A DNA stretch of 64,000 nucleotides from Diplonema japonicum (GCA_964019335.1 OZ025725.1:186001-250000), one strand, 5' to 3'. Positions 1 to 64,000 are shown, counted from the stretch's first letter. The notes: a model not told the origin generated them from the letters alone. Program-made: numbers and translations.

Positions 1-71
1 TGCTCGGCCGAGGTGCGCCCCACTGTAATCGAGAATACAATGCTTGTACAGGGCGCCGGAAACACTGGCCT
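1..71 (+). repeat. 3'-end fragment of a dispersed repeat, homologous to 38727-38791, ending at a T-run
   Basis: ctcggccgaggtgcgccccactgtaatcgagaatacaatgcttgtacagggcgccggaaacactggcct aligns with ctcggccgcggcgcgccccctgtaatcaagacagttcttgtgcagggcgccgccaacaccggcct at ~38727-38791. Confidence 0.75.
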
Positions 72-152
72 ATTTTTTTCTAAATATTCTTTTGCGGTGT
101 TTTTGAAAAGGGTCAAAAAAAAAAAAAAAAAAAAGAAAAAAGGTGGGGGTAA

Positions 153-755
153 ATGCAGTGGGTGCCGCAGAACGAGCAGCAGCCGCAACATGCAGACGAG
201 GAAGCCTTACCAGGAGAGAGAAGCAAGAGTGTGGAAGAGGTCTCGGAGGAGGCGCTAGACAGCATCGCAAAGACACTCCCGCAACTGATAGAGGGAATGA
301 AGAGGGAGCTGGCCTTAAAGGATGAGATGATCAAGAAGCTAAGGGAGAGGAACGGGGAGATCTTGTGGAACCCAGTGTGTCAACCGAGCACGGAGGCGTC
401 CACGGGTGATGGCGACGAACGAGGAGAGGACATCGATTCCTTTTTAGATGAGATTGCTGAGCAGCGAAAGCAACCACCCATCCCACCCAACCCGCCCCTC
501 TACCCTCCTGGCTCTGTTATTCAAGGCAGGCACGGTGGTGCTGTTTTCGCTGAATGCACGGTGCAGTCCATCACCCCTGTTCCCAAGACCACCACCTACT
601 TGTACTCAGTTCGTTGGTCTCCGCAACACGGAGGTGGTATTTCTACCCATGTTCCCGAGTCTGAGCTCAGGGCCATCCCCACCGTCCCCAAGTCACATAC
701 ACGGCCACCGGCTTCGAAATTTCAAATGCCGAATTTTGAAACTTTTGAAAAATAG
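153..755 (+). CDS. hypothetical protein, short coiled coil plus C-terminal Tudor/Agenet-like barrel
   Basis: 200-aa ATG ORF free of homopolymers; YPPGSVIQGR...CTVQSI...YLYSVRW...VPESELR resembles a Tudor-like fold. Confidence 0.7.
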   Translation: MQWVPQNEQQPQHADEEALPGERSKSVEEVSEEALDSIAKTLPQLIEGMKRELALKDEMIKKLRERNGEILWNPVCQPSTEASTGDGDERGEDIDSFLDEIAEQRKQPPIPPNPPLYPPGSVIQGRHGGAVFAECTVQSITPVPKTTTYLYSVRWSPQHGGGISTHVPESELRAIPTVPKSHTRPPASKFQMPNFETFEK

Positions 756-832
756 AAAAAGAAAAAAAAAAAAAAAAAAGAGAACGAAAGGCGCAGTTTT
801 CCTGGCCCCCTGGCGCCCCTCCCCCCTGCGAA

Positions 833-863
<31 letters not shown>

Positions 864-1001
864 CCTTCTCTTTCTCCTTCTCATTCCCCCACCCTTTAAG
901 TACGTAAACACAACGCAGTATATCGAAAAAAAAATAAAAATAGTGCTTTTTTTTTTTGTGTCTTTATAAGAAAGACAATGTGAATACACTTGGCGGTTAC
1001 G

Positions 1002-3671
1002 ATGTCTGAGTGGTCAAGAACACATGCTGTGAAGGTTTTTTCGGATCTGTTCGATGAGCAGAAGGCAAAGGAGCAAGTGCCGAGGCTCTTGCGGGCGTGT
1101 GACCTCGCAGGGGTAGGGTACGACACCATGTACAGGAGGCTCATGTTAATGCGGCCGTTGAGCCCTGCGCCTGAGACGCCTAGCAGCTCCCCATGCGGGA
1201 GTAGTGTGCAACTGACAGAGAGCGAAGGGGGGGAAGGGGAGGAAGCACCACTCCCTGTGACGGGCTGCTGGAAGGAGCGAGTGGATAACCTCTGCTCCCG
1301 TTACGACATTTCACGCAGCTACGCCCACGAACTCCTTATGACGACAAACGGGCACGCAGGGAAGGCCTCCCGTCTCATAACACAGAACCCACCCCCCTCA
1401 CCCTCACCATCACTGCTCTCTTCCGAGTCTCCTAACGGGTCTCCTCTCGCCCGTACGCAGTCCGCATATCCGTCGCATTCCAACTATTCAATGCCGCCTT
1501 CGTCCCGTCTCCCTCCCACCTCCTACGCCCCCATCTCAGAAGGGATGCCCACCATTCCTGACACTATTGTAAGCGATCTTATATCGGAGACGGAGGAGTC
1601 CTCCGCGCCGCAAGAAGAAGGAATCTGTACCGTAGAGGTGATGGACAGTATTGGCACAACACCGTCGGGGAGGTATCTCATGTGCTACAGGAAGAAGTGG
1701 GGGTGTGTGGCGTTCTTCGACGTGGGGATCGAGTTCGAAGGGGAGAAGCCTTCGTGGGACGAGCTCACAGACTACACACCGATCGCAACGGTGCTGTTCG
1801 TGGAGCTAGGCAACGTGGAATACAAAGAAGAGACAGACCAACAGGTGGGGCAACGAAACTCTCTGTCGCCGAAACACAGATCGCGAGGATCCACAATGTC
1901 ATGCATTGCAAGGCTGGTAGGCGTGCTAGGACAGGTTAGGTTGAGATTGCAACCCTTGGACTACATGGACACCTGTGAAAACCTGCAGAGTTGTATCGTA
2001 AGCGCGCAGACGACACCCTTCCTCCCTTGCACGGCTTCAGGGGTTGAACTGTACCGTGATGGAGTAATGTACTACCCGGCACTCTCTGCGGCCATTAAAG
2101 CCGCAACGCGAAGTGTTTACATCGCGGGATGGTTCCTCTCCCCGCAGGTGTACCTTAGCAGAACGATGCCGTTGGACCAGAACGAGAGGATCGATAATAT
2201 TCTTCAACGAAAAGCTTTCGAGGGTGTGAAAATATACATTCTACTGTACGCGGAGGTCGAGGCGGCCATTGCGTTGGGGAGTGCAAACGCAGCCTCGTTG
2301 CTAGAATCGTTACACCCAGACGGGATATCGGTCCTGCGACACCGCGGCCCGCTGGCCTTCACACACCACCAAAAATTTGTCGTAATCGATTCAGAAGTGG
2401 CGTTTGTAGGCGGGCTTGACCTAGCATGGGGGAGATACGACACGCATGACCATCCGGTTACAGATTCGAAACATGAGATATGGAAAGGATTGGACTACAG
2501 AAACCCGGTTTTACGAGCGGATGACATCTCATCACAAGTGAAGATGCCGTTTAACGATACGCTTGACAGGCAGAAACAACCGAGGATGCCGTGGCATGAC
2601 GTGCATATGAAGGCGGTGGGGCGAGTTGCGTATGACGTTGGGTTGAATTTTATCCAGAGATGGAACCACCATGTTACGACTTCGAAGAAGAAAAAGAAAC
2701 ACCGGTTATCGCCGCATCTACCAGCCGCAACACCGAGGGTATCGAGAAGATCGAAGATTCTCAGAACGCAAGTGATCAGATCGCTTGGTGAATGGTCAGG
2801 TGCTTGTAAACCCGAACGATGCCTCCATGACACAATTGTCAGAATGATACGAAGCGCGAAAAATTCTGTTTATATTGAAAACCAGTATTTTATTTCGTCG
2901 ATTTACGGTTCGCCGGTTACGAACGGAATTGCAACGGTGCTAGCTGACAGGATTAACAACGCGGTGCGGCGGAAGGAAACGTTTCGATGTGTTCTGGTTC
3001 TTCAACCACACGGGGAGGGCAACCCTCTGACAGACCCTTACATCCAAAGGGTGGTCCACTTCCAAAACGCCACCCTCCGTAAGCTTCTGAAGCGAATCAA
3101 AGCCGTTGCGGGCAGCAAACTGGACGATTACATTTTAATAGGGTGTTTGAGGAACCACGCTCAGCTCGACGAAACTTTCGTGACATCACCTGTTTATGTT
3201 CATTCAAAACTTGTCATTGTCGATGATGAACAAGCTGTGATCGGCTCTGCCAACATCAACGATCGCTCGATGGTGGGAGACAGAGACTCCGAGCTAGCAG
3301 TTTATCTTGACGACACCATTCAGAAAACAAACGCGATTCGAAATTTCCGAAGAGATCTTATCGAGGAACATTTATGCGAACAAGGTGTCGCTGAAGATCT
3401 CCTCAACCCGACGACGTGGGGGCTCATAAAATCCCGTTCCGTTAAAAACCAAGCTGCTTACGAAGCGGTGTTTCCTTACATACCCTCTGATGGGGTACAT
3501 ACTGCCGAGGTTGGGAAAGGACTAGCGGGCAAACCAATTCCCGACGGTGCTTCAGAGAAGCTTGAGAAGATCAAGGGAAGGCTGTGCCGTTACCCTGTAG
3601 AGTGGTTCAGCAAGGCGGGCCAGGATAAATCTATTGCAGAACGCGCTGCTGGAACGGACTTTTTTGTTTGA
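1002..3671 (+). CDS. PLD: phospholipase D (PLD1/2-like) with an N-terminal UBA-like segment
   Basis: Two HKD motifs (HHQKFVVID, YVHSKLVIVDD), PWHDVH, IYIENQYF-like and IGSANINDRSM; ATG at 1002. Confidence 0.93.
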   Translation: MSEWSRTHAVKVFSDLFDEQKAKEQVPRLLRACDLAGVGYDTMYRRLMLMRPLSPAPETPSSSPCGSSVQLTESEGGEGEEAPLPVTGCWKERVDNLCSRYDISRSYAHELLMTTNGHAGKASRLITQNPPPSPSPSLLSSESPNGSPLARTQSAYPSHSNYSMPPSSRLPPTSYAPISEGMPTIPDTIVSDLISETEESSAPQEEGICTVEVMDSIGTTPSGRYLMCYRKKWGCVAFFDVGIEFEGEKPSWDELTDYTPIATVLFVELGNVEYKEETDQQVGQRNSLSPKHRSRGSTMSCIARLVGVLGQVRLRLQPLDYMDTCENLQSCIVSAQTTPFLPCTASGVELYRDGVMYYPALSAAIKAATRSVYIAGWFLSPQVYLSRTMPLDQNERIDNILQRKAFEGVKIYILLYAEVEAAIALGSANAASLLESLHPDGISVLRHRGPLAFTHHQKFVVIDSEVAFVGGLDLAWGRYDTHDHPVTDSKHEIWKGLDYRNPVLRADDISSQVKMPFNDTLDRQKQPRMPWHDVHMKAVGRVAYDVGLNFIQRWNHHVTTSKKKKKHRLSPHLPAATPRVSRRSKILRTQVIRSLGEWSGACKPERCLHDTIVRMIRSAKNSVYIENQYFISSIYGSPVTNGIATVLADRINNAVRRKETFRCVLVLQPHGEGNPLTDPYIQRVVHFQNATLRKLLKRIKAVAGSKLDDYILIGCLRNHAQLDETFVTSPVYVHSKLVIVDDEQAVIGSANINDRSMVGDRDSELAVYLDDTIQKTNAIRNFRRDLIEEHLCEQGVAEDLLNPTTWGLIKSRSVKNQAAYEAVFPYIPSDGVHTAEVGKGLAGKPIPDGASEKLEKIKGRLCRYPVEWFSKAGQDKSIAERAAGTDFFV

Positions 3672-3847
3672 AAAAAAAAAAAAAAAAAAAAAAAGAAACT
3701 GAACATAGTGTTTTTATTTTTTATTTTTTTTTGTTTGTATTGGAACGAAGAAAGTGAGGGGGGGGGGGGGGGGGGTTGTTTTGTTGTTGTTCTTCTTCTT
3801 CTTCGTCTCTGACCGTCTTGTAACCTTCTTTACTGAATCTGGTGGAC

Positions 3848-3912
<65 letters not shown>

Positions 3913-4462
3913 CCGTTCTTTCTTCTCCCCCCATTTCTTTTTTTTTTTTTTTTTGCGTCTTTGGAAGTATATAAATTTATTTCGCTAACAGCGCAAAAAA
4001 AGAGTTTTTTTTTTTCTCGAGTTATACAGATTGGAGAAAAAAAAAAAGAAAATAAGAGGGGGTAAAAAAAAAAGCTTGGAACTTTAGAGATATGAGGCGG
4101 ATTTTCAAAAAAAAAGAAAAAAGGTTTTTCCTCAATCCGCTGCTGCTCCCCCCCCTCCCCCCACTCGAATTCATATTAGAAAGGGGGGGGGAAAGAAAAA
4201 GACCACGCCCCTCCCTCACAAAAAAAAAACACAATTTTGCCTTTCTTCTTTTTCTTTTCTCCCCCTCTCAGAAACATTCCGTCTTTTAGCTAATTTTGGT
4301 ATGTAGAAGCGTTGTATCGGCACAGTGGGGGGAAGAAAAAAAAAAGAAAACAAAAAAAGGGGGGGAGAAAATAAATAAAAATACCTTTCTCGGGAAATTC
4401 TCCCCCCACTCCCCTCTCCCCCCTATTCCACTCTTCCATTCGAAAAAAAAAAAAAAAAAAGG

Positions 4463-4493
<31 letters not shown>

Positions 4494-4496
<3 letters not shown>

Positions 4497-4772
4497 CCGA
4501 CATCTATACAAGGCGCCCTCCCTGCAAGCACTGCAGGTCAAACACAGGGCCTCACATCGCTAGTACGTGGGGTGAGCAAGGCGACTGGGGGAAAGAAACG
4601 GTTGATCTTCGACAGAAGTGAAACAAACCCGCACATTCTGAGCATCAATGCCAACAATCGAACGAACACCCTGCACGTGGGCTGGACGAACACACGAGGA
4701 GACTGGAGCGGTATCGGCGAGAAGGCACGATTAGTGAGGCTAAAGGTCCCCAAACAACCAGTGGGGTTTTGA
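4494..4772 (+). CDS. small basic hypothetical protein (92 aa)
   Basis: ATG directly after a long A-run, as in neighbouring genes; homopolymer-free coding-like island between homopolymer spacers. Confidence 0.7.
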
Positions 4773-4777
4773 AGAGG

Positions 4778-4812
<35 letters not shown>

Positions 4813-4818
4813 GGGGTC

Positions 4819-4855
<37 letters not shown>

Positions 4856-4929
4856 CCCTGAAAATACACCCAACTCAAAAACCAACATAAAAAAAAAAAG
4901 GCGGGAGGGGGGAGAAGGGAGAGAGAGGG

Positions 4930-4963
<34 letters not shown>

Positions 4964-4966
<3 letters not shown>

Positions 4967-7375
4967 CCGAAGCGACAACGAGAGGACAACAAACCGCTCC
5001 ACAAGGTAGGCGATGAAATAGAAGCTTCTTTCAACGGAGACTGGTTCCCCGCTGTGATTTCAGACACAGGACTGGACAGCGAGGGTGAAGTAGAGTACGA
5101 AGTAGACTGGGTAGGCGATGACTCGCTGACAAAAGGCCTCCGCGAGTCCGAGGTCCGGAAAACCAAAACCGGAAAAAAAGAAGAAAAAGACAAAAAAGAA
5201 AAGAAACGGAAAAGACCTGCCGACGAGACAACTGAAGACGAACCAGTCCCCGACTGCGTTCTCCAACAGATCATGAAGGACTTCAAAGACGAGGTTAAAG
5301 GCTTCCGAGGCAAGGCGAGGACCGAACAAGCCAGAAAAGTCTTCAGCAAACTCCCATCCGGGGATAAGCATAACTACCTCAACTCAAACGGAAATGAAGA
5401 GCTTAAAAACGCCCTTCTTGCCGTGCAACAAATCGCGAAAAAATGCGTTTCCGACAAAACAAAAGCCTCGTCCAGCAAAGGAGGGATCGCTGCGGTCCAG
5501 ATCGCCGCGATCGCAACAACCGCGAAAAACGTCCCGGAATTCACCGGGGACTTCAAAAAGTACAGCGACGCAGTAGCCAAACAGCTCAAATCACTGAAGG
5601 CTTCACCCAAAAAGACCGACAAGGACCCCGCCCCCGCGTTGAAAAAACCCAAAAAAGAAACCGCCGACAAAAAACCCAAAAAGGACCTTCCCGTAAGAAC
5701 ACCCCTACAGTTGTACTCCAGCAAGGAGCTGCAAAACGTCCAAGACGCAAACCCGGGGAAAAGCCTCCTGGAAGCAAGGAAGATTTTGGAGGTGCAGTGG
5801 AACGAGCTTACAGACGAAGAGAGGCAGCCTTATGAAAATATGGTCGAGGAGGAGAAGAAAAGAAAAGCCGAAGCTGAGGCCACACCACCACCGCCGAAAA
5901 AGAAGAAAAAAGTCAAATTCTCCGCTGCGGAAGCTGTTGGAATCGTCGCATTGCACAATGCACTGCACCTCCTCGAAGTCGCCCTTCGACACGGTACCTT
6001 AGAAACGTCTCCCAAGGGCATCACCATCGTCAAACATCTCAAGCAGTCCGCGAGAAAACACAGCATCCTCTCAAAGCTTGACTTCTCCGAACCAGTCTTC
6101 ACAGCCTACCATCGTCAAGCTCTTCAAGAAGACGCAACGCTTCGCAAGAACGCTCCTCTTGAGGATGTTATGTCGATTTCAGTGAAGCCTTCAAGGTCAA
6201 CACCACGCGTTTTGGACGTTTACATTGCTGAGAATAGCCCGAAGATCGTCAAGGGAGAGAAGGTGATGGTGAAGGATGCAAAACAAAACCTAACCGACGC
6301 GTTTAAAAAACTGAGCGCGGATGAAAAGGCGGCGTACGAGCAGATGCTGAAGGAGCAGAAGGCGAAGCGGGGGGAACTCTTCGATAACATTCACAAGATC
6401 CGTTTCTTGAAAGGCGAGGAAAGGGACGCGGTCTCAACGCTGGAAAAGACCCTCCAAGAGAAAATCGAAACCGGCACCACCCACGACGAGAACTGCGCCC
6501 AGCGATTCAACGAAATCTGCGAAAAAATCGGCGTCTCAGCGACGGAGAACCCATCGTGCGTGTTCATGCTGAAGAGCGTATCAGAATGCACACAGCACCT
6601 TGTCTATCACGAACGAGTCCCAATGTCAACAGACGACAGAAACAAGGCGAAAAAATCACGTGAGAGCGAACGTAAAAATCTTGTAAAATCCTTTACAACC
6701 ATAAGACAAGGTGTCTTCGGTAAATTGTACCAAGCCGTCGATGTGGCGTACCTAGAGACCCTTTGCAAGGGGCTTGTGGAGGAGTACAAAGTGAAGCTTC
6801 TTGAAATGGCGTCCTCGGCTGAGTCTTGGGACGAGGTTCTCTTCTACCTCCGCGACAGGCTCGACGATGCCAACGGGCACACCCAGCAGAAGCGCGTCCC
6901 CATACATGAGAAAATTGTATTCTCCATCCAGTCTTTCGGGAGCAAAATTGCCCCTTCCGAGGCGCACGTTCTCCTCCCTTATGAGTCCAGCCTGTCTCTT
7001 CCACGCCTTCCGGCGCCTTTGCCGCTCACAGTGGACTCCTCTGTCCGTGTCTTCTTCGGTGATATCGTTTACTGCTGGCTTAACATCTACGTCTTTGCGA
7101 AGGCATTTAGGTTTGGAACAAAACAAAAAAAGGGGGGGTTACATACTTTGCTACACAGGCTTACACGGTTCCCGCTTCACCAGTTCTTCGAAGCCGTCAC
7201 GTCGCAGGGGTCTCCCGTCATGCTGCAGGTAAACCCCTTCCCCTGAAAAAAAAAAGCAACAAATAAAACAGGCTGTTTTCATGCAACTTCTGTGCTTCAT
7301 CGAAGATGCAGAAGAAGCCGACAAGGACGAGTGGATGGGGCATGTTTTGAGCGTTATTGCGAATGTATGAATTTG

Positions 7376-7424
<49 letters not shown>

Positions 7425-8934
7425 AGGACCACGGCATGGACGTAGATGAATCGTCAAGCGAAGAGCACGGCGACAGTTCCAGCAGCAGCTCAAGCAGCGA
7501 CAGCGACAGCGACAGCAACAGTAGCAGCGCTTCAAACAGCAGCAGCACTTCGAACAGTAGCAGCACTTCAAACAGCGACAGCGACTCAGGAGACGCCTCC
7601 GCATCGGCATCTGTCTCTGAATCTGGCTCAGATGACTCGGATGGATCCGCCTCAGGCTCTTCGTCTTCATCATCATCTTCCTCTTCTTCTGACTCCTCTT
7701 CCTCTTCCGGCGCCAGGCATGCTGTCACCGCACGCCAAGCAGCCAAAATGCGCGCAGCCAAAATCCGAGCCCGAGACGAGCTACGCCAAGCACAGGAAAA
7801 AGCAAAGCTTGAGAAGGAAAGGTCCAAGAAGCGCAAGGAGGCATCGGAGAAGCGCAACAAGGTCTTACAAAAGAAGAAAAAGGAACAGGACAAGATTGAT
7901 AAGAAGGAGAAGAAGGCTGCGTTGAAAAAGAAACAAGTGGAGAAGCGAAAGGCGCGCATCGAAGCACGCAAGGGACAAGAAGAACGACTCGCCGACGCCA
8001 GGATACAAAAAGAAAAGCTTGAAAAATCACAAGGATACTATCTAAACGCCGCTCTACGCCAGGCAGTCGAAGAAGGCAGGGACATCCAAGCCGACAGTCT
8101 GAAAGAATGGGATCTAAGGTTAAGAGTGTTGCTACTAAGGGGACTGATCAGAATCGCGTGCAATAGCGATGACTTCGCACAGCACTTCAAGGACGTGGAG
8201 AAGGGCATGGCAGAGATAAAAACACAGAAATCCTCTGATGAGGCTAAGGAAGCGAGCGCCTACAAGGAAGCCGTGGCAGAGATAGACAAAACGGACAAAG
8301 AAGAACTTCAAGAAGCACTTGAAGACTATCAACACAGCCTCACCTCCGTCCGCCACGCATCATGGGTCGAGACAGGCAAACACGAAGCACGTCTCGCGCC
8401 CCTTGGTTCCGACCGGGCAGGGAAGCTATACTTCAAGTTCCCCACAGACAATAACATCTATACCTATACCCCGAGACATCGGATCCCTACTTTAGCTGAG
8501 GAGTGTTCACTGTCTGACGAGCAGGCTTATCGATCCTTGCTTGTGGCGGAAGATGACGAGGAGGACGAGTACCCTCCTTGGGTGATAATGAACGGGACGT
8601 GGGCAACTGTAGAGGACGTGGATTCTCTGATCCCTCTCCTTTCTGATAAGACCTGCCATGAGTATGCGGGGAAGGAGGAAAAAAAAAAAAAAAAAAAAAA
8701 AAAAAACCCAGGAATTTGTTGAAGAAAAACATTGAGAAGATCGCCCCGCTCATCGAGTTCCAAAAGAAACACGTCAAAGCCAAGAGGCATGCTGGTATGT
8801 GATGAAAAAGGTGGGGGATATAGGGGAGGGGAATGTATTACACACAAGGATCGACTGACATACGAAAGTACCTTAACAAGTTCACCGCTTCCGGCTTGAG
8901 CTATCTGTCAGACGACATGAAGGCAGACCCGTAG
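4964..8934 (+). CDS. Tudor + HMG-box + DDT + WHIM1/WSD chromatin protein (BAZ/ACF1-like ISWI partner); introns 7111-7158, 7229-7271, 7365-7426, 8662-8711, 8795-8848
   Basis: Splicing five GT-AG introns gives one ORF. Motifs: Tudor (KVGDEIEASFNGDWFPAVI), HMG-box (TPLQLYSS...QWNELTDEERQPYE), DDT (FGDIVYCWLNIYVFAKAFRLTRFPLHQFFEAV), WHIM1 (LRVLLLRGLI), WSD (PLGSDRAGKLYFKF); Ser-rich spacer. Confidence 0.8.
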
Positions 8935-9414
8935 ATTTGCTGCCCTTGAACTTTTTTTTTTTCTTCCCTTCTTTCTTCCATCATTCATTCCTTTTTTTTT
9001 CATTATCTTAATTTACAAAAGAGAGGGAAGAATTGAAGGGGGGGGGAAAAAACTTTAGATTTTTTTTTTTTTTTTTACTCTTGTCCAGGGATTTCATTAT
9101 TTTTATTTTTTTTATTTTGGAGTTAGCAAGAAGAAAAAATGAAGAAACGGGAAAAGAGGGGGGGGGGGGGAAGAAAACGAAAAGAATGAAAGAGAAAGAA
9201 GAAAACGAAAAGGGGGGTAAGTTCGTGGACAACACACCCCCTCCTCCCCTAGTTTCAAATGGGGAGAGGGGGGGTTATGTTCTTTTTTTTTTCTTTCCAC
9301 CCTACCTTTGTCTTTTCTTTTTTTCAAATAGATATCTATTTTTTTTTTCCCCCCCATTCTTTTTTTTCTTTTTTCGAATTTTCCAAAAAAAAAATCTAGG
9401 GGGGGAAAAACAAA

Positions 9415-10185
9415 ATGCTACGCCGGGCAATGCTCCTCCGCCGCCAGGACAAGCTAAGCATTGTCGTTAAAGAAGAGTGGGACAAATACATGAAGGAAAG
9501 AAACTGGTCAATAGGAAGCAGCTTCGCCGTTACAGCACGGAATGGTGTGCTGTGGGGAGGTGGCCTGGCCATAGGCTTGGGGATATGGCTGGTCATTCTA
9601 AGGGAACCTTTAAAGGCAGACACTGCAACACACACTGCTGACGTGACAACAAGACTCCTTTGCGACAAAACTGTCCAGGAGGAGGCCCTGATGCTCTCAA
9701 AAACAGTTGTAAGCGGGCTTCTTCAGGACACAGATAACCTGACCTTGCTAGTGGAATTATTAAAGAAACTTTCGGAAAAAAAAGAAATAGAACAGAGCAT
9801 CGCTGTCCTCTGGCAAGCTGTCCTCGCGGACCCCGAGAACAGACGGAACGTGAAATTGTTCCTTGTGCGGGTTCTTGACGAACCAGAAATTCTTGACGCG
9901 CTCACCTCACTTCTCAAAAAAGTGGTCACAAAGCTCCACACAGATGGAGCCTTCCACACCCGCAGTGTTGAATACACAGGGTCCGTCATCCAGTCCGCGT
10001 TCTCTTCTGAAGCAACACAACTTCACACCAGCTCGGCCATTGTCACCGTCCCTTTCATAACCGCGGGCCTCCGACGCCCTACCCTTCACGACCCCACCGA
10101 AAACCTCCTTGAAAAACAAGCCTCTCTTACCCAACAGCTTGACGAAGCTCGCTCCAGGCTTAAATCCGTCGAAGAGACACTATGA
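9415..10185 (+). CDS. hypothetical single-pass membrane protein, possibly mitochondrial
   Basis: MLRRAMLLRR N-terminus resembles a euglenozoan mitochondrial presequence; hydrophobic GVLWGGGLAIGLGIWLVIL; helical repeats. Confidence 0.7.
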   Translation: MLRRAMLLRRQDKLSIVVKEEWDKYMKERNWSIGSSFAVTARNGVLWGGGLAIGLGIWLVILREPLKADTATHTADVTTRLLCDKTVQEEALMLSKTVVSGLLQDTDNLTLLVELLKKLSEKKEIEQSIAVLWQAVLADPENRRNVKLFLVRVLDEPEILDALTSLLKKVVTKLHTDGAFHTRSVEYTGSVIQSAFSSEATQLHTSSAIVTVPFITAGLRRPTLHDPTENLLEKQASLTQQLDEARSRLKSVEETL

Positions 10186-10350
10186 GGTCTTTTTTTTTTT
10201 CTTCTTTTTTCTGTAAGCAGAATTATTATTATTTTTCTTTTCTTTTTTTTTTTTTTTACCACGATTTTTTGCGGGTAACTCTGGAACTTTCCCCTCCCCC
10301 CCTTTTTTTTTCCCCATCCCACTTTACTCACACACACACACTAGGGCCAA

Positions 10351-12684
10351 ATGGGCACCGTGAACAAAGATGTCGAGAAGCTCCTAGCAGACGCCCTCGG
10401 GGAGGGCATCCTCTCCGGGTTCGCTGGAACCGCGCCACAGCCCAGCCAAGGGGAACCCCTTTCGCAGAACGGCAAACAAGAAGAGGACACGACAAGCACA
10501 GCAGGGAAGCAAGCAAACACCCTCCGACCTCTGAAGCTGTTCGAAAGGGGAAAGGACGGAATACCGAGGTACACCGGCGGGTCCTTGGTGCAGCCGGTGA
10601 AGAATGGAAAGCGCATGAGGGTGAAGTACAAGAAGCTCAAGACACCAAGGGTACACAAAGACCAGCTTGTGTACCCCCCAGAGAGAGACTGGCTGCAGAA
10701 CAAGTCTCTTGTCGTGCACAGGAGTGACCTCACATCGCTTATCACACTTATCTGCCCACTCATGGCCCCTCCAAGGCAGTTCAAAATTGACCTTAGCAAC
10801 GTCGATCTTCACTGGATAGTCCGGAAGTCATCAGTGCCAACGCTCAACTTACACACGATGTCAGAAACTGCAGTGGTAGACCCTGACATGCAGTTTGGCT
10901 ACACATCGCACAGCGGGCACCCTGTCCTCCTGAACTCGCCTCGCTCTATTCTCATCTTGCTCAAGAACGGGATCTCGCCGTCTTCTTTACAGAAGGAACT
11001 GCTCACCCCCGAGAACAAGGCGACCCACCACATCCGTGAAGCCAAGCGTGTCACTGTTCTTGCCAAGCTCAGAGAACACTACAAAGCCCTCTGCAACGAG
11101 ATATCTCTTGAGGAGGTGCTTGACTTCTACGACGCCTACGACCCTTCCGAGCCTTCTGCTGTCCCCGACCTCAGCTCAGCTGGTGAGACAGAAGTCGTCA
11201 GGAAGTGTATTGTGCCCGGGAGTGGTGCTGGCGGGCATGTGCACACGACCGACACCGTCGACATGTTGGCCTTTGAAAGGATACTCCACGTGAACAAGTC
11301 TCCTGTTAAGATCCCGGAGACACCACCCGAGATCGAGGCCCCCTCACCTCTTCGTTCGAGGATGTCGATCGTTGTGACACGCACCCTTGACCAGCCTGCA
11401 CCCCTCACAAGAACGCATGTCAGCACGGGTGCGCTCTTTCCCAATGATGGTACGTCTTCCGTGGGCATGCACTCGGTGTCCTCCCGCCGCGCGCAGCAAG
11501 AGGCCAACGATCCTGTCTTCGCGCAGCAGAAAGCAAAAAGATTGGCCAAGCGAATGGACCTCAAACCGCTGCTCATGAAGATGGAAAAAACACGCGAGAA
11601 GATGCAGAGCATGCTGGCCACCGACATCGAGACAAAGCTGTCCAACCTTGGCGACAGGCAGAAGGAGCAAGAGAAGCGTGTGCAGATTCTGAAGCGGCAC
11701 TCGAACAGACTGAAACGCGTGGAGGAGGACCGCACTGCAAGGGGCGAAGCCAAACAGATGGTCAAGGAGGCAAAGCAAAAGCGACGGGCCATGCAGCTCG
11801 ATGCGCTGCAACAAGCGCAAGAAGAGGAGTTCGAGAAAAAACAACACAAGGAAGAGGAACAAATGCGCAGCAAGAAAAAGATGAACGCTGCAATTTTGAA
11901 GAGCAAACGGCAGCGGCGCAGCGAGGTGAAGAAGAAGCTCGAGGAGAGAATCCAAGCGGCAAAGGAACTGGAAAAGAAGCAACTACAGGAAAAATTAGAT
12001 GCAATCGAGGAGAAGGAGATGATATTCGCCAGGGTGGCGGAGAGAAAAGAGGCAATGCGCACCGCTCTGAAACTGCAGGGCGCCGCAAGCAAAGCCGCCG
12101 CAGAGGAACGAAAAAGGGAAACAGAAGAAATGCTGTTGAACAGAGAAAAGGAGCGTGCACGGGTTATGGAAAACAGGTTTGAACTGGTCGACTCAAGGCT
12201 AGCTGCATTCAATGCGCAGAAGACGTTGGCTTTGGATGAAAAGATAAGGGCTGAAAAGCGAGCTGCGAATGCAAGAGCGAGTGCACGGAGAGAAGCTGCA
12301 CAGATGGAGGAGGAAGAACACCAACTTGCCGCAGAGCAGCGTGGCGTCCGCGAGGCACGATATCAGCACAGCAAAGCGGTGATGGCCAAGCAGCGAGACC
12401 TCAAAGCGACCCTCTCAAAGCTCCGCTTCAGAGAAAAGCAAGACGGCGTGGACCGCATGCACGCCGCAGCAGAATTCCGTCGGTTGCAAACCCACAACAC
12501 GTTGCAGTGGAAGGCCGACCGCATCCACAACCTCGTGCTGCAGGTAAACGTCATCACAGAGAAGACAAGGAAGGCACGCGAGGCGATCCTCGTCGACAAG
12601 GAAACCCGCCTCAAGGCCATGAACGAGGTCACAATACAAGCAGAGAAGACACTGTACCAAAAGACCTGCAAAGATCTGATTTAA
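10351..12684 (+). CDS. long coiled-coil protein with an SPRS-motif domain
   Basis: 777-aa ORF; LNSPRSILILLKNGISPSSL followed by an E/K/R/Q-rich coiled coil. Confidence 0.8.
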   Translation: MGTVNKDVEKLLADALGEGILSGFAGTAPQPSQGEPLSQNGKQEEDTTSTAGKQANTLRPLKLFERGKDGIPRYTGGSLVQPVKNGKRMRVKYKKLKTPRVHKDQLVYPPERDWLQNKSLVVHRSDLTSLITLICPLMAPPRQFKIDLSNVDLHWIVRKSSVPTLNLHTMSETAVVDPDMQFGYTSHSGHPVLLNSPRSILILLKNGISPSSLQKELLTPENKATHHIREAKRVTVLAKLREHYKALCNEISLEEVLDFYDAYDPSEPSAVPDLSSAGETEVVRKCIVPGSGAGGHVHTTDTVDMLAFERILHVNKSPVKIPETPPEIEAPSPLRSRMSIVVTRTLDQPAPLTRTHVSTGALFPNDGTSSVGMHSVSSRRAQQEANDPVFAQQKAKRLAKRMDLKPLLMKMEKTREKMQSMLATDIETKLSNLGDRQKEQEKRVQILKRHSNRLKRVEEDRTARGEAKQMVKEAKQKRRAMQLDALQQAQEEEFEKKQHKEEEQMRSKKKMNAAILKSKRQRRSEVKKKLEERIQAAKELEKKQLQEKLDAIEEKEMIFARVAERKEAMRTALKLQGAASKAAAEERKRETEEMLLNREKERARVMENRFELVDSRLAAFNAQKTLALDEKIRAEKRAANARASARREAAQMEEEEHQLAAEQRGVREARYQHSKAVMAKQRDLKATLSKLRFREKQDGVDRMHAAAEFRRLQTHNTLQWKADRIHNLVLQVNVITEKTRKAREAILVDKETRLKAMNEVTIQAEKTLYQKTCKDLI

Positions 12685-12762
12685 AAAAAAAAGTTTTTTT
12701 TTTCCCCCCCGAAAAAAAAAAAAAATTCAAAAAAAAAAAATGAGGGAGACAAAAAAAAATTA

Positions 12763-13278
12763 ATGCCCGAGCGAACCGTAGCTGGGGAGGGCTCGCCAAG
12801 AGGGAAGGCGTCGAAGAGGAATAATAAGCCGGTTACACGGGACGTGCTGGTTCCCATGGAAGAGAAGATGATGAAGCAAGGCGATAAGCCCATCACGCCG
12901 CAGCACTGGATGTATGCGTCGTTTGAGTACAAAATGTCGATAAAGGAGGAACAGGCATTACACCAGTGCAGCAGGAAGATTGACTTGTTGAGCGAAAAGG
13001 TGAGTAGATTCGGGGGGCGAGGCCACCTCATCTTCGACCTTGTCGCGACTAGGAAGCAAATCGAACGTGGGGGCCCCCTCTGGCTCGGCCGTGAGATCTA
13101 CAACTACGTCGAGGAGAAGCACTTCGGTACTATCTCAACCACCTTCGTCGGCCTCACCGACAACACCGCGCGAAGGGTGGGCAGGGATGTTTACTGCCGT
13201 TCGGAAGATCTCTCCCCAAAGAAATACAGCTTTGACGTCATCGACAACGAGAGGATGTTCATCGTCTACCCATCGTGA
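12763..13278 (+). CDS. hypothetical protein (171 aa)
   Basis: ATG after an A-rich leader, coding-like composition, ends just before a T-run. Confidence 0.7.
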   Translation: MPERTVAGEGSPRGKASKRNNKPVTRDVLVPMEEKMMKQGDKPITPQHWMYASFEYKMSIKEEQALHQCSRKIDLLSEKVSRFGGRGHLIFDLVATRKQIERGGPLWLGREIYNYVEEKHFGTISTTFVGLTDNTARRVGRDVYCRSEDLSPKKYSFDVIDNERMFIVYPS

Positions 13279-13505
13279 TTTTTCGTTTTTTTTTTTTTTT
13301 CAATTCGCACCTGTCGTCTTTTATAAGTCGGCTTTTGTTTTCTTTGCGTCCATATTTGCGAGGGGGGGTTTCTTTCGTCTTTTCCTCTTTTCTGGCTCTC
13401 TTTTTTTTCGTTTTTTTGAACTGCAGCACGCAAGAAGGGGGGGACAAAAAGAATGGGAATAAAACAACTTTCATCTCAGTTTGTAAAAAAGAAAAAGTAA
13501 ATAAA

Positions 13506-14990
13506 ATGCAGCTGCCTCTCCAAGCCGCGATTCTGGCGGCCATGTGTGGCGTGGCGTTGGGTGCGACGAAGCCCAACATCCTGTTCATCCTCGCGGACGA
13601 CCTTGGGTGGAACGATGTGGAGGTGCACGGGTCGCCGCAGATCCACACCGAGAACATAAACACTCTGTGCGCGAAGGGCACGCGCCTGAACAGGTACTAC
13701 GCCCAACCCGTCTGCAGCCCCACGAGGGCAACCTTCTTGAGCGGGCGGCACGTCATCCACACAGGAGTCTACATGCCCCTTTCGACTGGGAAAGGCGAAC
13801 GCTTAAACACTTCGTACAAGCTTCTCCCTGAATACATGAAGGAGGCAGGCTACGACACTCACATGGTTGGCAAGTGGCACCTGGGGCAGAATACTCTGTC
13901 CGCACTCCCAACCAGCAGGGGCTTCGACACCTACCTGGGCTACTGGGCTGGGGCAGAGGACTACCGCACACACGAGATCAACGGTGGCTACGACTTTGCG
14001 AACGGGACTGAGACCGCGTTCGAGTACGCAGGGGCCTACTCCACGTACACCTTCACCGACACTGCGGTCGGGATCCTCAAGCAGTACGATGCCACGTCCC
14101 CGAAGCCTTTCTTCATGTACCTGGCTTACCAGAATGTCCACTGGCCGCTGGAAGCACCTCAGGCCTACCTCGACATGTTCGCTGATGTCCCGAACACTCA
14201 GAGGCAGGCTGTGTGCGCCCTGTGCAAGGTGATGGACGATGCCATCGGCAACATCACCACCACCCTCGACAAGCAGGGGCTGACGGAGAACACGATCGTT
14301 GTCTTCGCCTCCGACAACGGTGGGCCGACGGATGAAAGCGAGCACACCTGGTCTTCGAACTACCCCCTCCGAGGGGGAAAGAACTCTATGTGGGAAGGTG
14401 GTACTAGGGTGGCTGGGTGTATTGCTGGGCCTGGACTGAAGGTTGGGGAGTGGGACGGGTTCATGCATGTGTCTGACTGGATGCCAACCCTTTTGGAGGC
14501 TGTTGGAGCGACACCCCCAACCGGACTGGTTTCTGGGGATGGGCAGTCTGTGTGGCAAGGGCTGTCCACACTGGGGAACTCCTCGCGGGACTGGATACTG
14601 TACGAGGCACACCCTGATAACACCACAGTGCACGGGAACGCTTTCATGTCGAAGGGGATGAAGATCGTCCAGACTGGGGCCACAAACCCTTCCAATGAAG
14701 GGGGTTGGGTTCCCCCCCCTGGGCAGGACCCCAAGGTGACGCCCTACACAGTGTCGTGCCCGACACCTCCTGAGACTCCTGCGGACTGCAGCCACCACTA
14801 CTGCCTCTTCGATGTGGTGAATGACCCCTGTGAACACAACGACATATCGGGACAGAAACCTGAGGTTGTTCAGGAGTTGCTTCAGAAGTTGATGCCTTTC
14901 AAGAATGCGGCGGTCCCCCCCACACCTTCTGTGGGCTGTGACCCGATCATCAACAGCAAAGGAGCTTGGAGGCCCTGTGACAGCCCGTGA
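13506..14990 (+). CDS. secreted arylsulfatase (family S1, ARSB-like), copy 1
   Basis: Signal peptide; PNILFILADDLGWND, CSPTR formylglycine motif, GKWHLG, SDNGG, LRGGK. Confidence 0.95.
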   Translation: MQLPLQAAILAAMCGVALGATKPNILFILADDLGWNDVEVHGSPQIHTENINTLCAKGTRLNRYYAQPVCSPTRATFLSGRHVIHTGVYMPLSTGKGERLNTSYKLLPEYMKEAGYDTHMVGKWHLGQNTLSALPTSRGFDTYLGYWAGAEDYRTHEINGGYDFANGTETAFEYAGAYSTYTFTDTAVGILKQYDATSPKPFFMYLAYQNVHWPLEAPQAYLDMFADVPNTQRQAVCALCKVMDDAIGNITTTLDKQGLTENTIVVFASDNGGPTDESEHTWSSNYPLRGGKNSMWEGGTRVAGCIAGPGLKVGEWDGFMHVSDWMPTLLEAVGATPPTGLVSGDGQSVWQGLSTLGNSSRDWILYEAHPDNTTVHGNAFMSKGMKIVQTGATNPSNEGGWVPPPGQDPKVTPYTVSCPTPPETPADCSHHYCLFDVVNDPCEHNDISGQKPEVVQELLQKLMPFKNAAVPPTPSVGCDPIINSKGAWRPCDSP

Positions 14991-15878
14991 GAGTGACGGG
15001 TTTTTGTTTGTGTTTGCAATCGATCCTGTTCCTCTCTTTCTTTCTTCCACTTTCTCCTTTTCCTGTTTCAATTCATTGTTTACCCTTCTAGCCAAAGCCA
15101 TCCAGTTCTCCCTGTGGCCAGTTACCGTGGATCTTATTCGCGGTTCTGCCTTAATGTAGCTATTCTTCCTCTCTTTTAAGAAAAAAAGAGAAAAAAAAAA
15201 GAAGAAAAAAAAAAAAAAAAAAGAAACGTGAGGTTCTGGCCAGTTGCCTCAAAGGTATTTTTTTCGGGGGGGAACAGCAAGACCTCTGGCCGGGTCTAGG
15301 TGCGTAACGACACCTCCCCTTAGGCGAGTCATTTCAGGGAAGTCTGTGCTCGGCGGAAAAGAATAAAACAAACCTTGCGGAGAGCAACTGTCACTTAGGC
15401 ACAGACAGACCTCTCAAACAGGGCTTTGACGTTATCGATTTCTTTTTTCTTTTTTTAATTCAAGAGGCTTGTCGTCGGTGGACGGAGTCCAACCTACCTC
15501 TCACTCCTTGCCCTCTCCACTGATGCAAGGAAAACAATCACGTTCTCCCCCTCACCCCCCGTTGTTATTAAAGTAAAGAACAACAACATCTCTACCCATG
15601 TTGCTGGTTGTGTGCCTCCGTGGTCATGAGTACCCAGGCAACTATGTTTGTTTCGCTGTTTCAACATGGTCTTTCCCCCTCCCTTTGCTCAACTCCCTTC
15701 GCTCCCCCCTCCACCATGTTTTGTTTATTGAACATCCTCAATAGATAATCGTGGTGGTGGGTAAAAAAAAGGATTTTCAAATACACCCCCCCCAAAAAAA
15801 ACAACTGTTATTGAATTCTTTATATTAACAATAAGTATCACCAAACAAAGATATCAGGGAATAAAAGGGAGTACCAAC

Positions 15879-17357
15879 ATGCAGCTGCCTCTCCAAGCCG
15901 CGATTCTGGCGGCCATGTGTGGCGTGGCGTTGGGTGCGACGAAGCCCAACATCCTGTTCATCCTCGCGGACGACCTTGGGTGGAACGATGTGGAGGTGCA
16001 CGGGTCGCCGCAGATCCACACCGAGAACATAAACTCCATCTGCCAAAAGGGCACGCGCCTGAACAGGCACTATGCCCCGTCCGTCTGCAGCCCCACGAGG
16101 GCAACCTTCTTGAGCGGGCGGCACGTCATCCACACAGGAGTCTACATGCCCCTTATGCCTGCGAGCGGTAAACGCTTAAACACTTCGTACAAGCTTCTCC
16201 CTGAATACATGAAGGAGGCAGGCTACGACACTCACATGGTTGGCAAGTGGCACCTGGGGCAGAACACTCTGTCCGCACTCCCAACCAGCAGGGGCTTCGA
16301 CACCTACCTTGGGTTCTGGGCGGGTGGCGAGGACTACTTTACCCACGAGGTTATTTATGGCTACGACTTTGCGAACGGGACTGAGACCGCGTTCGAGTAC
16401 GCAGGGGCCTACTCCACGTACACCTTCACCGACACTGCGGTCGGGATCCTCAAGCAGTACGATGCCACGTCCCCGAAGCCTTTCTTCATGTACCTGGCTT
16501 ACCAGAATGTCCACTGGCCGCTGGAAGCACCTCAGGCCTACCTCGACATGTACTCAAACGTCCCGAACACCCGGAGGCAGGCTGTGTGCGCCCTGTGCAA
16601 GGTGATGGACGATGCCATCGGCAACATCACCACCACCCTCGACAAGCAGGGGCTGACGGAGAACACGATCGTTGTCTTCGCCTCCGACAACGGTGGACCC
16701 AAAGACGAGCACACCTGGTCTTCGAACTACCCCCTCCGAGGGGGAAAGAACACTCTGTGGGAAGGTGGTACTAGGGTGGCTGGGTGTATTGCTGGGCCTG
16801 GACTGAAGGTTGGGGAGTGGGACGGGTTCATGCATGTGTCTGACTGGATGCCGACCCTTTTGGAGGCTGTTGGAGCGACACCCCCAACCGGACTGGTTTC
16901 TGGGGATGGGCAGTCTGTGTGGCAAGGGCTGTCCACACTGGGGAACTCCTCGCGGGACTGGATACTGTACGAGGCACACCCTGATAACACCACAGTGCAC
17001 GGGAACGCTTTCATGTCGAAGGGGATGAAGATCGTCCAGACTGGGGCCACAAACCCTTCCAATGAAGGGGGTTGGGTTCCCCCCCCTGGGCAGGACCCCA
17101 AGGTGACGCCCTACACAGTGTCGTGCCCGACACCTCCTGAGACTCCTGCGGACTGCAGCCACCACTACTGCCTCTTCGATGTGGTGAATGACCCCTGTGA
17201 ACACAACGACATATCGGGACAGAAACCTGAGGTTGTTCAGGAGTTGCTTCAGAAGTTGATGCCTTTCAAGAATGCGGCGGTTCCCCCCACACCTTCTGTG
17301 GGCTGTGACCCGATCATCAACAGCAAAGGAGCTTGGAGGCCCTGTGACAGCCCGTGA
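15879..17357 (+). CDS. secreted arylsulfatase, copy 2
   Basis: Same motifs; near-identical to copy 1. Confidence 0.95.
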   Translation: MQLPLQAAILAAMCGVALGATKPNILFILADDLGWNDVEVHGSPQIHTENINSICQKGTRLNRHYAPSVCSPTRATFLSGRHVIHTGVYMPLMPASGKRLNTSYKLLPEYMKEAGYDTHMVGKWHLGQNTLSALPTSRGFDTYLGFWAGGEDYFTHEVIYGYDFANGTETAFEYAGAYSTYTFTDTAVGILKQYDATSPKPFFMYLAYQNVHWPLEAPQAYLDMYSNVPNTRRQAVCALCKVMDDAIGNITTTLDKQGLTENTIVVFASDNGGPKDEHTWSSNYPLRGGKNTLWEGGTRVAGCIAGPGLKVGEWDGFMHVSDWMPTLLEAVGATPPTGLVSGDGQSVWQGLSTLGNSSRDWILYEAHPDNTTVHGNAFMSKGMKIVQTGATNPSNEGGWVPPPGQDPKVTPYTVSCPTPPETPADCSHHYCLFDVVNDPCEHNDISGQKPEVVQELLQKLMPFKNAAVPPTPSVGCDPIINSKGAWRPCDSP

Positions 17358-17991
17358 GAGTGAGGTACCTTGTTTATCTCTTTTTTTGATTTACTTTGCT
17401 TCCCTTGTTAAGCACCTTTGAATTTATTGTCAGAATGACAAAAGCTCCTTTCATGATATCAGCTTTTCCTTATTATGAAATCTTGTTTCTTCTTCTTCTT
17501 CTTTCAAGTTTGTTTCTGTTTCGCCGTGTTAGCAGCAGCTACCTCAAAGCTGCTGTCTTTCTCTTCAAGCTTAAGTGTTTAACGTTTTCTCAAGCCCCAC
17601 TGCTCTCCTTACCTTGAGGGGGATATCAAGGTTTTCTTTCCCCCTTTTTTTTTAAAAATACCCTTCCCTCCGCTCTTTTTCGAGTTCTCGTCTGGGCAGA
17701 ATGGCTGTCGATGTTGATGCAAGTCCTTTTTGAAGAGCCGTACAAGCACACGCTTCTTTTTCTTCTGCTACAGAAACGAAAAGATGGCGTTGAGGTACGA
17801 CTCGCGAACTTGTTGGCAGAGACATTAACCCCCCCCCCCCCTCCCCCCCCGCAACACACGTATACACGCGTTTTCCTCAGCGTGTAATCTTATACCAAGC
17901 TGTCTTTTGATTCTTCTTATTTTATATTTATGTTGAGAAAGTAAATCGTTTTAAAACAATATGTTAACAAGAGGATTGAAAAGTAAATAAA

Positions 17992-19476
17992 ATGCAGCTG
18001 CCTCTCCAAGCCGCGATTCTGGCGGCCATGTGTGGCGTGGCGTTGGGTGCGACGAAGCCCAACATCCTGTTCATCCTCGCGGACGACCTTGGGTGGAACG
18101 ATGTGGAGGTGCACGGGTCGCCGCAGATCCAAACAGGGAACATCAACTCCATCTGCCAAAGGGGCACGCGCCTGAACAGGTACTACGCCCAACCCGTCTG
18201 CAGCCCCACGAGGAGCACTCTTATGAGCGGGCGGCACGTCATCCACACTGGTGTGTACTCGCCATTCGGTCAGGGCACAGCAAACAGGCTGAATGTTACC
18301 TTTAAGCTTCTCCCCGAATACATGAAGGAGGCAGGCTACGACACTCACATGGTTGGCAAGTGGCACCTGGGGCAGAATACTCTGTCATCTCTCCCTACTG
18401 GCAGGGGCTTCGACACCTACCTGGGCTACTGGTCAGGTGCAGAGGACTACCTTTCCCACGTGACGACCGGCGCCTACGACTTTGCGAACGGGACTGTAAC
18501 CGCGTTCGAGTACGCAGGGGCCTACTCCACGTACACCTTCACCGACACTGCGGTCGGGATCCTCAAGCAGTACGATGCCACGTCCCCGAAGCCTTTCTTC
18601 ATGTACCTGGCTTACCAGAATGTCCACTGGCCGCTGGAAGCACCTCAGGCCTACCTCGACATGTTCGCTGATGTCCCGAACACTCAGAGGCAGGCTGTGT
18701 GCGCCCTGTGCAAGGTGATGGACGATGCCATCGGGCAGGTCACCACCACCCTCGACAAGCAAGGGCTGACGGAGAACACGATCCTTATCTTCGCCTCCGA
18801 CAACGGTGGGCCGACGAATGAGAATGAAGGCACCTGGTCTTCGAACTACCCCCTCCGAGGGGGAAAGAACACTCTGTGGGAAGGTGGTACTAGGGTGGCT
18901 GGGTGTATTGCTGGGCCTGGACTGAAGGTTGGGGAGTGGGACGGGTTCATGCATGTGTCTGACTGGATGCCAACCCTTTTGGAGGCTGTTGGAGCGACAC
19001 CCCCAACCGGACTGGTTTCTGGGGATGGGCAGTCTGTGTGGCAAGGGCTGTCCACACTGGGGAACTCCTCGCGGGACTGGATACTGTACGAGGCACACCC
19101 TGACAACACCACAGAGCATGGTGGCGCTTTCATGTCGAAGGGGATGAAGATCGTCCAGACTGGGGCCACAAACCCTTCCAATGAGTTTGGTTGGGTTCCC
19201 CCCCCTGGGCAGGACCCCAAGGTGACGCCCTACACAGTGTCGTGCCCGACACCTCCTGAGACTCCTGCGGACTGCAGCCACCACTACTGCCTCTTCGATG
19301 TGGTGAATGACCCCTGTGAACACAACGACATATCGGGACAGAAACCTGAGGTTGTTCAGGAGTTGCTTCAGAAGTTGATGCCTTTCAAGAATGCGGCGGT
19401 TCCCCCCACGCCACCTGACGGCTGCAAGCCGATCATCAACAGCCAAGGAGCTTGGAGGCCCTGTGACAGCCCGTGA
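17992..19476 (+). CDS. secreted arylsulfatase, copy 3
   Basis: Same motifs; near-identical to copies 1 and 2. Confidence 0.95.
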   Translation: MQLPLQAAILAAMCGVALGATKPNILFILADDLGWNDVEVHGSPQIQTGNINSICQRGTRLNRYYAQPVCSPTRSTLMSGRHVIHTGVYSPFGQGTANRLNVTFKLLPEYMKEAGYDTHMVGKWHLGQNTLSSLPTGRGFDTYLGYWSGAEDYLSHVTTGAYDFANGTVTAFEYAGAYSTYTFTDTAVGILKQYDATSPKPFFMYLAYQNVHWPLEAPQAYLDMFADVPNTQRQAVCALCKVMDDAIGQVTTTLDKQGLTENTILIFASDNGGPTNENEGTWSSNYPLRGGKNTLWEGGTRVAGCIAGPGLKVGEWDGFMHVSDWMPTLLEAVGATPPTGLVSGDGQSVWQGLSTLGNSSRDWILYEAHPDNTTEHGGAFMSKGMKIVQTGATNPSNEFGWVPPPGQDPKVTPYTVSCPTPPETPADCSHHYCLFDVVNDPCEHNDISGQKPEVVQELLQKLMPFKNAAVPPTPPDGCKPIINSQGAWRPCDSP

Positions 19477-19559
19477 TACTGTAACTAGATGTGAATTCAT
19501 CGACCCTTTTTTTTTTTGTTTTGACGAAGATCTCGATTTTACGACTCTTCTTTACTGGG

Positions 19560-19595
<36 letters not shown>

Positions 19596-20286
19596 AAACT
19601 TTGAAAAGAATTGTTATTGCAAGAAAAGAGTAGAGGCAGGTGGTGGCCGTTTAGCGACCATACTTTCTCCTCTACGGTGTGGCCCCTTCCTTTTTTACTT
19701 TTTTTTATTTTGGAGTACATTCTCGCTCGGTGTTTGCACCCATGTTTATTTTAAAATCTTATATACAACATGCAGTGGCTAACGAACATTGTGGGTCTGA
19801 AGCTTACCGTTTCGATTTAAGAAAAAAAAAGGGGGGGGGGGAACGGCCAGTCAAGCAAAGAACGGAGAACGAGGAAGTCCCTTTTTTAGTAGAAACATAG
19901 TGTGTCATGGCACCCCCCCCTTTTTTTTCTTTTTTTATTTCCCAGGGGATCCTCAAAAAAGAACAATGACTATGCGTGAAAATAGAGAACTCGGACGAAT
20001 AGTTGTACAATTGTGCATTATTGGTCTGACAAAAGGCAACCCCTAGAAAAAAAAACGTTTTCTTTTTTCTTTCTTCTTTCTTTTATTTCCTTCTTCTTCT
20101 TCTTCTTTTTTTTTTTTCAAAACCACTGTACTCTCTCCACTCCGATCTGGTACTCTCGTCACACATCAAGGCAAAAAAGAAGAAAAAAAAAAATACGAAA
20201 AAAAAAAAAGGGAATGCCCTTCTGATAAAATTGCCGGGCGGGGGCACCCCCTCCCCCCAGCAGGTGACACCACAGCGCCATATACG

Positions 20287-20317
<31 letters not shown>

Positions 20318-20527
20318 ACCCAAACAGTAAAAATTTCTCTTTTTGGAGGGGGGGGTCTTAAGGGGTCGTTCATGCGAAAAAACTAGTTGTGTGACGAAAA
20401 AAAATTTTCTTTTTTCTTTATTTTTTTTTTTTTTTGGAAATACGAAAAAAAAAAAAAAAAAAAAAACAGGAGGGGAAAGGGGTTTGAGATTATCAATGCA
20501 CGCAAAACACTACACAAAAAAGAAAAC

Positions 20528-21055
20528 ATGACATCAGTAGCCAGAACTCACTACCAACAAGAGCACCCGGCGCAGGTTGCTCGGCTCTCAAAAGGAGAAA
20601 AAAAAGTGCCCAGTCTAGACAGCAAAATCCACATGAGGAGAGCGCTGCGGGAGAGGCAGTATAAAAAAGCAGTAGACAGAGAGGCCAGCCGAGTAGTGGA
20701 GGACGTCCTCGTCCCCGAAGTGCTGAGGGCGGCCGAGGAGGGAATAGTTGACAATGAGGTTAAGATAATAGTGCCCCATATAAGTCTTGTGGGCTTGCCA
20801 AGAGACCTGCCTGCCTGCTACTGCAGAAAGGCGTACGAAGAGGAGGTATGCGAAACCGCCAGCCAGCTGCTCACAGAGAAGGGCCTTTCCTGTTTCGCGT
20901 TGACTCTGGAAAGACGGCTAGATGACCTGCTCCCACCTTGCAATGCATTCCTCCCCTCTTTCCTTTGTCTCTTTCCTGCACTCCCCACGAAGCCTCTAAC
21001 CCACGACAGGTGTCTAACATTCACATGCACACTGCCACCTTTATCTCCGTCATGA
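20528..21055 (+). CDS. hypothetical protein (175 aa)
   Basis: ATG at 20528 after an A-rich leader; coding-like island. Confidence 0.65.
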   Translation: MTSVARTHYQQEHPAQVARLSKGEKKVPSLDSKIHMRRALRERQYKKAVDREASRVVEDVLVPEVLRAAEEGIVDNEVKIIVPHISLVGLPRDLPACYCRKAYEEEVCETASQLLTEKGLSCFALTLERRLDDLLPPCNAFLPSFLCLFPALPTKPLTHDRCLTFTCTLPPLSPS

Positions 21056-21968
21056 TTGGACTCTTTTAATTAGAAAAAAAAAATTTTTTTTTGTAACGCA
21101 TATTTTTTTTTTTTTGAAAAATTGGGAGAAGAAAAAAAAAAAAAAAAAAAAAAAAAGACGTCAAAAAAAAAATAAAAAAGTTTTTCCGGGCGGAAGCTTT
21201 TTCCCGTTGAAGATCCTTTTTTTTTTTGACGCCTTTTTCCCAAAAAAAAAATACGAAAACGAGGGGTGGTGGGGGGGGGGGGGGGTAAGGAATGAATGAA
21301 AGGAAAAAAAAGAGAGGAAAAAAAGTGTTACTTTTCCAGCACCCCATTTCATTATAATCCGTTGGGGGCGGAGGCCGGGGGGGGGGGGGGGTGTTCTCGC
21401 AGGTCTCAGCTGTTAGAAATTATTCAAAAAATATCCTTTTGCATAGTTTCAAATATACCCTTTTTAAAAAAAAAGGAACATGGGGCTCACTTTTCTTTGA
21501 AAAAAAAAGAAAAGAAAGAAAAGAATTATAGACAACGTATGTCCTCTCCCCCTCCCACTTTTTTATCTCCCCCCCCTTTTAAATTATTATTTCCAATATC
21601 ATTCCTTGCATCACAAAGCAAGAATCGATTTTTTTTTATGATTTTTGTTACTTGCACCGCGACAAACGTGGGTACGTAAAGGGCATGATGTTGAAATTGA
21701 GACAGGTTTGCCCCTTAGACATTGTCTTACCCCCCCCTTCTTTTTTGTTTTAACAACATTATTGTCGAGACTAAAAACTTGTTTTTTTTCTTCTTCTTCT
21801 TCTTCTTCTTTACATTTAGGTACGTAACCATATGGCAGCGCCGGTTCCCTTCTTTGTTTTTTCTTTTTTTTTTTTTTTTTTTTCTTTTTGTTTTTTCTAA
21901 ATATTTTTTTCTCCTCCACCACACACACACACTTCTTCAAACCCTTCTATTTTTTTTTTTTCTTTCAG

Positions 21969-22008
<40 letters not shown>

Positions 22009-22084
22009 CATTAATACACAGTACACCACTGTCCCCCCTCCCAACACCCACTTCTATTTTTTTTTTCCTTTTATAAAGAAAACA

Positions 22085-23614
22085 ATGTTATGCATCCTTG
22101 GTTTGATAAGCGTTACCTTCGGTTGTAGCACTGGGGACAGAGTGCCAGTAAGAAAGGGTGGAGTGTGCGGCACTACAACTACAACGTGTGCGAACAGCAA
22201 CGGGTTAGTTGCGGGGGCTACCGAGGCGAAAACTGTAAGCGTCAACGGACGGGAGGGCGAAGAGCTGACATGCTCCGCAAACACGTGCGAATCTCTACGC
22301 GACCACGGCGAACCCTGCACAACTGACAATGAATGTTTGGACAAATCCTGTCATCAATCTACATGCCAAGGTTTCCGCCGAGTCCTCCCAGGAGGAAGCT
22401 GCTCTTCAAACTCCGCGTGTTCCAACGGGTACTGCAACAACAACAACCTTTGTATACTGTACGCGAACGTTGGCGAACCATGCAGCCCGGCCGTTGTCCC
22501 TTTACAGTCGTTCAGCCGGGAGTTAAACAATTACGTAACCATTCCAAGCAATAACCCGCTGTGCCACCCGGGGTTTTTTACGACGACATCCTCGACAGAA
22601 CTTGCTTTTCGAAACCCGAGAGATCCGGAGAGATCAGTATCAACCGCACCGTTATACTGCATGACGGTGTACAATACAAAAACAGCCGCCGTGACAGGTG
22701 TGTGCAGGCAAATCGTCGAACGAGGGAACGAAAACGATTGCATCGCACCGCAAAATTTATTCGGGTTGACCCCATTGCTCAAAACACCTGTTGTTGTAAC
22801 TTCGTTACCGGTTACCCCAGGGCTCTGCGAACGTGGAACATACCCTCGGCTTGAAGACAATTCTACACTGTGTTCTTGTCGAAAATTCGTGAAGTTCGGC
22901 GGGGAGTGCAGGTTCACCCTGCACGAGGGTATTTATCGTACCCTCGATGAGTGTCGTTACGGGTCGCGATGCGTGGTAACAGAAAAATATCTCCCGACTT
23001 CGCAGTTGATATCCGGGAAATGTGTTGAGTTTGTAAACGGTGCTGTAAATGTTAAGTATTATACAGCACCGGGAGAAGCAGACTTCAACAGGCAGGATGT
23101 GTGCCCATCAGGAAGTGTTTTCAATCCCATCGAAGAATTGTGTGAGACGGTAACTTCACAAGTTACGTGTGACGAGAATTCCGATTGTGTTTCAGGAATA
23201 TGCGATGTTCAGTGTGGTGACAAGGCCGTGGGTGTGTGTGTTGCCGCCAATGGGATTTGCACGCTGGAGCTGAGGGAAGCTTTATCATACTTGTATGATC
23301 GGGCTGTCGCGAACCGCAGTGTTGTTGCCTCGCCCTATGGTGCCTTTGCCGGGACCTTGAAAGTTCTGTCCGAGAAGTCTAAAACGCAAAAAAACTATCT
23401 TTGTTGTCTTCACGACACGGTGGCGACCTCCTCTCTTCTTTATACCACCTTCGGGCTTCGAGATTTAGATTTATCTGAGACGTGCTCCTCCACTACGTCG
23501 CCGTTCACCATAATCCTCAGCTCGATTTGCGGTGCTGTGGGGTTCTTCTCTTTTGCTGTTATTCTGATACAAGATATCGTACCCTCGTCTAGGGCTGCAT
23601 CTGTAGAGGGGTGA
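22085..23614 (+). CDS. Cys-rich type I surface protein
   Basis: Signal-like N-terminus MLCILGLISVTFG; repeated GEPC...CxxxxC modules; C-terminal TM helix IILSSICGAVGFFSFAVILI. Confidence 0.8.
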   Translation: MLCILGLISVTFGCSTGDRVPVRKGGVCGTTTTTCANSNGLVAGATEAKTVSVNGREGEELTCSANTCESLRDHGEPCTTDNECLDKSCHQSTCQGFRRVLPGGSCSSNSACSNGYCNNNNLCILYANVGEPCSPAVVPLQSFSRELNNYVTIPSNNPLCHPGFFTTTSSTELAFRNPRDPERSVSTAPLYCMTVYNTKTAAVTGVCRQIVERGNENDCIAPQNLFGLTPLLKTPVVVTSLPVTPGLCERGTYPRLEDNSTLCSCRKFVKFGGECRFTLHEGIYRTLDECRYGSRCVVTEKYLPTSQLISGKCVEFVNGAVNVKYYTAPGEADFNRQDVCPSGSVFNPIEELCETVTSQVTCDENSDCVSGICDVQCGDKAVGVCVAANGICTLELREALSYLYDRAVANRSVVASPYGAFAGTLKVLSEKSKTQKNYLCCLHDTVATSSLLYTTFGLRDLDLSETCSSTTSPFTIILSSICGAVGFFSFAVILIQDIVPSSRAASVEG

Positions 23615-24028
23615 AATATATAAATAAAAAAAGTTTTTTTTTTATTGGCGGGCCGTTGCTAACCACTTCGTTCCTATCATAGTGAATTTTATTTATTTTT
23701 TTTTTATTGATAGTTCTATTTCAGTTGTGTTTCGTTTTATCCCCCCCCCCTTTTTTTTTCCCGTCAGGTGATATTTTAAAAAAAAAAAGAAATCCTTTTT
23801 TTTTCCCCCCTTTATTTGATGCGAGTTTCGTCCCCCCATTCTAAAAAAAAAAAAAAAAAAAAACCCTCCCACTTTCCGACCATTTTTCTTTTTTGCTTCG
23901 TCTGTCTCTGTTTCATTATTCTAATTTTGACTACCAACTTGGAAAAAAAAGAAAAAAAAAAAAAAAAAGAAAAGAAAAAAGGGAGAGGGCGGCCCTTAGG
24001 TTGGGAACAGTGTTTACATCCCTATCCA

Positions 24029-26101
24029 ATGCAGTTGGTGCCCCCCATTTCCATGGAGGATCAGCTGACATGTGGCTTAATGGAGTATGGCAGCGAGGAA
24101 AGCGAGCTGCTAGAAACCGAGGTGGAACAGAAAGTACTGGCGAAGAAGGTGCTGCTGGGAGACGATGTAACGCGTGAAATGGTAGGCCGGCTGGAGTCAA
24201 TGTTCATGATTAGTGAAAAAAGCGGAGGGCTCGACGAGGTCCGGATGATACAGAAAACAGCTGCCGATCTCATGGAACAGCCGGTGGGCAGAACACTCGT
24301 CAGCTCCCTGCAGTCCATCCTCAACAGATGTGTAGAACTCGAGGCCGAGTATCTCTCCGCCACCACTACCGCAGAACTGGACGCCTTGCACGCAGAAATA
24401 GGTGTTGACCGTGCGCACCGTAGCATGAGGAAGAAGTCCGGTTCTACACGCGATGCTCATGTAGTCAAATCCAATTACACGGAGTACACCAGGAATCTCC
24501 TCGCCGTCCTGCATTCTCTGCAAGAATCCGCTCCCTCTGCCACCACCAAGATCCAACACCATGAGGAGGAAGACCTTGAGGTCACCACCACAACCTCCTC
24601 CGAGGTGTCCATTTCCTGTGGGGTGTCCCTCCTCGTCATACCGCCCAGCTCTTACATCATCGGCATGGACCTCGGGGCTCATGGTGACGATCCGGTAGTT
24701 AAGGCGTCCCGTCTTCTTAACATCCCGTTCATAGACCCCACCGCGGAACCAGAGGGCCTGCATGTACAGTGGAACACACTCCTCACTCGTTCCATTGCGC
24801 TGCCGAGTGTGAAGCCTGATTCGATGAGTTTGGAAGCACCGCATATATCGTGCAACCCGCTGCAGACGTGGGTCACCGAGGCAGGCTTCGAGATCACGAA
24901 GGACGTCATCAGAAGGTCGCACCTCGCGAAGCTCATGGACGCTTTCCCCAAGGTGCGGGCCATTGCCGCATGCTTGGACATGTCGGAGGGCACGCATGTT
25001 CCTGTGTTTCTAAACGGTGTACACGTAGGGTATGAGGACGTTCCTTTCATGGAGGACGGGGACGACGACCCTGCTGTGGAAGTTCCATACGTCGTGGCGG
25101 CACAGTTTGCAGAAGCGCTAGGAGCAAGAGTACCCACATGGCAGGAATGGGAAATGGCTGTGCGGGGCGAGGAAGGGCTGAAATTCCCGTGGGGCGACCA
25201 AGACGACCTGCCATGCATAGACATCGACGTGGAGGAGGTAGCAGGGACGTACTACAACATGCTGACTAGCTACGGGTGGCTGCGGCACTCGGCGAGCCCA
25301 CTTGGCTTGGTGGGGCTCTGCCGAAGCGGTTGGGAATGGAACAGCTGCAACTTCGACGTCAAGGATGCCACAGGAGGGCTGGAGGAAATACCGACAACAC
25401 ATGTGATAAGGTCATTGAGCGACTTCAGAGTCGGGTGGCAGGAGACAGTTCCAACTTCAGCACGGCGGTCTTTCACACTCCCATGCGCTGCTGCATACGG
25501 AGTCCCGCATAAAGGGATCCACGCAGCTGCTTTCCGTCTTGCGTTTGACCAGAACCCTGTTCAGAAACCACCTGTAAAGCTTAACCTCACTGACCTTGTC
25601 ATGTTGCTGAAGATTTCGCACCAGAGCCCCACCAACACGTCGCGGATCACAGGCCTGCTCGGGCCCCCTGAAACAAAAGTTAAGAATCCCACCGTTCACC
25701 AAACAGAAGAATGGCATTACCTGACCAAAGGCTGCAGTATTGAAGTCAGCACCATACGCGGTCTCAGGGTGCTCTCGGTCACGGTGTACGACAAGGACTA
25801 CACACTGCCGCGGAGCAGGCGCAGCTTTCTAGGAACGGTCAACAATGGCAAGAAATTCCCATTAAAGATCGCCGACCTTGGCCTTCCAGCACCCAACAGA
25901 GTGTCTGGAGCCATAAGCTACTACACAGTAACGCCAGAAGTCTTCTCTTGGTGGTCGGAAGGCCGTGCCCGTCCACCCCCGGGAAGACTCCGCGTAACAA
26001 CAAGCAGACCGTGGGAGCGTTTCGCCCCCGACCTTTTCCTTTCTTTAGCTGTGACGCACCCCAGTGACCACATATCTTCTCTCTCAGTTACTATAGAGTA
26101 G
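24029..26101 (+). CDS. protein with a central FGE-sulfatase (SUMF1-fold) domain; start may be 24053
   Basis: AAQFAEALGARVPTWQEWEMAVRG...FPWGD, SPLGLVGL...GWEW and AAFRLA match the RLPTEAEWE / FPWG / GNVWEW / GFR pattern. Confidence 0.75.
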   Translation: MQLVPPISMEDQLTCGLMEYGSEESELLETEVEQKVLAKKVLLGDDVTREMVGRLESMFMISEKSGGLDEVRMIQKTAADLMEQPVGRTLVSSLQSILNRCVELEAEYLSATTTAELDALHAEIGVDRAHRSMRKKSGSTRDAHVVKSNYTEYTRNLLAVLHSLQESAPSATTKIQHHEEEDLEVTTTTSSEVSISCGVSLLVIPPSSYIIGMDLGAHGDDPVVKASRLLNIPFIDPTAEPEGLHVQWNTLLTRSIALPSVKPDSMSLEAPHISCNPLQTWVTEAGFEITKDVIRRSHLAKLMDAFPKVRAIAACLDMSEGTHVPVFLNGVHVGYEDVPFMEDGDDDPAVEVPYVVAAQFAEALGARVPTWQEWEMAVRGEEGLKFPWGDQDDLPCIDIDVEEVAGTYYNMLTSYGWLRHSASPLGLVGLCRSGWEWNSCNFDVKDATGGLEEIPTTHVIRSLSDFRVGWQETVPTSARRSFTLPCAAAYGVPHKGIHAAAFRLAFDQNPVQKPPVKLNLTDLVMLLKISHQSPTNTSRITGLLGPPETKVKNPTVHQTEEWHYLTKGCSIEVSTIRGLRVLSVTVYDKDYTLPRSRRSFLGTVNNGKKFPLKIADLGLPAPNRVSGAISYYTVTPEVFSWWSEGRARPPPGRLRVTTSRPWERFAPDLFLSLAVTHPSDHISSLSVTIE

Positions 26102-26222
26102 GCTTTTTTTTTTTTTCTTTTCCTTCTTTCTCTTTTTTTTTCTTTTCTTTTTCAACAATTTGATACCAAAGGCAGTCAGAAAAAAAAAGAAAAAGAAAAA
26201 GAAAAAGAAAAGAAAAAAAAAA

Positions 26223-27764
26223 ATGGATGAAGACGAAGAGCGGAAGAAGGCGATGAAGCGTCGAGGCCCGATGGTGGTGCCAAGAAAAAACACGACGGTG
26301 CAAAAGGTAACGACATCGCATGACATACGGAAGGCGAAGGCAGAGGAGGAGAAAAGGTTCGTGGCGGCACCGAGGAAGAGGGTGGTGGTGCAAGCGGGGC
26401 TGATGCCGACGGCAGGCGGAGGCGGGGGAGGACAAGACGCGACAAAAATGCTATCACTAACCACAGACAACGGCGAGCGGACCGGCTTCGACGTTCTCCA
26501 GCACAGCTACGACAAGGACACATACCCCACAACCCTACCCGGCGCCGATACAACGGACGAACCAGCAAAAATCGGAGGCTATGTAGAGCTCCAACACACC
26601 ATATCTGGCGACGCACAGGGCGGCCAAGAACGCCGTTTCTGCGAGATCACACAAACACCCTCCGGACTGGCCTTCGTCCACAAACTACGTCCCGACAAAA
26701 GCGACAACGGGAAACAAATCCCAATGGCATACACCACGTGCAAACTGTTGGAAGACTCAAAAGTCGAATTCATCAACGATGACGACAAGGTGGTCCTCGT
26801 GGCAGAATCGCCTGCAGAAGCGCAGGCATGGTGCGATGCGATATCCAAAGCGGCAAAGCAGGCAGAGTCTGACAAAATCTTCGAGACATACCTCAATGAG
26901 ACGTACGGGACAGGGTTGGACTTCTTGGCAGAGGTCGAGAAGGAAGAGCGGACGCGTGTGCGGAACAACCAGGAGCTCTTCCCCAGCCACGACGCAGACA
27001 TCATGCGCGAGGACGAGCTGTTCCTCATCCAGCTGCCGCACATGTTGCCCGGCGTAGTCGCATCTCAGCAACAAGCAAGGAGAACTGCTACCCCACCTCC
27101 ACGACAAGCTGGCGCACCACCAGGACAAATGCGCAGCACCTCAGCACCCGCAAAACAAACCGATGATAAATCGAAAATCGCGCATAAACCAGGCACATCT
27201 TGGACCGGCCGTGCATTGGGATCAAGCGAGCACAAATCATCACTGGCAACACGGCCGTCCGGAAAGGTGGGGAAGATCTACGTGAGAAAGAGCGGGAAGA
27301 TCGAGATGAAGATGGGTGAATGCTCCTTTGACATATCATCGGGAGGCGAGGCAACCTACGCACAGACGCTGATGGGGGTGTACACCGTCGACAAGAAGTA
27401 CAGGGCAGACGGGTGGGGCCCTTCAGGCTGCCCTGTCTACTCAACCCCATCGCTGCAGAACCCTACCATGGCACGAAAGTCTGATGGAGAGGTCATTGCC
27501 GTGGTGAAGGAGCAGGACACACCGTCTGGGTACTTCTATTGCATCTCGAACAACGGGGGCTGGGTCCTGCGAGAGTCTCCAACAGGCGGGACATGGGCAT
27601 CTGTGGGGAACGAGGGCCAAGGACCCAGAGCTTACGAACTGGGGCAGATCGCGAGAAAGGTATAATTTCTTTTTTTTTTTCTTTTCTTTCCTTTCCAAAC
27701 CCCCCTCCCCCCTGTGCAGATCGTTGTCACACCAAACTTCGACCACTTCGACGACGACGTGTAG
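26223..27764 (+). CDS. RPC4: RNA polymerase III subunit RPC4/C53 with extra PH-like and SH3-like segments; intron 27660-27719
   Basis: LFLIQLPHMLP and GKVGKIYVRKSGKIEMKMG..FDISSG; splicing restores the RPC4 end LGQIARKIVVTPNF. Confidence 0.8.
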
Positions 27765-27948
27765 TGTTGGGAAGGGAGAACCAAGGAAAAAGAAAGAAAA
27801 AATCAAAGAAAAAGAATCTTTTTTTTTTTTTTTTTTTTTTTTGTTGCTGTTGGTTTTCCCGAAAAAAAAACAAAAAAAACAAAACAACATTTCCCAGAGG
27901 AAGAGGGGTATCGTTCCCCCCCCTCCCCCACCTCCCCCCTGCTCCTCT

Positions 27949-30418
27949 ATGTCATCAGAATGGATGAATCCCATCCACAGCGTGTCGCTAGCTGATTTCC
28001 ACATTCAGATTGGGAACACGATCACGCAGACATGGCCGCGTGAGACGGATTTCGGAGAGTTCAAAACAGAGAATTTGCACGACCTGTGTTTCCCGGATGG
28101 AGCACACGAAGCGCACAGGGACACTGTGTACGGGGTGCTGGACTGTAAAGACGGGACGAACATGTTCGCACTCGGGTGCTACAGGTCGCTGAAGACAACA
28201 GAGGTGGAACGAGGCGCGGTGCAGCGGGGGATCCTCGTCGTCACAACGGTGCCTATTTACAATGCAATAAACTCCACTGTGAATGAACTGCTTGAGTGGT
28301 GGCTGTGCAAAGGTGAGTCCCGCGATAAGTACAACAGACTGGACGACAACGACGCGAGGACGTGGATCGATCTGAACTCGGCCAACGCACCGGAGCTGCT
28401 GAGCGCGTCACCTCGGAACCCTACCAAAGCAGAGGACAGCCAGTTCCTCAAGCATCTCTACGAGTCCCTCTCCCGAGGGTTCAAGACATGCCGCGACGGG
28501 GACCGCAACGTCATCGTCCCGTTCGATTTCGAGTTTGAGTCATGTAAGATCTCCACCGAGCTGACCGCACCATTCGTCGCCCCCCTGTGCAAGGAAACCG
28601 TCCCTGCGTCGCTTTCCGACACCCTCGGATACGGTGCTTGTCTCTCTCAGCTCATCTCGATCTTCAAGCACGGTACTGCCAAGATCTACACCGCGTTGCT
28701 CAAACGGCAGTCCATCTGTTTTGTTGACCACGGAAACGCCATGATGGTGGGCACGTGCGTCCTCGCATGCTGCCATCTCGTGCGCCCCCTCTCTCTCTCT
28801 TCCAAAGAGCTCGTCCCTTACTTCACAGTCACCGACTGCGAAAGGGTCGAAACTGCTGAGTTTGTTGTCTGTGGCACTACAAATCCCTTTTATGAGGAGC
28901 CTGATAGGAACACCTGGGCCACGCTTATCTGTTCCCTCAGCGATGGTAGTGTGCACACCAACGCCCCGCAAGACATCCCACGCGCCACACAACGGCTCGT
29001 TTCCCACGTTGTTCAGGGTGTTGTCAAGGAGCGACGCACGGAGGCGTGGATTCGTAACTTTTTTGAGTGGAGCACTGCGAGGATGCTGCTCAACCAGGGA
29101 ACGGCGCTCCCGCTTGCAAGCAAGTGCGCACCGTCGAGTTACACTCTCCAGGAGTGCATCGATAAGACGGAGAGCATCACCGACACAGTCACAAAGTGCC
29201 ATGAGGTCAACAAACAAAAGACGGCCATCCACAACGACTGGTTCTCCGCCATGCTCGACGTGCTGCGCGCAGTTGCACAACGGTCAGAAGCGGAGCAGCT
29301 GGAAATGTACAAACAGATTGCGTCGTACCAGCTAGACGATGAGCTGGCGGGATTCGCGGACATCACGATAACAGGATGCGGGTCGCGCACTGAAAGGTGT
29401 GCCATCGCGCAGCTTGCCTACGAAGAGAACAAAACACGCCTGCTGCTCACAGAACTCCGCGAGAGGATCTACCTGCTCATCGACAACATGAACAAAAGGA
29501 ACTTCGTCGCCTTCGGCGATGAGGAGAACCAGCTCTTCTGCGACACCTTCAACTCCTCGGAGTACCAGCTCTACAACGTCATGAGCCAGGTCCTACTCCA
29601 CACCGCCAGCTGCACCGTAGAGCACCGCACGCGAAGTGACAGCTTTAAAGCGAACGGAAAGCTATGGATCTCCAAGAATTACATAGGCTTTACATGCGGG
29701 TGGCTGTCCAAGCTAGGCAAGTCCAAGGACAAGAACTCCGTGGAGCTGCTCCCCTTTGACATTGTCACTGCGGTGTCTGCCGAGACAAACGTGGTAAACG
29801 AGGGCATCAAAATAGTCCTGCACGACGGGTGCGTGCTGTACATCAGCGGGCTGAACGAGACGTACAAGGTGCGGACGCTGCTGGAAACGCTTGCTGAGAA
29901 GCAACGAAGGATCTGCATGCTGCTCGGGGCACTGGACCCGGCCATCAAGGTGCCCGACCTGAGCGGCACCAAGAGCCCGCTGGGGATACCCCGCAAAATG
30001 GTGATCCCCTCGGGCCTGTACTTGTACGACAGGCTCATCACAGAGGTGGTGTGGGAGAACAACAGGTCATACCCAGTGGCAGGGTGGAGCGGGAAGACAC
30101 TCTTGACAGACCCGCCGACATGGTCCGACGCATCGGGCAAACATGAAAGAAAGATCGATGACAAAGGTGTGATGCTGCCGTCTGGGTGGACGTGGATGGG
30201 GGAGTGGGAGAGGGGTGAGTGGGTGTTCAACACAGACTTCAAAAAACCGAACTGGAAGGAAACACGCTCGAAGCTGGACCTCTGCAGACGGAGAAAGTGG
30301 ACGAGGGTCCGAAAACTGGAATACGACGCGTTCGGTACCCCGCTGCCAGTGATGATGATGCCGGGGGACCATCGTGAGGAGGAAGTCATGTCAGGCTCGG
30401 CAACACCCCGTTCAGAGG

Positions 30419-30450
<32 letters not shown>

Positions 30451-31191
30451 GTTTCAATGGAAAACATGTCGTTCAGCAGCATGCGGTGCAGGCAGACCAC
30501 AGCACAGGTGTCGAAGTCACCAGTGCTTTCCCCAAGCGATTTCAGGCCCGAGGCGGTGCTTCCTGACGACACAGCGGATCTCTCACTGATGGATTTCACC
30601 CCACCTGCAGGTCTTTATAACCCATTCCATTCCACCGCTGAGCTTCCTGGGTGTGGGGCACTCCGATATGATACTATAGGGGAAGACAAGGAAGTGGTCG
30701 ATGAGTTGATTGCAGAGGCCAATGGTGTCACGAACACCCCCAGGCGGTCCCACAGGAACTCCATCAGGCAGTTCAAACAGGACTTTAAGAACGATTTGCG
30801 GGATTTGAAGACAGACTTAAAGGCCTCTTTTGCGGGTGGGGAGTCGAGTCCTTCGCTTACGCCGCGAGGAAGTTCCCCCTCGCACCCTGTTTCTCGTGGG
30901 GTGGTCATGATTACTACAAGATCTACGTCTCCTTCCCCGTCGCCTACTGGGGAGCAATCTTTCGTCGACCCTCAGTTGGAAATTGCAGAGCAGGAAGAGG
31001 CTAAACCTGCAAAGACATCGAGATTGGGATTTGTATGTGAAAAATTTAAAAAGAAAAAAAAAAAAAAAAAAAATAAGAAGTCCGGTCTCCGTTCGCTGAT
31101 GACCAAAACCAGCAGCAACAACAGCGGGTCTCCAAAAAGCAACTCCTCACCTCAAGGTGTACCTAAGCACCCGCCCCCTGCGTTGTTTTAA
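27949..31191 (+). CDS. DENN (Avl9/AFI1-like) + GRAM + DysF domain protein; probable in-frame intron 31033-31077
   Basis: LCFPDGAH (DENN), GKLWISKNYIGF (GRAM), VWENNRSYPVAGW...LPSGWTW...RRRKWTRVR (DysF). Confidence 0.8.
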
Positions 31192-31227
31192 AAAGAAAAA
31201 AAGAAGGGTGGTTTTTTTTTTTTTTTT

Positions 31228-31669
31228 ACAAAGCGAACCGCGCATTGCAGACGCAGACATACCCGTGGCGGGTGGTCATGACGGGAAGGGCACACCCGAC
31301 GCCGACGGTGGCCGAATTGCGTGGGCTGGAAGGCAAGAAGGCTGAGGTATGTGCTGAGACGTGTCCAGGACCTGTACCACGCTGATGGCAGAAGGACGGC
31401 GTTCCCAGCAGCGCGAGTGGATCGCGTCAACTCCCTGCGCTGTATAGGAGGACCGACCACACACGGGTATGACAGGAGGCCAGTACTCCCGGAGCGAACC
31501 ATGAGCAGCATCGAAGGCTTGCGTGACACGTACCTGTCACAGACCCCGACAAGGCTGCCCCGCACGTTTTACCACCGCAGTAGGAACCCGCCAGAGCCCC
31601 CAGAACGGGGACAACGGGGACTAAGTACAGCGCGGCCGGTGAGCGCAAAAACGCATACCTTAAAAGAAT

Positions 31670-31672
<3 letters not shown>
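31228..31672 (+). mobile_element. 5'-truncated, internally deleted retroelement-like remnant between T-runs
   Basis: Encodes ANRALQTQTYPWRVVMTGRAHPTP and, in another frame, KARRL...AFPA..VDRVNSLRCIG...GYDRRP, homologous to the ORF in 60491-61310; T-runs at 31212-31227 and 31673-31721. Confidence 0.75.
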
Positions 31673-31721
<49 letters not shown>

Positions 31722-32423
31722 CACGTGTCCCCTTTTGTGACAAAAATAACAGAAAGGTTTTTTAAAAAAAAAAAAAATCCGTGTTTTATTTTGTGTGTTT
31801 TTTTTTTTTTTTTTTTTGTGTGTGTTTTTTTTTTCTTCCTCAACTTTCCCGCGTTGTTCTGTTCTGCCCTTTTTTTTTCTCTTTTTTTTTTTTCCAACTA
31901 CCAAGGCGTGCTTATAATCTGTGACAAAAAAAAGGGGGGAGGGGAAAATCGGATAAGAGAAGGAGCAGGGTGTAAGTAGGGTGATGCATCCATCAGGGTC
32001 GCTGCAATACACCAAGGCCACAAAAGGTAGTACCGAGGTCGTATAGTTTAAACTTAATCTTTTTTTTTTTCTTATTTAGACACAAAATCGGAAGACGGGG
32101 AAAAAATCGAAACGCTTTTCTTCTTTTTTTCTTCTTCTTTTTTTTTCCCCCTCCCTCCAGTGAAAAAAAAAAGTAGAGTAGTAGGGGGACCCAATTTTTG
32201 TTTTCTTCCGATTCCCCCCCTTTTTTTAATTATTATTATGTTTTTTTTTTCACACACACCCACAAACACGAGGGGAGGGGGGGGGGTATTTCTTTTTTTT
32301 TATCTTCAAAATCCTTTTGTCTACGTCTTTGATTTTTTTTTTAAATTGCCAGCGAAACATCAAAGAAGCAAAAAATAAATAAAATAAATAAAGGCACCCC
32401 CCCCCCCCCCCCCCCCCCCGTGT

Positions 32424-33659
32424 ATGAACAACCCGCAGCAATATGAAATCGCATACGGAACTACGAGGATCGTGATCTCCGGCGGGGGTCAAAAACAACA
32501 ACAAGAAGAAAATGTTCCCGTCGCCGAGAAAGCGCAACGATTCGTGAATAACCTTGAAACGTACATCTTAAACAGAGATGAAAACACAATGTGCTACCAG
32601 TTCGCAACTCTCTGCAAGAGTGGCGCGGTCAACACAGAAATCCTACAAAAAACCATGAACCTCGTGTTCCAGCAGCAGTGGTTGGACGGCCCTACCGATC
32701 AAAACGAACGAGAAGGTAACTGCTCGTTAATCGACAAAATATGCATTATAAGCATCTCGTCAGGCGCGGTAACCACCGAAACAGCCTATACAGTATGGGA
32801 CAGGCTTTGCTATTCCGCGTCGCCCGACAGAACTTCACCCTGCCACATTTGTTCAGAAATGCTTTTCGTGATCTGTATTGACCCACACCACCCACCTGGA
32901 TTCGAACCGGGTCTCTTTTTAAATTGCATTCAACGCCACAATCTTGTGAAACATCAGGTGGCTTTCCTCCAATGCCGGATTAAAACCCCCGGATACGGGA
33001 AAACATTGCTTCACATTATAATAAAGAACGCAATGGAAAAAGAACTAGCAGACGCGCTGCGTCTTGAAGGGGAAAGTGGATGGACTGCCGCGTTACGCCA
33101 TGCAGTTCCACTGTCAAAGGTCAAATGGGTGGCGATCCGTGCCGGGTGGGAGCTCGGCCCTGATAAGGCCGTTGAACTACTGAACGACTTCGGGGTACAG
33201 TTCGACGGTGCCGAAGGCGTGTTGTCAGTACTGCACACCATGAAGAGCGCTTTGCAGCAGAGGGAGAGGTCTGTGGAAACCGTCAAAGAGCTTTATGACG
33301 ATGTTTACAGAACTGTTGATACAATTTCGCATGTAGCCCGCGCTCTCTCGGTTCAGGAACAAACAGGGCTTCCAAATAAACGCATTCTCAGCGATTGCCA
33401 AGCGGCGGTCAGAACGTCTGACCCTTTCATACTGAACCCGTTGCCTGCAGGACCGCCGACGCATTGGTCCGCTGTAGTGAAAGAGGGGGCTACTTGCTCT
33501 GCTTGTTCGTCTCCTTTAACAGCTTCTCCTTCACATGTTTCCCGATGCGGGCACTTCCTTCACGATACTTGTCGAAACGCTTCCGATTTCTGCCCTTCCT
33601 GTCCCGCGCCTGTCGGGCCTTCTGTTCGCTCATCTCTTTCGTTTCAGACTGTTTACTAG
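32424..33659 (+). CDS. helical protein with a C-terminal RING-H2 finger
   Basis: CSAC...CGHFLHDTC...CPSC at the C-terminus of a 411-aa ORF. Confidence 0.75.
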   Translation: MNNPQQYEIAYGTTRIVISGGGQKQQQEENVPVAEKAQRFVNNLETYILNRDENTMCYQFATLCKSGAVNTEILQKTMNLVFQQQWLDGPTDQNEREGNCSLIDKICIISISSGAVTTETAYTVWDRLCYSASPDRTSPCHICSEMLFVICIDPHHPPGFEPGLFLNCIQRHNLVKHQVAFLQCRIKTPGYGKTLLHIIIKNAMEKELADALRLEGESGWTAALRHAVPLSKVKWVAIRAGWELGPDKAVELLNDFGVQFDGAEGVLSVLHTMKSALQQRERSVETVKELYDDVYRTVDTISHVARALSVQEQTGLPNKRILSDCQAAVRTSDPFILNPLPAGPPTHWSAVVKEGATCSACSSPLTASPSHVSRCGHFLHDTCRNASDFCPSCPAPVGPSVRSSLSFQTVY

Positions 33660-33781
33660 TTTTTTTTTTGTTTTTTTTTTCGTATCAGTATATTTATTTT
33701 CCCTCACAGGCGGAAACAAAATAGGGGCGTGTGCGGGCTTTAGACAATTAAAGTATTAAGGCCGCCAGCACCCCCCCGTGG

Positions 33782-36261
33782 ATGCAGCCTTCGGACGATG
33801 CGTATTCGGGCATTGAGTCCGCAGGCCTGCATCATGGACATCAGCCTTTGATCACGCCGACTTTGCTGTCTGGAATCCCAATGCAGCAAGGAGGGCGCCA
33901 ACAAGGTGGGAAACCCGAAAACCTGCTGCAGCTACCACAGCAGCAGGCACAGGTAAACAACCAGTTGCTGATGTCCAATCACCAATCCCTTATGCTCAAC
34001 CCCCTGACGCAGTCCCAGTTGCAACAAAATTTGCAAGTATTGTTGCAGCCTGGGATAGGGGATCAGACCTCCCTCGTGCAACACGCGTTGCCAGCAGATA
34101 AGCAGCTGTTGCTGCAACAACAACAACAGCAACAGCAGCACGCGCAGCAACAGCAGCAGCAGCAGCAGCAGCAGCAACATGCACAGCTGCAGCAGGCTCA
34201 GCTGCAACAAGCTCAATTGCAGCAAGCTCAGCTGCAACAGGCTCAGTTGCAGCAACTCCAGCTTCAGCAGTTGAGCATACAGCAGCAATTGCCTGTGTCT
34301 TTGTCACCTATGTTAACTCTGCAGACGCTGCCTATCACCCAAGCTGCGGCTCAGTCACAGCTGTCACAGTCGCAGCTGTCACAGTCGCAGCTGTCACAGT
34401 CACAGCTGTCACAGCCGCAGCTGTCTCAGCCGCAGCTGTCACAGTCGCAGACCCTTTCTACTTCACAGCCGAATGCGGGTCTTAACACCTCGCTCGCGGC
34501 TAGCCTGGGCACAAATGTGAACAATTCCTTGGGGAACCTTGCCAACACAAACCTCTCCAAGCCCGCGGCGACCCTCCCTCCGTCTCCCCTCTACCAGCAC
34601 CCTTCCCCCACGGCCGCCACCGCCGAGCCACTTAGCAGGGCAGACAGTTCACACAGCCTCAACCCCGCACCGAAGACGAAGAAGAAGCAGCCACAGCGCA
34701 CCGTTGAATCCTTCACAATGTCGATGGCTTCTGAGGCGAGGCAGAAGAACAGGAAAGCAGCGGAAGCTGTGCTGTCGGACGCGAAGATCGCACGCTGCGT
34801 CAACGCTGACCTGTACAAGGTGTGCATTTAGAACAACAACAAAAAAGAAAAAGAGCAAAAAATAAAAATAAAATAAAACAACCGCACAGCCCTTGATCCG
34901 CTTGTACGGGGAACTAGACGACCCGGAGGCTGCGGAGCAGGTGATCCAAGACATGAAAGAGAACACTGTGGCGCCTGACGCGAGCACATACGGCACGCTG
35001 CTGGCCGCGCACAGCAGGAAAAGAGGCGGCAGGTACGACACGCCAGCAGCAGAGAGAGTATTGCAGAGGGCGAAGGACGAGAAGAAGGTCAACGTGCAGA
35101 TGTTCAGCTGCTTAATGAGCCTGTACGGGGAAATGGGCCATCCGGAGAAGGCAGAGGAGCAGCTGGAAGAGATGCAAAAGCTATCAGTAAAGCCGGACGC
35201 AAACACATACAGCACTCTGATCGCCGCCTACGCCAAGAAGAAAGAAGTGGACAAGGCCAAGGGGGTGCTCGACAGGGCAAAGAAGGCAAAGTGTGTGAAC
35301 GCAGATCTTTACAAACCCCTGATGCGCTTGTACGGCACAACGGTGGACTCAAACCCTGAGGAGCTTATCGAAGACATGGAGAACAATGGTGTGCACCCTC
35401 ATGCAAGCACCTTCGCCACACTGCTGGCGGTGCACGCAAGGTCGAAGGACCGCAAGAAAGCGGAGGAGGTCTTGCATCGTGCGAAGAAGGAAGGCAAGGT
35501 AAACGCTCACATTTACTCCCCTCTCATGCGACTCTACGGCGAACTCAAGGACAGCGAAGCGGCGGAAGCACTGCTTCAGGAAATGCTCGACAATGAAATG
35601 AAGCCGGATATCAGCATTTATGCAACCCTCCTTGCAGTCCACGCGGGGAACAAGAACAGAGACGGTGCTACTAAGGTACTAGAACGCGCTAAGCTCTCCG
35701 GCTTTGCGGGGAAGCAGATCTACAAGGGGCTCATGAACCTCTGCAGCGATTCCAACGATCCTGCTGCAGCGGAGTTCTTCTTGAACGACATGCTGAAGGA
35801 CACCAAGGTGTGGGCGGGAGAAAAAAAAGAAGAAAAAAAAAAAAAATCTCAGACCCCACCAACCCCGTACATTTTCGAGACCATCATCGCTTCGTACTGC
35901 AAGCAGGGTGATATCAAGGCGGCCATGCGTATTCTTGACCAGGCGAAGATGCACAATGATAAGAGAGAAGCCGGGACGCCTCCTCTGCTTCGGGCGGAGG
36001 CGTTCAAGCATATCATGGATATGTTCAAGGAGGAAGACAACAAGAGCGGGGCAAGGCAGCTTGTGGACATCTTGGCCTCGTGCCAGATAAACTCGCAGCT
36101 TGCCGACGAGGCACTGGAGGTATATCTCATCTTCTTATAATTTCAAACAAAACCCGTAGATCATCGACTTGCATGACAGAGGAGAAACTGAAGAGGCGAG
36201 GAGGCTGATCGAGGAGAAGGATGGTGAGACGCGTGCTGCAAGCGCTGCAAAACAGGTATGG

Positions 36262-36296
<35 letters not shown>

Positions 36297-36556
36297 TGCT
36301 CACTTCCCTGTCGGAGCTCCTTGAGAAGAACGAAAGGTTGTACCTGATCACCAATTTTGCGAACGGGGATAAGTGCAGGAAATGCGGTCTGTCCATCACC
36401 GGGCACCCGTTCTGTAGCACAGACGGCGTGCGCCATAAACCCCCTGCGTCCATTCCAGATATTCTGTCTTGTTTAGATCCCTTTCAGATGTCCTCTGATC
36501 GGAGGCCACAAACACCTCCTGCTGATGTGGATGATGTGTTTGGTGGTATGAGTTAA
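33782..36556 (+). CDS. polyQ low-complexity + pentatricopeptide repeat (PPR) protein with a C-terminal Cys/His motif; introns 34820-34889, 35808-35852, 36120-36159, 36256-36295
   Basis: Splicing joins ORFs 33782, 34893 and 36221. The first junction restores CVNADLYKPL, which recurs internally. 35-aa repeats such as VKPDANTYSTLIAAYAK; CRKCG...PFC...H near the end. Confidence 0.8.
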
Positions 36557-37749
36557 TTTTTTTTTTTGGGAGGAGGGGAAAAAAAATTAAAAAAAGGTGA
36601 CCAAGGAGGCCGATCGCTGACGTGCCCAAACCCTAAGAAGGTTTTTTTTTTTTTCTTTTTCTTTTTCTTTTTTCCAAAAAAAAGGGGGGGAGGGGGGAGA
36701 AAAAAAATAACACTTTATAGCTATTTACTGCCAACAAGTAATGACTTTACCGCAGTTGTTTTCCCTCCTTTTCTTGACTAAGAGTTGCCGCTGTCACCAT
36801 CTCTAATCAGGCAAATTAGGAGGAAAAAGTAGTCCAACCTGGAACTGAGAGGAATAACTGAATCGACATTATTTCACCGTGAAGTAATGTTACCCCTGTT
36901 GCGCTTTGGGTACTAAGGCCCCGGATCTCTACTTACAAAGTGCCCTAAGTCTTGACTAGGTAACCCATCGGGTGAAAGGACCCCAGTACAGCATCGAACT
37001 AAAATTTCCTTACCTTGGGGTAAGCAGTCTGGTTCTTTTCAACTTGCTAGAAAACCTGATTCCCTGTGTCGTCCCTGTGTCTGCTGTTCGTGCTAATAAA
37101 TATCCGTGTGGATATTAATTTATTTAGTTAACTATTTTTTGCCATTTTTTTTTTTTTTTAATGCTCTTTTGCCAGGGACAGCACATGCATATACAGGGGT
37201 GGGCCCCAAACGGTGCTTCATAAAACTCACACAATCACAGTATGATTTTGCAGGCCTCGACGAGTTAAGTTAAAAAAAAAAAGAAAAGAGAATAAAAGGA
37301 TGGGTGGGGGGGGGGGGGGGGGGAGGGGTGCAACAAAGAGCAGCACAAGCACTTATTATCAGCTCCCCCCCCCCCTTTTTTCATTCTTTCCTGCTTTTTT
37401 TTTGATTGTTTTGTTTTTTTTTTTTTTTTTTTTTCTGGGACCAACGTTTCTTTTTTTTTTTTGTATTGTGTTTATTTTTTTTTTTTTCCGTGTTTCCCCT
37501 ATAGTTGTGGGACAGTGGGTAGAGGGGAATAAAGAACAAAAGGAGGAAGGGGGGCTTTTAAAAGAAAGGGGGGAAAATGAAAAAGGTTAAAAAAAAAAAA
37601 AATAATCCCTTTTTTTCTCTCTCTCTGTTGATTTCTTTTCTTTTCTTTTCTATTTTTCTGCTTTCAATGAAGTCGTGTAAGGAGGCAGGAATGGTAAGGG
37701 CTTGAATTTCCAGTCCAGGGGTGTTCCTTCTTTATTTTTTTCTCCCCCC

Positions 37750-37780
<31 letters not shown>

Positions 37781-37829
37781 AAGAACAGCGCGGCCGGTGA
37801 GCGCAAAAACGCATACCTTAAAAGAATAG
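37781..37829 (+). mobile_element. very short 3'-end copy of the 31228-31672 element, between T-runs
   Basis: acagcgcggccggtgagcgcaaaaacgcataccttaaaagaatag is identical to 31627-31671; flanked by T-runs. Confidence 0.85.
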
Positions 37830-37969
37830 TTTTTTTTTTTTAAAGGATCTTAAATTCGCAGCAAGAAAAAAAAAAGGAAAAAAAAAAAAAAGAAAGAAAC
37901 ATAAAAAAAAAAAAGAAAAAAAAAATACCCTTCACCCCTCCCACACACTTGATATCAACAAACTCATTC

Positions 37970-38000
<31 letters not shown>

Positions 38001-38365
38001 TTTGAATCTGTCACATTGTCGATTTTTTTCTTAAGGTTCTTGATCCAGCGCCCTATAAAACTTCTTTGCCCCTGACCTTGATTTATGGGCTGGGTAAGCA
38101 ACGACTTTTCTTTGCCTTGAATTTCTTTGAGACAAGAGTTGAATCAGAAATAAAAGATGACATTTCGGCCAATAATGTGTTGTTGCCCCAATCCCTTCTT
38201 CCCTCACTATTGAATACCAGATTCCCCTCCCAATTTTTTTTGTTTATTTTTTTTTTTTTTGAAACGAAGATCCAGTCATCCGGTATTTTACCCCCTCACA
38301 ACAAGGAGAACAAAAAAAAAAAAAAAAAAAAAAAGGGAAAAAAAAAGTAAATCTAAAGAAAATTC

Positions 38366-38396
<31 letters not shown>

Positions 38397-38484
38397 TTCC
38401 GAGAAAAATGGGGGAGAGAAAGAAGGAAAACAAAAAGATGATTCTGTTTTTTTTTCTTTTTTTTTTCTTTTTTTTTTTTTTTTT

Positions 38485-38805
38485 CCAGGTGGTGGGGATA
38501 ACATGAAAATATAAGAAAAACATCAGATGTGTTGTTCGCTGTTGACCTCCTCGTCGGTCATCACCGGTAGCGCCCGAGTGGAGAACATAATGCAGATGCT
38601 CAGGGTGACGAACAGGCAGCAAACTGCACGAGCGCAGAATCTTGGTTACCCGGGACGCACCGGCTGGGGTTGAGCTGTACACCGCACGCATTAAGGACAC
38701 GACGCGGAACGCAGAAGAAGCTACAACTCGGCCGCGGCGCGCCCCCTGTAATCAAGACAGTTCTTGTGCAGGGCGCCGCCAACACCGGCCTCCTTGAACT
38801 CATAA
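38485..38805 (+). mobile_element. T-run-flanked dispersed repeat remnant
   Basis: 3' part matches 1-71; terminal gggcg...tccttgaactcata resembles the end of 60491-61310 (gggcg...tcctttaactcata); T-runs on both sides. Confidence 0.6.
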
Positions 38806-39666
38806 TTTTTTTTTTTTCTCTTTTTTTTTTTATTCCCCTGGTGTATCAGGTCGAAAGAACAAAAAAAAAAAAAAAAAAAAAAAAAAAACAGCTCTTTATT
38901 CACAGCAACCGGGGGGAGGATGAAAAAAAAAGAAATGTAGCTCACTCAGAATGACTTAGATTTTTTTTTTCCCATCGAAGAGGAAAACGTGAATAAATTG
39001 GGTTTTATTTTACTCTCAATTTTTTTTTTTTTTTACTGGAGATTCCTTTTTTTTTTTGCAGTGAGGGAAAGGTAAAAAAAAAAAAAAAAAAAAAATTGAG
39101 AGAGTGAAGTGAACGACGCTTTTTAAAAAAAAATTTTTTTTTATTCTTTCCCTTTTTTTTTTTGTTACACACTCGATGTTTTATTGGGGGCAGCAGGGCT
39201 TGATGATCAATAACCATAAAGCTTGTTTCCCATGTGGCAGGTTTTTGTAAAACCTGCCATTACTTATTGTAATTCCCCCCCCCCCCTTTTTTTCTTCTTT
39301 ACTTTTTTATTAGCCGATCAAATTTCTTTTTTTTTTCTCTCATTTCAACCGCTTGAAGAAGAAAAAAAGTTGCGAGAGCAGGGAGGGGAACCATCAAATA
39401 TAAAAAACTCATATGAGGGGGGGGGGGGGGGGGGGTGGTCTGTCATTGCCTTGTCCAGCTTCAGATCAAAACCGAAATTTTTAAATCTTTTTTTTTTAAA
39501 TGTTTTTTTTTTTTAAATTAGAAAAAGCAAAAAAAGAAGAAAAAAAAAGAAAGAAAGAAAGAAAGCGGGAAAGGGAAGGAGAGGGTTAACTGTTCCTTGC
39601 TTTTCTGGGACTTTTAAAAAAAAAAAAGAAGAAGAAGAAGAAGAAGAGTGCGTGGCATTTGTTTCT

Positions 39667-40082
39667 GATGTGGTAGCCGTTTCTCAGGCTCCCTCTCCGG
39701 AATCGAACCCTAATTCCCCGTTACCCGTTACAGCCACGGTAGTCCACTACACTACCGTCAAAAGCTGATAGGGCAGAAGCTCTTGCGGGCTTGCACCTCC
39801 TCGAGGGAGTGTGCTATCACTCGGTTGACCTGTTTCATCCACACACCGCTGCTATTGCTAGCGTTGGTTTTTATTTCGGTCAACTGTATCCACCTCACCC
39901 CCGTAAGATCTCTCTCACAGGGTGGAATGTGAGTTGGATTTTCCGGACATGTATTAGCAATGGAGTTACCATTGTTATCCAACTGAGTGCCGAAAGGCGC
40001 TTTCCCCGCGTAGATTGTTGCCGATTTAATGAGCCGTCTGCAGATCCACTTACAGGTACAAATCCTGAGATAAGACAGCATG
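39667..40082 (-). pseudogene. isolated 18S (SSU) rRNA gene fragment, 5' domain
   Basis: Reverse complement contains ggctcattaaatc, ggataac...gctaatacatg, ttctgccctatcagc and gggtaacggggaattagggttcgattccggagagggagcctgagaaacggctaccacatc (universal eukaryotic SSU blocks); truncated at both ends. Confidence 0.92.
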
Positions 40083-40983
40083 TTATCATATTCTTTTCGT
40101 TTCTTTTTTTTTTTTTGTTCCTTCAAGAACTGAGTAGTTGTTCAAATGCAATTCAAAAAAAAAAAAAAAATAAATAAATAAATAAATAAATAAAGACAAA
40201 AAAATTTGTTTCTTTCTTTTTTTGTAGTCTTTCCCGTCGCCCTCCGAGCGAACCAAAAAAAAAAAAATAATAATGATAACAAAAATAAAAGTTAAAAAAA
40301 AAAAGAAATGCAAGAAGAAAAAAAAACAGCAAGATTCAGTTGTTTACCCCCCCCCCTTTTTTTCTTTTTGAAACAGCAAAGAAAAAAAAAAGAAAAGAAA
40401 TTATCCCCTCGCCCCGTTGCGCCGTGAACCGTGAAAGTGCCTTGACAGTCAGCTCCAACAAAAGTTTTTTATATTTATTCCTCCTCCCCCTCCCCAAATT
40501 TTTTTTCCCCGTACCTTTCCCCCCCCCCCCCCCTATTTTGACGCAATACCTGGTTTGAGGTTGTGCATTGGCCTATTGTTTTTTTCTTCTTCTTTTTTTT
40601 CCTATGTATCTTCATCTTCCCCACACCCCCTTTTTCTTCCTATTTTGCCCAAAGAAGAAGACAGTGTTTATGTAAAACCGGCAAATTTTAGTTATTTTGT
40701 ATTTCTTTTGGGGGGGGTGGGGGCGTTCCCCCCCCCTTTTTTTCTCTCCCCTTTCTTCTTCCTTTATATTCGATTCTCTATTGAGTAAATTCATTCTTTG
40801 GGTGTTGGGGGGGGGGGGGGGTAAAGTAATGTGCCAATAAGGCAAATCTTTTCTCTTTGTTCATGTTTTTTTGGGGGGGGCTTACAAAGAAAAAAAAAGA
40901 AAGGTGAAACAGAATAAGTAGAAGCGATGGGTTTTTTTTTTTTTCCTCTTTTTTTTTTTTTTTTCTCTCTCTCTCATTTTTTT

Positions 40984-41072
40984 GCAAGAACGGATCTTTG
41001 ACTTTTCTGAACAAAAAAAGGAGAAATGTTGGCGATGGGTATTATAAACTCCCTCTAGGTTTCAACGCCGGC
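40984..41072 (+). repeat. short interspersed repeat, family B (diverged copy)
   Basis: gcaagaacggatctttgacttttctgaacaaaa...atgttggc aligns with 52131-52180; preceded by a T-run. Confidence 0.7.
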
Positions 41073-41140
41073 GCCGGTTGCTCGTGGTTGTTTCCTCTCC
41101 TCTTTTCATTTTAATTATTCTGGCTTTTTTTTTTTCTTTT

Positions 41141-41530
41141 GCACTCGACTATGAGGAGACAACCGGTAAGTCACTGGGAGTCTACAACATGCAGAGGAAG
41201 GCACGCAGAATCAAGCTGTTGGTGGAGAGAGTCAACGCAGTGTGCAGAACGAGTCGGATAAGATGCCCCTTCCCTGCGGACGGGGCAAAGAGGGTCACGT
41301 CGCTCACAGCGATCGGAGACAAGGCTGAAATAGGCTTTAACAGGAGACCGATCTTCGCATCAAGACAGACAGCGCAAAAGCTACAGGAGTTGAAAGGGAC
41401 ATACAAGAAAGAACGCGTGTCGAAACTACGAAAAATTTTAAAGACGACAATAGGAACGAAGGCATTAATAGATAGGAACTCACACCACAAGAGGCTGTCC
41501 TCCAGTGGGATAGTCTTTTACTATGAGTTC
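41141..41530 (+). mobile_element. 5'-truncated retroelement-like remnant between T-runs
   Basis: ALDYEETTGKSLG...QRKARRI...FPA...RVTSLTAIG...IGFNRRPIFAS is homologous to the 60491-61310 ORF; T-runs on both sides. Confidence 0.8.
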
Positions 41531-41685
41531 TTTTTTTTTTTTTTTTTTTTTTTTTGTTGTTTGTATGAACTACTTGCGGTTTTTCCTTTTTTTTTTTTTT
41601 TTATAGCCATAGCGCCATGGAGTGAGTTGATTCCAAAAAAGAAAAAAAAAAAAAAAAAGAAAAACCTGCATACAGTCAACCAACT

Positions 41686-41717
<32 letters not shown>

Positions 41718-42618
41718 TTTTTTTGCCGACAGAATAGACTTTTAGTAAGGTACAACAAAAAAAAAAAAAAGAAATGTGGGGTTCCGTGCTTTGTATGTGG
41801 GGCGGGTAAAAAGAAATTTTGTTTTATTGTTTTTTTTTTTTAATTATCTTTTTTCAAAAAATAAAATGATAGGTATCCAGTCATCTATGGAATACCTTTT
41901 TTTTTGATTACTTTTCTTACTGGTACCGGAGGAGTTTCCTAGTGGGGGGTCAATAAAGTGTATTTGATTCCCACTCTTTCATTTGCTTGATTTTTTTGTC
42001 TCTCTTTTCCCTCGTTTTTTGTTTCTTCTTTTCTTTTCTTTTCTTTTATTTTTTTTTTTTCTGGGCTTGTCATTACAAAAAAAAAAAAAGAAAAAGTGAA
42101 ATTGAATAAATAGTAAAGGCCTGGCTTTTTCATAGGAAGAAGTCTGCTTTAAAAAAAAAAAAAAGGAGAATTAAGTTTTATCGAATGAAGACATTGAAAA
42201 AAAAGGGGGGGGGGAAACAATAAAGAGAGAACTCTCACTTCTTTTTATTTTTCGTTTTTTGTATACGGGAGTGAATAGAAGGAGAACGAAAATAAAAAAA
42301 AAGAAAAGTTGTGTTTTTTTTCTTCTTCTTCTTCTTCTTCTTCTTTTTTTTTTCTTTCTTCCCCACCCTTCCTGCTGAGTGGAGCGATACTGAATATGGC
42401 GAATAAATATACAGGGGGTGATGAAAGGGGAAATACGTACAAATAGGGGGGTGAAACAAAAACAAAAACAAAAAGAGGGGGTAAAAAAAAAGAGAAAAAA
42501 AAAATGGGGTAGCACGCCTTGATATCAGGCGTGGCAACAAGAAATCAAATGTATTTTTTTTTTTTTTTTTTTCCCACCCTCTTTTTCTTTTTTTTTCCTC
42601 CTTTCCCCCTCTTTTTTT

Positions 42619-42847
42619 CAACACGGACGAAGCAGATCCGCCACGCTAAGGACTGGATTGACACCGCTGCATTCTGTGCTCGAAGGGACGGAGTGCAGGT
42701 AGAGAACACGCTTGTCTCAGGACCAATTGCAGTACGCGGGGACATTGCGTATTAAGGAAGCGAGACAGCATCACTCGACTCCTCAAGGCGCTCGGGAATA
42801 AAAGCAATGGGCGGCCCTCTAGCGGGGGGCTTGTCCTGTACTTTGAG
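42619..42847 (+). mobile_element. T-run-flanked remnant with a Cys/His-rich frame
   Basis: 3' end cctctagcggggggcttgtcctgtactttgagtt resembles the 41530 end cctccagtgggatagtcttttactatgagtt; one frame reads CILC...HAC...C...GHC; inverted copy of the end at 54393-54417. Confidence 0.55.
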
Positions 42848-43047
42848 TTTTTTTTTTTTCTTTTTTTTTTCCCCACCCCCCTACCCCCATATTCACCCTC
42901 CTCCCACTCTGTCCCGCCCTCCACCCACCAAACTTTGACAATGTGAGTTTCATCTTTTTTTTCTTTTCTTCCCCCCCCCCGAGAAAGCATCAAAAAAAAA
43001 GAGAGGGGAAACAAGAAAAAAATAAAAAAAAATAAAATAAAAAAAAT

Positions 43048-43674
43048 ATGGATAGGCCAGCAGATATAATTTTGCAAGTAGACGATGTGGTTGTGATGGA
43101 GAAAGGTTACAAAATATTTGAAGGCCAACTCCTAGTGGTGGTGGTGAAGGCTGTGACTGACGAGGAGAAGAAGACTGTTATCGAGGTAAACGGCGAGGCG
43201 GACAGCCTTGTGTTCGGGCTTTGCGACCACCTGAAAGTACCTCTGAACAAAACCATCTCTGTCAAAAGAACCGGGTGCAACTACCACACCGAGCTTATGA
43301 AAAAGGAACTGACATTCATGCTTCCAGTCAACCTTTCGGAAGAGCAGTTCGCTTATGTCGATGCAACTTTAGACAAATATACCTGTTTCACGGTCTCGAG
43401 GGGTGCCGAAGTTTGTGATAGAGGAGCTTGTGTCGGGGCACCACCTGCAACACCCCCTAGTCCTGCTAGTCCAAAGGCGGAACTCAGCTTCCTCGAAAGA
43501 GCCCGGCAAGCCAAAGCCAAGTTGTTCAAAGAGGATGCTCCTAAAGATCCCAAGTCTGGTCCCACACCGCAGTCCCCGCAGAAAACCAGTATACCTGACT
43601 CTGTGGCTAAGTCGATGTTTCAACTTACATCAGCAGCGAAAGGTGCGATGGGGGCAGGAAAGGTGTCAGAGTGA
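43048..43674 (+). CDS. hypothetical protein (208 aa), weak resemblance to spartin/ERD7 N-terminal region
   Basis: ATG after an A-run; beta-rich N-terminus, LTFMLP...YVDATLDKYTCF, Pro-rich tail. Confidence 0.65.
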   Translation: MDRPADIILQVDDVVVMEKGYKIFEGQLLVVVVKAVTDEEKKTVIEVNGEADSLVFGLCDHLKVPLNKTISVKRTGCNYHTELMKKELTFMLPVNLSEEQFAYVDATLDKYTCFTVSRGAEVCDRGACVGAPPATPPSPASPKAELSFLERARQAKAKLFKEDAPKDPKSGPTPQSPQKTSIPDSVAKSMFQLTSAAKGAMGAGKVSE

Positions 43675-43932
43675 GAGAACCTCCATTTGTAGCGAGTGTG
43701 CCAAAAAAAAAAGAAAAGAAAAAAAGAAAAAAAAAAGAACAAGAAACAAATCCACTCTCTCCCAAAAGAAGAAAAAAAAAAAAAAAGAAAATTGCTTCCA
43801 TTCGAATTTTTTTTGTTTTCCCGCACTCCCCGTCCTATTCGGTACCCTCCCCCCCCCCCCTACTTTTTTCACGTTGATAATTTAAACCCCATTTAAAATT
43901 TACTATTTTTAGGGAACAAAAAATAGTAAAAA

Positions 43933-45081
43933 ATGCCGAGCGAACCGGATTTTTTCTCGGAAAGTTATGAGGTCAGAGAACTGAAGGGAAAGGGAAAAGG
44001 CATGGTCGCGGTGAAGCCCATCGCAGCAGGGGAGCTCGTCATCAAAGAAACAGCTTTAGAACTGGTACAGGGCGGGTTCGAGACAGACAAGCTGAAGGTC
44101 CTGAACCACCTTCTGCAGAACGTACACCAAAGAGTGATCCGCGATGCCACGGCACTCAAGGCCGTAAAATCCCTCTACCCCAACGAACAAGAGAGCAAAG
44201 ACAACTTTGAGAAACGCGACTTCAACACACTAGAAGGAGACGACAAGTTCCCGGAAGACGTGGTCAACGAACTCAACCATTTATATAATATCATCACGTG
44301 CAACACCTTCAAAGTAGAGGACAATACAGGCAACGGTGAGGTCTCCTTCGCACTGTTCTTGCGCACCTCGAGGCTAAACCATTCTTGCGCACCAAACCTT
44401 CACTACTATTGCACGGGTAAATCCATCAACATCAGGGCAACAAAGGACATCCCCAAGGGACACGAGCTTACAATTTCCTACTGCAACGAGTACTTAACAA
44501 GACCCAGCAGAAAAGCCCACCTCTTGGAGAGCTACCAGTTCAACTGTACATGCGAACGATGCCAAACTCTGTCTGAGACAGATGTTGTCTTGGATGCATT
44601 GATCTGCCCTACTGAAGGCTGCCTTGGGTATATTACAACTGATAAGGCGGGGGTGCCAAGGTGCCCTACTTGCGGGCGGATGGAGGCAGCGGGGTGGAAA
44701 AAAGAAATATATTCGGAAATTCAACGGAAGCCCGACATGATTTTATCCTATTGCCACCCGCAGTCAGCTGCCTCTTATACCCGTTATTGCCATCTAGTGA
44801 ACGAGTATTTTTCAGGTGTCTCTCGCAATAGTGGGTACAGTACCCCCGAGAGGCGTGCTGCTGCGCTCACCGCCGTGAAGCGGGCCTTGGCGTGTTGCCA
44901 AGCCGCGGAGAATTGCCCATGCGAGATGCTCCTCCACTCGCTTCGCTGCGCGGTTCTGTGTCCTTTGAAGGCCGAGAAGGAAGCTTTCTTCAAGAAAGCC
45001 GAGCAGCTCTGCCTCCGCGTTCGAGGCGACGCCGACCTCAAGAAACACTTCCCCTCATGGGTACAGAACCGTGACGTGTGA
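43933..45081 (+). CDS. SMYD-like SET-domain methyltransferase
   Basis: GKGKGMVA, SRLNHSCAPN, ELTISY, post-SET FNCTCERC. Confidence 0.9.
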   Translation: MPSEPDFFSESYEVRELKGKGKGMVAVKPIAAGELVIKETALELVQGGFETDKLKVLNHLLQNVHQRVIRDATALKAVKSLYPNEQESKDNFEKRDFNTLEGDDKFPEDVVNELNHLYNIITCNTFKVEDNTGNGEVSFALFLRTSRLNHSCAPNLHYYCTGKSINIRATKDIPKGHELTISYCNEYLTRPSRKAHLLESYQFNCTCERCQTLSETDVVLDALICPTEGCLGYITTDKAGVPRCPTCGRMEAAGWKKEIYSEIQRKPDMILSYCHPQSAASYTRYCHLVNEYFSGVSRNSGYSTPERRAAALTAVKRALACCQAAENCPCEMLLHSLRCAVLCPLKAEKEAFFKKAEQLCLRVRGDADLKKHFPSWVQNRDV

Positions 45082-45320
45082 GGGTGCCTCCCGTGCCATT
45101 GGGCCAACAGTGAAGTACATAGTTTTCACCTGGTTTGTACTATTTTCGCACTGCGAAAATGATGCGAAAACCGATTCGTTTCACCCCCCCCCCCCCCCCC
45201 CCCCCTTCCGGTAGATTTTCTTAGTTTTTTTTTTTTTAAAGTTCTTTTCCTGTATTGATACCTAATTAAACAAAGGAACACCACACACAACAACTTCAAA
45301 AAAAAAAAAAAAAAAAAAAA

Positions 45321-46586
45321 ATGTCGGAGCCCACCCTGCGCATCATCACTGCCTCCGAGATCCCCTCCGACTGTGCGGAGCCGGTTGATCCGAAGGCACT
45401 ACAGCAGGCACAAGCCATAGTAGACGACATCAAAAAAGGAGGCGACGCCAAAGCCCGGGAATGGGGCGTGAAGCTCGGGGACATCAAGGAAGGCGACTCC
45501 CTGACAGCGAGCAGGGAGGAGATGAAAGCCGCCTACGACGCAGTGGACTCGTCAACGAAGGAGGTCCTCGAAAGAATGGCGGGGAGGATAAAAAAATTCG
45601 CAGACGCACAAAGAAACAGCATCCAAGACATGACAATGGACATCCCGGGCGGTAAGGCAGGACACAAGGTCGCACCCGTTGAGTCAGCTGGATGCTACGC
45701 ACCTGGAGGAAGGTACCCACTCCCGTCATCCGCCATGATGACCAGCATCACAGCAAGAGCAGCGGGTGTAAAGAACGTCACGGTGGCATCACCCCGCCCG
45801 TCGGACATAACCCTTGCATCGGCGTACATTGCTGGAGCGGATAGTTTTATCAAAGTCGGCGGGGCAATCGCAATCACAATGTTTGCCGAGGGCATGCACT
45901 GCCCACCGTGCGACGTCATTGTCGGCCCGGGGAACAAATGGGTCACCGCTGCAAAATCTATTGTTCAAGGAAAATGTGCAATTGACATGCTAGCAGGTCC
46001 TTCGGAGGTTCTGGTTATCTGCGACGACACATGCGACGCGAAGGTTGTCGCTGCTGATCTTCTCGCGCAAGCTGAACACGATGTCGAGTCCCGCCCCATC
46101 CTCATCACCACGAGCAAGGACGTGGTTACAAAGGTGAACGAAGAACTGGTCAAGCAACTGAATGTCCTTCCCACTAAAGACACAGCCAGAGAAGCCGTGA
46201 AAAAAGGCTTTGCAGTAATCGTTGATTCCATGCAGGAAGCTGTTAAGATAAGCGATGCCATCGGACCTGAACACCTTGAGATACAGACGGAGAACTCGCA
46301 AGAAGTAGCGGACATGTGTGATTGCTACGGCGGGTTGTTCATCGGGAAATCCGCCGCAGAAGTTTTAGGCGACTACGGTGCGGGCCCGAACCACGTTCTC
46401 CCCACCGGCGGGACCGCTCGCTACACGGGGGGGCTCTCTGTTTTTAATTTCCTCCGTATTCGTACGTGGATGAACATCACAGACCCCTCTGCCTCGCAGC
46501 AGCTTGTCACCGACTCAGTTTGTGTGGCTCGACTTGAAGGTTTGGAGGGACACGCCAGGGCCGCAGAGGCACGCCTTCTAGAGTAG
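45321..46586 (+). CDS. hisD: histidinol dehydrogenase (monofunctional)
   Basis: CYAPGG, VGPGNKWV, IDMLAGPSE, DLLAQAEHD, PEHLE, GDYGAGPNHVLPTGGTAR, EGLEGHARA. Confidence 0.95.
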   Translation: MSEPTLRIITASEIPSDCAEPVDPKALQQAQAIVDDIKKGGDAKAREWGVKLGDIKEGDSLTASREEMKAAYDAVDSSTKEVLERMAGRIKKFADAQRNSIQDMTMDIPGGKAGHKVAPVESAGCYAPGGRYPLPSSAMMTSITARAAGVKNVTVASPRPSDITLASAYIAGADSFIKVGGAIAITMFAEGMHCPPCDVIVGPGNKWVTAAKSIVQGKCAIDMLAGPSEVLVICDDTCDAKVVAADLLAQAEHDVESRPILITTSKDVVTKVNEELVKQLNVLPTKDTAREAVKKGFAVIVDSMQEAVKISDAIGPEHLEIQTENSQEVADMCDCYGGLFIGKSAAEVLGDYGAGPNHVLPTGGTARYTGGLSVFNFLRIRTWMNITDPSASQQLVTDSVCVARLEGLEGHARAAEARLLE

Positions 46587-47352
46587 TGAATGGTTATTAT
46601 TATTATTATCTTTTTTTTTTGATGTGTGTGAGATTTTCTCTTTTTATCGCTGGGGTCCCTGCTCGCCTTGGAAAAAAAAAAAAAAAAGAAAAAAAAAAAA
46701 AAAAAAAAAAAAAAGAGGCTTGAGATGTCTATTAAGATACGTTGCTCTCAGCATGAGAGAAAGAGAAACCCACACGAGAAAAAGACAAAAAGAAGAAAAT
46801 GTGTGACAAAGGGGTGTAGTGGGTAAAAAAAAAAAAAAAAAAAAAATGTGCGCGTCTCTTACTGCGCTTTTTTTTTTTTTGGTCCCGCCCTCCTTTTTTC
46901 TTTTTCCTTTTTTCTTTCCTCTTGTTTTCCCTCAGGCGGAATACCAATCGATGAATGGGAACAATAATATGGCATTTATTTTTTCTTAGACAAAAAAAAG
47001 AGGGAAACAAAAAAGGGAATAAAGAAGTCGAGGGAGAAAGAAAAGAAGAAAAAAAAGTGTGCCCTCGCCATTCTCTGTTCTTTTCCGCCTTCCTTCATTC
47101 TTGTCGAAGCGTGATTTTTTTTCCCATGTGTATTTTTTTTTTTCTTCTTTTCTTTCTATTCCCTCTCTCTCCTTCTTCTTTTTTTTTTTTTTTTTTTTTT
47201 CTTCTCCAGTCAACTCTTGACGGAAAAAAAAAACCCATTTCCCCTTTCTTCCCTCATTTTTTTTTTTGTCCCTCCAAATTTTTTCCGGGGAAAAAAAAAA
47301 AAAAAAAAAAAAAAGACCCTCTCCCCTGAATCCAATTTTTTAAAATGCGAAA

Positions 47353-48549
47353 ATGAAGAGAAGTGGGTCGGCAGCATGCGGCATGAAACCAGAAGGGCTC
47401 GTGAAGGTGACGGTGGTGGTGGCGGGTGTGAAAGGCGTTCCTGTGAAATGGAACAAAAAGCCGTCTGGCGTCGCCATAGAAGTAGAAGGCGTGGCCGGAC
47501 TGACGAAAAGACCAGCGGTCCTCACCGGCTCCCACACCATGACCTGTACCTTCAACCAAAGTTTCGATACCCAAGGCAGGTTTGAAAAGGGCTTCACGAG
47601 CATACGCCTTCGCCTACTCGGTTCGGACAGAATATTTGGAAAAACAATCATAAAAATTCCAGAAGATCCGGACCAAGGAAAACCGGAATGGCATCAATTC
47701 CCGTTTGGTGGTGAGGTTCAAGTTTCTTACCAACACAATAAGCAAACCCGTCCACACACAGCGGAACCAGAAACGACACCTACCACAACAACATCAACAA
47801 CATCAACATCGGTAGCTCCCACTACGGTGTCTACAGGAACAGGTACCCTGCAGCTGAGGATTATTTCGATCGAATCAACGCAGGAAGCCAGGACAGAGTG
47901 CAATACCGTGGTGCTCGTCTGCACCTTCAGCAGAACAGAGAAGAGCACCCCCTCGTACCCGCTCTCGGCACGTATTGACGCAGATTTTAATATCGACTAC
48001 GACATGGTCCCAGGAGATGAAAATAGAGTTCTCCACCTTGCGCTGTGGGGTTACCAAGAACCAAGGAGCGGTGCTTATGGTGGAACCTTGCTCGGCGACA
48101 GTATGTTTGACGCTACTCAGGGCTCCCCTCAAACAGCGTCGTTTTCCGGGTTTAAAATTTTGTTTTGCAGCAAGGTTTTTATTCAACGCCCGTTGCAAGA
48201 AGGATCGACTGGGCGGCCTAAGTCAGCGTATCCGAAAAAATTCAAAACTGGTGTCATAAGAATGCGGGATGATACATCGCAAGTTGTCAGCAAAGAGGCC
48301 TCGTTGAGTGCAGACGAGGTGAAAATGGATTTTTCCAGCGAGCCCACGGCGGTTCACGTGCTTCTCCAGGACCTCAGCGTGCAGCTGTCGAACGTGCAAA
48401 CTTCGTTGTCGCAGCAGATTTCCACGCTGCACACACGCGTGGCATCCATCGAGGCCAAGGTGACCACATTGATGTCGGATAGGTCTCCGGAGCCGTCGTC
48501 GTGTAGTTCCCCTCCCCCTTTACGGTGTGTTCTTCCACCTGACACCTGA
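47353..48549 (+). CDS. protein with two divergent C2-like domains and a C-terminal coiled coil; start may be 47383
   Basis: VKVTVVVA...FNQSF...IFGKTII...WHQF and GTLQLRIISI...LHLALW...LLGDSMF patterns. Confidence 0.6.
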   Translation: MKRSGSAACGMKPEGLVKVTVVVAGVKGVPVKWNKKPSGVAIEVEGVAGLTKRPAVLTGSHTMTCTFNQSFDTQGRFEKGFTSIRLRLLGSDRIFGKTIIKIPEDPDQGKPEWHQFPFGGEVQVSYQHNKQTRPHTAEPETTPTTTTSTTSTSVAPTTVSTGTGTLQLRIISIESTQEARTECNTVVLVCTFSRTEKSTPSYPLSARIDADFNIDYDMVPGDENRVLHLALWGYQEPRSGAYGGTLLGDSMFDATQGSPQTASFSGFKILFCSKVFIQRPLQEGSTGRPKSAYPKKFKTGVIRMRDDTSQVVSKEASLSADEVKMDFSSEPTAVHVLLQDLSVQLSNVQTSLSQQISTLHTRVASIEAKVTTLMSDRSPEPSSCSSPPPLRCVLPPDT

Positions 48550-48611
48550 CGATGAACTTAAATTTTTTTTCTTTTTTTCTCTTTTTTTTTTTCCCGCTTA
48601 ACACCCCTCTC

Positions 48612-48652
<41 letters not shown>

Positions 48653-48904
48653 TCTCGTCTTCCGACGAGAGGGGAAAAAAAAAAACTTTTTTTTTCTATT
48701 TTTTTTTTTTTTTTTGTTATTTGCGACACACCGGCTTCTTCTCAGCATGAACAATGGGAGAAGCCTCCCCACCCCCCTTCCCCACCCGGTCGCTCTAAAT
48801 GCGATATATATAATTCTTTTTTTTATTAAAAATTCTTTTTTTTTTTTAAAAAAAAAGGAGGGGAGAGCAAACAAAAAAAAAAAAAAAAAAGGGACAACGA
48901 TGCA

Positions 48905-51900
48905 ATGAAAGAAACACCTCGAGTCGCAGCGGCAGCATGCGTACTACTCGCGATGACAACCGTCTGCACGGCACAGTGCAGCGACACGGTGCTCACCTGC
49001 AGCTACTACCCGGACAAGGACCTACCAACACCGCGGGCAAACGCTTCCGTATCTGAAGCCGACGGGCTCATGTGCATAGTAGGCGGTGTGAACACCACAA
49101 ATTGCTTTGGAGACTTCGCCTGCTTCGCTGATCAAGTACAGTGCTTAGACCCAAGGCTAACTACTCGTTGGATTACAGGATACGACCCTGTACCCAAAGG
49201 GTACTTCATTACAGGTCAACAATACACAGCAAGCATCGAGACAAACCAAATCGCCGTCGTCATGGCGGGAACATACCTCCCAGAGGGTGTACCCGTACAA
49301 GAAGAGAAATTATCGCTCATGAAACAGATCCTTGTGTTCGACCCGACAGCGGTACCGGGGAAACAATGGGTGATATACCCCGATGTGCTCCCCTACCCCA
49401 AAGCCAGAGCGGACGTCGTCAGCTACGGTAAACACATTTACATAATCGGCGGTGTGGACATTGATTCCACCGGCGCGCAAAGCCGCAACGGAAGTATGTA
49501 CCGGTGGGACTTCAACAACCCGTACGCGATAGAGGAGATGGCACCTCTGCAAAGCACAAACACTGACTACGCAGTGGCGACCAACTCAGAAGCAATCTAC
49601 ATCCTTGGTGGCGTTAACAATGGAAAATGGTCCACGAGTATGCGCAGGTACGACCCTGCCACGGACAAATGGTCGGAAACACCTTACGGCTGCCCGAAAA
49701 TTCCTTACATTCGCACAGCGATGTTCGGGGACGCGTTATACGCGTTCGGCGACCAATGGGACGAACAAACTGGCGACATGCAGCTCCATGTGTGGTCGGA
49801 GACATCGTTTCACTGGTCGACGGTGTACATCTCGCAGATCCCCGGGGACAGGAGAGGGTTCTCTGTGTATGGGATGAGCCCGTTTGACGGAACGAACGCC
49901 CCGCAGATCTTCGTGTTTGGCGGGTACGAAACAAGCTCCTTCAACACCACCGCGTCTGTCGGCCATCTCACGACAGGAATAGACCTCCCAAAGGTCGCCA
50001 TCAACCCTGACGAAATTAAACTCGGAGATAATGTAATAATCTCTTTCAGCGGAATGGCCCCAATGGATATTTATCAGATCCGACTTTCACCGCATGCTGA
50101 CTGTTCGGACACTGCGTGGATCCCAGACCATCCGTACCCTGACGCACCTACGTATACCCTGACGTTTAAAGCAGAGAAACCGCTCCCGCAAGGCTACGTG
50201 TGTTTCTCAAAAGGAGGGTGTCCTGAGTCGTCAAGCGGAACGACGCCCTGCCAGTACGGTTTCAAAAACGCGTTGTGTACAGTCGGGTGTTGTTCAGGAC
50301 TGCCGCCCTTTCTTGGTTCCTGTTGGGATATGGTCAAGGCGGGGCCTTACATGTCGCTCATGACGGACCCCTTCACCATTAACGACTATAATTTCACCCC
50401 AACCGTTACCCTTGTCACTCCAGAGGATGGTTTCAAAACCCAGACATGGAAGCCGCCTGCGTACTTGTTCATCATATCCGGGGCGGTAATGCTGTGTCTT
50501 GTTCTGCTGGTTGTTGGATTGTTCTTTTACAAAGGAATGTGCCGTCGAAACTCAACACCAGACAACAAGTACGAATTGATGCAACAATTAGGAAGTGGTG
50601 CGTACGGTGTGGTGTACCTTGTGAAGCGTCGGGTAGACGGGAAACAGCTTGCCATGAAGTACATCGCGTGCAGGAGCTCCACGGAACAAGAAGATGCAAT
50701 CAAAGAATTCACAACAATTAAAAAATTCCAAGGCCACCCCAACATGATCAAAGTGATCGAAACCACGATGAACTGGGTCGACGACACCGACAAACCGGAC
50801 GACGCAACACCCTTAGTGGGGCTCAACGGGAGCAAAAAGCAACAACAACTGTCCCACGGGGTACCCGTCGTGGCGCAGAGGTACGTGTGTCTAGTAATGC
50901 CGTACTACAGCGAGGGCGATCTGAAAAATTTCATCATCAACAAAAGATACCTTCCAATGGAACTTATTTTCGATTTCACAGGACAGCTTGCGTCTGTTCT
51001 GAATTACATGCACACCTCCACCCCATCCTTAATCCACAGAGATCTGAAGCCAGAGAACGTTCTCATTGACGATAACGGAACAAAACTCATTGTAACAGAC
51101 TTCGGCTTGGCACGCAATGTTGGAATAACGTCGTACTGCCAAACCCAAGCAGGCACACTCACTTACATCGCACCAGAATGCTGGGAACGGAGATATGGAA
51201 CCGAGGTGGACATCTGGGCACTCGGGTGCATCGTGTACGGGATGGCTACAGACAGGGTCGAGATCCACAACACCCGCGTAATGTTCACCGACGCCATGAG
51301 GCTGGGACAGAACAAATTCGATGAATTGATGCGATCCGATATCGAATCAAGAGGATACCCTCCCAAACTAGGTGATCTTGTCGTCTCTCTGCTCAAAATC
51401 GACTACAGGAACAGGCCCACTGCCGTTCAGGTAATGGACATGGTGGGACACACCCCGCCGCCTGTCAGTGATTCTACTGACGATCAAGGTGAAACATTCG
51501 CGTCTACCACTTCTTCTTTACACCCTTTGCAGCCGTGTTACGGTGCAAACAGTGATAGTTCGTCCCCTGTTGTGGAAACAGCTTCTGCGGAGGACCATGA
51601 GTGTAGCAAAGTTTGTACTGGTTGTGGGTGTGTTCTTCCAGAGTCTCTTCCAAGAGATTTTTGTTGTAAAAAATGCACAACAAGTGACGGGAAATCGCAT
51701 GGGCACATGTGTTGTGTCCACAGAGTCGAACCCCGTCAACGGAAGCGGCAGCCACATAACATTAATATAGAGTCTGGGAGAAAGTGTGCTGGGTGTGATT
51801 ATGAAGTCACGGGGGTGTTTCCCAACTTTTGTTGTGTTAAGTGTTCGAAAACATCTGGGTCTCATGGCCTGCGGTGTAATAGAAAACCTTACTTGGAGCC

Positions 51901-51982
51901 GGTCACTATGCGTGACAGGATGGATGCCTCTGCAAGTGGGAGAGAGGAAGAGGAAGAAAATGAAGAAGAAACACAACCGTGA
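48905..51982 (+). CDS. receptor-like Ser/Thr kinase: signal peptide, Kelch repeats, TM helix, NEK-like kinase, two Cys/His modules
   Basis: Kelch GG motifs (IYIIGG, IYILGG, IFVFGG); TM LFIISGAVMLCLVLLVVGLFFY; LGSGAYG, AMK, HRDLKPEN, DFG, APE. Confidence 0.9.
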   Translation: MKETPRVAAAACVLLAMTTVCTAQCSDTVLTCSYYPDKDLPTPRANASVSEADGLMCIVGGVNTTNCFGDFACFADQVQCLDPRLTTRWITGYDPVPKGYFITGQQYTASIETNQIAVVMAGTYLPEGVPVQEEKLSLMKQILVFDPTAVPGKQWVIYPDVLPYPKARADVVSYGKHIYIIGGVDIDSTGAQSRNGSMYRWDFNNPYAIEEMAPLQSTNTDYAVATNSEAIYILGGVNNGKWSTSMRRYDPATDKWSETPYGCPKIPYIRTAMFGDALYAFGDQWDEQTGDMQLHVWSETSFHWSTVYISQIPGDRRGFSVYGMSPFDGTNAPQIFVFGGYETSSFNTTASVGHLTTGIDLPKVAINPDEIKLGDNVIISFSGMAPMDIYQIRLSPHADCSDTAWIPDHPYPDAPTYTLTFKAEKPLPQGYVCFSKGGCPESSSGTTPCQYGFKNALCTVGCCSGLPPFLGSCWDMVKAGPYMSLMTDPFTINDYNFTPTVTLVTPEDGFKTQTWKPPAYLFIISGAVMLCLVLLVVGLFFYKGMCRRNSTPDNKYELMQQLGSGAYGVVYLVKRRVDGKQLAMKYIACRSSTEQEDAIKEFTTIKKFQGHPNMIKVIETTMNWVDDTDKPDDATPLVGLNGSKKQQQLSHGVPVVAQRYVCLVMPYYSEGDLKNFIINKRYLPMELIFDFTGQLASVLNYMHTSTPSLIHRDLKPENVLIDDNGTKLIVTDFGLARNVGITSYCQTQAGTLTYIAPECWERRYGTEVDIWALGCIVYGMATDRVEIHNTRVMFTDAMRLGQNKFDELMRSDIESRGYPPKLGDLVVSLLKIDYRNRPTAVQVMDMVGHTPPPVSDSTDDQGETFASTTSSLHPLQPCYGANSDSSSPVVETASAEDHECSKVCTGCGCVLPESLPRDFCCKKCTTSDGKSHGHMCCVHRVEPRQRKRQPHNINIESGRKCAGCDYEVTGVFPNFCCVKCSKTSGSHGLRCNRKPYLEPVTMRDRMDASASGREEEEENEEETQP

Positions 51983-52130
51983 GGGGGGGGCTATGGCTTA
52001 TAACCGGGATACATACACCTTTAAAAGAAGAAGAAAAAAAAAAAAACTCAATCCTTTCTTCCCCCTCCCATTCTTTTTTTTTTCTTCCCTATTTATCTCC
52101 TCGCCATTCCGGTGCCATTTATTTTTTTTT

Positions 52131-52245
52131 GCAAGAACGAGTCTTTGACTTGTCTAAACAAAAGGGGAACGTTGGCAACGTGTTTCGGGTTGACAAACTT
52201 CTCCAGGTTTTACCCGGCACGTACAAACAAACTACTTCACGTGGT

Positions 52246-52247
<2 letters not shown>
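52131..52247 (+). repeat. short interspersed repeat, family B, between T-runs
   Basis: Matches 40984-41072 and 62003-62058; T-runs at 52122-52130 and from 52248. Confidence 0.75.
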
Positions 52248-52281
<34 letters not shown>

Positions 52282-53081
52282 TATTATTGTCCAGACTAAA
52301 AACTAGTTGATGGCAGCGTAATGAGCTATTTTATTAGGTAAAATTCCGCTCGTGCGCACAAACAAATTGAGCGCCTAGTTTTTCTTCAATATGTTTTATT
52401 TTTTTGTTACAAATATTTATCTTTCAAAAAATGATTTTATAACTATATGCAACTTGTGCCGAGCAAAAAACTTTCGCAGCTTTTTAAAAATCTTTTTTGC
52501 TCGTGCGAACAACAAAGACATATAGTCATAAAGAATTATTTTTTTTTTTGTTGATATTAATTGAAGCATCGGCAAATGGCGAAAACCCTGGACTACCGTT
52601 TTTTTTTCTTCTTTTTTTTTTCCCCCCTATTCTGTTTCTCTACTGTTTCTTCTGGTTTGAAATCTAGCAAAAAAAAAAAAAAAAAAATACCTCACCCCCC
52701 CTCCCCCCTTCAGAATGGAAGGGAGCCGTCCAAAGAGCAGCGTGTGCTGGCCCTGTGACCACTCAAACTGTACAAAGCAACAAAATGCTCTCTTTCTTTG
52801 TACATTCGTGATGATATGGCCGTGGACAGGTGTAACTAAATGTAGTTGAGTCACCAGAAAATACTATTGGTTTCGATTGTTATCACTAAACCCCCCCCCC
52901 CCCCCATATCAACTTCGCCGTGTGATGTTTGAAAGAAGAAGAAAAAAAGAAGAAAAATAATCCTTGTCTGGAAACTTCTTTCCCCCACAATTTTTTTTTT
53001 TTTTTTTTAAAGAGGGAAAAGGGACGGGTGGTTACAACCCCTATAATTCAATGCCATGATGCACAAAACGTGAGATTATAT

Positions 53082-54365
53082 TTAACCCATAAAGGACCGC
53101 TATTTTTCGTCTAAAAAGTCGATTTTGAACTTTTCGTTCAAATACCAAAATAAAATGGCGAGGGTGGAGTTAGAGGGTGTGTACCTATATTATTTTCACT
53201 ACCCCATTTCTGGAGCGCGAAGCGGCCTGCATTTCAGCCCCAGACGCGCCCAAACTTTGGTGGTAGAGCAGCATTTGAGAGAAACAACTCTTGCAAAGGG
53301 CACATGCTATCCGGAGGTTCCATGGTTTCTGCAAGCAGCGCTTATTCAGCGTGCAGGGTGGGCTGGTTATTTTTTTTTCACCACTTATGGCTGTTCTTTG
53401 AACACAAGGTCCGAGGTGCCGCAGATATGCGACTTGTCCAATTTAAACGTATTTCTATTTTCAAGTGGTTTTCAAGAGGTTTTCAGGTGGTTTTAAGGTG
53501 TCGTTAATGTGAAAAAATTCGAAACAGGGCACAGGGCACAGGGCACATTGCTACGTTGCGATCTCTGCACGAGAAGGCAGCAAGCCATTCGAGTGGTATA
53601 GAGGCCTTTGGATCTTACAGGGCTCATAATCAAGACAGATATAGGACGGACTCACAGATACCCCATATTCACAATATTTCAGAACGGTAATGGAAAGAAA
53701 CAGGCTCCTAAGAATAATGCGCCAAATGCGGTTTGGGTTGCCCCCTGGTGGAGGAGAAGGAGACAGAATGGCTAACGGGCGCAATCTTATAATCTTGTGG
53801 TTCCTTCTTGGTCATCCCTGTATGTACCCAAGCGAAACCTTGCTGTGGATGAACCATCATACGCTGTAGAAGCCGTGTCGGGTTCATTGTTTGTGAGCCG
53901 AAGAAGAGGAAGCGTTATGGGTTCAAAATGCAAATCAGACACCGGTTACACTCTAAACATGATTGTTTGTACCGGCGCGGGCACCCAGGGGAAAGAGGCA
54001 GAGCTGCTCATCGAATATCAGCACCAGAATTACTGGATTGTCTTTGACAACTGCTTTCGCTTGTCCCATTGATACGGATTTACAATGCGGATTTCCACTG
54101 CATGGGGACCATCAGGAAAACCCGGAAATTGCTCCCAGAATACCCATTCAGTGTCAGCAAGTGTGTGGCAAAGAAATCTTGTCAAACAACATCATCGCAA
54201 AAGGGTGGCACCCACATCAAGTGTTCCCCGCCGGAGCCTAAGCTACCTACCCCTCAGGGTGCACCTTCACGTGCCAAGGGTGCACCTTTAATGTGTCCTG
54301 AAAAGATGCAAAAGGCACGGAATTGCACTGTGTGCAACAAATTAGAGAAAAAACGCACCCGATAG
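53082..54365 (+). mobile_element. decayed piggyBac DNA transposon
   Basis: Possible TTAA-CCC left end at 53082. Frameshifted remnants FRTVMERNRLLRIMRQMRF, NLAVDEP, SDTGYTLNMIVCTG, IVFDNCF, CMGTIRKTRK and C-terminal CTVC follow piggyBac transposase motif order. Confidence 0.8.
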
Positions 54366-54392
54366 CCTTTTAGAGCCGCAGGAGTGAAAAAC

Positions 54393-54564
54393 AACTCAAA
54401 GTACAGGACAAACCCCCTTCTTCTCTGCGCTGCATTGGAGGACTGACCACATACCGGTATAAAGGCACCCGTCACAGACCCTGACTGCAGGCTGCCCCGC
54501 AGTCTGACCACTGCAGTAGGAACCCGCCAGAGCCCCAGAACAGGGACAAAAGCGCATATTTTAA
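54393..54564. mobile_element. composite of two remnants: inverted end of the 42619-42847 type plus an internally deleted copy of the 31228-31672 type
   Basis: 54393-54417 reverse-complements to ggggtttgtcctgtactttgagtt; 54425-54564 matches 31435-31662 (gcagtaggaacccgccagagcccc). Confidence 0.75.
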
Positions 54565-55304
54565 CCCAAAATAATAATAAAAGAAGTAATGAGCTCAGGA
54601 AGCTCTGTTGCCAACCGAAGCGTGCGAAAGAGAGGGGGGGGGAAAAAAAGAAACCTCCATCGAATCCAAAACAAAAGCATGAAGGAAGAGGGGGGGGGGG
54701 GGGAAGAAGCAAAGTTGGTCATGATGTGTGTTTTCAATTCTTTCCCTTCCCTCCTCCCCTCCTCTCTTCACCGTCATTCGAGAAAGAAAAATCCTTAAAA
54801 AGAAAAGGGAATACACAAAAGAAATTCTGGGGGACCTAGATTTGCCCCTTGGCTTGCCCACGGGGTGGAAGGAACCCCTTTTGTAAAGGCTTACTTTATT
54901 TTGAAAAAGTGGTGGTTTTCTTTTTGTGTTCCAACTACTTTGGCGCTGGGGTGCATTTTTTCAGTCTTCAGTTCTGGACAAAAAAAAAAAAAAAAAAAAA
55001 TACCGTATATTCGACCATGTGTGCTTGTGTCTAGGGGGTTGAACAATTAAAAAAAAAAAAATGTTAACTTAGGTTTTAACTAAACGATTGTGTTTTTTTT
55101 TTTCTTCTTCCCCCCCACCCTCCTCCTCCTCCTCCCCTTTCTTCGTCCTTTCTTTTCTTCTTCTCAATGCAACTAATTCTTCTTCTTCTTCTTTTTTTTT
55201 TTCTGTTCCTGATTTTCTTCTTTTTTTTTTTTTTCCCTTCTCAATTAAAAAAGAAAATACAAAAAAAAAAAAAAAAAAAGGGGGTCGGGGGAGGAGAGAA
55301 AAGA

Positions 55305-55916
55305 ATGTCGTCCATATCACGTTCCAGTGAATACCTCATAAAATGCAGCGAGGTTTTGGAATACGGTGTTGAAGCACGATGGACAGCAGTAGTGTTGTTT
55401 CAAAGATACAAAGAAAGCGTTGGGTCGGAGGAGGGAACCGCCGACCGGAGCGAGGTAGGAGCGGCCTGCTTGTGGTTAAGCGGTAAAGTCTGCGACCAGT
55501 TCAGAAAAGGTAGAGACATTGTGAACGCGTGCAGCTACATAAAAAACAACGGCAAGCAGTTGCGGATAGGTGAGGAGATGTTCTCGTTGAAGGATAACCT
55601 GTGTAGCGCAGAACAGAGCGTCCTTCGGCAACTCTCTTACGACTGCTATGTCGATACCCCTTACAAGCACCTTCTCAACTATTTTTACGTGGTGTTTTCA
55701 AATAATCCTCCGCGGTCCGTGGTGCAGCTCAGCATCTCGCTCTTGAACGAGACCTTGTTGACAAGTTTGCCGATGTCCACCCGCCCCCATATCCTTGCTG
55801 CTGTTTGTATCCACGCGGCATTCCATCTTCTCTCCCTCCCCGATCCCCCATTGCTTCCCGACGACGCCGCAGCGTTGCTCCCCGACATCCTTGCTTTTTA
55901 TGATACTCCGAAATAG
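55305..55916 (+). CDS. cyclin, transcription-type (cyclin Q/M- or L-like)
   Basis: TAVVLFQRY, AACLWLSGKV...RDIVN, AEQSVLRQL...PYKHLLNY. Confidence 0.85.
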   Translation: MSSISRSSEYLIKCSEVLEYGVEARWTAVVLFQRYKESVGSEEGTADRSEVGAACLWLSGKVCDQFRKGRDIVNACSYIKNNGKQLRIGEEMFSLKDNLCSAEQSVLRQLSYDCYVDTPYKHLLNYFYVVFSNNPPRSVVQLSISLLNETLLTSLPMSTRPHILAAVCIHAAFHLLSLPDPPLLPDDAAALLPDILAFYDTPK

Positions 55917-56023
55917 TAAAAGATTTTTTTTTTTTCTTTCTTTTCTTTTCTCATAATTCAATTTACAAAAAAAAAAAAAAAAAAAAAAAAAAGAAAGAAG
56001 GGAGGTGGGGGTAAAAAAAAAAA

Positions 56024-59000
56024 ATGGTTGTTCCAAGGCAACCTACCCTGAGGGAGGTGCAGCATGCCGTCCGTGCGGACCCTGCGAACGCACTTTCCAT
56101 CATAAAGGAGTCCAGCGGGAGGGAGTGCGCATATGCGTGGCATACAAAGCAGTATCAGACGCAATATGTTCCAGTTGAGGTTGAGAGGGTGAAGACGGTG
56201 AAGGAATTCGTGGACAGACAGGTAACCCACCCTGTCCCCGACCCTGAGGTTGAGAGGCAGCTGCTCCAGGCACAGGAGGAGTTGGAAAAAATGCGCAATG
56301 AAATGCTTCCCCGTGCGGCTCTGGAAGACGATTTGGTTGCCAAGGACAAATTATCCCTGAAATCCATCAACCAAAAACTGAAGATGAAGCTCTCCAAGAA
56401 GAACACGCAAATCACCGATCTCCAAACCGCGCTCTTCAAGAACTTCACGATGGCCAAGGAGCTCAGCAACCTTTCGTGCCCCGAGGTGGCGGAGATCAGG
56501 AAGGAGGAGATGTTATTACTGAAGTCCAAGGTGGTTATGCTGCAAGAAGTTCTGCGTCACAAAGAAGAGTACATCCAAGAGGTCACGCAGGCTCTCATTG
56601 ACAGCAGCAAAGGCGTCCTGCGCATCCAGAAAGAAACCCAAGAGGTTCTCCGGACCGAACGTGTTGAAAGTGCTGCAGCGTGGGAAGAAACAAAGCGGCT
56701 TGAAGAACGCACACGACAGCTCGAAGACGAAATGGTCATCATCCCAAAGCTCCAGAACAAAATCCGCGAGTCGGAGGCCACCTTAGAGGACCTGCGACAA
56801 CAGCTAGAGGACAAAGACGATGTGATAGATGCTCTGGAGGAACAGTTTCGACAGACCACCATCGACGAGGCAGCCGATCTGTCACGCGATGAGGTCCTCG
56901 TGCGCATGACACAGCTTCGATTCAAAATCGGTCTCAAGAACGCGCAGGCTCTTAAAGCAAAAGCGGAGATCAACAAGCTCCGTGAAAAAGTCAAATCCCA
57001 AGAGGCCGAGCTGACACGCACGCAACACTGCTACGAAGACCAACGCGAGGACAACAGGAAGCTCCGCTCGACCATCGACGGGCTGCACGTGCAGCTCACA
57101 TCTCTCCGACGCGATTTGCTCGCGTCATGTGCACCCGTGCGTCCCATCATAATGCCGCAAGCCATCTACGACGACGAAAGGAGGCTTCTCGAGGCCCCGT
57201 CAGCACCCAGAACACGTGCCCTCACCGAGCAGGACATTGTTGCGGGATTCTGTCTCTTCGACTCTTCTGCACAGGGGGAGCTTCCTGCATGGGACATGCC
57301 GTTGTACCTACGCACGCTTGGCTTCACAACAGATGACCCTGCTGTGTGCAGGCTGGCCACGCAGTATCGCACGCAGCACGGGACGCTCACTTTGGAGGAG
57401 TTCCGCGACGTTATCCTGAACATCCAGAAAGAGTTCACGCCGATGAAGATGTCGACGGAGAACCTCCTTGGGCAGTGGCAGGAGGCTTCGAAGCGGCGTG
57501 TGGAGGCGAACAAGAAGCGTGACCGTCAGCTGAAAGGCCGTACAACCACCAACGAGGACTCCGACTCCGACGATGAGCTGCACAAGAATGTGGCTGCGAT
57601 CAGCATGCGCGTGGTGCCCATGACCACCGGCGACATTGAGGTCGCCTTCAACCTCTTCGACCACGAGGTGTCTGGCGAGCTGGACCAGAAGATCATCGGC
57701 ACCCTGTCGCACGCCCTCGGCCTCGTGCGCACCACCGCGGACCTCGACGCTCTCAACGTGCTTGTCCTGCGTGAGTTCTCAGGCACGCTGAACGGCGACG
57801 AGTGGCGGGACCTCGTCCAGTACTGCCAGGGCGTCAAACCGAACTTCGTTCCGCGTCGTGCCATGGAACACAAGCCTCCTAAGGAGAGGATCTACCCCCG
57901 CCCCTTCCCCAAGGCAGGCCGCACGCACCCCCTGTCTGAGCGTGAGATCGAGACCGCCTTCAAACTTTTCGACGTCGACAAGTCAGGCCTCCTCCCAGGG
58001 CACCAGATGCCCACGTACCTGGAGTGCCTCGGGTTGGTGTGCTCTGGAGCTGAATTCACAACGCTGCTCGTAACACAGTACAAAGCAGACCTCACGCAGA
58101 AGGTGTCGTTCGGGTACTTCTGCAGGATGGTGAGGTTCGTCCAAGCACACCTGGAATTCTTCAATCCCTCACCCAAAAAACCCCAGGTGCGGGCCGTGGG
58201 TAGCGATGCACAAGAGGCACGCAGGGCACCTCCCATTCTGGCACCGTCACCAGTGAAGCTATCGACAGGGATGAGCGGGGTGAAGTCACCATCGTCCGTG
58301 CGAGCACCACCTTCAAGACCGAACACTGCGGTCTATAGTCCAAGGACAAGGAAGGCAGGCGAGTACCCGCCATGGATGATGCCATCAGCGGTACCGGCAC
58401 AAGTGGAATCCATCGAAAAGGGCAGTGCAGCTCCATCCTTAAGAGCACGCATCGCCACACCTCCCGAAGCAGTCATGCCACCGAACCTGACCCCACACAT
58501 GGACGAGATGAACGACTTCACATCTCCAAACGTAACGAAGGAGCTGCTCCCGGAGGACCTGACAAATATGAACATCTTAACAGCGTACAACGCGTACACA
58601 CAGCTGTTCGACTGCCCACAAGTCTCAATGATGACAGGGTCGAAGGCACTGGCACTGCAGCATGTGGCATTGGCGGTACGGTCATTGGGTTTCAATGGGG
58701 TCACGAAGAGGTTTTTGGAACAAATCTGGCCGTTCGAACGGAAAAAAGAAGCCGTGCGGCAGCAAGGCGGCGGCGCAGGCGACGAACTAATCCTGAACGA
58801 GAACGAATTCATCAAATTGGTGAGGAACATCGAAAGGTACGGCACTAAGAGGGACCCGAAAAATGCGGGGCTCCCGAAAAGGGTGAACAGGAACCTAGCA
58901 GGCGGGGCCCTGAGGGAGTCTGACATCACTTGGGTCTTTGCGTTGCTTGATGACGATGAGAAATCCTTCCTCACCAGCAAGGACTTTCGAACTATGCTTA

Positions 59001-59203
59001 CCCTTCTGGGCTTCACCCTCCAGGATGAACCGGAGATACAGAACGTTCTTGCAAGATATGACAATAGCAGGCCGAGCAGGTCCTCTCGCGAGCACAATAT
59101 TTTTGAGCTGCATGACTGCCAAGAGGTTATCCGGCAGCTCACCAACAGGAGCCTCTCGACAAGCAAGGAGGTCTTCAGCCCTTCCTCGTCCTGGCTTTGC
59201 TGA
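56024..59203 (+). CDS. coiled-coil protein with repeated EF-hand-pair modules
   Basis: N-terminal coiled coil; AFKLFDVDKSG, AFNLFDHEVSG, GFCLFDSSAQG, VFALLDDDEKS, each followed by L..LG. Confidence 0.85.
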   Translation: MVVPRQPTLREVQHAVRADPANALSIIKESSGRECAYAWHTKQYQTQYVPVEVERVKTVKEFVDRQVTHPVPDPEVERQLLQAQEELEKMRNEMLPRAALEDDLVAKDKLSLKSINQKLKMKLSKKNTQITDLQTALFKNFTMAKELSNLSCPEVAEIRKEEMLLLKSKVVMLQEVLRHKEEYIQEVTQALIDSSKGVLRIQKETQEVLRTERVESAAAWEETKRLEERTRQLEDEMVIIPKLQNKIRESEATLEDLRQQLEDKDDVIDALEEQFRQTTIDEAADLSRDEVLVRMTQLRFKIGLKNAQALKAKAEINKLREKVKSQEAELTRTQHCYEDQREDNRKLRSTIDGLHVQLTSLRRDLLASCAPVRPIIMPQAIYDDERRLLEAPSAPRTRALTEQDIVAGFCLFDSSAQGELPAWDMPLYLRTLGFTTDDPAVCRLATQYRTQHGTLTLEEFRDVILNIQKEFTPMKMSTENLLGQWQEASKRRVEANKKRDRQLKGRTTTNEDSDSDDELHKNVAAISMRVVPMTTGDIEVAFNLFDHEVSGELDQKIIGTLSHALGLVRTTADLDALNVLVLREFSGTLNGDEWRDLVQYCQGVKPNFVPRRAMEHKPPKERIYPRPFPKAGRTHPLSEREIETAFKLFDVDKSGLLPGHQMPTYLECLGLVCSGAEFTTLLVTQYKADLTQKVSFGYFCRMVRFVQAHLEFFNPSPKKPQVRAVGSDAQEARRAPPILAPSPVKLSTGMSGVKSPSSVRAPPSRPNTAVYSPRTRKAGEYPPWMMPSAVPAQVESIEKGSAAPSLRARIATPPEAVMPPNLTPHMDEMNDFTSPNVTKELLPEDLTNMNILTAYNAYTQLFDCPQVSMMTGSKALALQHVALAVRSLGFNGVTKRFLEQIWPFERKKEAVRQQGGGAGDELILNENEFIKLVRNIERYGTKRDPKNAGLPKRVNRNLAGGALRESDITWVFALLDDDEKSFLTSKDFRTMLTLLGFTLQDEPEIQNVLARYDNSRPSRSSREHNIFELHDCQEVIRQLTNRSLSTSKEVFSPSSSWLC

Positions 59204-59641
59204 TTTCATTTTTTTTTTTATATTATATTGTACTGTACCATTTATTATTATTATTTTTTTATATTTGTTTGTTTTTTTTTTTTTTTTTTTTTATTGTACT
59301 CTTTCTTCCCCTTATTATTTGTAATTATTTGTTTGTTGTATGCAATGTGGAACGGGGGCAAACTCCTGGGATAACATGCGAGAAAAAGAGCGCGGTGTCT
59401 CTTCAAGGCATTCTGCTTCGACACCGTTTGGGCACAGTGACCATGCCTGCCTACCTCATACCCCTTTCGTCAGCTCCATGACTGTCCAGAAGAAAACTGG
59501 ACAAGTGGCTGTTGTTGGACCAATGCCTTGGTCGAGTGGACATTACTTCTGCTGTTACTCACAAAAACAAAAGACAAGGCGTGCTACAAGGGGAGTGGAG
59601 GAAGGAAAAAAAAAAAAAAGGGAGAAAAAAAAAAAAGAAAA

Positions 59642-60461
59642 ATGTTCGGGAAGAAGAAGGAAGAGAAAGTGAAGCACGTGGACACTTGGGTGCCCGGGAC
59701 AAAGGTGGATTACATAAAAAAAGATGACGGAAAGGTATAAGAAAAAAAAAAACCCCAAACCCTCTTTTTTTTTTTTTTTCTCTCCCAGACCTACGTAACT
59801 AACAGTGGACAGGACTACCCGATTATGCAAGAGGAGGACTTCTTGGTAAACCCCCCCCCCTTTTTTTTTAAATATTACTAATTCAAATCAGAAATTTCGT
59901 GATTTTGCTGACGACTCGAGCGACGCGTGGACCCTAAGGCTGCACAAGGGCAGCGTTTATGTCTGGGACCGGCCTAGCGTGGACAAGGAGAAGAGCAGCA
60001 TAAATATGGTTAAGCTATTCTCTGAGTTCCCAGGAGTGACCCCTGAGACCATGTATGACTGCCTGCACGACGCCGACTACCGTGTGGTGTGGGACACCTC
60101 AATGGGTGACGGGTACAACATCTGCCATCTTGATGACAACAATGATGTTGGCTACTACCTCCTCAAGCTGCCTGCGGTGGTGGCCAACAGGGACTTCTGC
60201 AATGAACGGTCCTGGAGAAACGTGGACGGCCGCGAATTCATCATCATGAACCACTCTGTGGTTCACGAAAAATGCCCCCCAACGTATATATAATTTGGAA
60301 AAAAAAAAAAAAAAAAAAAAAAAAACAGGAAAGCGGTCCGCGGGCAATCAATCATCAGTGGTTACCTCATCCGGCCACACGGCACTGGGTGCAGTATTAC
60401 GTACGTCAGCCAGTCGGATCCTAAGGGCTGGATTCCTGTCAAGATTATGAACTCTGTATGC

Positions 60462-60492
<31 letters not shown>

Positions 60493-61627
60493 AACAGCGG
60501 GAAGAACACGAAGGCATGACGCGCAGGGGGCTGGAACCGTGTACGAAGCTGCATGGCATCCTGCCAAGGGGAGCAGGGAAGGATGTCAGGGAAAGGCTCG
60601 AAGGAACGCAGAGGTACCTGCTGGCGGTGGTGGGGGAGCGGGACGCAGCCCTACAAGCGAAGAGGCAGGAGGTGTACCACACACACCAGTGGCTGGAGAT
60701 CACACAAGGTCAAGAACACCCAGTACCGTCGGACAAGGACTTCGGCAAGCTACCGGCAGGGGATGTCCTACGGGAGTACACGAAGGAGGTGCTGAGGTGG
60801 ATGCGGCAACTGCGCTGGTATGCAGGCAGCAGGAACACGTCAGTGTCGACGGTGGAGCTGGCACTGGATTTCGAGAACGTGACCGGGAAGACCCTTGGAG
60901 GGAAGCTGGGGGATCTCGCAGAAGTACAGCAGAAAGCGAGGAGATTGCATGGACTGATGAAGAAGATCTGGCACACATGGGAGCTAGGGAGGGTACTGAA
61001 GAAGGTGAAAGGAAGGAGGGCCTTCCCAGCTGAGCCGAGCACAAGGGTGCACACACTACGATCCATCGGGAGGACAAAGGCGGTGATCGGATGGAACAGG
61101 AGGGCGATATTTGCATCACCGAAGACCAAGCATGACCTAGAGGCGTTGAAAGGACAATGGGCGAGAGAACGAAGAGAAAGAGCGGCCAGGCTGGGGAGAA
61201 GGCCGGCAAGACCACCAAAGGAGGAGAAACCGCTGCTGAAAGGGGATAGGTGCAGGTAGAAGATGAGAACAAGGGGGCGTCTCACAAAGACTTCCTTTAA
61301 CTCATATATATTTTTTTTTTTTTTTTTTTTTGATACTTTAAACCAGATCATTACCTCGCAAGGGCCAAACCTAATTGAAAAATTGAAGGATGTGTCCAAG
61401 GTATACCCGGATTGGTATGTAAAACAATACTATAAAAGTTGCGTATTTTTTTTTCCAGGAAGAAAAAAAACTCTGCTGACCGCTTCCCTTGGCGCACTGG
61501 CCCGCAGCCATGGTCCACCACCCAGCCAAACCGTACTATACAGTGGTTCTGCGAGCAGACTAAAATCGACATTGTCGATGTTTTAGGCAAAAAAGAGGAA
61601 ACAGTTGTTGAAGAGAAACAAGAATGA
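59642..61627 (+). CDS. START-domain lipid transfer protein (STARD10/PCTP-like); introns 59735-59788, 59846-59891, 60284-60328, 60456-61346, 61415-61458
   Basis: Spliced ORF: YDCLHDADYRVVWD, NRDFCNERSW, IIMNHSVVH..CP, VRGQSIISGYLI, YVSQSDPKGWIP. Confidence 0.88.
60491..61310 (+). mobile_element. 5'-truncated retroelement-like insertion in the T-run of START-gene intron 4
   Basis: Open ~255-aa frame with no start codon (LRWMRQLRW, VSTVELALDFENVTG, KARRL, AFPA, RVHTLRSIG, GWNRR); T-runs at 60462-60490 and 61311-61331. Confidence 0.85.
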
Positions 61628-61715
61628 AAAAAAAAAAAAAAAAAGAAACGAATAAGAAAAAATAGATAATGCTTCTTTTTTTTTTTTTTTTTTTTGCATT
61701 GATACAGGACCTCGT

Positions 61716-61748
<33 letters not shown>

Positions 61749-62002
61749 TCGCAACTAACTTTTTTTTTCTTTTCATTTTTTTTTTTTTTTTCCTTTTTTT
61801 TTTCTCTTTTTCTTTTGTATTTTTTTCCCCCCTCTTTTTTTTTTGACCCTATGGGGGACGAAAAAAAGAAAAAAAAGAAAAAGAAAAAGAAAAACATAGA
61901 AAACGATACAGAAAAAAAAAAAGAAAAAAAAAAGAGAAAAAAGAAAATCCTGTAACTGTGAAAAAGATGCGGACTGACAAATGCCCAGCATTTCTTTTCG
62001 TT

Positions 62003-62058
62003 GGGGAACATTGGCAACGTGTTTCGGGTTTAAAAACTTCTCCAAGTTTTACCCGGCA
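62003..62058 (+). repeat. short interspersed repeat, family B (partial)
   Basis: ggggaacattggcaacgtgtttcgggtttaaaaacttctccaagttttacccggca is nearly identical to 52164-52219. Confidence 0.8.
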
Positions 62059-62489
62059 AGTTCCTCTTTTCCAATATCCAGTAATTTTCTTCAAAGTTTT
62101 TTGACCTGGACATTTATCACCCGTCACGTTTCACTTTACAGTAAATTTAAAGAAAAAGAAGAAAAAAAAAAAAAAAACAGAAAAGAAAAAAAAGAATAAA
62201 AAAGTGTTTTTATCACAATGAAGAGATACAACCCCCCCCCCCCATTTTCTCATTTTCCGTTTTTTTTTCCCCTTTTTTTTTATATCCCGTTTCCATGACC
62301 AAATTTTTCCTTTTTGCCTTGTAGGCTGCTTCTTCCGGTCATTTCTTTTCTCTTCTTCCCTATCTACTCCTCCATCCGTGCTCCGTGCCCAACCCTTTCT
62401 TTCCTTCCTGCCTTCTGTGTGATGTTTTGTTCTATACCCCTGCCCTCTGTGCTTTTCCCATGTGATTCCACAACCAGCCACACATAAAG

Positions 62490-63683
62490 ATGCAGGACCA
62501 GCGAGGCAACCTGGAGGACCTCCTCGTGACGGAGCACCCTTCACACGTGAGGCTGACGAGCCCCCGCTCCCTTATGCTGTGCCGGCGACACGGGATCCTC
62601 CCCGAGGAGCTCTACCCTCGCTCCTTTCAGAGCTTTGTGGAGTACAGGTATGGAGGGTCAAGACACACATTTATGATATTATGACACCCACTCACAGGGG
62701 TGAGATGCAGGAGATGGTGCAGAGGCGCTACGACCACTTCAACACGAGGCGTCTGGAGAAGCTGAACTTCCTTGTCGGGGACCGCAGGGCTCTCCTGGAG
62801 CAGGAGGCACTGGATGGGATGCAACTGCAGCAGCAGCAGCAGCAGCAGCAGCACATGGATGCTTATGCCGGGGTGGTGTCCCCCTCCGCGGGGAGCCCTG
62901 AGAGGAGCACGATCCTGCTGAAGGACACGTACGAGACGGAGCAGGAGCGCATCGCGGCGAGGATGCAGAAGGAGGCGGAGCGGGCGCAGAAGGTAGAGCT
63001 CCTTGCGATGCAGCGGGCGGACGAGCAGGAGCACAAGGAGATGAAGCTGGCGTGGGCGGAGCAGCGCCATCAGGAGACGCTGCGGGAGGTGGAGGGGGCG
63101 CGGGTGCGGAACATCATGGAAAACGCGGAGAAGAAGGTGAACCGGATGATGCACGTGCGGGGCACGCAGGAGGCTCTGGCAGAGTTGACGGAGCACAAGA
63201 AGCTGATGATCTCGAGCAAGGAGATGCAGCGGCAGCAGGCGATGGAGGAGAAGAAGCGAGCGGCGGAGGAGGGACGCTCGAGGAAGAGGGAGGCGCAGGA
63301 GCTTCGAGCCGCGCAGATCAAACAGCGGAAGGAGGAGATGGAGCGGGCACGTGTGATGCACCTGGAGGGGAGGTTGCAGGAGAAGGGGGAGAAGGCGGTC
63401 GACTTTGAGAGGGTGAAGCTGCAGCAGCAAGTTGAGAGACAGCACATGGCGGAGGTACGTACAACACAGCACAACACAACACAACACAACACAACACAAC
63501 ACAACACAGAACAAGCAACAAGCAGAGGCGCAAGCACAAGGGAGGATGAGGGTTGAGGATGAGAGGTTCATGAGCCACCACGCCCACAAGAACATGGTAG
63601 ATGAACAGAACCGCGGTGTTTATGCAGAGCTGTCGGGTCAGAGGGCCCAGGCGGAGCAGGTACACCTAACACACAAGATGCAA

Positions 63684-63743
<60 letters not shown>

Positions 63744-64000
63744 GAAAGCAGAAGCGAAGCAAAGGCGGATCGAAGATGCAAAACTCAGGGCGAAGGAGTT
63801 AGAAGAGACACGGAAGATGCAGGCTATGGTGAAGCTTCAGGAGAAGGAGCACCGTCAGAAGGCGATGCAGGAGCAGGTGAGGCAGCAGAGGCTGTGGGAG
63901 CAGAACGAGAAGAAGATCAAGATGCTGGACGCAAAGGAGGCGGTGGAGAGGCAGAAGAGGAAGGAGAAGTACGAGAACGAGTTGAGGCAGCAGCAGGTGC
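62490..64000 (+). CDS. SPRS-motif coiled-coil protein, runs off the window; introns 62648-62697, 63455-63509, 63660-63741
   Basis: LTSPRSLMLCRRHGILPEEL, then an E/Q/R/K coiled coil kept open by splicing three GT-AG introns. Confidence 0.8.
63461..63741 (+). repeat. intronic microsatellites (ACAAC)n at 63461-63507 and (CA)n at 63686-63740
   Basis: Both repeats run up to the acceptor CAG. Confidence 0.9.

What the first reader, a model, noticed from the sequence alone, without database searches (positions are those of the whole stretch)
31212..61331. Retroelement-like family that sits in poly(T) tracts with its coding strand running into poly(T)
Seen: three remnants (31228-31672, 41141-41530, 60491-61310) encode diverged versions of one domain. 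All three share KARR[L/I]..FPA..RV.[S/T]L..IG..G[W/F/Y][N/D]RR; ALD[F/Y]E..TG occurs in the last two and W..G..HP.P in the first and third. Conservation in that frame fixes + as the coding strand. Each remnant lacks a start, is cut at a different 5' point, and has a T-run on both sides. The 49-bp piece at 37781-37829 carries only the exact 3' end of the 31 kb copy, also between T-runs; 38485-38805, 42619-42847 and 1-71 end at T-runs too. Known: variable 5' truncation with a fixed 3' end is the signature of target-primed reverse transcription, but L1-type elements end in poly(A) on the sense strand. Inference: a non-LTR lineage that targets A/T homopolymers in the reverse polarity, nicking the A strand and priming on a U-rich RNA 3' end. 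A-runs are just as common on this strand, yet none of these copies uses one. No reverse transcriptase is visible in the window, so the class assignment is inferred.
Basis: partly seen in the sequence, partly recalled or inferred. Interest (0 to 1): 0.85.

Follow-up and report, generated by a model that had tools for sequence, protein, structure and literature searches.

The report
LINE family that targets T-runs
The three remnants are cut-down copies of a large, recently active group of LINE jumping genes in a diplonemid protist; unlike human L1 they have no poly(A) tail, insert into runs of T, and almost always point the same way as the host genes, a habit I found no report of.

Summary
The remnants at 31231-31677, 41139-41536 and 60490-61309 are 5'-truncated copies of three families (E, D, A) of one LINE superfamily. 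Full-length family A is 6176 bp and has ORF1 (585 aa) plus ORF2 with a 2A-like peptide, AP-endonuclease, reverse transcriptase, a CCHC knuckle and the shared about 230-aa C-terminal domain. That domain has no Pfam match, and every named relative is a diplonemid.

Each of the five families ends in its own fixed terminus, followed directly by a T-run. A T-run also precedes the variable 5' junction. The two runs are equally long (means 8.9 and 9.0 T), and interrupted runs match on both sides as target-site duplications of 5-14 bp. The T's therefore come from the target, not from a U-tail.

The geometry puts the first nick just 3' of oligo(dA) on the opposite strand, the mirror image of L1's TTTT/AA. 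Copies share the strand of the nearest kinase gene in 92 of 94 cases, although A- and T-runs are equally common.

A 324-bp SINE-like partner shares the family A terminus. The window's family A copy sits in a tiny intron that is still spliced out.

The parts
60490..61309 (+). Family A LINE remnant: the last 820 bp of the 6176-bp element. It holds the ORF2 C-terminal domain (frame 60492-61259, stop included) and a 51-nt 3' UTR ending CTTTAACTCATATAT.
   Evidence: 99.6% identical to positions 5357-6176 of the full-length copy L031:1667-7842; tblastn finds at least 154 places in the genome.
60462..60490 (+). T29 directly 5' of the truncated family A copy (target T-run, upstream half).
61311..61331 (+). 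T21 directly 3' of the family A terminus, after one A of the (AT)n tail (target T-run, downstream half; includes the duplication).
60456..61346 (+). Intron 4 (GTATGC...AAACCAG, 891 nt) of a START-domain gene (exons about 59642-61627). The family A copy lies in its T-run. Without the element the intron would be about 50 nt.
   Evidence: Exons 3 and 4 match Pfam START positions 40-138 and 143-184. Exon frames are open and the splice sites follow GTATG/CAG. RNA contig X6 record 27 has exactly 206 letters between 60284 and 61471, equal to exon 4 + exon 5 + 12 nt.
31231..31677 (+). Family E LINE remnant (C-terminal domain plus 3' UTR ending AAGAATAG) with an internal 180-bp deletion. It is flanked by T16 (31212-31227, then ACA) and T49 (31673-31721).
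37780..37835 (+). Extreme 5'-truncated family E copy: only the last 56 bp, lying between T-runs.
   Evidence: 100% identity to E reference positions 1801-1856; sequence.
41139..41536 (+). Family D LINE remnant (C-terminal domain; terminus ..CTATGAG) between T11 (41125) and T25 (41531).
38488..38804 (+). Full-length copy of a 324-bp non-coding SINE-like element. Its head is AGGTGGTGGGGATAACATG. Its tail is a mutated form of CCTCCTTTAACTCATATAT, the family A/B terminus. T-runs lie on both sides.
1..71 (+). 3' end of a relative of the SINE-like element, cut by the window edge and followed by T7.
   Evidence: Sequence similarity to 38730-38804 seen by eye; not aligned formally.
42619..42847 (+). 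Unclassified remnant ending CTGTACTTTGAG plus a T-run (a family D-like terminus), preceded by a T-rich tract.
   Evidence: no blastn match to the five family references.
54467..54549 (+). Short family E-like fragment (87% to E reference positions 1712-1793), not in the original finding.

Best explanation

Shown:
- Full-length family A is 6176 bp. It has ORF1 (585 aa) and an overlapping ORF2 with a 2A-like GIHPNPGP peptide, an AP-endonuclease, a reverse transcriptase, a CCHC knuckle and a lineage-specific C-terminal domain of about 230 aa.
- Copies are 99-100% identical and are transcribed.
- They are 5'-truncated at any point, and each ends in a fixed, family-specific terminus.
- A T-run of similar length lies on each side, and T-rich target-site duplications of 5-14 bp are visible.
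- Copies point the same way as the host genes in 92 of 94 cases.
- A 324-bp non-coding element shares the family A/B terminus and the same flanks.

Inferred:
- The endonuclease makes the first nick on the opposite strand just 3' of the oligo(dA): 5'-AAAA/B-3', the mirror image of L1's 5'-TTTT/AA-3'.
- The A-ended 3'-OH primes reverse transcription at the specific 3' terminus of the element RNA, which the protein recognises (a 'stringent' LINE). For families A and B, slippage there gives the variable (AT)n.
- The second nick falls at or inside the T-run a few bases downstream, so T's are duplicated on both sides.
- The C-terminal domain, with a weak winged-helix likeness, is my candidate for reading the homopolymer or the RNA terminus.
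- T-runs lie in tiny homopolymer-filled introns and between genes, so insertions are tolerated. The window's family A copy is spliced out with its intron.

The cause of the orientation bias is not settled. I lean slightly (about 0.5) to a bias at integration, coupled to the direction of transcription or replication, over removal of antisense copies by selection (about 0.4).
For: Domains:
- RVT_1 at 1.7e-25 and Exo_endo_phos at 4.2e-12 in three families.
- ORF1 is the conserved frame: 50% identity between families A and B, and 30% to the separate ORF1 of family C.
- The 2A-like peptide and the CCHC knuckle are read directly from the translation.

Copy number and youth: at least 154 tblastn places among 1294 candidates, many at 98-100% identity. 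Families D and E each gave 150 scored places.

Expression: the EukProt Diplonema japonicum transcriptome holds ORFs 100% identical over the RT region.

Fixed 3' end with variable 5' end and T-runs on both sides: with statistics.

Target-site duplications: matched flanks share 7.9 nt on average, against 6.0 +/- 0.5 for shuffled pairs (0 of 200 shuffles reach it). Informative interrupted duplications are seen in L032, L021, L056, L010, L006 and L018, and whole short runs are duplicated in L005, L011 and L045.

Orientation: 40 of 41 (families A-C) and 52 of 53 (family D and relatives) lie on the strand of the nearest kinase gene within 150 kb. On the + strand of the window, T-runs and A-runs of 10 or more number 102 and 85.

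SINE-like partner.

Intron location and splicing.

C-terminal domain:
- No Pfam match.
- 144 HMM hits; all ten that I looked up by name or source are diplonemid proteins or unnamed ENA contigs.
- The AlphaFold model has pLDDT 87.5.
- The best structural likenesses are the R2 C-terminal knuckle region (Z 4.5) and Fur/PerR/Zur-type winged helices (Z 3.7-4.1).
Against: - No empty site was seen, so the length of the duplications inside long T-runs, and the exact nick positions, are inferred from about ten informative copies.
- The RNA 3' end was not observed. A few U's carried from the donor flank cannot be excluded: 0-3 extra T lie between terminus and duplication.
- About a quarter of copies have fewer than 4 T at one junction. 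Some of these are internal deletions or rearrangements (L001, L036, L062). Two are genuine A-rich sites (L043, L046).
- The winged-helix likeness is below the noise level the tool states (Z under 8).
- The 3' UTRs do not fold better than shuffles, so a 'stringent' stem-loop is not shown.
- The orientation landmarks are sparse: one gene family, with the nearest landmark up to 150 kb away.
Confidence: 0.8

Rival explanations
1. The 3' T-run is a templated tail. The element RNA ends in poly(U), for example by read-through into the donor's downstream T-run or by uridylation. An A-ended nick anneals to it, as L1's T-ended nick anneals to poly(A).
For: - Every family's terminus is followed by T.
- Some 3' runs are long, at 30-49 T.
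- 0-3 extra T can lie between the terminus and the recognisable duplication.
- Donor copies always have T downstream, so read-through RNA would carry U's.
Against: - The 3' and 5' runs have the same mean length, 9.0 and 8.9. A templated tail would make the 3' side longer.
- Interruptions in the runs (C, A, G) are duplicated on both sides.
- Short runs have equal length on both sides: T7/T7, T5/T5, T6/T6.
- Copies in AAAAAA or TAAA have no T at the junction (L043, L046).
- The (AT)n variation shows that initiation happens at the AU terminus itself.
Confidence: 0.12
2. Integration has no orientation preference. The near-absolute co-orientation with host genes comes from rapid loss of antisense insertions. 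Such insertions might disturb splicing of the tiny introns, or make double-stranded RNA with abundant sense transcripts in an RNAi-proficient cell.
For: - Sense bias is known for other euglenozoan retroposons and is read there as functional or selective: L1Tc about 10:1 (PMC5814959) and Leishmania SIDERs about 4:1 (PMC2689281).
- At least one copy lies in an intron that has to be spliced.
- D. papillatum encodes a full RNAi set (PMC10161547).
Against: - The bias is about 46:1 and holds for copies 99-100% identical, and for fragments of 50-800 bp that carry little sequence.
- A-runs, the targets that antisense copies would use, are as common as T-runs.
- In humans, selection on intronic L1 gives only about twofold bias (my own knowledge).
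Confidence: 0.4
3. There is no target specificity. Non-coding DNA here is full of homopolymers, so any insertion that survives lies near a T-run by chance.
For: T-runs of 10 or more occur about 1.6 times per kb in the window, and 7.7% of non-ORF positions are followed by at least 4 T.
Against: - 72% of 3' junctions and 69% of 5' junctions abut at least 4 T, against 7.7% expected (p about 1e-31 and 5e-23).
- The first 20 nt downstream average 13.5 T, against 6.2 in the background.
- A-, C- and G-runs are not used, although A-runs are as frequent.
Confidence: 0.02
4. The shared domain belongs to a host gene family or a DNA transposon, and the pieces are pseudogenes.
For: None beyond the absence of an RT inside the window.
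Against: The domain is the C-terminus of ORFs with AP-endonuclease and RT in every family. No terminal inverted repeats or transposase were seen.
Confidence: 0.01

Closest known systems
L1 (LINE-1) of mammals
   Same: An AP-endonuclease + RT LINE with ORF1 and ORF2 and a CCHC knuckle after the RT. It shows 5' truncation and short target-site duplications, and its homopolymer-type target is read by the endonuclease. L1 ORF2p is the best solved-structure match of the RT (E 6e-21).
   Different: - L1 nicks 5'-TTTT/AA-3' and primes on a poly(A) tail, so copies end in A-runs on the sense strand. Here the flanks are T-runs on the sense strand, there is no poly(A), the terminus is fixed, and the inferred nick is 5'-AAAA/B-3'.
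- This element has an extra C-terminal domain of about 230 aa after the knuckle, and a 2A-like peptide before the endonuclease.
- Intragenic L1 is biased to antisense. These copies are almost all sense.
L1Tc / ingi of trypanosomatids (Ingi clade)
   Same: Euglenozoan hosts with one-directional gene arrays. Both are AP-endonuclease + RT elements with a 2A-like peptide ahead of the enzymes. L1Tc has a strong sense bias relative to the gene cluster, about 10:1 (PMC5814959). Both have short non-autonomous partners (NARTc, RIME).
   Different: - L1Tc and ingi have an RNase H domain, a C2H2 C-terminus, a poly(A) tail, a fixed non-homopolymer target motif and a 5' Pr77/HDV-like ribozyme.
- None of these was found here: no RNase H in Pfam, no ribozyme family in Rfam, no A tail.
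'Stringent' LINE/SINE pairs (e.g. UnaL2/UnaSINE1, CR1- and L2-type elements); from my own knowledge
   Same: The 3' terminus is a specific sequence with a short repeat that varies in number, (AT)n here. A non-autonomous partner shares only that 3' end (16 nt here).
   Different: - Those elements are not reported to select homopolymer targets.
- Their recognition stem-loop is demonstrable, whereas here the 3' UTR folds no better than shuffles.
- The partner here has no tRNA, 7SL or 5S head. Its head resembles that of a LINE family.
Microsatellite-specific LINEs (Dong (TAA)n, Kibi (TC)n, Koshi (TTC)n, Mino (AC)n, Waldo (ACAY)n); from my own knowledge, Kojima and Fujiwara 2004
   Same: AP-endonuclease LINEs whose target is a simple repeat, with the repeat on both sides of the copy.
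   Different: The targets there are di- to tetranucleotide repeats. I know of no member, and found none in the paper library, that targets a mononucleotide T-run in the sense orientation.

Membership tests
Non-LTR retrotransposon (LINE), AP-endonuclease type | Reverse transcriptase domain of the LINE type | tested here: met
   Pfam RVT_1 at 1.7e-25, 7.3e-26 and 1.2e-23 in families A, B and C; PDB matches to L1 ORF2p and R2.
Non-LTR retrotransposon (LINE), AP-endonuclease type | N-terminal apurinic/apyrimidinic-like endonuclease | tested here: met
   Pfam Exo_endo_phos at 4.2e-12 and Exo_endo_phos_2.
Non-LTR retrotransposon (LINE), AP-endonuclease type | Copies share a fixed 3' end and are truncated at variable 5' points; no LTRs | tested here: met
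   54 family A copies; alignment start ranges from position 1 to 5709 of 6176, and all end at 6176.
Non-LTR retrotransposon (LINE), AP-endonuclease type | Target-site duplications flanking each copy | tested here: met
   Matched flanks exceed shuffled pairs in 200 of 200 shuffles; interrupted T-rich duplications of 5-14 bp. The exact length inside long runs is not measurable without empty sites.
L1 clade | Poly(A) or A-rich 3' tail on the sense strand | tested here: not met
   The terminus CTCATATAT(AT)n is followed by T; 1 of 54 copies is followed by A6.
L1 clade | Insertion at 5'-TTTT/AA-3' (A-rich duplication on the sense strand) | tested here: not met
   The duplications are T-rich on the sense strand; only L043 looks L1-like.
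L1 clade | RT groups with L1 in a phylogeny with reference clades | not tested
   No reference RT set was at hand. The nearest relatives by sequence are all diplonemid, plus one Symbiodinium protein.
Ingi clade (L1Tc/ingi) | RNase H domain downstream of the RT | tested here: not met
   No RNase H family in Pfam scans of whole ORF2 or of its last 630 aa. More distant relatives do carry PF13456/PF00075.
Ingi clade (L1Tc/ingi) | 2A-like self-cleaving peptide ahead of the enzymes | tested here: met
   ..ARLTAQGIHPNPGP|N.. lies 10 residues before the endonuclease. Its activity was not tested.
Ingi clade (L1Tc/ingi) | 5' Pr77 / HDV-like ribozyme | tested here: inconclusive
   No ribozyme family among the Rfam matches at E up to 1 over the whole element. 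A divergent ribozyme would be missed.
SINE (non-autonomous partner of a LINE) | Short, non-coding, high copy number, shares the 3' end of a LINE in the same genome | tested here: met
   324 bp; at least 1500 candidates; 40 of 40 scored copies are full length at 98-100% identity. The last 16 nt equal the family A/B terminus.
SINE (non-autonomous partner of a LINE) | Pol III-type head derived from tRNA, 7SL or 5S RNA | tested here: not met
   No such Rfam match. The head resembles the 5' end of LINE family C.

The most novel reading that the evidence does not exclude
Integration is itself coupled to the direction in which the chromosome arm is transcribed or replicated. The element nicks or uses only the oligo(dA) of the template (or nascent lagging) strand, read by the diplonemid-specific winged-helix-like C-terminal domain.

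Every new copy would then be born in the sense orientation inside a homopolymer of an intron or spacer, where it is transcribed with its host unit and spliced out harmlessly. Each insertion duplicates T's, so the superfamily and its SINE-like partner would also be a main source of the many T-runs of this genome.
Probability: 0.25. Interest if true: 0.8.

Novelty: new variant of a known kind. Interest (0 to 1): 0.62.

Why it matters
LINE target choice is mostly understood from L1, where a T-ended nick pairs with a poly(A) tail, and from a few rDNA-, telomere- and microsatellite-specific elements. A large, currently active lineage that uses the opposite homopolymer without a matching RNA tail separates target choice from primer-template annealing. 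That separation could be tested with its endonuclease and its new C-terminal domain.

Its near-total co-orientation with the host's one-directional gene arrays offers a strong case for asking whether LINE integration can sense transcription or replication direction.

It also bears on how diplonemid genomes work. These genomes are poorly described; the D. papillatum genome paper left its transposable elements unclassified (PMC10161547). The finding links their many homopolymers, their tiny homopolymer-filled introns and thousands of young retroelement copies.

Tried and rejected
- Pfam on the three window peptides gave nothing.
- An Rfam scan of a full-length copy for a 5' ribozyme found no relevant family.
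- AlphaFold on a 6-sequence alignment was too poor (pLDDT 53.7). With 27 sequences it was good (87.5), but Foldseek against the PDB found no match at E up to 0.001. VIA-align gave only weak rows with Z up to 4.5.
- RNA folds of four 3' ends were no better than shuffles, except the SINE-like one at z -2.5.
- Read laying: all runs were Logan contigs, which break at homopolymers and repeats. No contig bridged an empty site, and no RNA ends could be read. It did show that run X6 is RNA, with GT..AG joints.
- The metagenome scan with the C-terminal domain found no relative.
Wide flanks for gene-by-gene orientation, and 30 more SINE-like junctions, could therefore not be fetched. I used kinase genes as strand landmarks instead.
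- AT skew and ORF totals in 1.5-kb flanks were too noisy to use as an orientation test.
Exons were translated and searched one by one, by reference.

Full report
**Setting**

The window is G000:C78:186001-250000 of a 62.5-Mb assembly in 132 contigs. All long ORFs lie on the + strand. No tRNA gene was found. Non-coding stretches are crowded with homopolymers: on the + strand there are 102 T-runs and 85 A-runs of 10 or more bases.

Earlier notes of this scan name the organism Diplonema japonicum. I checked this in part. Proteins of the EukProt D. japonicum transcriptome (EP01064) are 100% identical to the family A reverse transcriptase over 411 residues.

**What the remnants are**

A tblastn search with the 255-aa peptide of 60492-61256 found at least 154 places in the genome among 1294 candidates. 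Many are 98-100% identical, and some lie in open frames of about 2036 aa. I fetched nine long copies.

Family A is 6176 bp long (L031:1667-7842), and its copies are 99.8-99.9% identical over the full length. Pfam finds Exo_endo_phos (aa 631-867) and RVT_1 (aa 1229-1441) in the long frame. It finds the same in family B (75% identical in the peptide) and in family C (46%). Family C also has an OTU domain and a separate ORF1.

The first 585 codons are open in two frames. The conserved one is ORF1, L031:1719-3473. It is 50% identical between families A and B, against 35% for the other frame, and 30% identical to the ORF1 of family C. The layout is therefore ORF1 plus an overlapping ORF2.

ORF2 reads ..GIHPNPGP (a 2A-like motif) ten residues before the endonuclease. 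After the RT it has a C-x2-C-x12-H-x4-C knuckle. The window remnant starts just past that knuckle.

The other two remnants belong to families D and E. Each gave 150 scored places, with open frames of 1377-1591 aa. The window holds these pieces:
- family E at 31231-31677, with a 180-bp internal deletion;
- the last 56 bp of family E at 37780-37835;
- family D at 41139-41536;
- a family E-like scrap at 54467-54549;
- family A at 60490-61309.

**The shared domain**

Six family representatives align over about 280 residues at 33-74% identity. The invariant blocks are ELALDFE, KAR, FPA and G..RR (A1).

Pfam has no family for the domain. A word-based search of 5.8 billion proteins found only three diplonemid transcriptome ORFs. 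A full HMM search of 1.84 billion representatives found 144 hits, many at the C-terminus of 1200-2000-aa proteins that carry endonuclease and RT. I looked up ten of them by name or source. Seven are from D. ambulator, D. japonicum, D. papillatum, Flectonema neradi or Lacrimia lanifica; the other three are unnamed ENA contigs.

With a 27-row alignment, AlphaFold gives pLDDT 87.5. Foldseek finds nothing in the PDB. VIA-align gives only weak rows:
- residues 1-96 resemble the C-terminal knuckle region of R2 proteins (Z 4.3-4.5);
- residues about 113-238 resemble Fur/PerR/Zur-type and other winged helices (Z 3.5-4.1).

This is a hint of nucleic-acid binding and nothing more.

**The T-runs**

I oriented 54 family A copies on their sense strand. 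Every one ends ..CTTTAACTCATATAT plus 0-13 further AT units, and then T in nearly all. At the 5' junction, whether truncated or full length at AGGGGCTGG, a T-run comes directly before the element. Often 1-4 odd bases (CA, CGC, AAA) lie between the run and the element.

The counts are as follows:
- 39 of 54 copies have at least 4 T at the 3' side, and 29 of 42 have at least 4 T at the 5' side, against 7.7% of non-ORF positions (p about 1e-31 and 5e-23);
- the first 20 nt downstream hold 13.5 T on average, against 6.2 in the background.

Families C, D and E end in other sequences (..CTCATCTCTTA..CTATGAG..AAGAATAG), and these too are followed by T. Five of eight D/E copies with a visible 5' junction have a T-run there. 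In the laid contigs, several loose ends just before place 61262 end in T-runs. They belong to copies that keep only the last about 49 bp.

**Target or tail?**

Four results point to target sequence:
- The two runs have the same mean length, 8.9 T at the 5' side and 9.0 T at the 3' side.
- Matched flanks share longer anchored strings than shuffled pairs: 7.9 against 6.0 +/- 0.5, and none of 200 shuffles reaches it.
- Where a run is interrupted, the interruption is duplicated: TTTTTCTTTTTTTT (L032), TTTTTTCTT (L021), TTTTATTT (L056), TTTCTT (L010), TTTTC (L006). Short runs are duplicated whole: T7 (L005), T5 (L011), T5-6 (L045).
- Two young copies sit in AAAAAA and TAAA with no T (L043, L046).

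The T's are therefore target sequence and target-site duplication. At most 0-3 T could come from the RNA.

In target-primed reverse transcription, the left edge of the duplication marks the first nick, which is made on the other strand. In seven of the eight informative cases that nick lies just 3' of the A-run (5'-AAAA/G, /C or /T). This is an inference from the geometry.

**Orientation**

I used 131 protein-kinase genes (PF00069) as strand landmarks. Family A-C copies lie on the strand of the nearest kinase within 150 kb in 40 of 41 cases (p 4e-11). Family D and its relatives do so in 52 of 53. As a control, neighbouring kinases agree with each other in 53 of 58 cases.

A-runs are as common as T-runs on the coding strand, so target supply does not explain the bias. 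Sense bias is known for L1Tc (about 10:1; PMC5814959) and for Leishmania SIDERs (about 4:1; PMC2689281). The bias here is stronger, and it holds for copies that are almost identical. I cannot tell a bias at integration from fast selection.

**A partner element**

The stretch 38488-38804 is a full-length copy of a 324-bp non-coding element. It has at least 1500 candidates in the genome, and 40 of 40 scored copies are full length at 98-100% identity.

Other copies end CCTCCTTTAACTCATATAT, the same 16-nt terminus as LINE families A and B. They start AGGTGGTGGGGATAACATG, which resembles the head of family C, and they lie between T-runs. Rfam finds no tRNA, 7SL or 5S likeness.

A shared terminus without a homopolymer tail fits recognition of a specific 3' end by the LINE protein.

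**Where the window's family A copy sits**

A note of the scan (s1-867471) said it lies in an intron. I checked this.
- Exons at about 59642-61627 each have an open frame. Exons 3 and 4 match Pfam START positions 40-138 and 143-184.
- The stretch 60456-61346 starts GTATGC and ends CCAG. Those are the species' usual splice sites (PMC12621601).
- Run X6 is RNA, as its GT..AG joints at 59844/59891 and 62643/62694 show. One of its contigs has exactly 206 letters between 60284 and 61471. That equals exon 4 plus exon 5 (61347-61414) plus 12 nt of exon 6.

The 891-nt intron with the element is therefore removed.

**What is known**

The D. papillatum genome paper lists LINE-like gene models but leaves transposable elements unclassified. 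Paper searches for T-tract targets or T tails of non-LTR elements returned only work on L1's T-rich nick site.

I saw no follow-up to that note.

**Verdict**

This is a real, well-supported new variant of a known kind of element.
- Shown: its parts, its youth, its expression, its T-run flanks, the duplications, the orientation bias, the partner element and the intron site.
- Inferred: the nick site, the role of the C-terminal domain and the cause of the orientation bias.

Noticed in passing
window 59642-61627: A six-exon START-domain gene with tiny introns (44-54 nt) filled with homopolymers. One of them (60284-60328) has A27 directly before the CAG acceptor where a polypyrimidine tract is expected.
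   Followed up: partly
L037:2050-2115: A spliced-leader-RNA-gene-like sequence (..ACCAACGATTCTAAAGCTACAGTTTCTGTACTTTATTG followed by GTACCC) lies about 70 bp upstream of the 5' end of a full-length family B copy. This is the only full-length copy seen without a T-run at its head.
   Followed up: no
whole genome, kinase landmarks: On contigs with several landmarks, genes on the left part are on the - strand and genes on the right part on the + strand (C1, C3, C5, C11, C12, C14, C15, C36, C40, C61). It looks as if each chromosome were two arms transcribed outward from one inner point.
   Followed up: partly
L048 (G000:C52:350560-351730), 3' junction: The family A terminus is followed by (AT)13 and then an inverted copy of the terminus (GAGTTAAAGG). 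This looks like a snap-back or twin-priming product.
   Followed up: no
L073 (G000:C7:268305-271607): A family E copy ends, eight T follow, and the 5' head of a family C element begins. New copies land in the T-run beside older ones and build head-to-tail chains.
   Followed up: no
L031:1688-3487: The ORF2 frame stays open over all 585 codons of ORF1, although ORF1 is the conserved frame. Transcriptome ORF calls of 1.9-2.0 thousand aa follow the long frame.
   Followed up: partly
window 59851-59872, 62260-62281 and 61864-62047: Contig depth and joints show another dispersed repeat here (depth up to 12,000 in run X1; joints 59872 to 62260). It is unrelated to the LINE families I used.
   Followed up: no
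L070 and L071 (family E): Two copies at different loci start within 2 bp of each other (reference positions 1220 and 1222). This may be a short subfamily with its own 5' end rather than two chance truncations.
   Followed up: no
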